Part shown: positions 1-64,000 of the stretch, piece after piece | Numbering within the stretch: the stretch's first letter is position 1 | How the letters are laid out: each line of letters begins with the position of its first letter | From: Saccostrea cucullata | Taxonomy: Eukaryota | Length of the DNA: 64,000 nucleotides | Reading direction: 5' to 3' | Assembly: GCF_032062105.1 (NCBI RefSeq) | Contig: NW_026939235.1 | Location: 1-64,000, forward strand | Notes under the pieces: model-generated | What the model saw: the letters and a program-made list of their open reading frames with translations, nothing else | Told to the model about the DNA's origin: nothing | Databases searched by the model: none | Position numbers and translations under genes: made by a program

Positions 1-263
1 ATTTTGATAGGTTTCAAGATTACAGACGCTCCTATCATCTGTATTTTAATATTGGAGAGAATTGTTCACAAAATTTATGGTATCAACAACTGAACTGAAG
101 AGAGTGGAACAAGATTAAAATAGCTTTATGTGAATTGATCACATGACAAATCTGCATTAGTTTTATTATGAATTAATTGATTGTTTTAGTCTGAAGACAC
201 ATGATTCAACACCATTACTTCATGAACAACTTAATTATACAAGACACTGTTTATTACATTGTA

Positions 264-378
264 GGTCACCTGAGTAAACTCAGGTGACCTATTGCTATCT
301 GTTTTCGTCCATTGCTGTGTGTTGTGTGTCGTGCGTTAACATTTGAACATTTTCATCTTCTTCTCTGCAACCACTGAA

Positions 379-409
<31 letters not shown>

Positions 410-658
410 TATGGAGTGAAGGAGAACAAAAATTGTGAATTTCATGATCCCTGCCCCCCCTGGGGCCTGGGGGATGGGGCAAAAACCACTAAAATTAATG
501 CAATCTTTAAAAATCTTTTATTTTACTCCTTGATATCAAGCAGTCAAACTGTTTGCATGATTGTAACCAGCATTGAGTCCTCTACCAAAATTGTGAAATT
601 CATGGCCCATGGGTCAGGGGTTCTAGTGCTAGGGTGGGGCTAAATAAGTATATAGTGT

Positions 659-691
<33 letters not shown>

Positions 692-1541
692 GCTACTGGG
701 TATTAAATAAACCAACTAGGTACATAGTTATGATGAGCAATAGTGCCTCTACCAAAATTGTGAATTTTATGGGCCCAGGGTCAGGGGTTCTGGTGTTAGG
801 GTGGGGCGCTATTGATTATATATAGTGAAAATACATGAATTCTTTGAAAATCTTCTCTGCTCCTGGATATTAAATAAACTAACTAAGTGCATAGTTATCA
901 CGAGCAAGAGTACTTCTACCAAAATTTTGTATTTTATGGCCCCAGGGTCAGGGGTTCTGGTGTTAGGACGGGCCTCTATAGATTATATAGTGAAAATACA
1001 TGAACTCTTTGAAAGAAGTCTTCTCTGCTCCTTGGTATTAAGCAGATGAACTACCTATATAGTTATGATGAGCAAGGGCGCTAATCTTCCAGAATTGTGA
1101 ATCTCAAGCCCCAGGGGTCGGGGATACCATAGGGGGTTTGGGGGGGGGGGCTGTACTTATATACTGAAACTGTATGAATTGTTTGAAATCTGCTCCTTGG
1201 TATTAATCAAAAATTTTTGAAAAGCAAGGGTGTCTTTTCAAAAATTGTGCAATGTGTGTATCTAGGCTAAAGGGTCAGGGGTTCATGTGTGATAGGGGCA
1301 TTACTAATTATTGCTGAATATTACTAATTACTTGAAATGCATTTTTTGTTCCCCTACCCTGCCTATTGGTGTTAAGTAAACAAACTAAGCAACTGCTAAG
1401 TGTATTGTTATGATGATCAATGGTGCCTCTTTCAAAATTGTGAATAGCATAGCATCTGGCTTAAAACGTGAATCAAATTCAATCACTGGAAAGTTGTTGC
1501 ATAATGTTCAGGTGACCTATAAGGCCCATGGGCCTCTTGTT
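264..1541 (+). mobile_element. Non-autonomous Helentron/HINE-type element with internal ~166-170 bp tandem array
   Basis: 5' inverted repeat AGGTCACCTGAG..CTCAGGTGACCT, then a GT-rich microsatellite-like tract. Internal units (CTACCAAAATTGTGAA..GGGTCAGGGGTTCT) recur near 582, 748, 916 and 1088. 3' end is CAGGTGACCT + palindrome GGCCCATGGGCC + TCTTGTT, the layout of bivalve HINE elements. Confidence 0.8.
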
Positions 1542-1833
1542 AACTTAGGCCCATTTAACCCCAGCCACATACTCTCGTTACATATTTGGATGAATTTCAA
1601 TATTTTCCCCCTAAGGATATTTTCCTTATTGAAAACATGCTTAATTTGGATTACACTGATACAGTATATGCACATGAACATATGTGACTAGTTTGTAAGT
1701 AAATACGTTTGTTTATTTGCACCAGCATAGCTTAAAATTGAGGATCCAGATTTGTTTGATATACTTTTTGCACTTATCTATGAATTCGAACCATATTGTT
1801 TCACATTCATCAGAAATATCCTGGATTGACAAT

Positions 1834-1958
1834 TTAAAAGAGATCTCTAATTCTCATTAAGGAAGCAGCTTGGAGATTGTTTTCTGGTTCTTGTTCCATT
1901 GATAATTGTAAGTAGGAATGCAAGGCGGCCTCTTTGTCCCCTGAAATCTGTTGACAGG
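1834..1958 (-). pseudogene. C-terminal remnant of a cGLR/Mab-21 paralog
   Basis: Translates CQQISGDKEAALHSYLQLSMEQEPENNLQAASLMRIRDLF*, matching the C-termini of copies A and E. It abuts a retroelement tail fragment. Confidence 0.8.
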
Positions 1959-2040
1959 TACCTGATCCCACCTCTGATGTTTCGGAGGTCCGTGTTTGCT
2001 CTGCTCCTATTTGTATTGTTTTATGGACTATCCACATCCT
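1958..2040 (+). mobile_element. Penelope-like retroelement 3' tail fragment
   Basis: CCTGATCCCACCTCTGATG..GTCCGTGTTTGCTCTGCTCC is the reverse complement of 44640-44705, which flanks the RT C-terminal remnant at 44815-45080. Another fragment lies at ~13545-13670. Confidence 0.55.
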
Positions 2041-2721
2041 TCTTTGACTTTCAATTTGAATTTCAATTTACCATTATTCTGTCCTCCAACATTCTGATTT
2101 ACTAATGCATTTAAAAAATTTAATTTTTTTTATCTTTGCAAAGTCTTTAAATTTTACTTGGTGTAGTTAATTCTTAACAAAAACTGACCTCTGGTCACTT
2201 ATATGTTATTGGTTGCTAGTTCATCCTAACCAAATACATCTTTTGATTAAAAAGTAAAGAACTGCATACCAATGATTCAATATCTTGGAACGGTCAACAT
2301 CTACCGGTATGTTTATTTTTATCTTTGGAGCTCGCAGGATCGAGTCCAAGAGTAGACGCTCTAACCACTTCGCCACGCGGACAAACCTAACATGTGTTAG
2401 ATACGTTTATTTATAACCATTTGCCAGTGACAAATTGTCAGCTGTCAGTGACAAGTTTACTGCCAACAACAAACACTTACACAGACTAGGCTCATACTAC
2501 GATACTATATAATAAAACATAGCAATTTGTATAAGAATCAATGTTAGTTTATTAGCAATTACATGTACATGTAAAATTTGCAATTTAATTCAAGAATTCT
2601 GTATCATTTAACCTATTTGACGAAGAAAGACAATCAATGTAAGACACTGTAATAATTATTTTTATAAGCATTTCTTTAAGATTGACATGTTACCATACAT
2701 TTTAATATTTCTGCAAAAACA

Positions 2722-3313
2722 CAAAGAATTGTATTCGGTAATAACTAATATTCCCCCCCCCCCCCAATCAAGCTTTGATGGAGATATATTTAATTAAGTT
2801 CGTAAACATGGGTGTATATGCTGACTTCAAAGCACTGAATATTTTCATAAGTAATGACGCCATATGTACATAATGACGTCACAAACATGACGTAATTTTC
2901 AGTTTTTTATGAATTTTACAGAAAAATGTACATATTTGGTCGATATTTTGAGTAAAAGTGAACGAGCGCATGTGTGTTCAGGATCAATATTTTGATATAA
3001 TATGTAGAATGATAATATCAATGAAATATGCCAATATTGTTCCTGAACAGACATGCGCTCTATAAGTTTTGAAGCTTAAATTGTTGAAATTTTGTCCATT
3101 TTGTCCTGTTTCTGAAAAAGGATATAAAATCGGACTAGTTTGTGACGTCATAAAAACAATAATTTGTGAATACACTGCTTTGACACTAAAATGTTTTCTG
3201 TTAATTTATATTTCTCATACAATTTATTCAATTCAGCACATTTCTGGAAGTTTTCAAAATTTGACTTTTGTGGGGGTAAATATATGCAATATACCGCATA
3301 TATATAGTTCTTT
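2722..3313. mobile_element. Non-autonomous DNA element with imperfect terminal inverted repeats
   Basis: Absent from the paralogous flanks at ~10960 and ~18005. Ends are CAAAGAATTGTATTCGG..CCCCC and GGGGG..CCGCATATATATAGTTCTTTG. Confidence 0.5.
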
Positions 3314-3444
3314 GATCAATTTTGCTAGTTTATTTTGAAACAACTCTTTCATTTCTTTTTTGGAATTCACTGGAACGAGTTCATTTTGTAGTAGAAAACA
3401 GCTGTTTCATAATTAGTTAATTGATAGATGAATTGTATGCAGCT

Positions 3445-3590
3445 TAACGTCTCTCTCGAGAATTTTCACTTATATGTAGACACCACAATTTGCCGGTGGA
3501 GAGCTGCAAATTTTGTCCTATACTCGGCACGTAGGGCCATTGAGCAGGGAGGGATCTTTTTCGTGCCAGCGCCTACTGCGACACGGAACA
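3445..3590 (-). mobile_element. MESC/Meta-type SINE 3' fragment
   Basis: Similar to 17430-17580, including the core GGGATCTTTTTCGTGCCA..CCTACTGCGACACGG. Confidence 0.6.
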
Positions 3591-3678
3591 TATATAATTG
3601 ATAAGATAAATATGTAATTTGCTTGTCTTCTTGTTTAATTTATCTGATTAACCACATTTGTTCATAAGCGTGGGGTAT

Positions 3679-6600
3679 TTATCTATTGTACTGCTTTGTT
3701 AATCCAAAAAGATCAGAAATAGCTTTTCTTATAATAGGTAGTTGTCTTATTAATGAAGCAGTTTTAAATTTGCTAACAGGATCTTGTTCCATGGACAGCA
3801 AATACGAACAAAAAGCTGACCTGTACTTTCCGGACATCTGTTGACAGATTCCTAAAATCTGCCATGATATGTCACCCTCCATTACAGATGGAGATTCTAG
3901 TTGGTCTTCGAAAACTAGTGACTGAAGTTCTTGTAATGCTGATTCTGCTTTCACGTGCACTGGGTCAATCTGTGAGTAGCACAAGAACTCAAGCATGTGC
4001 AACAGAAGAATGGCTGGAATAAACGTTATGTTAACATCTTCGTGGCTATTCAAACTATATTGCTGTTCGAGATATAATTCTTTGATGTAACAGATGCCCT
4101 TTTCAAGATTTATTTTCCCTGCTACAACCATTTTTCTTTTGTTAATCCAGATTCGTTTCTCTAATGCGCTTGCATCGATCTCCTTTTCTTTAAAACATTC
4201 ATACATGTCCCTTACACATATCTGATATAACTTGACCTTTATCATTTCTAAATTGGATAAAGCTTCCAAGTATCTACAGGTCCTATAAAAATACATTGAT
4301 AAAAACAACCTTTCAAAAACACTACCGAATTTTACAACTAGGGTCAGCATATACCTGGACATTTTGTCAGCTGTATAATTTAGTTTGTTTTTTCTTTTGT
4401 TAAAGTACTGATTGTGTAATAAAAATGCAGTGCTCTGAAAAACAGTGGTTACCATTTTTTGTAAAAAGACGACTTTATACCGTGACAGTGGTCTAATAAT
4501 CAGCTGCTCAAGTATCTGTAGGCTTTGTATGCAACCGAGTAGATTACCTCTATCTAATGAAGCACTTATTCCCATTTCTTGGAAAGTTATTTCTTCATGT
4601 GTGCAAAGAAGTTGTCCAGGGTTATTCGGTTGATGAATCATATTGCTAATTGTGGAACTGTATGGTAGAGAGGAATATCCTCTCTCATACAACGCATACA
4701 GTGTAATAAATAAGTCATTCTGTGCTTTCCCTTGTATTTTACCTAGAAATATGTTGTTTTTTGGGATGAAAAAATTAGGACAAACTCCTTCATACACGCA
4801 TTTTAGGATGAACCTAAAGAAATCCCAGAAACCCTCCAGCAGATTTTGAGGACACCAGTCACGAACTGTGTTTTGCTGAAGCACCCAGAAAACTGCTGTT
4901 TTCATGTGATATGAGCACAGTATTTTATCTTCAGCACATACTCCATGGTTAACAACTTCTTTTAGGAACAATTTTAGCATGCCATACGTTAAAAACTGAG
5001 AGTGGTTCATAGAATACACAAGTTTTTGTTCTGCAAGAGAAAAAGAGATTCTCCATTCATCGTCTTCATGATTCCCTTGTTTGTGTCCGATTGGTACGAG
5101 GTGACATCCACTTTTCACTATTTCATTAACTCTTTGAGATCCCGGCCAGGCTTGAGATCTGGCTATCCATGGGGAAGCCAATGGAGGCCAAATGTCACAG
5201 GCAAAACAATGAGCAGTGTCAAAATCCATATCGTACATAAAACCACTGCTACATGGGCCATGTTCCGTAAAACCTGGAAATAAGCCAGAAAGGGTGACTT
5301 TGCGGAGTTCAGAACTAGATATGTAAAATCTATCATTTATACTGATACCGGCCAAATACACACTATCCATATTTGTAAGTGTCATTAAAACTAGAAGTGT
5401 GTATCCTGGCGGACTTTCAGAGCCGTCAGAAAGAATCAATGTTTGTTTATCTGTATTGTAATTTTGTGCCTGTTCCTTGTCCCAGATAACTTTATGATCT
5501 TTAGACCACATCATAATGTCTATATCTGATCCTTTAAATCTGAATCCTTATCTGCGACTTCCACTTGGCAAAAATTGGAACTGAACATCTGCTCCATGCA
5601 ATGTATCCATCATATCGATGAGATCCAGGGCATCTCTTCTCATTGCAACCTGTTGAGGAGTCCCCAAATTACGGCACAGTCCCTCAAACACTGATTGTGA
5701 TATACGCTTCATGCCGATGTCTCTGAAAATGTAACATAATGAAAAATAGCATTAATATACATTATAAAGTGTTCAAAATATAGTTTGAATTGTCAGAAAT
5801 ATTACATTAAACATTTTTTTTACGAAATCTGAACCTTAATATTTTCACTTAACCCTAACATTCGTTAAATTTTGACAACTCTCCAAGAAAGTAATTATGC
5901 GGAGACAAAAGGATATGAAGCACTTAAAATACGTACTCGAAAAAGAAAATACAAAAAGCTAGTTTATTTAATTTCTTTTTTGTATCACACATGTACGCTA
6001 AAAGTTTTAGAAATTATACTGCCCTCAAAATCAAAAGGGGTCTTTCTAAGGACAAAGGCAGTTATGTTTTACTTATGCAACAAAAATGCTTTCTGTGGTT
6101 GTTACGGAAACTAATGATGCAGCTATTGCAGAAAAAAATACGTAACCCGCGTAACAGATTTTATTTTTTATATTTATATATATGTATAAATAATAATTTA
6201 AAGTAGGATAAAAACAGATTGATTATTGTATAATTGTATTACGCCATATAGTATGTTTCATTGATGGAACACCCACTGGTGTTTTTGTACAGGTGATATG
6301 CCTTGTGTTGTCCATGAACTGATCAACTGCAATGGTTCTCTTAATTAATAAAGGAGAAAATATTCAGTGGAATGTAAAAAAAAAATTTCAAAGTGGATTT
6401 CTTTGTTAGCATTTTCTGTATTTTAAAGGGAACAAATCCGCCTTTCTCTTGCAGTTTTAAAATCACTCTATTGTTATTGTTAGGTTGCATATGAATGAAC
6501 TTTAAAGAATTCTTTAGACCATTGTTTTCATTTCAATTCAAACGTCATTGCATTATTAAATTCTAATCGGAAAATATTGGGATATTAGATATTTGATCAA

Positions 6601-6864
6601 TTTCTACAGAAATATGAATGATATAAAACATTTTGTCACGGAGTAATATTTCTATAGTGAAATAATTCCACCTTTTGTAAACAAGCTCAAACAAGCTGCG
6701 CGATTTTTTTTTCAAGTTTTCTCTTGTAAATAAGTGTAATACATGATACTCAATTATCGACAATGATAAAAAGATTAGATTCATATTAAGATTGATAATT
6801 AACGTAAAATAAAATTAATAAAACAAGATGTCACTTACTTTTTCGACATAGTGTCTGAATCCAT
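3679..6864 (-). pseudogene. cGLR/Mab-21 nucleotidyltransferase copy A; exons 6864-6839 and 5722-3679; single nonsense codon at 5548-5550
   Basis: Motifs GSRR*GFRFKGSDID, DFDTAHCF, EWRISFS, SYHMKT, CPNFFIP. TAA stands where paralogs have GAA. Exon 1 ATGGATTCAGACACTATGTCGAAAAA|GTAAGT joins TTTTCAG|AGACATCGGCATG in frame, giving 689 codons if the stop is ignored. Confidence 0.9.
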
Positions 6865-7108
6865 TTTTTCTTATTGAAAATTACCAGTAAAATTACCCAA
6901 CTCAGAGAATTAGACAAAAAATCCTACTGAGGTATTTTTAGTTTGTTGCAAACTTTAAAGGGAATTCGATACGTAGTAGGCCATAATATGATCAATCAAT
7001 ATTCATACGTGTTTTCCCTGGTAGAGTCAACCAAAGAATTGTTAAATACAATTTGTTCAAAGTAACTGAATGTTAAAAAGGTGAAATTATTTCACTATAG
7101 AACTATTA

Positions 7109-7958
7109 CTGTATAGGGGGAAAATAACTCGCGGTGTTAATATTCGCTATATTCAGGGTGATAATAAATCCGTGAATTCAAGAAACAGTGAATGATTTTT
7201 CAATAATCTCCATTTTTTTTTGAAATTTGAAAACAGACTACGATAGGTTTTAATACATGTACCTCAGTACATGGTCATTTCAGTAATTACGAGTAGTACT
7301 TGTCATTCAATTATTTTAATTAGCACGCTTTACATTAATTCCAGTCAACAGATAATAACCTTCTGTAATTTAATAGCCAACGCTATATGTTTCATCAATA
7401 AAACATGTGTGACATGAAATTGATTACCCGTGCGTAACTTAGGTTACCACGCACAGTGTGTGCATTACCTGCATATTATCATGCATATTATAGTTTTTAT
7501 CGACATTTTGATTAAAAAAAATCATTCAAATAACTATCGAACCTACTAAAGATTTGGAAGGATATTATTTCGTCGACCTACATTAACACATTTATTACCG
7601 TCCAGTGGTTTTTCGCCGCGATGTATTGAAGATCTTGGGGTGTATATGCACTCATCGTAATAGAAAGTTATTTGACGTTTATAGTCAAGGGCTTTTGATA
7701 ACTGCTCCTGTTTTCATTAATCGTCAATTATTTATTAAGTCTAACTATTTTATATTAACCTACCCTATCGTTCGTGAAATAAAGGCATAACAATGATGAA
7801 TGTCGTTTATAATTACATGTCGCTACATGGATTAAACGGATATAGACAAGGGGGTAACTTCTATAACATAAGAATTCCGCGAATTCAAGAAACCGCGATC
7901 GTGTCCGATGAGAGAAAACCGTGAATATCACAACCCGTGAAATTAATCCCCTATACAG
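7109..7958. mobile_element. MITE with TA target-site duplication
   Basis: TIRs CTGTATAGGGG / CCCCTATACAG, flanked by TA on both sides. The empty site ATTACTCCGTGAC is visible in the paralogous block at ~21581. Confidence 0.9.
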
Positions 7959-8084
7959 TACTCCGTGACAAAATGTTTTATATCATTCATATATCTGTAG
8001 AAATTGATCAAATATCTATTAACCCAATATTTCCTGATTAGAATTTAATAATGCAATTACGTTTGAATTGAAATGAAAACAATT

Positions 8085-10370
8085 ATTAAGTGTTTAGTTT
8101 TGAAATGTTTTTTGAAATCCCAAACTGTCTGTCTTTCAATTTGTCTTTCTGTTCTTTGTCTCTTTATACAATTTTTAAAAATTCCACTACTTTTATAGTG
8201 TTCCTGCAATTTCAGGACTAATGGACACAAAAGTAAACTACACCCAGGTACACAAAGCTGCATATCGTTTATTCTTTAATTAGTCGAATAATGTTGCCAT
8301 GACAACATAAAATACTTTCACAATCTCTCTTTCGCAGTTTTTGTCTGCCTTCATTAAAAATAGGCATACAAGTAAAGAACAGAATGAAATATAGTTTTGT
8401 TTATTTCTTTATTTCTTTTTTTCGATGAAGGGCATTGCCATTGTTATTTAAATTAATGTCTGTGAAATTTATGAAATTCTTTTCCCCTCATTATTTTGGT
8501 CTGATTTTAATTGAACCTGCCCTACAAGTAGATACATTAAGATTAATACTTCTTTGTATCATTGTATCTTTTTTTTTTATTTTAAGACGAACCTATTGAT
8601 CATTTAATTAATATTACAAAATGAAAATTCTAGTTTGCAATTTTCATCATCATAAAGAAAACGCCTTATGCAAAATAATGATAATAAAAATCGCAGAAAA
8701 TTATAACCTAAATGAAAAAAACAATGCGACTGACTCTAGATCCTGTGCATTAAAAGAACAATTGAAAATTAAGATTTAAAACCTTCTACTGATAATAACA
8801 TGGCAGAAATTACTTGCAAGCATTTTTGTGTTATTTTTTGTAATGAGTCTAATAATAGGATGGAAGAAGAAACAGAAGAAGCAAAGCTTAAAAATATTGG
8901 ATATAGTCTATTCCCCATTCATTTGACACTGTTGTTTTAGGTAGATTAAAGACATTCTCCTTTTTTTGGTCAACACTTTTGTGTACAAAACAATGCAAGG
9001 AACCCTTCTGTGTACATAACAATACCAATGCTGAAGCAGCCTATGTGTCATTCCTTTAAAGGATAATTCATAAATAGGCACTTGGTCATTTTTCACACTT
9101 CAGTGACCTGTCCTTAAAACACATCATCGTAATAGTCAACTACAAATAATTAAACTTTTTAATAATTTAATTAAAGGTATGCATAAGTTTTTATCTTATT
9201 TGATAATTTCATGTACATATTATTCTATCAACAAGCGTATGAATTTTTTCAATATGAGCAACTTGAAAAATTAGTTGAAAGGCCTACGTAAAAGACCAAA
9301 GTCTAACTTCTGACGTAATTATAACATTCAAAGTACCTTAAAATCATTATAATGTTTAAAAAAAAAAGACAACAATGATAATCCGCTTTCCGAATGTAGT
9401 TTATCTATTTATTAACAACCATACAAGAATTACCGAAAAATAAGACAAAAATAAAGACTGTATTGTTTGTCTGGAATTACCCCATGTCCGTAATTGAACG
9501 GATATCCCGTAATACATATTTAATTCTATACACAATCCACGTCTGCAAAATTTTGTCACACAATGATACATGCATAACGCTTTAATATTGCCAAAAAAAC
9601 CTTTCACACTTGCCATATAAGATTTTACTATCAATAATATCAGTACCGTGGTATACCCTTCGCATTTGTTATATAAACCTATCTGCAAAGTTTAAAACGT
9701 TCGCACGATTGTTTGTATTTTCCTTTGAAATCTTTCAGTAAAAATGTTTCCCAAGATATTTTTTATAAAAAGTATGTGAAATAACAATATTTTCCTGTTT
9801 ATACAACATATTTTAAATATTTAGAGACTTCGTGTATGTCACTTTGGAATAAAACGCATAAGGACGTTTCTCCTTAACATGGATTGAATTGTGAACAAAA
9901 TCAGTCATTTATATGCATTTCACGTACACTTTAAGCAAAAGCTTTTGTAATATAATTCACCAGCTGCAAATATAACTATGTTGAACTTCATTTCTATGCT
10001 TTACTCTCAGTGCATGATTAAGGTACTCATCTTATATACAGATAAAATATTTTATCTTAACGCCTATTGAACTTTTATCGAATGATAGGGAGTGAATGCA
10101 TTATAGTTCTTTATGTAAATTTAAAGGCTGCTGATGTTCTCATGGTATGGAATGCACCAGCTGCCCACAGTCAGAGTACAATATACATGTACATTTTCAT
10201 CTACATGTTATATAATTAGGACCCCTGATATTGAAAAAAAGCACATTTACAGAAAATCTGTATAAGTTTGCAGCACTTTTCACAAATTCTGAGAGTGATG
10301 AAAATATTTTTAATAGACTTATATTTAAAACTGAGTGTGCCCTTTTAGCATTAGAATTTAATGATGACAT
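8085..10370. repeat. Segmental duplication of the cGLR upstream region
   Basis: 8085-9686 matches ~22420-23971 and 9687-10370 matches ~29207-30302. Partial copies lie at ~33950-34278 and, inverted, at ~45840-46240. Confidence 0.85.
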
Positions 10371-11213
10371 CCCCCCTCCCCTTGCCCCCCTGTTGCTCCG
10401 TGCCTGTCTGCGCAATATCTGGAGAAGCCTTTAAATTGAGCTTCTGTAATGAAATACCTTTACCCTGTGGCCCAAAATCAACTCTATTTATTTCTTTATT
10501 TCAAGGTCAAAGTTCAAATGATAAGATCATTAAGTAAAAAACTATGTGTTTGAACTCTTTCATGTCTCCGCGATATCTCAAGAAGCCTTTCAGCTTTTGC
10601 TTTAAAATTTTACACCACAACTCCCCATGGCCTAAGAAAAAAAACACTTATTTGATATAGAGGTCAACAGGTCAAGGTCGTAGGTTCTAATATCCATTTT
10701 GTGAGTTAAACTTTTATTTATAATCATCTGTCGGTAAAAGTTTACCAACAACAAGTACTTACATGGAATAGCCTACTACGATTTACATATAAAAAAACTA
10801 CGATTTACATATAAAAATGACAATTCAATTCAAGGATTCTGTAACATTTAATCCATCAAAAATAGAAAGATAATTAATGCAAGACAACGGAACAATCATT
10901 TTATTAGCATTGATTTTAAGATGGACATGTTACCATACATTTAAATTTTAGTGCACAAACGCAATGTTCATTATTTTTGCTGGTTTATTTCGAAACAAAT
11001 CTTTATTTGGATTTCATTTGAACACGTTCAACTGTTTCATAGTTGGTAAATTGAAAGGATAAATATGTAGTTTGTTTGTCATCGTGTTTAATTTATTTGA
11101 ATAACTACATTTGTTCATCAACGTGGTGTATTTTTCTATATATTCATTATATTGTTATGCTATGTTTTTCCATAACGATCAAAATTAACTTTTCTAAAAA
11201 TAAATAGTTGTCT

Positions 11214-12347
11214 TCATAATGAAGCAGTTTCAAATTTGCTAACAGGATCGTGTCCCATTGAAAGCAAATACGAAAATAAAGCTGACTTGTACTTTCCGGA
11301 CATCTGTTGACAGATTCCCAAAATCTGCCATGATATGTCTCCCTTCATTATAGATAGAGATTTTAGTTGGTCTTCGAAAACTAGTGACTCAAGTTCTTCT
11401 AATGATGATGGTGCTTTCACAGGATCAATTATTGTGTAGCACAAGAGCTCCAGCATGTGCATTAGAAGAATAGCTGGAATAAACATTATGTTAAAAACTT
11501 CGAGGCTATTCAAACTGTATTGCTGTTCGAGATATAATTCCTCGATGTTACCGATGCCCTTTTCCAGATTTACTAGCCCTGCCTCCAGCATTTTTTACTT
11601 ATAAATCCAGAGTCTTTATTCTAATTCGCTTGCATCGATCTCTTTTTCTTTAAAATATCCGTTCATGTCCCTTACACGTTTCTGATGTAGTTTGACCTTT
11701 GCAATTTCTAAACTTGATAAAGCTTCCAAGTATCTGCAGGTCCTATAAAAATACATGGATAAAAACAACCTTTCAGAAAGACTTCCAAATTTTACAGCTA
11801 GTTTCAGCATATACCTGGACAGTTTGTCAGCTGTATACTTTAGTTTGTTTCCTCTTTTGTTAAATAACTGATTATGTAATAAAAATGCAGTGCTCTGAAA
11901 AAGAGTGGTTACCATTTTTTCCAACAAGACGACTTTATACCGCGACAGTGATCCAATTACCAATTGCTCAAGTACTTGTAAGCTTTGTATGCAACCGAGT
12001 AGATTATCTCTATGTAACAAAGTACATATTCCCAATTCTTGGAAAGTTCTTTCTATATCGGATTTCAAAATATGTTCATCTGTGCAAATAAGTTGTCCAG
12101 AGTTATTCAGTTCATGTATCATATAACTGCTGATTGTGGAACTGTATAGTAGAGATGAATATCCTCTCTCATACAACGCATACAGTTTAATAAATAAATC
12201 ATTTTGTGCTTTCCCGTATATTTTTTCCAAAAATATGTTGTTTAATGGGATGAAAAAATTAGGACAAACTCCTTCATACACACATTTAAGAATATACCTA
12301 AACGAATCCAAGAAACAGTCGGTCAGAGTTTGAGGACACCAGTGACT
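11214..12347 (-). pseudogene. cGLR copy B, 5'-truncated
   Basis: Homology starts at WCPQ; the nucleotidyltransferase lobe is absent. In-frame stops in ELE*RLWIYK*KML (~11595-11618) and a premature TGA at 11214. Confidence 0.9.
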
Positions 12348-14117
12348 CAGATCACCATCAACCTTATATGCAATGCATAAAAATAAATTTACTGAACCTA
12401 TCATATTACACCGACTTTCATGTAGTAATATACCACAGGAACCGGTAACATACTTTTTTGCGTATACTTATATATTAGTATCTTTTTGTATATATAGTGA
12501 TTGCGTAAAATCTAATATAGTATGTTGCCGGCCCCTGTGTAATATACTGTACATATGAAAAACTCTACATAAAAATGTGAACTAACTTACGTCTTTACTG
12601 AAAAGTGTTTTTTCTGGTAGAAATCCTAGGTTCACATCTGTATTTTCAAATTCTTTTTTATATGTAGTTTCACGTTTTATCACTAGAATGAAATCACTCT
12701 TATAGTTGGAATCAGCAGCTCAAAAATAGGCTTTAGTCTTGAAGTTTTCTACTTAAATTGACCTTCTGGGACTTGTCAAGTATTTGCATTCGCTAGAGTA
12801 GTTAAAATTGAGTCGTATCATCATTGTCACGCTTCAAAACTTTCCTTCTTTTTGATGCGCATTACAGGTAAAAAATGTAAAGCTAGTGTATTTTGTAACC
12901 CTGAGAGAATAAGGCTATTGAAAGACATAAGGTTTTATTAAATATCTGCCAATCCATGTATCATATTTTGTTGGAAAAATGTATTAAGTATATTTAAGTT
13001 GTTATAAATGGCGTGCAACACATATATTGTTTACTGGTTTAACTAAAGCGAGAATCCAGATTAATTATATCATCGTTTTGTATTCGTACAAATCTTCTAT
13101 GACATAAAAAATGCAATATCTCTTCCTTTCAAGAATCTTATAATCACATTGCTTTTTATTTGAAATTCTTTGAAATTTAATCAGCAACAAAAAGAAAACA
13201 TAAATAGTACGTAACATTCTAAAATCAAATTTCTGTGAAGCACGGAGTCCATGTCATTCATTAATATTTTTTTATAATTAGAGGACTTCTGAAATAAGAT
13301 AAGGCATAGCAAAGAGGAGCTTCAATAATAATAAAGTGTACTTTGTTACATTTTATTTATATGCTTTTTCTCGGTAATGTCACTTGAAAATGACTCAGAC
13401 ATGAAGTTAAACAAGTACTTTACTTGTGAGTACATTACCGGAGAATATGTCATGCGAGAGAACCAGTTTCCTTAGCTTCCGTGTTTACCATTTAATAACT
13501 TACTGTTTACTGTTTAGAATGTACTCCTGTTTTGAAAAAAATAAGATAACGAACAGAGTGTGATCTCAAATAATCTATAAATAATACAAATCTGTGAAGA
13601 GAGCAATCACACGGACCCCTGGGAATTCCAGACGTGGGATTCGGTGCTGAGGAGAAATAAGCATTCTCAGAAAACCATATACAACAGTGCCGTGAATATA
13701 GGTCTATCCTGAAAATGCTAAGACCAAATTTTAATTCTATTTATATGTTTTGAACAATATATGTAAAGAAAAGTACTGTTGCTTTTAATGAATCTGGAGA
13801 ATGCATAGGCATTCCATAACAAATTTATCTCTGTATTGTTTTTCAGATAGATTCTATTTTTACTCTCTGACAAGCTCAGCAAATTAAAGATCACCTGAAA
13901 TCATTAGACAAGAAAAGTGAAGACATAACAAATGTAAATATCGAATATTTATGTTTCTACAACACTAATTCTTTAATTCCAATAGGTTATTGTGATGTCA
14001 TACTAGTAATCAGTTGACGTACCTTTGAGTTCATTTCGTTTTCGGATTGTTTGCAAATCCTGAATACATGGTCAGAATAAAAAAAAAACATTGTTAAACT
14101 TGTTATATCCTGGTCTA

Positions 14118-15205
14118 CGAGGGTTGTCCCAAAAAGTCGTAGACAATGTGTATAATTTTTTAAATACGCAACCAATACTTACCAAATTTTGCAAAGACAT
14201 TATATAGTCAATGTTCTTTAAAATTGTGAATTTTATATACATATCTTTCATATTAATAATATTAGGACGATTTATATGAAGGCTGATAAGGCCTGTCGGC
14301 GCACGGACAAAATTCGGAATAATTTACGCATATAATTACTACATTTGCTTTCATTTCTTTAGTACTATGTAATACATTGAACTCAAATTTAAATCACTGA
14401 CACCAAAATGAAAATCTAAATATGGTGTCAAAATTTCATAGAAATTTCGTTAGAAACAGAAGCTTTGGTGTCATGATTTTCAAAGTATCGTTGAAATTGA
14501 GTATGATGAAAATGACGTCGTCAAACGCGTAGTCGGCGCACGGAGATGTAATAAATTGTATTGGATATGGTTAATATACATCAGAGACGGGGAAAAGGGT
14601 ACAGAAGTGACATTACACACCAGATTTTGATAAAGAAATTATTTTTAAATTCCACGATATTCAATGAGAGTTTTTCTTCTGTACCGAAAATAGTTAATTA
14701 CGGCATGTAATAAGTAGAGTACTGTTTGATAAACGCAGACAATTGGGAACAATCTGGACCGCGAACGACGTCAAACAATGTGTATTCTCTGCTGCCTACA
14801 ATTTAAGACGATCTTTCGACTAAATTTCGACTGAAATTTGAACCTTCTTTAAAAAAAAACAAATATAAAAAACAAACGGACATTAGTGAATTTAAACATG
14901 TCCCTTAATCAAAAATGGTCTATCACTTAAAAAAAAATTATTGAATGTTAATACCCGCGAGAGAAGCAGACAAATAGATCATGACGTTATAAGAGACGTA
15001 ATTTACGCTTGCTTTCGTGCGCCGGTGTACACTTATATTCTTTCTTTATTTTTACATAATTCTCTTATTAGATGTGATATCATCATGAAACTTGAAGTGC
15101 ATGATCATAAAATGTTACTCTTTGCTATGACAAGGAAAGAAATTTAATAAAGCAAAGAGAAAGAAAGCTGTTATCCTTGTCTACGACTTTTTGGGACAAC
15201 CCTCG
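14118..15205. mobile_element. Tc1/mariner-type MITE
   Basis: Perfect 29-bp TIR CGAGGGTTGTCCCAAAAAGTCGTAGACAA, with TA on both sides. No transposase ORF. Confidence 0.9.
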
Positions 15206-16122
15206 TATATTAGAGGGAGAAACTTGCATGCATCTTGTTTTTCCAAAAACAGTAAAATTTAGTTCATGCTTCAAATATTTCTCTTTAATACACATAGACC
15301 TATGACGTATTTGCAAAAAAAGTATCGATATGCGATGTTATTCCAATGCACAATATATATTCCTTTCACGCTTTGATACACAATTTACTCACGAATTAAA
15401 CAATTATTAGAAAAAATGACTAGAAATTTGAGGAAAATACAAGTTGAATACCATATAAACGGGTTGAACTCGTCACAATGTTCATAAGACCCTGTTAGAA
15501 GGAGTTAGTCTTAACAAGATACATAAGGGCCGATTCACTACTGAGTATAAGCATATGATATATTTATTCAATACAATCCAAGAATAATATAGTATTCTTT
15601 GCACATAGTTTACTGTACAAACACCTTTGAGAAGATTTCAGATTAAGACTCCGAGTAAATGATTATAAGAAACATGTTTAAGTCTTTCTCTGTATATTGT
15701 TAATTAATGTTTTAGCCTCAGGGGAATATGTGTTTAGAAAATATTTAATTGAAACACGAAAGAGAATTATTATTATTATTTTTTTTTTGATTTTAAGTAT
15801 TTCAATGCTTCTTCATCTCAAGCTATTTTAGCAATAAATTTAAACCCTATTGGTGCACTTTTGAACAAGTTCGTGTTTAATGCTAAAAAAGGAACATTTT
15901 GATATAGTTTTCACAGCATGACGTATATTACGGAAAACCAAAATATTACATAACCCTCTTTCCAATAGGAAATGATAACAGTAAGCGTAGGATTATAATG
16001 TATATATACATGTAGGTCTTGTTAACTTTCATAACATTGATCGGGAGCCAATATTTACAAATCAGTCTTATGTAGGAAAATAAGAAACGGGTATGTGAAA
16101 TTAAAATTCATTTTATCATAAA

Positions 16123-17394
16123 ATGTGTAGGTTTTTTAGAAGGTGTATGTTTAAAATAAGTCAGTACACATTTACTATAAACAATCTGTATTGGACATGT
16201 CATTATATTGTTTTTATAACACAAACAGATTTTCCAGAAGAAAGTACATTCTATAAAACAGGAGAAATGGGCAGCTCATCAATTCATCTCAGATCGAATG
16301 TATCAGGATTCGCCGAAGAGAAAGCAGCAAAAGAAAACCATACAGTTTGGTATCCATCGTCAACAGAACAAACTCTTCAAAAACTTTGGAACGAAACGAG
16401 CAAATTTCCTGTTGATTACAGCTGTCCTAACATGTCCGGTGCTGTTTCGTTCAAATTCTATTTGTTCAGTTCCGAAAAAAGTAATCTTACCTCGGATGGA
16501 TTTGATAGATGTATCGTGGTACTAGGATTAATAATTGGGTTTCTAGGTTTCGTTGGAAATTCTGCCACCATCTTCAAAATTTTGTGGGATAAAAAGTTCC
16601 ATACTCCTACATTCATCGCTTTAGCTTGCCTTGCAGTCCCAGACCTTCTAAATATCATCAATGTTTGCCTTAGTAGATTTTCCAACCTTCCTTTGTACAT
16701 CAGAAATAATTATATCTCGCCCGAATGTGTTTCAGCGTTCATTATAGTGTATTTCCTGTATGAAACGATTTATACTAGCTCAAGTGCACACATCGTGTTC
16801 CTTTGTTTGATAAGATATTTATTGACAGTCCATCCTCTAAAGGCCAAAATACGACTAACAAGGATAATGGTTATGAGATGCTCTATCATGATATGGATTT
16901 TTTGTTCCCTGTTTTCAGCATCTATATCAATAATAATATCAGGACATGGTAAAATTTCGACAGATGAGGGAAAAATTCGTTCAATTGCAAGCTTTTCTAC
17001 AAGAATTGCAGTCTCAGGGCTGCTGTCTATATGTGCCATCGTTACCATACATATTTTGAAAATGAAAGCCCTTAAACATTCCTCTACTACCAAAGGCATC
17101 AATAGAAAAATGCATATTATAATATCCATTATATTATTAATTTTCACGTGCTTTCAAATTTTCCGAATAACATGTTTTATATCTGGATTATCTAAATCAT
17201 TTTCTTTCGAACACAGTATGTTTTCAGAAAACCATTATCCATACGTACATGACATTGTTTTCCTCCTTGTTCTCCTAAACTTCGCCTGTAATCCTTATTT
17301 ACTCTTTTTTGCTTCGATGATCGTTTCATGCAGAAAACGTTTCCATCCTACGAAGTCAACGAATGTTCGAATAAATGAAAGACATTTCTTTTAG
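16123..17394 (+). CDS. Rhodopsin-family (class A) GPCR; true start uncertain (ATG 16267 or spliced at the acceptor near 16228)
   Basis: Seven hydrophobic segments: TM1 GN, TM2 LACLAVPDLL, TM3 LCLIRYLLTVHPL (DRY position reads IRY), TM4 W, TM7 NFACNPYLLF. N-glycosylation sequons in the N-terminus. Confidence 0.9.
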   Translation: MCRFFRRCMFKISQYTFTINNLYWTCHYIVFITQTDFPEESTFYKTGEMGSSSIHLRSNVSGFAEEKAAKENHTVWYPSSTEQTLQKLWNETSKFPVDYSCPNMSGAVSFKFYLFSSEKSNLTSDGFDRCIVVLGLIIGFLGFVGNSATIFKILWDKKFHTPTFIALACLAVPDLLNIINVCLSRFSNLPLYIRNNYISPECVSAFIIVYFLYETIYTSSSAHIVFLCLIRYLLTVHPLKAKIRLTRIMVMRCSIMIWIFCSLFSASISIIISGHGKISTDEGKIRSIASFSTRIAVSGLLSICAIVTIHILKMKALKHSSTTKGINRKMHIIISIILLIFTCFQIFRITCFISGLSKSFSFEHSMFSENHYPYVHDIVFLLVLLNFACNPYLLFFASMIVSCRKRFHPTKSTNVRINERHFF

Positions 17395-17424
17395 ACTTCC
17401 TAACATCTGTGTAGATTTGATTCA

Positions 17425-17686
17425 ATGTTGTTTAAAGTCCTTCTAGGGAATTTTTCACTTATATGGAGACGCCACCACTTGCCGCTGAAGAGCTGTAAAT
17501 TTCTATCAAATGCTAGGCCGCATGGCTATTGAAGAGCAAGGGATCTTTTTCGTGCCAGTACCTACTGCGACACGGGACCTCCATTATACGGTCAAATCCG
17601 GTCTCCACGTCACACAGTGGGATTCGAACTTGCTACGTAAGGATCAACTTCTATATCAGACACTCTAACCACTGCGCCACGCGGGC
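17425..17686 (-). mobile_element. tRNA-derived SINE with MESC/Meta-like core
   Basis: Minus-strand head GCCCGCGTGGCGCAGTGGTTAGAG (A box) and GTTCGAATCCC (B box), then core GAGGTCCCGTGTCGCAGTAGG..GGCACGAAAAAGATCCC. Confidence 0.8.
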
Positions 17687-18147
17687 AACCCTAACATCTA
17701 ACATATGTTACGAACGTTTACTTATAACATTTTGTCAGTGAAAGTTTACCGCCAACAATAGCACTTACATAAAAAAAGCTCATACTGCAAATTTGTAAAA
17801 TAAAACACAGCAATTTGAATAAGAATCAATGTAAGTTTATAAGCAATTATATTTGTCCTTGTAAAAATGACAATTTAATTCAAGAATTATGTAACATTTC
17901 ATTTATCTAATTAGAAAGACAATCAATGTAATACAATGCAATTATTTTATAAGCATTTTTATGATGGACATGATACCACATATTTTTTTATTGCTGCACA
18001 AACGCAAAATTCATTAATTTTGCTAGTTTATTGTGAAACAACGCTTTATTTCTATATGTTAGTTAATTGATAAGATAAGTGTGAAGTTTGTTTGTCTTTT
18101 TATATTTTTTTTTGGATCAATTACATTTGTTCAAAAGCGTAGGGCAT

Positions 18148-19047
18148 TTATTTACATATTGTAATGCTATATTTATCCAAAACGATTAAGACAACGTTTC
18201 TAAAATTAGGTTCTTGTCTTATTAATGAAACAGTTTCAAATTTGCAAACAGGATCTTGTCCATCGAAAGCGAATATAAATATAAAGCCGATTTGTACTTT
18301 CCGGACATTTGTTGACAGATTCCTAAAATCTGCCACTATATGGATCCCTTCATTATAGATGGAGACTCTAGCTGGTCTTCAAAAACAAGTGACTCCAGTT
18401 CTTGTAATGCTGATTGTGCTTTTACGTGCACTTGGTCAATCTGTGAGTAGCACAAGAACTCAAGCATGTGCAACAGAAGAATGGCTGGAATAAACGTTAT
18501 GTTAACATCTTCGTAGCTATTCAAACTATATTGCTGTTCGAGATATAATTCTTTGATATAACAGATGTCCTTTTCAAGATTTGTTTGCCCTGCTACAACC
18601 ATTTTTCTTTTGTTAATCCAGATTCGTTTCTCTAATGCGCTTGCTTCGATCTCTTTTCCTTTAAAACATTCATACATGTCCCTTACACATATCTGATATA
18701 ACTTGACCTTTATCATTTCTAAATTGGTTAAAGCTTCCAAGTATCTACAGGTCCTATAAAAATACATTGATAAAAACAACCTTTCAGAAACACTACCGAA
18801 TTTTACAACTAGGGTCAGCATATACCTGGACATTTTGTCAGCTGTATACTTTAGTTTGTTCCTTCTTTTGTTAAAGAACTGATTGTGTAATAAAAATGCA
18901 GTGCTCTGAAAAACAGTGATTACAATATTTTGTAACAGGACGACTTTATACCGAGACAGTGGTCTAATAATCAATTGCTCAAGTATTTGTAGGCTTTGTA
19001 TGCAACCGAGTAGATTATCTCTATCTAATAAAGCAATTATTCCCATT
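18148..19047 (-). pseudogene. Out-of-frame C-terminal domain of cGLR copy C
   Basis: Near-identical to the copy A C-terminal domain. A second frameshift lies at ~18337. Confidence 0.85.
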
Positions 19048-21336
19048 TCATATCAAAGTATGTTCATCTGTGCAAAGAAGTTGTCCAGGGTTATTCGGTT
19101 CATGAATCATATAACTGCTGATTGTGGAACTGTATAGTAGAGATGAATATCCTCTCTCATACAACGCATACAGTTTAATAAATAAATCATTTTGTACTTT
19201 CCCGTGTATTTTACCCAAAATCATGTTGTTTTTTGGGATGAAAAAGTTAGGACAAACTCCTTCATACACACATTTTAAAATATACCTAAAGCAAACCAAG
19301 AAACACTCTAGGAGATTTTGTGGACACCAGTCACGAATTGTATTTTGCTGAAGCACCCAGAAAACTGCTGTTTTCATGTGATATGAGCACAGTAATTTAT
19401 CCTCAGTACCTAAACCATCCTTTATAACTTCTTTTAAGAACAATTTAAGCAAGCCATACGTTAAAAACTGAGAGTGGTTCATAGAGAACACAAGTTTTTG
19501 TTCTGCAAGAGAAAAAGAGATTCTCCATTCATCGTCTTCATGATTTCCTTGTTTGTGTCCAATTGGTACGACGTGACATCCACTTTTCACTATTTCATTT
19601 ACTATTTGAGATCCCGGCCAGACGTGAGATCTGGCTATCCATGGGAAAGCCCATGGAGGCCAAATATCAGAAGCAAAACAATGAGCAGTATCATGATTCA
19701 TATCGTACATAAAACCACTGCTACATGGTCCATGTTCTGTAAAATCTGGAAATAAGCCAGAAAGTGTGATTTTTCGGAGTGCAGAACTAGATATGAAAAG
19801 TCTGTCATTGCTACTGATACATGCAAGATACACACTTTCCATATTTGTTTGTGTGATTAATACTAGCTGTGTGTACCCTGGCGGGCTATCAGAGCAGTCG
19901 GAGAGAATCAATGTGTGTTTATCTCTATTGTAATTTCGTGTCTGTTCCATGTCCCAGATAACTTTATGGTCTTTAGACCACAGCATAATATCCATGTCTG
20001 ATCCTTTAAATCTGAATCCTTCTCTACGACTTCCACTGGGCAAAAATCGGAACTGAACATCTGCTCCTTGCAATGTATCTACCATTTCGATAAGATCCAG
20101 GGCATCTCTTCTCATTGCAACCTGTTGAGGAGTCCCTAAGGTATGGCACAGTCCCTTAAACAATGATTGTGATATAAGCTTCATGCCGATGTCTCTGAAA
20201 ATGTAACATAATGAAAAATAGCATTAATATACATTATAAAGTGTTCAAAATATAGTTTGAATTGTCAGAAATATTACATTAAACATTTTTTTTTTACGAA
20301 ATCTGAACCTTAATATTTTCACTTAACCCTAACATTCGTTAAATTTTGACAACTCTCCAAGAAATTAATTATGCGGAGACTATAGGATATGAAGCACTTA
20401 AAATACGTACTCGAAAAAGAAAATACAAAAAGCTAGTTTATTTAATTTCTTTTTTGTATCACACATGTACGCTAAAAGTTTTAGAAATTATACTGCCCTC
20501 AAAATCAAAAGGGGTCTTTCTAAGGACAAAGGCAGTTATGTTTTACTTATGCAACAAAAATGCTTTCTGTGGTTGTTACGGAAACTAATGACGCAGCTAT
20601 TGCAGAAAAAATACGTAACCCGCGTAACAGATTTTATTTTTTTATATTTATATATGTATAAATAATAATTTAAAGTAGGATAAAAACAGATTGATTATTG
20701 TATAATTGTATTACGCCATATAGTATGTTTCATTGATGGAACACCCACTGGTGTTTTTGTACAGGTGATATACCTTGTGTTGTCCATGAACTGATCAACT
20801 GCAATGGTTCTCTTAATTAATAAAGGAGAAAATATTCAGTGGAATGTAAAAAAAAAATTCAAAGTGGACTTCTTTGTTAGCATTTTCTGTATTTTAAAGG
20901 GAACAAATCCGCCTTTCTCTTGCAGTTTTAAAATCACTCTATTGTTATTGTTAGGTTGCATATGAATGAACTTTAAAGAATTCTTTAGACCATTGTTTTC
21001 ATTTCAATTCAAACGTCATTGCATTATTAAATTCTAATCGGAAAATATTGGGATATTAGATATTTGATCAATTTCTACAGAAATATGAATGATATAAAAC
21101 ATTTTGTCACGGAGTAATATTTCTATAGTGAAATAATTCCACCTTTTGTAAACAAGCTCAAACAAGCTGCGCGATTTTTTTTTTCAAGTTTTCTCTTGTA
21201 AATAAGTGTAATACATGATACTCAATTATCGACAATGATAAAAAGTTTAGATTCATATTAAGATTGATAATTAACGTAAAATAAAATTAATACAACAAGA
21301 TATCACTTACTTTTTCGACATAGCGTCTGAATCCAT
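19048..21336 (-). CDS. cGLR copy C; exons 21336-21311 and 20194-19048; 390-aa product with complete NTase/Mab-21 core, truncated by frameshift (may be a pseudogene)
   Basis: Intact GSRREG..SDMD, third Asp in NHDTAH, EWRISFS, SYHMKT, CPNFFIP. Micro-exon joins in frame. An out-of-frame deletion at ~19047 ends the ORF. Confidence 0.7.
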
Positions 21337-22114
21337 AATTTTTTTCTTATTGAAAGTTACCAGTAAAATTACCAGACTCAGAGAATTAGACAAAAAATCC
21401 TACTGGGGTATTTTTAGTTTGTAGCAAACTTTAAAGGGAATTCGATACCAAGTAGGCCATAATATGATTAATCAATATTCATACGTGTTTTCCCTGGTAG
21501 AGTTAACCAAGGGTTTGTTAAATACAATTTGTTCAAAGTAACTGAATGTTAAAAAGGTGAAATTATTTCACTATAGAAATATTACTCCGTGACAATTCCT
21601 GATTAGAATTTAATAATGCAATGACGTTTGAATTGAAATGAAAACAATGGTTTAAAGAATTCTTTAAAGTTCATTCATATGCAACCTAACAATAACAATA
21701 GAGAGATTTTAAAACTGCAAGAGAAAGGCGGATTTGTTCCCTTTAAAATACAGAAAATGCTTATAAAGAAATAAACTTCCAATTTTTTTTTTACATTCCA
21801 CTGAATATTTTCTCCTTTATTAATTAAGAGAACCATTGCAGTTGATCAGTTCATGGACAACACAAGGCATATCACCTGTACAAAAACATCAGTGGGTGTT
21901 CCATCAATGAAACATACTATATGGTGTAATACAATTATACAATAATCAATCTGTTTTTATCCTACTTTAAATTATTATTTATACATATATAAATATAAAA
22001 AATAAAATCTGTTACGCGGGTTACGTATTTTTCTGCAATGGCTGCGTCATTAATTTCCGTAACAACCAAAGAAAGCATTTTTGTTGCATAAGTAAAACAT
22101 AACTGCCTTTGTCC
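20524..22114. repeat. Long inverted repeat (arms ~20524-21147 and ~21552-22114) enclosing exon 1 of copy C
   Basis: 21601-22114 is the near-exact reverse complement of 20524-21039, and 21552-21595 of 21102-21147. Confidence 0.92.
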
Positions 22115-24363
22115 ATTCTGTGCAAAGGACGATCCGGAAATTTATCGATGTTCACCTTTTCATCAAGAATGTTTTATTGGGTGAAAATTCAATGCATTAT
22201 AGGAATATGTGACCAGATTATTCAAACATATATGGATTTTGTATAGAATAAAATATAGAAAAGTACAATGTATTAGAAAGAGAGCTCAAATGTTGTTGTT
22301 GCGGTTATTGATGCATTTGTTGTTAATGTTGCTGCGGTTGTTGACAAATTCCCTACCAAGTTAAAGGTAGAATTTGTCCAATTATTTTATTTTTTCTTCC
22401 GTGTAGGGGGTGGTGTTAAGTGTTTAGCTTTGAAATGCTTTTGAAATCCCAAACTGTCTGTCTTTCCATTCGTCTGTCTGTTCTTTGTCTCTGTATACAA
22501 TTTTTAAAAATTCCACTACTTTTATAGTGTTCCTGCAATTTCAGGACTAATGGACACAAAAGTAAACTACACTCAGGTACACAAAGCTGCATATCGTTTA
22601 TTCTTTAATTAGTTGAATAATGTTGCCATGACCACATAAAATACTTTCACAAAGCCAATTTTCCCACAGTTTTTGTCTGCCTTCATTAAAATTAGGCATA
22701 CAAGTAGAGAACAGAATAAAATATATTTTTGAATATTTCTTTATTTCTTTTTTTCGATGACGGGTGTTGCCATTGTTATTAAAATTAATGTCTCTATGAA
22801 ATTGATAAAATTCTTTTCCCCTCATTATTTTGGTCTGATTTCAATTAAACCTGACGTACAACATGTACAAAAATACATTAAGATTAATAATTTTTGTGTA
22901 TCATATTTTTGATTTTAAGACAAAACTATTGATCATTTAATTAATATTACAAAATGAAAATTTGAATTCTAGTTTGCAGTTTTCATGATCATAATGAAAA
23001 CGCCTTATGCAAAATAATGACAATAAAAATTGCAGAAAATGATGCTGTGCATGAAAGAAAAATTAAAAATTAAGAATTAAAACCTTCTACTGATAATAAC
23101 AAGGCAGAAATTAATAGCAAGCGTTTTCGTGATTTTAATAAGTCTAACAATAGGATAGAAGAAGAAACAGAAGAAGCAATGCTTAAAAAATATTGAATAT
23201 AGTCTGTTCCCCATTCATTTTACCCTGTTGTTTCAGGTAGACTGAAGACATTCTCCTTCTTTTGGTCAACACTTTTATATACAAAACAATGTAAGGAACC
23301 CTTTTGTGTATACAACAATACCAATGCTGAAGCAGCACATGTCATTTCTATAAACTCTGTAACTCATAAATCGACACTTAGTTGGTCATTTTTCACACTT
23401 GAGTTACCTGTGCTTAAAACACAACATCGTAGAAGTCAACTACAAATAATTAAATTTTTAGTATTTTAATTAAAGGTATGCATAAGTTTCTATCTTATTT
23501 GATAATTTCATGTACATATTATTCTATCTATGAATTTTTCAGTATAAGCAACTTGAAAAATCAGCTGAAAGGCCTACCTACCAGTCCAAAGTCTAACTTC
23601 TGACGTAATTATAGCATTCAATATACCTTAGGATCACTATAATGTTTAAAAAAGACAACAATGATAATCCGCTTTCCGAATGTAGTTTATCTATTTATAA
23701 ACAACCATACAGAATAACCGAAAAATAAGAAAAACAATGAAGACTGTATTATTTGTCTGGAATTACCCCATGTCTAGAATTGGACGGATCTCCCGTAATA
23801 CATACTTAATTCTATGCACAATTCACGTCTTCAATATTTTGTCACATAAGGATACATGCATAACTCTTTAATATTGCCAAAAAACCTTTGGCATTTGCCA
23901 TATAAGATTTTACTGTCAATAATATCAGTACAGGGGAATACCCTTCGCATTTGTTGTATACACCTATCTGCTTTTATTGTTAGCTGTTCATGCTGATTCT
24001 CTTGCATTACCTTTGTTTACATTGTATTGCTGTTACGTGAATTCGTGTTTGTTTACATACTACATTGCCTTGTGCAACTGTTGTATGTTTGTTTGGTATC
24101 TTTTCTCTTACACAGCTTCTTTGTCGCTATACCGATTGCTCTGAAGCATACGTGTTTCTAACATAGGTGTCAACTGATTACACTGAGCAGTACCTAAGTG
24201 AGCACATTATATAGACCCCTCCCCCACGCACACACACCTAAGAGGTCACAAGATAAAACACTTGAACATGTTTTATAATTTATGTGATTTTAATATAATG
24301 TTGAAATGTTAGATTTCTTTCGTTGTTGATTTCCATTTGAGGACAGTTTTCATACTCATCAAT

Positions 24364-27300
24364 TTACTTCAAAGATTGCCGTTTTTCTTGAAGTTTTTGG
24401 ATGAAGAGATCAAGTACCTCTCTTTCTTCTAATGCTGATCTTTTCCCCAATAACATTGCCATCTCTGGTAATAATGCGAGAAATGTCTCTCCAAGTGTTG
24501 CTCCAACGGTTGTGGCGGCTCCGGCAAGTGCAGTTGCACCGGCTGCAACACCAGCTGTTGCTAGTGCTGGTACTAGTTGCGGTTGGTGCACTAACACAGT
24601 TTGGGGACTACTTGGAGGACCTTGTAAAATAAAGATCAGAAAACAGCCATTATAATTTGCTCACAATTGTGTTCTCTTAATTGTCTAAATCTTCTCAAAA
24701 TAATATTATTTCACAACAGAAATCAAATTTAACAATAAAACTTTAGCGCCTGAAATTTATTCTATCTATCATGTCTTTATATATATTTTTCATCTACAGT
24801 TTAACTATACCTTCTTTTTAAAAAAAAATTAACATCAGCATTTCTTGCAATTGGGAGAAATGAAATCCGCAAAATTTTATAATTTCAGATTTAAAAGAGT
24901 GTTGTAAATAAATGCATCTGTTATATAAAAGACGGTGGAATGTAATCTGCTTGTTAAAATCTCAATCTGACTTGATTTAAAAAAAAAAGGAAACTTACAT
25001 GGTTTTTTAACACAGGCACCGACCTCTACTGTATCAAAACAATCTTCTGCATGCGGCGTGTCACCAGAGACAACTTTGACTGGGACTCTGGTCTTAGTTT
25101 GAACACCAATGCCACATGTCACAGAGCAATCTTTTACCCATCTTGTCATTTGGCACTTTTGAGCTTGAAAAGAATTAAGAATATTATAACTCTTGTTTAT
25201 TTGACAATTTCTAAAAGTCAATTTCATGGTTTGAAACTAATTTGAGGACTTGGTTTTCTGGTTTTGTGTGACCTATTGGTACATATACATGTACGAGGGT
25301 CATTCAAAAAATACGTAGACAATGCTTCTCATCGTCATATGATTATTACAAGATTATAGATCAATACATTTTTGTAAACATAAACATTTATTTTGTCGAA
25401 GTGTTAAGTTTCATTCCATTTGATTAAATAGAACTCATGTTAGCCAAAATTTAAAGCAACATGTTTTGTTACCACGGAGCACGGTTAACCAATATTGTAA
25501 CGTCAACAACAACGCTGAGAAAGTTTGTCAAAAGTATACTCATTTTTTTTAATTTCAAACACAGTCTGTAGTGTCTTCTCCATTCAAAACACATATCCAC
25601 AACACTTAACACCTAGTTTGCTAACAATTGTACAAATATAGCTTGAATAAGAATGTTATTATTTTCATATTCTTTAAATTACTATGCAACTCTATTATTT
25701 CTGCAACATTGAAGCACACATCACGTTCATTGACGTTCCTATCTCTTTTGACAATATTTTTATATTTAACCTGTTTCTTTACAGACAATCCATCGTCCGA
25801 TTCAAACTCGCTACCACTCAAAAATTGTATTTTTAATTTAATACAAATACAAAGATTATTTTTCATACAGATCCTGGTTTAAAAGGATTTTTTAAGCTTG
25901 TAGAAGAAGTTTCCTGAATGTAAAGTCTAATTTTATTGCTACTTGCTGCTCCGTGACGTCCTCCAACGTCATGGTTTTTTGCCTTTTTCAATCAAGTCCT
26001 TATGTATTTAGAAGCTGATATCTTTTAAATGGAGCGAGATATTACATAACCTGATTTCATTTTAATTAATACAACAATACTTTATTTAAACATGTAAATT
26101 TTATTTCGTTTCAGTTCCATTTATTAGAGGTATAGCTGTAAATACTATAAAGTGAAAATTAGAAAAATACTCAATTTTGACGGCGCTCCGTGACCCCATT
26201 TTTGCTGTTCTAAATCCTTGGTAATTTTAATAAATATGAAGATACATTCCAATTTTTTTTACTCAAATTATTTGAATCTGTTGTTAAAATATTTGTACCA
26301 AATTTGGATATAATATGACGTTAAATAAAAAAGTTAGAACAAAAGTCTACGAACTTTTTGAATGACCCTCGTATGTATATATTTCCCTTGTACGAACCTA
26401 ATATTTATATACTAATATACAAGAAATATCTGAGAAATCTCCTTCTCAAGAACAACTAAGCAATGTTATGAGTCATATGTATACAGAAGCAACCTTAGGT
26501 AATGTAGAATCAAATTTTGTTCAAATAATGACCCTTAAGGGTTAGGGGCACAATAGAGGGTCAATGTTTTACACAATACTGAATTAAATTCTGTTTCTTC
26601 CTAGCTAGTATGCTCATGTGAGCAATGTGGCCCATGGGCCTCTTGTTTTGATTTTATCATATTTTTGGTTTAAATCATTCTTTCGTGTTGAATATTACAA
26701 GTTAGTTTTAAAATCAAATCCGAGTTTAAAATTTAAAAAAAATCTGTAAATATATTTAATTGAAGTTAAGATTTTGACATAAGTGAAAAAGCCGGGAAAA
26801 CGCATATCTAATAAAATTACTATAAAAACCTAGGTTAACTTTTTTGCTTAAAATGGTCCTGTAAATGTTGCACAAGCAATGTTGACCTCTCGAAAAATTC
26901 TTGATAGGGACGTTAAACAAACCAAACAATGTTCTACTCGCATATATGGAAAGAAATGTCAAAACGATAAATATGCTACACATCGTTATAAATTATTTAT
27001 TAAGTATTTTTTTTTCGGAAATATTTCAAGGCACTGAACATATCAATCATCATACTATTTAAAACTCTAGCATTTGTATTTTTGTCAGAGATATTTTGGA
27101 CTGTTTAGCCACACTGAGCGTGGTTACCTAAATCATCAACATTGAGTTTCTATTTGAAGAGTCTAAACATAATAATTATTTTAATTCATCTGATAATTTT
27201 ATAAAATCTTACATATTTTCTCATAAAAAAAAGAAATGTTTTACTGCAGTATCCGCAAGTCGAGGCACAGTTCTTTGCAGACCATACCAATCCTCTAGAA

Positions 27301-27373
27301 TTGCATTCACTCTGATTGCAGTTTACAGAGGTATCTTGACAAGATTCACCTTTACACCATCCAGTAAGTAAGG
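24364..27373 (-). CDS. Secreted ShKT + thrombospondin type-1 protein with C-terminal hydrophobic peptide ending in GKR; exons 27373-27245, 25163-24999, 24620-24364; start exon unresolved (candidate ATG 27774)
   Basis: All junctions are GT-AG, phase 1 and in frame. ShK-like CQDTSVNC..C..WSAKNCASTCGYC. TSP1 CQMTRW..CSVTCGIGVQTKTR..C..C..PC, with the last Cys formed across the splice. Tail ..EMAMLLGKRSALEE..*. Confidence 0.82.
25294..26371. mobile_element. Tc1/mariner-type MITE inside the ShK-TSP1 gene intron
   Basis: TIR CGAGGGTCATTCAAAAA..CGTAGAC at both ends, flanked by TA. Related to the 14118-15205 element. Confidence 0.88.
26430..26647 (+). mobile_element. HINE/Helentron 3' fragment
   Basis: Ends in GTGAGCAATGTGGCCCATGGGCCTCTTGTT, like the element at 264-1541. 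Confidence 0.6.
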
Positions 27374-27439
27374 CTACAATGAAAAGCAATATATCGGACT
27401 CATATGAAAACGGCATAAACATTCTGAGAAACGAAATTA

Positions 27440-27555
27440 TCATAAAAAAAGAAATGTTTTTAATGCAGTATCGGCCATTCAAGGCACAGGTCTTTGGAGA
27501 CCACACTGATCCTCTAGAATGGCATTCACTCTGATTGAAGGTTACGGAGGTATCA
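27440..27555 (-). repeat. Degenerate tandem partial duplicate of the ShK exon
   Basis: Matches 27222-27335; several Cys codons and the GT donor are altered. Confidence 0.8.
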
Positions 27556-41477: not shown

Positions 41478-44400
41478 AGCAGACTATAAGGTATGCCTTA
41501 CAGAGTTACCTTCAAAATGTTATTAAATTTTATTGGAGTTATTCCTCTTTGGTAACATTAGTGGTGTAATTTTATCTATATATGGATCTAATTTACATAT
41601 TAATTAGCAAACAACCAATGAAAATCTATTTATTTATAACTAAGTTACACACATACAAATAATATTTTTGTGCTTTAGAATTAAAAAACTCTTTTTTAAT
41701 TTTTAGGTGGAATAGCTACTTAGTATGAAAAACAGAGTGTAATTATAAGGTTTTTTACTCTAATTATCAGTGAATGGATTAATTAATTATCCAAATTATC
41801 AGAGGTAAGCACATTAGGTACTATGTAATTGTATTTATGATGCAGTCAATGGTTTATTTACGTTGCGTATTCCTCAAAACATGGAGGAAATTCGGTACGA
41901 GGTGAACAATTTGCATCCAGATCATAATAAATTCCAAATAACATTAATGAATAATAACAGATAAATAATAATAAATGTCAACACATATCATTTATTCAAT
42001 CATTCATCGAATCATTATTTTAACGATTCATATCACAAGAAACATCTTATTTACTTATTCATCACAATAGTGGAGAATGCCAAATTCGTAACACTATAAC
42101 CATCAAAAACGTTCTGGATTGATTATTTGTAGGATGCTGTTTATCCTCATCAGGGTGACCGTTTGTATTTTGCTTTCTGAATCTTGTGCAATCGATTTCA
42201 AGAACGAGTATAAAGCAGCCTGCTTGTTTCCTGCAATTTGTTGACAGATCCCCAAAACCTGCCACGATACGTCTCCTCTCATCGTAGAGGGAGGCTCCTC
42301 TTGGTCTTGGTGAACAAGTGACTGAAGTTCTTGTAGTGCTGTTTGTGCGTTCACTGGATCAATGTTTGTATAGCACAAGAACTCGAGCATGTGTAACAGA
42401 ACAATGTTTGGAATTGCCAAAAAGAATGTATGCTCGAGTTCTGTATTTTTTATTCCATACATTTGTTCTGGCCATAATTCTTTAATATAACAGATTTCGT
42501 TTTAAAGTCTTATTTCACCTGCGCGTATTAGTGCTATCCTTCTGATATATCTATTTATCTCGGCGTTTTCTATACGAGAAGTTAAATTCATTATTGTTTC
42601 TCCAACTTTTTCATAGAAGTAACTCAAGCAAATTTTGTATAACTTGTCCTTTGCAATTTTCAAAGTAGAAATAGCTTTCATATATCTAGAAGTTCTGTAG
42701 AAATACATGGATATATAGAGTATTTCAGAAACGGATCCGAATTGTGCGACTAATTTCACCATGGGGATGGATATTTTATCCGTTATATACCTTGATCTGT
42801 TTTTGCCTTTACATAGATATCCATTGTGCAATATAAAGGCTGTTCTCTGAAGCATGGTTGTTACCAATTTCTGTAACATGGAAACTTGATATTGTGTTAA
42901 TGGTTTAAGCGACAATTGTTCTAGAATTGTTAAATATTTTAAGCAGGTGAACATGTCTGGACTGTACAGAGAATCATTCACTTCTATCTCATGTGACGGT
43001 GCCATTCTGATTTCTGACTCAAAGGTCAGAGATTTTTCATCTGTGCAGATGTGCTGACTTGGATTGATCATTACTTGAATAATATAGGGGCTGATGGAAG
43101 AACAGTGTAAAAGGCATGCTATACTACCCTTTTCGTACAACCCATGCAATCTCAGAAACAAATTATTTTGTGCTTCCCCGTAGATTTTACTCAGAAACAT
43201 GTTGTTTGTTGGAATGAAAAAATTAGGACAAACTCCTTCATACACACATTTTAGGATAAACTTGAAGCAAATCCAGAAACCCTCCAACAGATTTTTAGGA
43301 CACCAGTCACGAAATATGTCTTTCTGAAGTACCCTTAAAACAACTGTCTTCACGTGATAGGAACTCAGCAATTGTTCGTGAGTACTTAACCCATTGTTGA
43401 TGACTTCCTTTAGGAACAATTTAAGCAGACCATACGTTAAAAACTGACAGTGGTTCATGGAGAATACGAGTTTACGCTCCCCTGTGGAGAAAGAGATTCT
43501 CCATTCTTTATCTTCATGATGTCCTACCATGGACCCTATTGCAACAAAATGGCATCCATTTTTGACTATATCATCGATAACACGAAGCCCGGGCCATGGC
43601 CTGTGACATCTTTCTATAAATGAGAATGCTGATGAAGGCCAAAAGTCGCAGAAAAAGCCCATGGCCTGGTCCATTTCAATACCCAGTTCCACACTAGAGA
43701 AACTACTACAAGGTCCATGCTCTGTGAATTGTTTATGTTTATATAAAAGAGCGATTTGTCTGAGCAAGGAACTACATATATAAAGTGTGTCATTCACTCT
43801 GATACATGCTAATTGCACTGCTACAGTATTTGTTCGTTTCAGTAACTTAAGTAATGTATAACCTGGGGGACTTTTAGAACTATCGGAGAGAATCAATGTT
43901 TCTGTATTTCCATTGTAAATTTGAGCCTGGTTCAAGGTGAAGATAACTTTGTGGTTTGCGAATCAGAGCAAGCTGTCTATGTCTGAACCCTTAAGTCTGA
44001 ATCCTTCTCGATAACTCCCGGTAGTCATCCCACAGACGTCTTTTTCTAATTGTTGGAATCTTCGCACCATATCCAAAAGATCCCCACCTTCTCTTTTCAT
44101 GGTCACTTCTCGTGAAGTCCCAATAATTCGGCATAGTCCCACAAACACTGACTCTGACATGCGTTGCAAACCAATTTCCCTTTAAAAATGGAAACATAAT
44201 GGTAGTAAGAACTACGTGCGAATTATACGACTTAAAATGCATAACAACAGTTTTTGACAATATGTCCTGGCATGGACCGTAAAGTAATGTCACTGTAATT
44301 CATAAATCTCATCTCTAAAAACAAAATATATCAAATACATCTTGATTTTTTTTTTAATAATCTAGCTTTCATGCTTCCTAAAAGTTATCCTTTCTCTAAA

Positions 44401-44619
44401 GTTAAAATGTAAACTCTAACAAAATTACAGTTTTACATCATAGAATTTTTTTTATATTTAATGAGTGAAATAGATATTAACTAAAGAAAACCCATGGCTT
44501 TGTATAAAGAAACCCCTGCATATGATTCTTCCTTTGTGTCCTCAAATTCTGTAAATGTTTTGTGAATCATTATGAAGAAAAGTTTGGGTGAATTAATTTA
44601 AGAAGATATGGAGATCACG

Positions 44620-45085
44620 AACAGTATTCAATATCAAAGTCCATAAAACAATACAAAAAAGGAGCAGAGCAAACACGGACATAATCATCAGAGGCAGGAT
44701 CAGTTGCCACGGAGGAGTGATATCCCCTGCTGACCGGTCACACCTGCCGTGGGCTTCTGATTGATTGTCAAATAACGGGAAAATCCGTCGTCAATTCAGT
44801 GTATAAATAATGGACTAACAATTAATATGAAAAACGTCAGTTAGCATTTGACTCAATGATAAATTGCATTTGCTGACAAGGTCATTGCATCGACCGTAGA
44901 ACTTACAAAATGATGACTTTAAACGAGACTGCTGATGTTCTTGTTTCATCAACTTGCTTGTCAATAATTTACCTCGTTTTAAAAATTGTTCAAACGTAGA
45001 ACATGTTCTTGCGTATTGAATCAACTAATATTTACACCGTATGCAGGTGATGAAGGTGTATTGCTGCATACATAATGGAAGATGA
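44620..45085 (-). mobile_element. Penelope-like retroelement 3' remnant
   Basis: Translates ..SNTPSSPAYG../..IQYARTCSTFEQFLKRGKLLTSKLMKQ..LKSSFCKFYGR, typical of the post-RT region of these elements, followed by a conserved tail. Confidence 0.75.
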
Positions 45086-46703
45086 TTAAAGTTTGGTGCC
45101 ACGGATTCCCCTACATTTACTTTATGACACTCAGTTCATAACAAGGACGGGTCCTACGCATTTCAGAATTATCTGAATTGTGCTGCTCATTTTCTAAATT
45201 ATTCATATTAGATTGTTTGCTTAATCTGACTTAGTTCTCATTTCTCTTTGTTGCACTTTTTTTCATCATCACATCATTTCAATGATACATGTAGTCGTCA
45301 AATAACTTTGTTCTTATTGCAAGCACACCTTCAACTCGTTGGGCGGAGTGCAGGATAATCTGCAATTTACTGGACCAGAATAAGAAAAAGTTATCATCAT
45401 AAAAATGTTTTGATATTAAATATATTTCGTTGGGTTTTTATATACCTGTATAGGTTACGATTGACTGCTGTTATTTCCTGAGTGAAGTTACAGTATACAT
45501 GTACCGTGTGCGGTTGCATTCCGACGTTTTTAACTGTAAAGTGTCGGTCGAGTGATCCTATAATTCAAATGTTTTTTTAAGCTGATGTTCTTTTGTCATG
45601 TTAAATATTTCCTTCTTTATGGATTAAAAAAGTCTTCAAATATTTTAAGGTAAAGGAAAATTCATAGGATGGACTAAAAGAAGCCCCCTTCATGTTTTCA
45701 TGGTCTGTTAGATTATTAACATCTTCAGTTCTTTATTTATCAATGTACAAACTTTAAAATTAATATTTGCAAATGTTTATATATATACATGTATAAGATT
45801 TATACACTACTGAAAGCAATGCCTATCTATAACCGTATAATAGGCCTTTCAACTAAGTTTTCAAGTTGCACATATGGTAAAAAACATTGCATAGATAGAT
45901 TTATAGGTACATGAAATTATCAAAAAGATAATAACTTGTGCATACATTAAATTACATAATTAAAAAGTTTAATTATTTATAATTGATTTTTCCGATGTTG
46001 TGTTTTAAGGATAGGTAACTCAGGTGTGAAAAATGACCAACTCAGTGCCGATTAATGAGTTATCGTTTATAGGAATGAATATAGGCTGCTTCAGCATTGG
46101 TATCGTTATGTACACAAAAGGGTTCCTTACATTGTTTTGTACACAAAAGTGTTGACCATGAGAAAGAGAATGCCTTCACTCTACCTGAAATAACAGGGTC
46201 AAATAGATGGGGAACAGACTATATTCAATATGTTTAGCTCTCTTTGACAATTATTATGAAGAAGAAAATTTCATGTCATGTTTTTGTTTTCGCGCTTTTT
46301 TGCTTCCTATATAAATATATATATTTTTACAAGTAAATGCAGCAACTGATCATCTTACTTGTGTTACTTAGCACGAAGGGGAACGACCGAGTATAAAAAT
46401 TTAATTAGGTTAAAACTTAAGATTTAGGGAAGATTTCACTTTTTATTTTAATTAAAACTTTTAATTATATGAAGTGAAATGGTGTCTGCAACTATACATT
46501 AAATAAGTTTAACATTGGTGCTACATTTTAAAACCACTGGATTCTTCTGAGAGCAAAGAAACACTTAGGAAATGCTAAAAAACTGCCTTTTGTGTAAAAA
46601 GTTAGATACCCCGAGCCTGCTCTCAACATGTTCCGACAGTGAGTTATCGTTCATAAAACCGACCCCTAGCGGCAGTTGAAAGGCCTACGTATAAATACAA
46701 GGA

Positions 46704-46911
46704 CCTGGTTTTCAAAAGAACTTCCGACTAAGACATATTTCAATACATATAATTGTTTTATTCACAATTAATTGAGAATAGCTTTAAACTTTTTCAAAGG
46801 AATAGAAAGGTATTTTCATAGTAGAAATTTTATACTCAATCATTAATTTTGCAAATTTTTGCAAATAACTCAAGTTTTCGGTCTTAGTCGTAAGTTCTTT
46901 TGAAAAACAGG
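46704..46911. mobile_element. Small MITE
   Basis: ~30-bp TIR CCTGGTTTTCAAAAGAACTTCCGACTAAGAC / GTCTTAGTCGTAAGTTCTTTTGAAAAACAGG. Confidence 0.7.
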
Positions 46912-47055
46912 TTTCTCGAATGTCACAAACGTTTGACATAATTTATGTGACGTCATAAAAGGTTGAAACGCATACATGTATATGCCGTTACGTTTAAAGA
47001 ATAAAACGTTCCATGCATTAAAAGTATCAATCAGGCAAATATGCTATTAGATATA

Positions 47056-47285
47056 CTGTAGATTGGCAAATATTCACGATGGTTTTAATTTCGCTATGTT
47101 CGCGATTTATTAATTTTCCGCGAAATTAAACCCATCGTGAATGTTATTATTAGTTTTTGATAATGTTAATATGCTTATACGAAATTTTGAATTAATTTCT
47201 TGCAGCGTGAAATTAAAGCCATCGCAAATGGTACTTTTTGAGATATCGTGAAATTTTAACATCGTGGAATTAAAACGATTTACAG
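47056..47285. mobile_element. TA-flanked CTGTA..TACAG MITE
   Basis: TA|CTGTAGATTG..CGATTTACAG|TA, with internal TTTTAATTTCGC / GCGAAATTAAA inverted motifs. A similar decayed element lies at ~55236-55445. Confidence 0.7.
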
Positions 47286-50200
47286 TACACAGTCAGTTAG
47301 TGACCTAATACGGAGTCATACAGGGTGTGAAATAGAAATCCGTATTGGGCGAGGTGACCTTTAATACAAGACATAGCCCTAATGTGTATTTAGTATCTCA
47401 TGTTAAAGGTACATATACTTTATATTTATTATTATTATGTTTTATAGTCGATCTTTTTAAACGTGATTTCATAATTAAATGATATGATGTTACATCTGTG
47501 TGAAAAGCAGTCAAACAAATGAGAAATACTAGTATCACTAGTATACTAGTGCTATTTAAAAAAAAAAATACAAAAGTTCCATGATTTGCACTGTTTTTGA
47601 GTCACTGCAAAGCAAAGAACTGCTTTAAAAAGAACAGATACAAAGACGGCTACATTTTACGAGAAACCATGAAAAACTTTTTGGGAACTATCACCATCCA
47701 TCAGCAAAAAGTATATGAAAATCCTACCAATAATTATTTGTGAACTATATTTTAAATTAGTTAAATAAACTTAAAGAAAGTTGGAAATCACTTATAGAAT
47801 ATATTTTGTTGCCTCATTACATTATTTCTCATAATAACAATGTGACTTTAATTTGTGTGAAAGTTTAAAAAGTGCGTTAAGCTGTATTTACCAGAAAGCT
47901 TTCGGGCTTTATGGAATTAAAGTTAGTGATGATCAACCCGTATTCATATCCCGACAGATGTTTGAAAATAATATCTTATTTCTCAAATGACGTAGCTTTT
48001 ATTGTTGCGTCCTACTAATGCTTATGTATGAGGGTGGAGATGTATGTTTTAGTACTACAAAATTGAAAGAAAGGGAGTGCAGACTGGGGATGTTTGTGTA
48101 GCGCAAAAAAAAAAAATAAAGAGTTAAAAGAATATAGTTCAAAGGGTGGGGATGTACAATGAACATAAAAGAACAAAGGAATGGGATGTTTGTTTCATGT
48201 CATGAGCTAGATCCATATTGCTTCTAATGATAATGATAATTATAGAGAAGTATAACAGCCCATGACAAGAAGTAACCGCCTTGCAGAAAGGATATTTTTA
48301 TGAAAAACTTTGCTTTGCATTTGTTTCATCGTGCTGAAGAGGATTGAATCGAAAGCTTAATAATAATGTGATGACGATAATGCAAACCGTGCAAAGAAGA
48401 TTGGGCATTGATATATGTTGGCAAGGAACTGATTTTGACTATCCCTTATTACATTCTCTTCACTATCATCGCTATCTCGCTATCGCAACATCGTTATTAT
48501 CCAAATGTCGCGCTATATCCATAATATTGTTCATTTGCGACTCAGTTCTCATGGCATTAAAATAATTTTACTGAATCTATATTTTTAGAAATTTTAGTTT
48601 CGCCGACTTTAATATACATTTTAAAAAATGCTGATCTGACTTACATCTGTACTGGAAAGTTCGTTGCCATTTTTTTTCTGGTAGAATTCCGTTTCACAAA
48701 TTTATTCTAAAATTCTTTTCTTATTTGTAGTTTCACCTTGTATCACCAGGATAAAATCACTTGGATGGAATCAACAAATTCAGAACAGCCTCTAGACTCA
48801 AAGTCAATATTTTGATTAATTAATGATATTTTTTAACTGAAATTGACCTTCTGAGACTTGCCCAGTATTTGCATTCGCTAGAGTAGTTTAAATTGAGTCA
48901 TATAATTTCATCTTGTCATGCTTCAGAAATGTCCTTCATTTTGATGTGCATCACAGGTAAAATTGTAAAGCTAGATTGTTTTGTTACCTGAAGAGAATAA
49001 GGCTATGGAAAAGGATCAGGTTTAATAGAATACCTTCAAATCCGTGTATCAAATTTTGTTTGTGTTAATCAAAAATATCTCTGAACATTTTTTGGGATAT
49101 AAATACAGGTGGGTCACGAGATCAAAGAGCCATCGCGCATTTGATAGTTACTTTCCCCTACTCTAGTAGTGATTTTTTAAATACATTATTTAACCAAAAT
49201 TTTGTCATGCAATGTTAGTTTATACATGCCTAAAATCAAATCACACAAAAATAATATTTGAATACTGGACTTTTGCAAAGACACTGACTTTTACAGTTGA
49301 CGGCTTACTTTTACACCAGAAAAATATACTATACATGAGCTCTTTTGTGAAAAAAATATTGATCTTAACATTTAAGGAAACAGTAACAGGCTACTTCAAA
49401 GCCGATATTACGTTGTCTAGGAAGGAAACGGCAACATTCCTACCCTCAACACTCTCCCTTCAAGTCTTGACTAACTTCTGCCGAGTTTTCCTACCGAAAT
49501 GTTTCTTCTTCTTTATTTCATTTCTTAAGTTATTGAAAATAAAAGGATATATTAATTCTCGTGAATAAAATATCTAAATAAATTTTATTTTACCACCAAT
49601 TATATTTTTTAATTGATAAATTATTTCAAAGCCACGAATACAATAACTTTCACCTCTATGGGTGTTTTATATTTTATATTTTCAATTTACCTCCGTACAT
49701 GACACAGGTTTAAATGTCCAAGTAAGCCGTTAACTGTTAAAGTCAGAGTCTTCGTAAAAGCCCATTGATAGTTCCCTCATATGATAAATATAAAAATTGT
49801 CCAGTTTATGTGGAGAATATAGTTAATACTGAGGTATCCTCATAAACACTGACAAACTGTTGCAAAACAACTTCTGAATAACTTAATTTGGATATGACTG
49901 CCCTTCATTGCATTTAGATTTTGGTTAAATGTGGTCTTCGTATTGAAAAAGTTGAGAAATGTATTTAATTTTTCTTCTCAAAATTATCTTAAAATTCAAC
50001 AATCTGTCTTAAATTTTTCCACCCGATTACAATGACTTCGTGGCATAGTTGTATAATTGCTGTAAACGTAATGATCATGAGTTCGAGTCTGCACAGTGCG
50101 TTTCTCTTATCTATGCTATTATTTTTTTTCTCTGTGCATTTTTCCTACGTTTTCTTTTTGTATTTTATAATACATTTATAAATAATGTAAGAGGAATACG

Positions 50201-50844
50201 ATAATACAACATTACACCTTAAAATTATTCCGGGAAAAACATTCCTAAACTATTCTAAGGACAGATGATACAAACAAAAATGGGATACCTGATTTGATAT
50301 ATATATTTTTTTTACCTTATTTCATTGCAAATGGTGCAAATAAAAAAATTCTAGAATATAAAAAGAAATTGTTTACCTTCTGTGATGTTCAAAATTATAC
50401 CCTTCTGAAACCATCCTTATTTTTCTATAAAAAAATCACTTCAAATGCCATTTCAGTGAAACTTTGAATAAATAAATTAATCTACGCGTTGAAACTTATT
50501 CAATTTACCCATTTAAAGATTACCCAGGTTGTTATTTTCATTTTTTTTTGACAAAAGTTTTTTTTTAATCATCAGTCCTTAATGACCCAAAAGTCATAAA
50601 CGCTAAATTGTTTTTATTTTAAAATTTTCTAGAAATCTTGTTTTGAATAAGACTATTGAACAAGTAAAATGATTGTCATGTAAAAATTTGTAATAAATTT
50701 GCAACTATGAAAATACAACACCGGTCCACAAATAATAACATACATGTACTTTGATCTTGAATTAAAAAGGTACATGTATCTATAAATCGAAACACGTGAT
50801 TTTTTCCTTTTAAATGCTTAATTCGGTGATGTCGTCGGTAAGGT

Positions 50845-51350
50845 GCACTTCTTGTAGAAAAGCTTGCAATTGAACAGATTTTTCCTTCATTTGTCGAAAA
50901 TATACCACGTCCAAATATCATTAGTAATATAGATGCTGAAAACAGCGAACAAAAAATCCATATCATGATAGGGCATCTTATAACCATTATTCTTGTTAGT
51001 CGTATTTTGGCCTTTAATGGATGGACTTTTAATTAAAATCTTATCAAGCAAAGGAACACGATATGTGCACTTGAGCTAGTATAAATCGTTTCAGTCAGGA
51101 AATACACTATAGTTTACGATAAAGGACTTTCGGGCGAATTACATTTATTTCTGATTTACAGAGAAGGTTCTAAAATTTACTCAGCGAAACATTAATACTA
51201 TTTAGAAGGTCTGGAACTGCAAGGCAAGCGGTAGCGATGAATGTATGAGTATGAAACTTTTTATCCCACGAAATTTGAAGATGGTAGACCATCCGAGGTA
51301 AGAATACTGCTTTCAGAACTGAACAAATAAAATTTAAACAGAACCGGCCC
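50845..51350 (-). pseudogene. Decayed inverted copy of the GPCR at 16123-17394
   Basis: Fragments FKFYLFSSESSILTSDG, WDKKFHTHTFIATACLAVPDLLN and RCPIMIWIFCSLFSAS..SIASFSTR, with frameshifts and deletion of TM1. Confidence 0.9.
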
Positions 51351-51689
51351 AGACGGGTCGGTGTCACAGTTTGTGATAAATGGCATGGAAATAATCCCTC
51401 GCTGCAACCAAGCTTTCAAATTAAACAGAACAAAGAGAACGTGCAAACAAAAGTTTATTATAGTGCTCAAAATAATATATAGAAAATCCTCACACACACA
51501 CCCTCGCACATCCACCCCCACACACACCTACAACACTCGCACAAAAAAAACCTAAACAAAAAAATATAATAGTGTCTATAAACAAAAAAAAATAATAATA
51601 GTGTCTATACACCGACTAAAATATTGTCAAACCCGACCAGACGAATGTTTCTTTGACACGTGCACATATCCGCTGATTTTTCTGATAAA

Positions 51690-52475
51690 CAGGTTGGGCA
51701 CAGTTCCTTTTTCGGGGAAGTATTACTATAAAAGGGAACAATTACTCTTTTCAGTAATAAAAACATTACTCAATTTGGGAATTGTTGTCACATTTTTTAA
51801 ATAATGCCTCTAATCCATTTATTAAATAAAAAGTGCATAAAAAATACATGATGTGTTTAATCTTTATCAAACAAACCTCGCTGACTGAAAATTTCGGACC
51901 TCTATTGCTGCAGACAAGAGTAAGATGAAATTGAATAATTTCCCTGTTGATAAATGGTACCAAAAGTATGGAATCTAATAAGGGCATTCATTCCAGGACC
52001 ATTTTCAAAGAATGTCGTTTGAAATTTAATATTTCAAATAATTATTTTCATCTGTAAAAGAAGCAATGATATTTAAAATTATTACTACGATTTCATTTAA
52101 AGAAATAGAATAAAATTAAATTAGACCGAATAATCTCATGAACGAGTTAGCAAGTGCTGAACGTATCCATTATCACAATTTTAACACAGGTAAGGTACCG
52201 TAAGAAATCTATATCATAGAAATATTTCATCACTCTTTTTCAGCTTTTTGCAGCCATAAATATTGCAGTTTTGAGCACACATACATGAAATAGACAATAA
52301 ATATTTAGAGGATGTGAAAATATTCTTGCACTTTATCTTTTATTCAAAACAAACACAAGAATAGAGGCTATATTAGTAAAAATTCCCGAATTCAGTAATG
52401 TTTTTTATTACTGAAAAGAGTAATAGTTCCCTTTTACAGTAATACTTCCCAAAAAAAGGAACTGTGCCCAACCTG
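51690..52475. mobile_element. MITE with ~80-bp TIRs and 5-bp TSD
   Basis: CAGGTTGGGCACAGTTCCTTTTT.. / ..AAAAAGGAACTGTGCCCAACCTG, flanked on both sides by ATAAA. Confidence 0.85.
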
Positions 52476-55400
52476 ATAAATGTGACCCAAGACATTACTG
52501 AATTGTTCGTTCTGTTCATATATACATACAGTCGTTGCTTAGGGTTCCTGTTATTGTTTCGACACAGTCCACATCAAAAGTCAACGTATTAGTATGTAGG
52601 ATTTCCTCCAACGCTGCAGTAACATCACAGTATCCTATAACGTCACAGGTACGCTACATGAATACACACCTGGTCGAGCTGGTTACCAAAATAAAACATT
52701 ATTTCAAAGTCTGGGTTTCCATAGTCAGTAATAACGCATTAAGAAGGAATAATGGATATGTCGGGTATATTACCCATTACAAATAAAACTTAACAAAGTA
52801 AAAACTTTAGGTGAAGAACAAAAAAAAAAGAACATAGCTAGAAAAGCAAACATTTCAAACTCACCGCTGCCAAAGTACTCAAAAATACTCTACTTTCCAC
52901 ACAGGAAAACTTCTCGAACACATACACCAAACATTCAGGCAAACTGTACACAGCTATTTGTCTGGAGACCACACAGGTCATACAACATTTTCACTTAGGA
53001 AGGACACACCTTCTCACTTCTACGGCCTGCTCTGATCTCACTTACACGTAGACAATTTGTTCAAACCAGCATGACAGCCGTGACCAGCAACCCGTAACGA
53101 CTATACGATGAGAATGAAATTACGGTACGCCATAACCAACACAATAAAATTAGATGAAAATTGCGACAGTCGGGATAGGTTTTATTAGCAGATAATTTGT
53201 TTCATGCTGAAAACATTTTCATCCTGAAAAGACAACAAATGTTCGAGTAAAAAATGAAGGGCTGAATTTGTATTGAATCTGGACCTTGCTCTTTAAAGAC
53301 AAAAAAAGATTTTCTAGCATAAACAACACGTTACCGCATTGTGGTAATGGTTAATTGATCTAGACTAAAAGTTTAGTATACTATTAGGATTTAAAGTTAT
53401 ATATGAACATATGAAATTTCCGCTTAATTATATTAACAAATATAAGATGGGTAATTATCGTTTAAGAAAAATAATCAAGATATATTACTTACTTCTGTAA
53501 CAAAACGTCTGAAGCCATTTTTTCCTAGTTAAAAATTACCATTAAAATCCTCAATTCTATAAATAAGTCAAAAAATCTATAATAATGAGAACAAAAACAT
53601 CAAATCAGTGGACTGAGCGTAGAGTCTACCTGGACTCAGTCTGCCTGAATCTGCTGAAATGTACAATCAAAAATCAACACACATGTATTCTATATGAGGA
53701 TTGTTTTTTTCTTTTTTACAGAGTTTATCATATATCAGTGGTGTCAAATCTCAGTTAACGTATTTCTTACTCTGAATTAAAGTCATGTTGCTTTATGTCT
53801 TGTATTGAATTACACATAGTCAGGCTTTGGGGCAATAAAACTTCTAAATTTGGATATTTTTTTCAGTTACACTTTCATTGAAGGTTAAAAGTAGAAAAGT
53901 AATAAGAAAATTAACTCGTTTTACACTGATTTTTAAATGTACAGCTTTTTCAGAAATTAAGAAAATTAATACACAGTTGCTTTTGCAGCATACCAAATGT
54001 TGGAAAGATTTATGAACTCATGGCAAATTCAAATGTTTATTCTTTAAGAATACTTTGTGAATATATATGTATTTTTATTAGATCTTTATATAATGCATTT
54101 ATCAATAGCAGATTTTAAACCATGAAGCATCTTTTTTTGAAGAAAAGTCCTTTTTTCGTTTTCTCCAAAAACATATATAAAAAACTTTTGAAATAAGAGC
54201 TAATATAGGTTTTTCAGTGCTGAACCCATAGTTTAAAACGGAAACATTTAAGATCTATCAAATAAAGTTTTGATGTACACGTTGCACTTTTTCTTAAGAG
54301 ATGAATAGAGAAGATATCAATGTTAAACCTTAAGAGAAACGCCCACAGAAATAGACCCCAGAAATAGAGAATGTACATGTAAAACTGTTGAATTGTTTTC
54401 AAGTTGGTTTTAAAGTTCAGAATTTATTGTAAGTAAAAAAATATCAATTTCACATGTACAATTTAGAACAGATTTCGTAGATGGAACAAACTAAATTTTA
54501 CAAAGGTTTTTCTTATAGGGAAAAAACTGAATTCAATAAAGACGTTTCTCAGATTGACTCACATACAAATTCACTCACATCTTATCTTTGACAACTCCGC
54601 CCACTTTCGTACTGACGAGCCAATTAATTTAACACATAATCAGAAAAGGAGGTCGATCGATTTTAAAATATTTTACAGTAGGAAAACGTAATTCGGAGAA
54701 ATATTACCCATATTATTCATAGTTCAAGAAATGATTTATAATACTGTAAACTAACATTCATTCGTATGTGAAAAATATCTGTGAGTTTCGTAAATGTCTC
54801 ATAAAGATGCATACCCAGTCTCGTCTAATCAGACATGTCCCGGAAGACAACTTTGTATCACAGTAGACAGTGTTTTATTACACAATATATAAAACATAGA
54901 AACAGTAAGGTATTTTAATCTTATTAGCCCTCTCCAGACTCAGGGTAAAAAAAAGTTGGTACATGTAGATGATCGAGTATAGAACTTTTTCCTAGAAAGT
55001 ACAACTTATTCGTTGACGAGATGTAAAAAAAATTAAGAAAAATAATCATTTCTTGCAGCCCTAACAAAACACTATAGTTAACTATAGTTAACTATAGTGA
55101 ATCAAAGTGACAAAGTTTTCGCCAAAGTTTTTCATAGTGTCAAAGTTTTAGATATTTTTTTCAAAGTGTCAACGTTTTTCAAAGTGCCAAGTTTTTTTTT
55201 GTTGTACAGAAATAAATCAGAAATCAAAACAATTTACTGGGGTTTCATCAATATTCGTTGAGCAACAATTTTCGAGGATTTCGTTGTTAAGGAGATCCAC
55301 GAAAATAAATGTTCACTGAATTGTTAAATATGTTATTGATTTGTATTAACAATGTTTTAGTCCACGAAATTACGTATCCTCTAATACGTCTGTTTTACAA

Positions 55401-56113
55401 AACCCACGAAAATTAATGTAAACGAAAATTGATGAAACGATAGTAATTTATTTTACAATTTGACAGATCATGCACGCACAACTCTCACTGAAATTGAAAT
55501 TATGACTTGTTATGCAAATCAAATTTACCGAGTTACATACGTATGCACAATATCCAATGTCTAATTTGTATCACAAAGCATGACAATTGATTATTTCATA
55601 AACCTTACATTTATATTTCTAAACAAAGTTATAGCTGTTAATTATAAAATTCATAATGTTTCTTTTTTTATACGTAAAAAACCTTATTTGAATTTTCACT
55701 GGTACAAGTACATTTCGGAGGAAAAGTAAATTACGCTTCATATTTAGATTCCAACCATGAAAAGTGTGTAGCATTACTTTTTAATTACATTTGTTCCATA
55801 AATATGTATTAATGTATACAGTACATTGTAATGCGCTATATTCATCAAAAACAATAAAGAATAGCTTACTTAGAGATTTCTCATTACTAACGCAAATTGA
55901 AAGGGACTGTAAGTATGTATATATATACCACAGTGAACTTTTCTCATAAAACGTTCTTCAACTGATTACAATTTGACAACTCCATAAATCTATAAAACTT
56001 TATGTACAATTATAATCTAATGTAATATAAATAAAAGATCTTAAACCTTCTACATCTTGTTAAAGTTTGAGAAATTCTTGTCTTATACAAATTTTTGTGA
56101 ATAGTGTCAAAGA

Positions 56114-59100
56114 CTAGTACTTCGCAGAAATCTGCTGACAAATCCTTAAGATATGCCATGATATGTTTTCGTCAATGACACAAGGAGGCTCTAAATAGTC
56201 AAGATAAACTACTGACTGAAGTTCTTGTAATGCTGATTGTGCTTTGACTGGATCAATGTGTATGAAGCAAAAGGACTTCAACATGTGTAACAGTAGAATC
56301 CTTTGAATGAACAAAACGCTCTGATTTCCGATGCTATTTAAACCGCATTGTTGTTTTAGAAACAATTCTTTGATATAACAGAAGCTCTTTTCAAGTTTAA
56401 TTGTCCCCACCTCAAGTATTTTCATCTTGTTGATAAAGATATATGTTTTACTTGCATTGACCTCTTTGTCTCTAAGACCTTGATACAAGTCCTTAAGATA
56501 TATCTGATTTAGCTTGACATTTGTCATCTCTAAAGTAGATAAAGCGTCCATGTATCTACACATTCTGTAAAAGTAAATGGATAAAAATAACCTATCTAAA
56601 ACCTCGCCGAATTTAAATTCTAATTTCAGGATGGACCTTGATATTTTTTCAGCTTTATTTCTACTGTTGTTAAAGTACTCTTTGTGTAATAAAAACGCAG
56701 TGTTATGAAGCACAGTCTTTACCATTTTTTGTAGCAGGGCGGCTTGATACTGTGTCAGTGGCCTATTTATCAATTGTTCAAGTTTTTGTAAGGTTTGTAT
56801 GCAATTGTGTAGATCGTATTTACATAATAAATTGCCTATTCCCAATTCTTGAAATGTTGTTACTATCTCGGAGATAAAAAATTGTTCATCTATACGATTA
56901 TTCTGACCGGGGTTATTCAGTTCATGAAACAAATAGGGTCTGATGAAGGAACTCTTCAGCAGGGCTGCCAGCCCTTTTTCGTACAACGCATATAGTCTAG
57001 TAAATAAATCATTTTGTGCTTTTCCATGTATAATACCCAAAAACATGCTGTTTTCTGGAATGAAAAAGTTAGGACAAACTCCTTCATATACACATTTTAG
57101 GATAAACTTAAAGCAGACCCAGAAACACTCTAACAGATTTTGAGGACACCACTCTTGAATTGTGTCTTGCTGAAGCACCCAGAAAACTGCGGTTTTCATG
57201 TGATATGAGCACAATAATTTATCCGCAGTACCTATACCATCGTTTTTAACCTCTTTTAGGAACAATTTAAGCAAGCCGTATGTAAAAAACTTACAGTGAT
57301 TCATTGAGTACACAAGTTTCTGTTCTGCAAGAGAAAAAGAGATTCTCCATTCGTCGAACTCATAATTCCCTTGTTTGTGTCCTATTGGTACGACGTGACA
57401 TCCATTTTTCACTATTTCATTAACTAATTGATATCCCGGCCAGACGTGAGATCTGGCTATCCACTGAGAGGCTGATGGTGGCCAAATGTCACACGCAAAG
57501 CAATGAGCAACGTCATATTCCATATTGTTTATATAACCTCTAGTACATGGTCCATGTTCGGTAAAATCATCTGGTACTACTCCGGAGAGCAGTTTTCGTT
57601 TTAGTGTAGAACTAGATATGAAATGTCTGTTAGTCCTAAAGATACATGCTCTTTTCACACATTCCTTACAAACAAGTAGCGTGTATCCTGGTGGGCTTTC
57701 AGAGCAGTCTGAAAAAATCAATGTATGTTGACCTATGTCGTAATTAAAACCCTGATTCATGTCCTAGATAACTTTCTCGCTTTTTGGCCAAACCATAACG
57801 TCCGTATCTGATCCCGTGAATCTGAATCCTTCTCTGCGACTTCCAGTTGCCATTTGAATGGTCGGAATTTGCGATAAAGGTGACTTTTCTATCATGTCCC
57901 TTAAATCTGCAGCATCCCTTCTCATGGCAACTTGTTGCGGAGTCCCCACAATTTGACACAGTGCCTTAAATACTGACTCTGACATATATTGTATACTGAC
58001 GTCCCTTTTGAAATGTAAAATAAGGAAAAATATAGTTGAAAATACATTAAAATTGTTGATTTTTTTCATTTAAGTTTAAATTGGTAGAAAAAAATTTTGA
58101 ATTGTAAGTTTTCAAAGTGTTTTGGTCTTCAAAAATGGATGTTCTCCCAAAATTTACTTTATTAAAACATTATTTTCGGATTAAACAATAAGTAGAAAAA
58201 AAATCAAAAATATTTGTGGACTTTTGAAATATTTAGCCTGAAAAAATCAAACACTTTCGATATATGCACAATTAAGAAAACAGAAAAATAGAAAAATAAT
58301 TTATTTCTTAAAGTTTAGAAACGTTAGTTCCCTACACATTAAAACTCGGTTATTGCGAAGTTCTGAGGACTTGTGAATGTAATTTGCTACATCCGTATTT
58401 CGTTGTATTCGTATAACGAATTAGTAAATCCATATCCGTGTTCCTATTAAACGAGTGTTACTGTAGCTTAATGTTAATCAAATCACTAGTATGTTTTTTT
58501 TTCTTTAACGAGAATATTTGATATTCTTAACTTTTCTTTTGTGATACTGCCATCGACCTGATGCACGCGCTCATTCAATATAGACTACTGTGGAAGTGTA
58601 AATGTTCATGGATTTCATTAGTCTCACTTTTCCATTGATTTATATCCCCATGAATAATTTCTTTTTTTAATTTTAATTTGAATCTTCTATAAATATGACC
58701 GAGTTACCATGTATGGTGTCCGAATATCAATCTTACGATCTCATTACATATGTTTGATTTACTTAGAAAGCAAAAATAAAGCAGAATTTAATATAAACAT
58801 TTTCTTTAATTGGAAAATTTCTCTTGTAGTTTTTAAAATCAGTCTATTGTTATTGTTCTGTCGCATATGAATAAACTTTAAAAAATTCTTTAAACCATTG
58901 TTTACGTAATTCGTTTCAGTTGAAATGACATAGCACTATTAAATATTAATCAAGAAATCAATATTTGTTTTTCTTTTAAATATATAATTTATTTCTGGAG
59001 AGATATGAGCAATGTTTCTAGAATGAAATAATTTCATCTTTCAAAAACAAGCTAATAAAAGCTTCACAACAAAATTGTGTTTTTTTTCAAGTTAAATCAT

Positions 59101-59317
59101 GAATAAATAAAAATCATCCAAAAAAAAAAAACTTTAATGAATAAAATGTACTTAATAAACAGTGATAACAATACTTTTTGCTAAGCAGAAATAAAACGAG
59201 CATTGAAATACAGATTCATGTTTTAAGAAAGCGGCTATCATAGGAAGGATAATTTTCACATAAAATTAAGAAAAACTAGAATATTACTCACGTCTGCGAA
59301 AGAGTGTCTGTATCCAT
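56114..59317 (-). pseudogene. cGLR copy F; exons 59317-59292 and 58004-56114; in-frame TAG at 57764-57766; last ~40 codons lost
   Basis: GSRREG..SDTDVMVWPKSEKVI*DMNQ, where paralogs have KVIWD. Exon 1 ATGGATACAGACACTCTTTCGCAGAC|GTGAG joins CAAAAG|GGACGTC in frame. Homology ends at CQQISAKY*. Confidence 0.88.
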
Positions 59318-62104
59318 TTTTTCTGATTAAAAATTTCCAGTAAATTTATAAAACCTTAGATAGATCGAAAAATCCTACAGGAGTATTTTTAGTTCGTAGC
59401 AAACTTTAAATTTCGCAATACGATACGTAGTAGGCCCATTATGATCAATCAATATTTATACGTGTTTTCTCCGGTAGTCAATCAAGGGTCTTGTATATAA
59501 AAATGCATGTGTTTCAGCTAAATGATATATTTAGATGAATCTAGACCATCCCATTACCTGAGTGGTTACTGAAATGTCAATTTTTAGTAGACTTTTAGTT
59601 ATCTTATGAACTCTCTAAACTGTGGATTTTCTTTATCTTCCATTTATTTAATGACACAGTTTTAATTTGATTGATAGATTGGACATATTTCAATGTTCAC
59701 GTGTTTTGCAGAAATAACTACATGTATATATTGTTGAAGCGTTTTTTTAGCATTATAAAGCTTTATGCATTCATATTTTCTTCTGAGAGCAAATTTGTTA
59801 GGTGTTGATTTTGTTGACAGCTAAGTATGTATTCAAAAGAAAGCTCATATCGTAAATTTGTTGTTACAATATTCTTATCCAAACTTTAATACAAAAGAAT
59901 TTGTCTGATGTAAATGTATTTTTCATTTGAGGGTACAGTTTTGAAGGTATTGTTTTTAGATGCGATATTTCATGCTACCTTTACAAATGCTCCTTTTACA
60001 AATAAGTACATGTATATAAAAATGTTTTTCAGACATTCAGGTTATCATTGATATAGATGCATCTTAAATATACCTCTCACAATTTGAGACTATATAATTT
60101 TATATTTACAATTTTAAGAAAAGGGGATTTCGATTTCCCTACAAATTTAGTTCATTAATATACATCGAGTTGTATTGGCTACAAATTAAAAGCTAAATGG
60201 ACTATTTATCTCGTGGAGGCGAATTAAGACTTTGAAGACTGTAAAACGCTTTAAAGGGCATTCAAGACATCACAGAAAGATTTACGTTTATCTCTGACGA
60301 ATTTATTGCGACAATCTCTCCCTCACTAAGGGTAGCTTGACCTGCTGGGAAAAAAGGAGCAGACATATAAATTATGTAAATGTATAGTAAATCTCAGAAA
60401 AAGTGGACGTTTTAAGAATTCGTGTCGCGACTGACCACTAGTTGTATCGCTATCTGTCACCACTGCTGAGGTCTTGGACATGTTTACACGTACCAGTTGG
60501 GGACACATGTCTATAAATGACTTAATGTAGAAATAACGGTAAAGAAAAATGGTTGTCAAAGAGAACTTTCAAACGAATCGTATGCTTAGTGTTAGAGGGT
60601 GCAATACTTTTTCTTTAACATTGATGAAAATTAAACAAAGAGTTCATGAAATAAGAATTCATCCATAAATTCATAAATCTTAATCAAAATTGGGTTGTTT
60701 GATTTCAAAAATGAATTTATTTTATGAAAAAAAAACGATAGTTTGCGATATATTGAAGCCCCCACCCACCCACCTAAAAAAAAGTAAATAAATTAATTAA
60801 TATTGCTTTCGTTCATTTAACACATATGTCATTTAACAAATATTAGTAAAAACTTCATACTGAGAGCAGATTTTCAATTCCCAAGTAAAGGATGAAAATG
60901 TTTTAAAAGAATTGAAACCTATAACCAAATCAAAAATTAAAAATTGTCAAAGTTATAGAGAATATCTGTAAATTTGTTAAACAATGCAAATATTTGTTCT
61001 TTATTTTTTTGCTAAAATTTCAACGTATGTATGAAAAAATATACAATATATTGCTTATAAGGACATCTGTAAGAAAAAAAATATTTAGGAAAAACTTAGG
61101 ATCTTTGATCGGAAAGTCTTTAGTCAACAGCTCTTCGTGTTTAATTGTTGATTAATAATAACAATTCATAAAATTTTCTTTTGTATAATGTTTATATCCC
61201 AGCTTTAAATAATTTATTTCTGAACAACAAAATAATCCGCTTCTTAGCGTGCATTTTTTTTTTCAAAAATAAAGCTATTATATAGTACATTGTGAAAATA
61301 AATTACAAATACTTTATAGCATATATATATATACATTAGCTATAAAAAAAAATATCCCTTTTGATTTACAAAATCCTTCATACAGTCTTATTTCTTTCAA
61401 TATCGCTAATAGTACCTCTCCCTTTCATACTGCACACCTTAGAGCACAAAAAAATTCACAGTTTCTTGATGTTGTCATTCAGAAGTTATAATAAAGAAAC
61501 TTTTTATCATTAAATAATTAGTATGGCTTGTCAAAGAAGGATATGGATAAAGAAAAATATCTCTTAAATAATTGATATTATTTTTCTCAATATGATTTTC
61601 ACACAAAAAAATGATGCCATAAATTAGGAAGTTTTGTAGAGCTCTTACTATTTCTACGTAAGTATTAACAGAATTCCTTAAAATTGTAAATAACATAAGA
61701 TTAGTATAAAACTCTATAAAAAAATCTTCCAACAATATCAATAATAATTCAAAAATGATAATAGCAAATTCAAAATCTTAAAGTTTCTCCGATGGGATAA
61801 ATGCCATTTATCCTAATTAATTTCTTATTTATAATCTTTTTTAAGAAAGGATACAAATATGTACATTTTCAAACTTTGTTTATTTCTATATTGATTTCCA
61901 TTAAAGTTCAAGCTTTTGTTCAAGAAATGTAACGACAAAGATACTCTAGTCATCTAATAAAGACAGGTGTCTCAAACACATCTTATCAGTGCAATTATCA
62001 GATACCATTTCCTATCTTTATTAATTCAAAGACGTCACACATTTTCAAAGTCGTTTCATTCTCTTAAAATAATATACCCCTACATGTATCACATGACCTT
62101 AAAA

Positions 62105-64000
62105 TCACTTTTTCCTTCCAAACACTTCTGAGATACGAAAGCCTTTTCTATTTGCATTGCTAAATTCCTTATATTGTATCGTATTTTCGATTGGTTCGCG
62201 CACAAAGTTCTGCGACTGCGCATTGTATCCAAAAGCATTACCAAACGCTTCGGTTGGCGAAGGCTGTGTGGGGCCATCTCCAAAAAAGTTGTTTAGATAA
62301 TCAGGGGAATTTGGCTGTTGCTGCGGCTGTTGATACATTTGTTGTTGGTGTTGCTGCGGTTGTTGATATATTTGCTGCTGATGTTGTTGTTGTGGTTGTT
62401 CATAGTGGTTATAAAAAGAAGGCGGTGCTGATGACATTACATTCGGTGGAGTGGTTGTGATCGGCTGTTGATAGCGAGGCATGGTTGGATATTGCCGTTG
62501 TGAAGGTTGTGGCCTTCTGTTCATATAAGGCTGAGTTGGAATAGGCTGGTGATGATATACCGGAGGCGTTGCTATCCTTTCGTGTCGGAACCCTTTGTTA
62601 CTATCAATGGGGTAGACATCCGGAGGAACTTGGGTAGGCAGGGAATGAACAGGTGGGATTGTCTTAGGAGGTAATTGCGTTGGCAAATCTGTGGTTATTT
62701 TAGGTTTCGATGATTTCACATGGACTCCCATCAAATCTAATTTTGATTTCTTGGATGATGAAGGTACTTTGTTCTGTATTTCGAATACACCATGTGTTGT
62801 TATCGTGGAAGATTGTTTTACCTTTTTCTGGTGCTGAGGTGCTTGTTTTGGTGGACTTTGCCTTGAGAAGTTTATCTGCACCTGTCTATTGTTTTCTATT
62901 CTATTTTGGCGCTGTATCGTAGGATAACTCCTGGCTTTTTCAGGACTGTTCTGTATAGGTTTCGGAGAACGTGGCTGATTTTGTAATTGTTTCTCAACTC
63001 TTTGTTGTTTTTCCTTTGTCTTTGGTCTCTGCTGCTGCCTTTGTCTACCTAGTTTAGCATCATTCTGTCTCCTTGGAGCTGGAGTAGGGGGTAATCGCCT
63101 TATAATGTTTTTCGTTATTGGTGATAATTTCGGCTTTGGTGTTACTTTTTCCACAGACACTGACACACTACTGCTCTTTGCTACTTGTCCGGAAACAGCT
63201 TTTATGGACACTTGCGTATTTATCTTGCTCTTATCAGAGGTCGTATTTTGCTTCACGGTTTGTGTACCATTGGTTTTGATAACGTTCAAAGCTTCTGTAG
63301 CCATTGTAGAAGGTGGGGCGTTAGTCGTTGTTGTAGTGGTGGATGGTTCGTGAATAAGAAGCTTTACCAAATTCATGAGCTTTGCTAATGTTTTTGCAGA
63401 ATGCCGCACTGGAGAGTCTGTAGTTGCCGGTAGCGCTTGGGTAGTGGTCAGCTGAATCATATCAAAAATTCGGAAATCATAGAGATTCGGGGTAGTTGGA
63501 GGCTTCGGTGACGTAAAAGAATCATGTAAAACTTGGGCAATTTTCGCTGCAACGTTTTTCACAGGTTTATTTGTTTTGGCGGACGAAAACCTGATGATAT
63601 CAACGAGATTTAAAATACCACGTACAACTGAAGTAGGTATACTACCAACAGTTTCCTTAAAACCTTGATAGAACGAAGGTGCAGAGTTTTTAATGGAACG
63701 GAACACATTATAAGGAATATTAGGCATCCAGTATTGGACTCCATGTAGAACTTTTGATGGAATTCGTGAAAGTGAAAATTGTAGAAGGTTCATTAACTCG
63801 TATGCTTGGTGCGAAACAGCTTCAAATAACGTTGGATCGCGGAAATGCTTCAAGTCCATTACATTGGTACCAAAACCAATCGTGGTATCAATATAACCAG
63901 GGTCAGATGCTGAGTATATTCTCTCTTCCGGCTCCTCGGGTGGAGCTGGTTGTCCCATATGGGCATTCTGGTGAATTGCATGAACTCTTTGATTAGGACC
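62105..64000 (-). CDS. 3' part of a Pro/Thr/Gln-rich low-complexity protein (5' end outside the window)
   Basis: Frame is open to the window edge (>630 codons) with higher GC than the flanks. Thr- and Pro-rich linkers, a basic Gln/Lys/Arg segment and QQP repeats; ends FGRKK*. Confidence 0.8.
   Translation of the reverse strand, partial: GPNQRVHAIHQNAHMGQPAPPEEPEERIYSASDPGYIDTTIGFGTNVMDLKHFRDPTLFEAVSHQAYELMNLLQFSLSRIPSKVLHGVQYWMPNIPYNVFRSIKNSAPSFYQGFKETVGSIPTSVVRGILNLVDIIRFSSAKTNKPVKNVAAKIAQVLHDSFTSPKPPTTPNLYDFRIFDMIQLTTTQALPATTDSPVRHSAKTLAKLMNLVKLLIHEPSTTTTTTNAPPSTMATEALNVIKTNGTQTVKQNTTSDKSKINTQVSIKAVSGQVAKSSSVSVSVEKVTPKPKLSPITKNIIRRLPPTPAPRRQNDAKLGRQRQQQRPKTKEKQQRVEKQLQNQPRSPKPIQNSPEKARSYPTIQRQNRIENNRQVQINFSRQSPPKQAPQHQKKVKQSSTITTHGVFEIQNKVPSSSKKSKLDLMGVHVKSSKPKITTDLPTQLPPKTIPPVHSLPTQVPPDVYPIDSNKGFRHERIATPPVYHHQPIPTQPYMNRRPQPSQRQYPTMPRYQQPITTTPPNVMSSAPPSFYNHYEQPQQQHQQQIYQQPQQHQQQMYQQPQQQPNSPDYLNNFFGDGPTQPSPTEAFGNAFGYNAQSQNFVREPIENTIQYKEFSNANRKGFRISEVFGRKK

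What the first reader, a model, noticed from the sequence alone, without database searches (positions are those of the whole stretch)
1834..59317. Tandem cGAS-like receptor array (7 copies or remnants) with no uninterrupted full-length member
Seen: seven same-strand Mab-21-family sequences in 58 kb, each with stops, frameshifts or truncation. Known: cGLRs are nucleic-acid-sensing cyclic dinucleotide synthases that are greatly expanded in bivalves. Inference: a birth-and-death immune locus, possibly polymorphic for intact alleles or serving as a sequence reservoir.
Basis: partly seen in the sequence, partly recalled or inferred. Interest (0 to 1): 0.7.

Follow-up and report, generated by a model that had tools for sequence, protein, structure and literature searches.

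The report
Dying oyster cGAS-like gene cluster
This stretch of a rock-oyster genome holds seven side-by-side copies of a cGAS-like gene, all broken in this assembly, and is most likely a recently dying branch of a very large gene family whose unbroken members sit elsewhere in the same genome, so it is an ordinary case of gene birth and death.

Summary
Observation confirmed. Seven minus-strand copies of a two-exon gene lie at 1834-59317: four near-full-length (9 stops or frameshifts counted with the half copy: see parts), one 3' half, two scraps; none is uninterrupted. The protein is a cGAS/cGLR-fold enzyme fused to a TPR-like solenoid (Z 22.1 to oyster Cv-cGLR1), a clade already listed as cGLRs by Li et al. 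2023. The lesions are mostly stop-making substitutions, so assembly error is unlikely but was not excluded with reads. dN/dS of 0.33-0.53 and only 1-3 stops per copy show long purifying selection and very recent loss. The genome keeps at least 33 unbroken copies elsewhere, and 21 of 46 copies in 12 other arrays are also broken or partial. Gene conversion between copies is evident (intron 1% vs coding exon 9.5% divergent), but no transfer into an intact gene was found. Nucleic-acid sensing is not shown for this clade: its enzyme domain lacks the high pI of known sensors. Verdict: real, ordinary birth-and-death; low interest.

The parts
1834..1962 (-). Copy A: last 41 codons of a cGLR-TPR gene
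   Evidence: tblastn E 1.5e-6; 24 of 41 codons identical to copy B; 90.8% over 130 nt to C545:77828-77954
3679..5722 (-). Copy B, exon 2 (677 codons from the internal ATG at 5712); single TAA at 5548-5550 in place of the Glu of GSxxEGF, between GS and DxD
   Evidence: Glu in 25 of 25 intact copies; copy D has G where B has T at 5550
5723..6838 (-). Copy B predicted intron (GT..AG); 99% identical to the intron of copy D: likely recent gene-conversion tract
   Evidence: 11 mismatches in 1113 nt against 194 in 2040 for exon 2; permutation 0 of 5000
6839..6864 (-). Copy B predicted coding exon 1 (MDSDTMSK, donor GTAAGT)
   Evidence: same junction used by RefSeq model P0002 of copy D
11163..12341 (-). 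Copy C: 3' half only (from codon 286); stops TAA 11616-11618, TAA 11595-11597, TGA 11214-11216; no frameshift
   Evidence: Pfam Mab-21_C 1.2e-8
18190..20194 (-). Copy D, exon 2: enzyme domain open (391-aa frame), frameshift about 19050, TAG 18336-18338, frameshift about 18260
20195..21336 (-). Copy D predicted intron (20195-21310) and coding exon 1 (21311-21336)
30988..31466 (-). Copy E: decayed fragment (codons 218-375; 2 stops, 4 frameshifts)
33426..33451 (-). Orphan exon 1 of copy E
   Evidence: exon-1 pattern and alignment to B and G
35737..41718 (+). Young 6-kb DNA transposon inserted in the 3' flank of copy F (1023-aa open frame, TAGCTATTCCA termini, 7-bp target duplication CTTAGTA)
   Evidence: 98.5% identical over 6013 nt to C12321; ends; three 99% copies elsewhere
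42103..44179 (-). Copy F, exon 2 (688 codons, in frame): TGA 43963-43965 (Trp) and TAA 42502-42504 (Glu); exon 1 not found
   Evidence: C545:124308-125322 is 96.1% identical over the TPR half and has GAA at the second stop
56114..58004 (-). Copy G, exon 2: TAG 57764-57766 (Trp) and TAG 56114-56116, with a degenerate C-terminal end
   Evidence: sister copy on C15409 has Trp there and is open over its 478 available codons
59292..59317 (-). Copy G predicted coding exon 1

Best explanation
The seven sequences are tandem copies of an oyster cGAS-like enzyme gene with a TPR-like tail, all broken in this assembly, and they are most likely a locus-specific branch of the family that worked until recently and is now being lost while other arrays supply the function. 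Shown: the family, the fold, the lesions, one clade for the local copies, dN/dS well below 1, patchy identity between copies, and many unbroken relatives elsewhere. Inferred: local duplication built the array; copies swapped segments by ectopic gene conversion and unequal crossing-over (which also left the scraps A, C and E); selection on the whole locus then relaxed, so that each copy picked up 1-3 stops in about the last 0.01-0.04 substitutions per site. Inferred from the family only: intact members would make a cyclic dinucleotide for STING signalling once a ligand binds, and the TPR-like tail would bind a partner or ligand; the ligand is probably not plain dsDNA or dsRNA.
For: Fold: AlphaFold2 with 116 sequences, pLDDT 77.5; residues 1-346 align to Cv-cGLR1 8gjw at Z 22.1, rmsd 4.1 over 302 residues, residues 380-670 to TPR-like solenoids at Z 11-12; Foldseek top hits cGAS, E 1e-9. 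GS, DxD and the third Asp are kept in B, D, F and G. Tree of 91 proteins: B, C, D, F, G plus C23071 and C15409 form one clade (support 0.97), sister to C545 copies. ML dN/dS 0.33-0.53 for the 10 window pairs, each rejecting 1 (LRT 10.7-85.6), against a median of 0.53 for 117 intact pairs. Observed stops 1, 1, 2, 2, 3 against 13, 14, 54, 16, 12 expected if neutral along the whole terminal branch. In 12 other array stretches (587 kb): 25 intact, 15 near-full-length broken, 6 partial of 46; 17 of 26 further top loci intact. Lesions in B, C, D, F, G are 9 stops and 2 frameshifts, while open frames of 429, 1023 and 1484 codons on the same contig are clean.
Against: The window is worse off than the comparison arrays: 4 of 4 near-full-length copies broken against 15 of 40 (Fisher p 0.029), and only 7 of those 15 carry an in-frame stop (counted from the list; the rest are frameshift-only and some may be sequencing errors), so independent random deaths do not explain it; a locus-wide cause is needed and none was identified. 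The comparison arrays were picked through high-scoring hits, which favours intact copies, and the window was picked for looking broken. Broken tips do not have significantly higher dN/dS than other branches (0.47 vs 0.38, LRT 2.5), which fits recent loss but also fits rare null alleles or errors. No read data confirm any stop. The TPR Z scores lie in the range that helical bundles reach by chance (note).
Confidence: 0.72

Rival explanations
1. The locus is alive in the species: this assembly shows one haplotype loaded with young null alleles, and other haplotypes carry intact copies or a different set of copies.
For: Estimated age of the stops is 0.008-0.016 substitutions per site for B, D, F, G, near the 0.9% difference between two near-identical contigs, C23071 and C18078. 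C15409 is 85% identical to G and open over 478 codons, and C23071 and C545 are partly collinear with the window but hold other copies, one intact (C545:73492-75489). Non-syntenic immune haplotypes are described in pearl oyster (PMC9646362, passages).
Against: Four to five separate nulls on one haplotype still need relaxed selection. The sister contigs are only 74-91% identical outside one tract and C545 has other flanking genes, so they look like paralogous blocks, not alleles. No 95-100% second copy of B or of the right flank is in the assembly. No protein closer than 51% to B or F exists in the database apart from this locus's own gene models.
Confidence: 0.15
2. The broken copies are kept as donors for gene conversion that diversifies working cGLR-TPR genes (a sequence reservoir).
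For: Conversion-like tracts exist: B/D intron 1.0% divergent against 9.5% in exon 2 and 13.1% in distal flank; the TPR half of F is 96.1% identical to a piece on C545 whose flank is 75-79%; runs in the B/C/D triplet are non-random (p 0.003-0.01 for two of three patterns).
Against: Every partner in those tracts is itself broken. DNA searches with B and F found no high-identity tract in an intact copy among the 40 candidates scored in each (of 716 and 2859). The clearest tract is intronic. Conversion is an expected by-product of tandem arrays (own knowledge).
Confidence: 0.05
3. The disruptions are assembly errors in intact genes.
For: B differs from an open frame by one base; frameshift-only copies elsewhere, some in homopolymers, suggest indel noise in this assembly; dN/dS looks like that of working genes.
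Against: 9 of 11 lesions in B, C, D, F, G are substitutions to three different stop codons; about 2900 codons of other long frames on the contig have none; A, C and E are truncations of hundreds of bases, one beside a transposon-bearing interval; F and G each need two independent errors.
Confidence: 0.04
4. The loci make shortened, catalytically dead products (downstream start or alternative splicing) that act as decoys or regulators.
For: After the early stops, B has a 611-aa and G a 548-aa Met-started frame covering the helical lobe and the TPR-like tail; RefSeq models P0001, P0002, P0121 predict spliced products of 444-487 aa.
Against: The RefSeq introns cut through conserved coding sequence and remove the DxD motif or TPR helices, as gene predictors do around stops; F and D have further downstream lesions and G a damaged end, so the retained part is not protected; three early stops within codons 55-77 are a post-hoc pattern with no match in other broken copies. 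All three stop types replace different residues, so no recoding rule fits.
Confidence: 0.04

Closest known systems
Oyster Mab-21 plus helical-tail cGLR clade in Li et al. 2023 (PMC9980059) Table S1, e.g. C. gigas XP_011455268, XP_019919930, XP_011448995, XP_011418024
   Same: About 50% identity over the full length, same SGS-xxE-GF-DxD motif, same length of about 680 aa; 4 of 6 accessions looked up are in the curated cGLR table.
   Different: The window copies are broken and form a long-branched local clade with no database protein above 51% identity except this locus's own models.
Biochemically active oyster cGLRs Cg-cGLR1 and Cv-cGLR1 (dsDNA-activated, make 2'3'-cUA; PDB 8gjw)
   Same: Same caged NTase fold; best structural match, Z 22.1; catalytic acidic triad present.
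   Different: 16% identity; no TPR-like tail in the solved chain; these sensors have pI above 8.5 (section 6) while this clade's enzyme domain is 5.8-8.4; activity and ligand of this clade are not shown.
Human MB21D2 and coral Sp-cGLR1
   Same: Best sequence matches among solved structures (E 2e-12 and 1e-13); the third Asp of copy B (D165) aligns with MB21D2 D207.
   Different: Single or few-copy genes without this tail; match limited to the enzyme domain.
Birth-and-death multigene families with ectopic gene conversion (e.g. MHC, NLR, olfactory receptor arrays; recalled)
   Same: Tandem copies, mixed intact and broken members, patchy identity, transposon insertion.
   Different: Only the gene family and the species; all copies in this contig end happen to be broken.

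Membership tests
cGLR (Li et al. 2023 criteria) | Active-site motif h[QT]GS-X8-20-[DE]h[DE]h-X50-90-h[DE]h | tested here: inconclusive
   GS, DxD and third Asp present in B, D, F, G. B and D have SGS, F and G TGS; the last spacing is 97 residues in B, beyond X50-90. Table S1 members of the clade show the same SGS and spacing and were accepted. In B the motif is cut by the TAA.
cGLR (Li et al. 2023 criteria) | [quoted passage not shown] | tested here: met
   Pfam Mab-21 and Mab-21_C above cut-off in B, D, F, G.
cGLR (Li et al. 2023 criteria) | Predicted structure matches known cGLR/CD-NTase | tested here: met
   Model of B read through its stop: Z 22.1 to 8gjw, 19.8 to mouse cGAS; Foldseek E 1e-9.
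Functional cGLR gene | Uninterrupted reading frame | tested here: not met
   0 of 7 copies.
Functional cGLR gene | Cyclic dinucleotide synthesis | not testable with these tools
   Three screened proteins sharing clade motifs (samples 98, 102, 103) carry no active-enzyme label in Table S3; the figure file with the screen was too large to read, so they may have been inactive, insoluble or simply not chosen.
Nucleic-acid-sensing cGLR | Basic enzyme domain, pI above 8.5 | tested here: not met
   First 340 reference positions: B 5.81, D 6.52, G 6.78, F 8.36; 0 of 33 intact copies above 8.5, range 5.90-8.33 (threshold from section 6).
cGLR-TPR architecture (Li et al. Fig. 1C legend) | TPR module fused to the enzyme | tested here: inconclusive
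   Residues 380-670 are an all-helical solenoid matching TPR proteins at Z 11-12, within the chance range for helical repeats; no Pfam TPR hit in the window copies; one homologue has PF07719 (P0070). The domain was not folded alone.
Recent pseudogene (birth-and-death) | Disabling lesions with a past record of purifying selection | tested here: met
Recent pseudogene (birth-and-death) | Lesions real and fixed; no protein made | not testable with these tools
   No read or expression data could be brought to bear on the stops.
Gene-conversion reservoir | Tracts from broken copies found in intact genes | tested here: inconclusive
   None among 40 scored candidates in each of two searches; most candidates were not scored and only one assembly was seen.

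The most novel reading that the evidence does not exclude
The locus is a hypervariable immune region in which rock oysters carry very different haplotypes, each with its own mix of live and dead cGLR-TPR genes, and in which enzyme halves, TPR halves and introns are swapped between copies, so that dead copies feed new chimeric receptors for a non-nucleic-acid ligand.
Probability: 0.1. Interest if true: 0.6.

Novelty: new member of a known kind. Interest (0 to 1): 0.2.

Why it matters
Little as it stands: one more decaying array in a family with hundreds of members. Two points are useful. First, counts of bivalve cGLRs from annotation are inflated, since RefSeq turns three of these broken copies into spliced protein models. 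Second, the largest oyster cGLR clade has a TPR-like tail, a near-neutral enzyme domain and no shown activity, so its ligand and product remain open; that question is better asked with the intact copies than with this locus. If the haplotype-mosaic reading held, the locus would be a testable case of individual immune repertoires in oysters.

Tried and rejected
Sequencing runs: no RNA holder listed; five runs held 6-10% of the words. Single-sequence structure prediction failed (pLDDT 33.5) and was replaced by the alignment-based model. IQ-TREE codon run gave no parsable omega; replaced by my own codon model. Search for an allelic contig: none for copy B or the right flank; searches with 22000-31000 and with C545's flank returned only repeats. 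Protein atlas look-up for the transposon ORF gave no result. Recoding or A-to-I rescue rejected: stops are TAA, TAG and TGA in place of Glu, Trp, Ser, Lys and others, and B needs Glu (25 of 25 intact copies). Splicing round the lesions rejected: the RefSeq junctions delete catalytic or TPR parts. False tandem duplication of two haplotypes (B and D) rejected: distal flanks differ by 13% and the neighbours differ. Earlier-findings look-ups by place, words and sequence were blank. Literature searches (listings only) showed no paper on this locus or on pseudogenes of this clade; subscription papers are not covered.
Full report
1. Observation. Six-frame translation and tblastn find seven Mab-21-family loci, all on the minus strand. 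A frameshift-aware alignment lists the lesions: A 1834-1962, last 41 codons; B 3679-5722, one TAA at 5548-5550; C 11163-12341, 3' half with three stops; D about 18190-20194, frameshift about 19050, TAG 18336-18338, frameshift about 18260; E 30988-31466, fragment with 2 stops and 4 frameshifts; F 42103-about 44179, TGA 43963-43965 and TAA 42502-42504; G 56114-about 58004, TAG 57764-57766 and TAG 56114-56116. None is uninterrupted. The gene has a 26-nt coding first exon (MDSDTMSK in B; found for B, D, E and G, not for A, C, F), an intron of about 1.1-1.3 kb and one long exon; the splice sites are predictions. The window is bases 1-64000 of a 909-kb contig in a 1.17-Gb, 23,869-contig assembly, so the array is open to the left; 40 kb to the right hold no further copy. 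Database models labelled Saccostrea cucullata match window exons at 99-100%.

2. What the protein is. Pfam Mab-21 and Mab-21_C pass cut-off in B, D, F, G. The best solved-structure sequence matches are Sp-cGLR1, MB21D2 and cGAS. A model of B read through its stop, built on 116 sequences, has pLDDT 77.5; residues 1-350 match cGAS/cGLR (Foldseek E 1e-9; Z 22.1, rmsd 4.1, 302 aligned to Cv-cGLR1) and residues 380-670 form a helical solenoid like TPR proteins (Z 11-12, weak for helical repeats). GS, DxD and the third Asp survive in all four long copies. Four of six related C. gigas accessions are in the curated cGLR table of Li et al. (PMC9980059; seen: passages, sections 5 and 6, searches in supplements 1-6, first part of supplement 3). 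The three screened proteins that share clade motifs carry no active label; the supplementary figure file could not be read. Known nucleic-acid sensors have pI above 8.5; the enzyme domain here is 5.8-8.4, and 0 of 33 intact copies exceed 8.5. So membership in the cGLR sequence family holds, but nucleic-acid sensing is not shown for this clade.

3. Family context. A genome search gave 1583 first-look candidates, of which 125 were scored. Of 26 top loci outside the local clade 17 are intact. In 12 other array stretches (587 kb) there are 46 copies: 25 intact, 15 near-full-length but broken, 6 partial; one stretch (C10412) has 4 of 4 broken, though one of these rests on a single homopolymer frameshift. 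These stretches were chosen through high-scoring hits, which favours intact copies. In a tree of 91 proteins the five usable window copies group with copies on C23071 and C15409 (0.97), next to a C545 clade that includes an intact gene (A and E left out as too short). No database protein is closer than 51% to B or F apart from this locus's own models.

4. Are the lesions real and how old? In B, C, D, F, G there are 9 stops and 2 frameshifts; frames of 429, 1023 and 1484 codons on the same contig are clean. Long-read errors are mostly indels (own knowledge), so error is unlikely, but no reads confirm it. Close relatives have sense codons at the stops: D at B's TAA, C15409 at G's first TAG, C545 at F's TAA in a 96% identical tract. 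ML dN/dS is 0.33-0.53 over the 10 window pairs, all below 1, against a median 0.53 for 117 intact pairs under 20% divergence; broken tips 0.47 against 0.38 elsewhere, not significant. With 6.5% of point mutations making a stop, the stop counts date the losses to 0.008 (B, D), 0.015 (F), 0.016 (G) and 0.040 (C) substitutions per site, with wide intervals, a small part of each terminal branch. Lineages up to dS 1.1 apart thus failed at about the same recent time. Against simple independent deaths: 4 of 4 versus 15 of 40 gives p 0.029, and only 7 of the 15 have an in-frame stop. A locus-wide relaxation, or a haplotype loaded with nulls, fits better; I found no cause.

5. Sequence exchange. B and D lie in a 14.5-kb-offset duplicate. 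Their intron differs at 11 of 1113 sites, exon 2 at 194 of 2040, exon 1 with near flank at 14 of 272, distal flank at 126 of 963; the heterogeneity exceeds all 5000 permutations. The intron is specific to this locus and C15409, so this is not a shared transposon; recent gene conversion is the likely cause, with assembly polishing as a caveat. The TPR half of F is 96.1% identical over 952 nt to a broken piece on C545 whose flank is only 75-79% alike. All partners are broken, and no tract in an intact gene turned up among the 40 scored candidates of each of two DNA searches. Conversion is therefore supported, a reservoir role is not.

6. Sister contigs. C23071 is collinear with window 12.8-20.3 kb (83-88%) and then joins sequence like 53.3-54.8 kb; C18078 is 99.1% identical to it; C15409 follows 56.6-59.2 kb (74-85%); C545 shares anchors at copies A and F but has other neighbours. 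They may be paralogous blocks or very divergent haplotypes; the data do not decide. Divergent immune haplotypes are reported for pearl oyster (PMC9646362, passages only, no mention of Mab-21). PMC10732462 (passages) notes that the immune roles of MB21D2 and Mab21L1 are unclear and that animal cGLRs arose by repeated duplication.

7. Mechanism and verdict. Shown: tandem copies, cGLR fold with helical tail, lesions, purifying selection in the past, mosaic identity, intact relatives elsewhere. Inferred: local duplication, conversion and unequal crossing-over, then recent relaxation of the whole locus (0.72). Rivals: null-loaded haplotype of a live locus (0.15), conversion reservoir (0.05), assembly error (0.04), truncated decoys (0.04). 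An earlier AI note on another piece of this genome (e1-9520381) reached a similar reading for a different cluster; it is not independent support, and I checked only its family assignment. Novelty: a new instance of a known kind. Interest 0.2.

Noticed in passing
window 35737-41718: Young DNA transposon with an intact 1023-aa ORF, no Pfam hit, 11-bp inverted termini and 7-bp target duplications; three 99% copies elsewhere, so probably recently active. A 7-bp duplication recalls the hATw group (recalled, not tested). The ORF holds a 21-bp Ser/Thr tandem repeat at 36907-37240.
   Followed up: partly
window 16105-17391 (+) and 50844-51359 (-): Intact rhodopsin-type GPCR gene tail-to-tail with copy D, and a decayed inverted piece of it near 51 kb; the GPCR-cGLR pair is repeated on C23071 (87% protein identity); 98 family matches in the genome.
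   Followed up: partly
window 24367-27578 (-): Exons of a small gene with ShK-like and thrombospondin-1 domains between copies D and E, with a 1.1-kb high-copy repeat at about 25290-26375.
   Followed up: no
window 62108-64000 (-), continuing to contig 66559: One open frame of about 1484 codons rich in Gln, Pro, Ser and Thr, no Pfam hit for the window part.
   Followed up: no
window 20524-21043 and 21596-22114; 7937-8083: Part of the D intron is duplicated in inverted form just upstream of exon 1 (96.5%), and a shorter inverted piece lies upstream of B.
   Followed up: no
C23071 (L049) and C18078 (L051): Two contigs 99.1% identical over 6.9 kb carry the same more heavily decayed sister copy (shared stops and frameshifts), showing that lesions in this clade recur on independent contigs.
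   Followed up: yes
C10412:22283-24672 and C1771:3352-5641: Two family copies have an insertion of about 200-260 nt at nearly the same codon (reference 490-491); a shared insertion or a new intron.
   Followed up: no
window 575-1076: Three copies of a 167-bp tandem repeat near the contig start.
   Followed up: no
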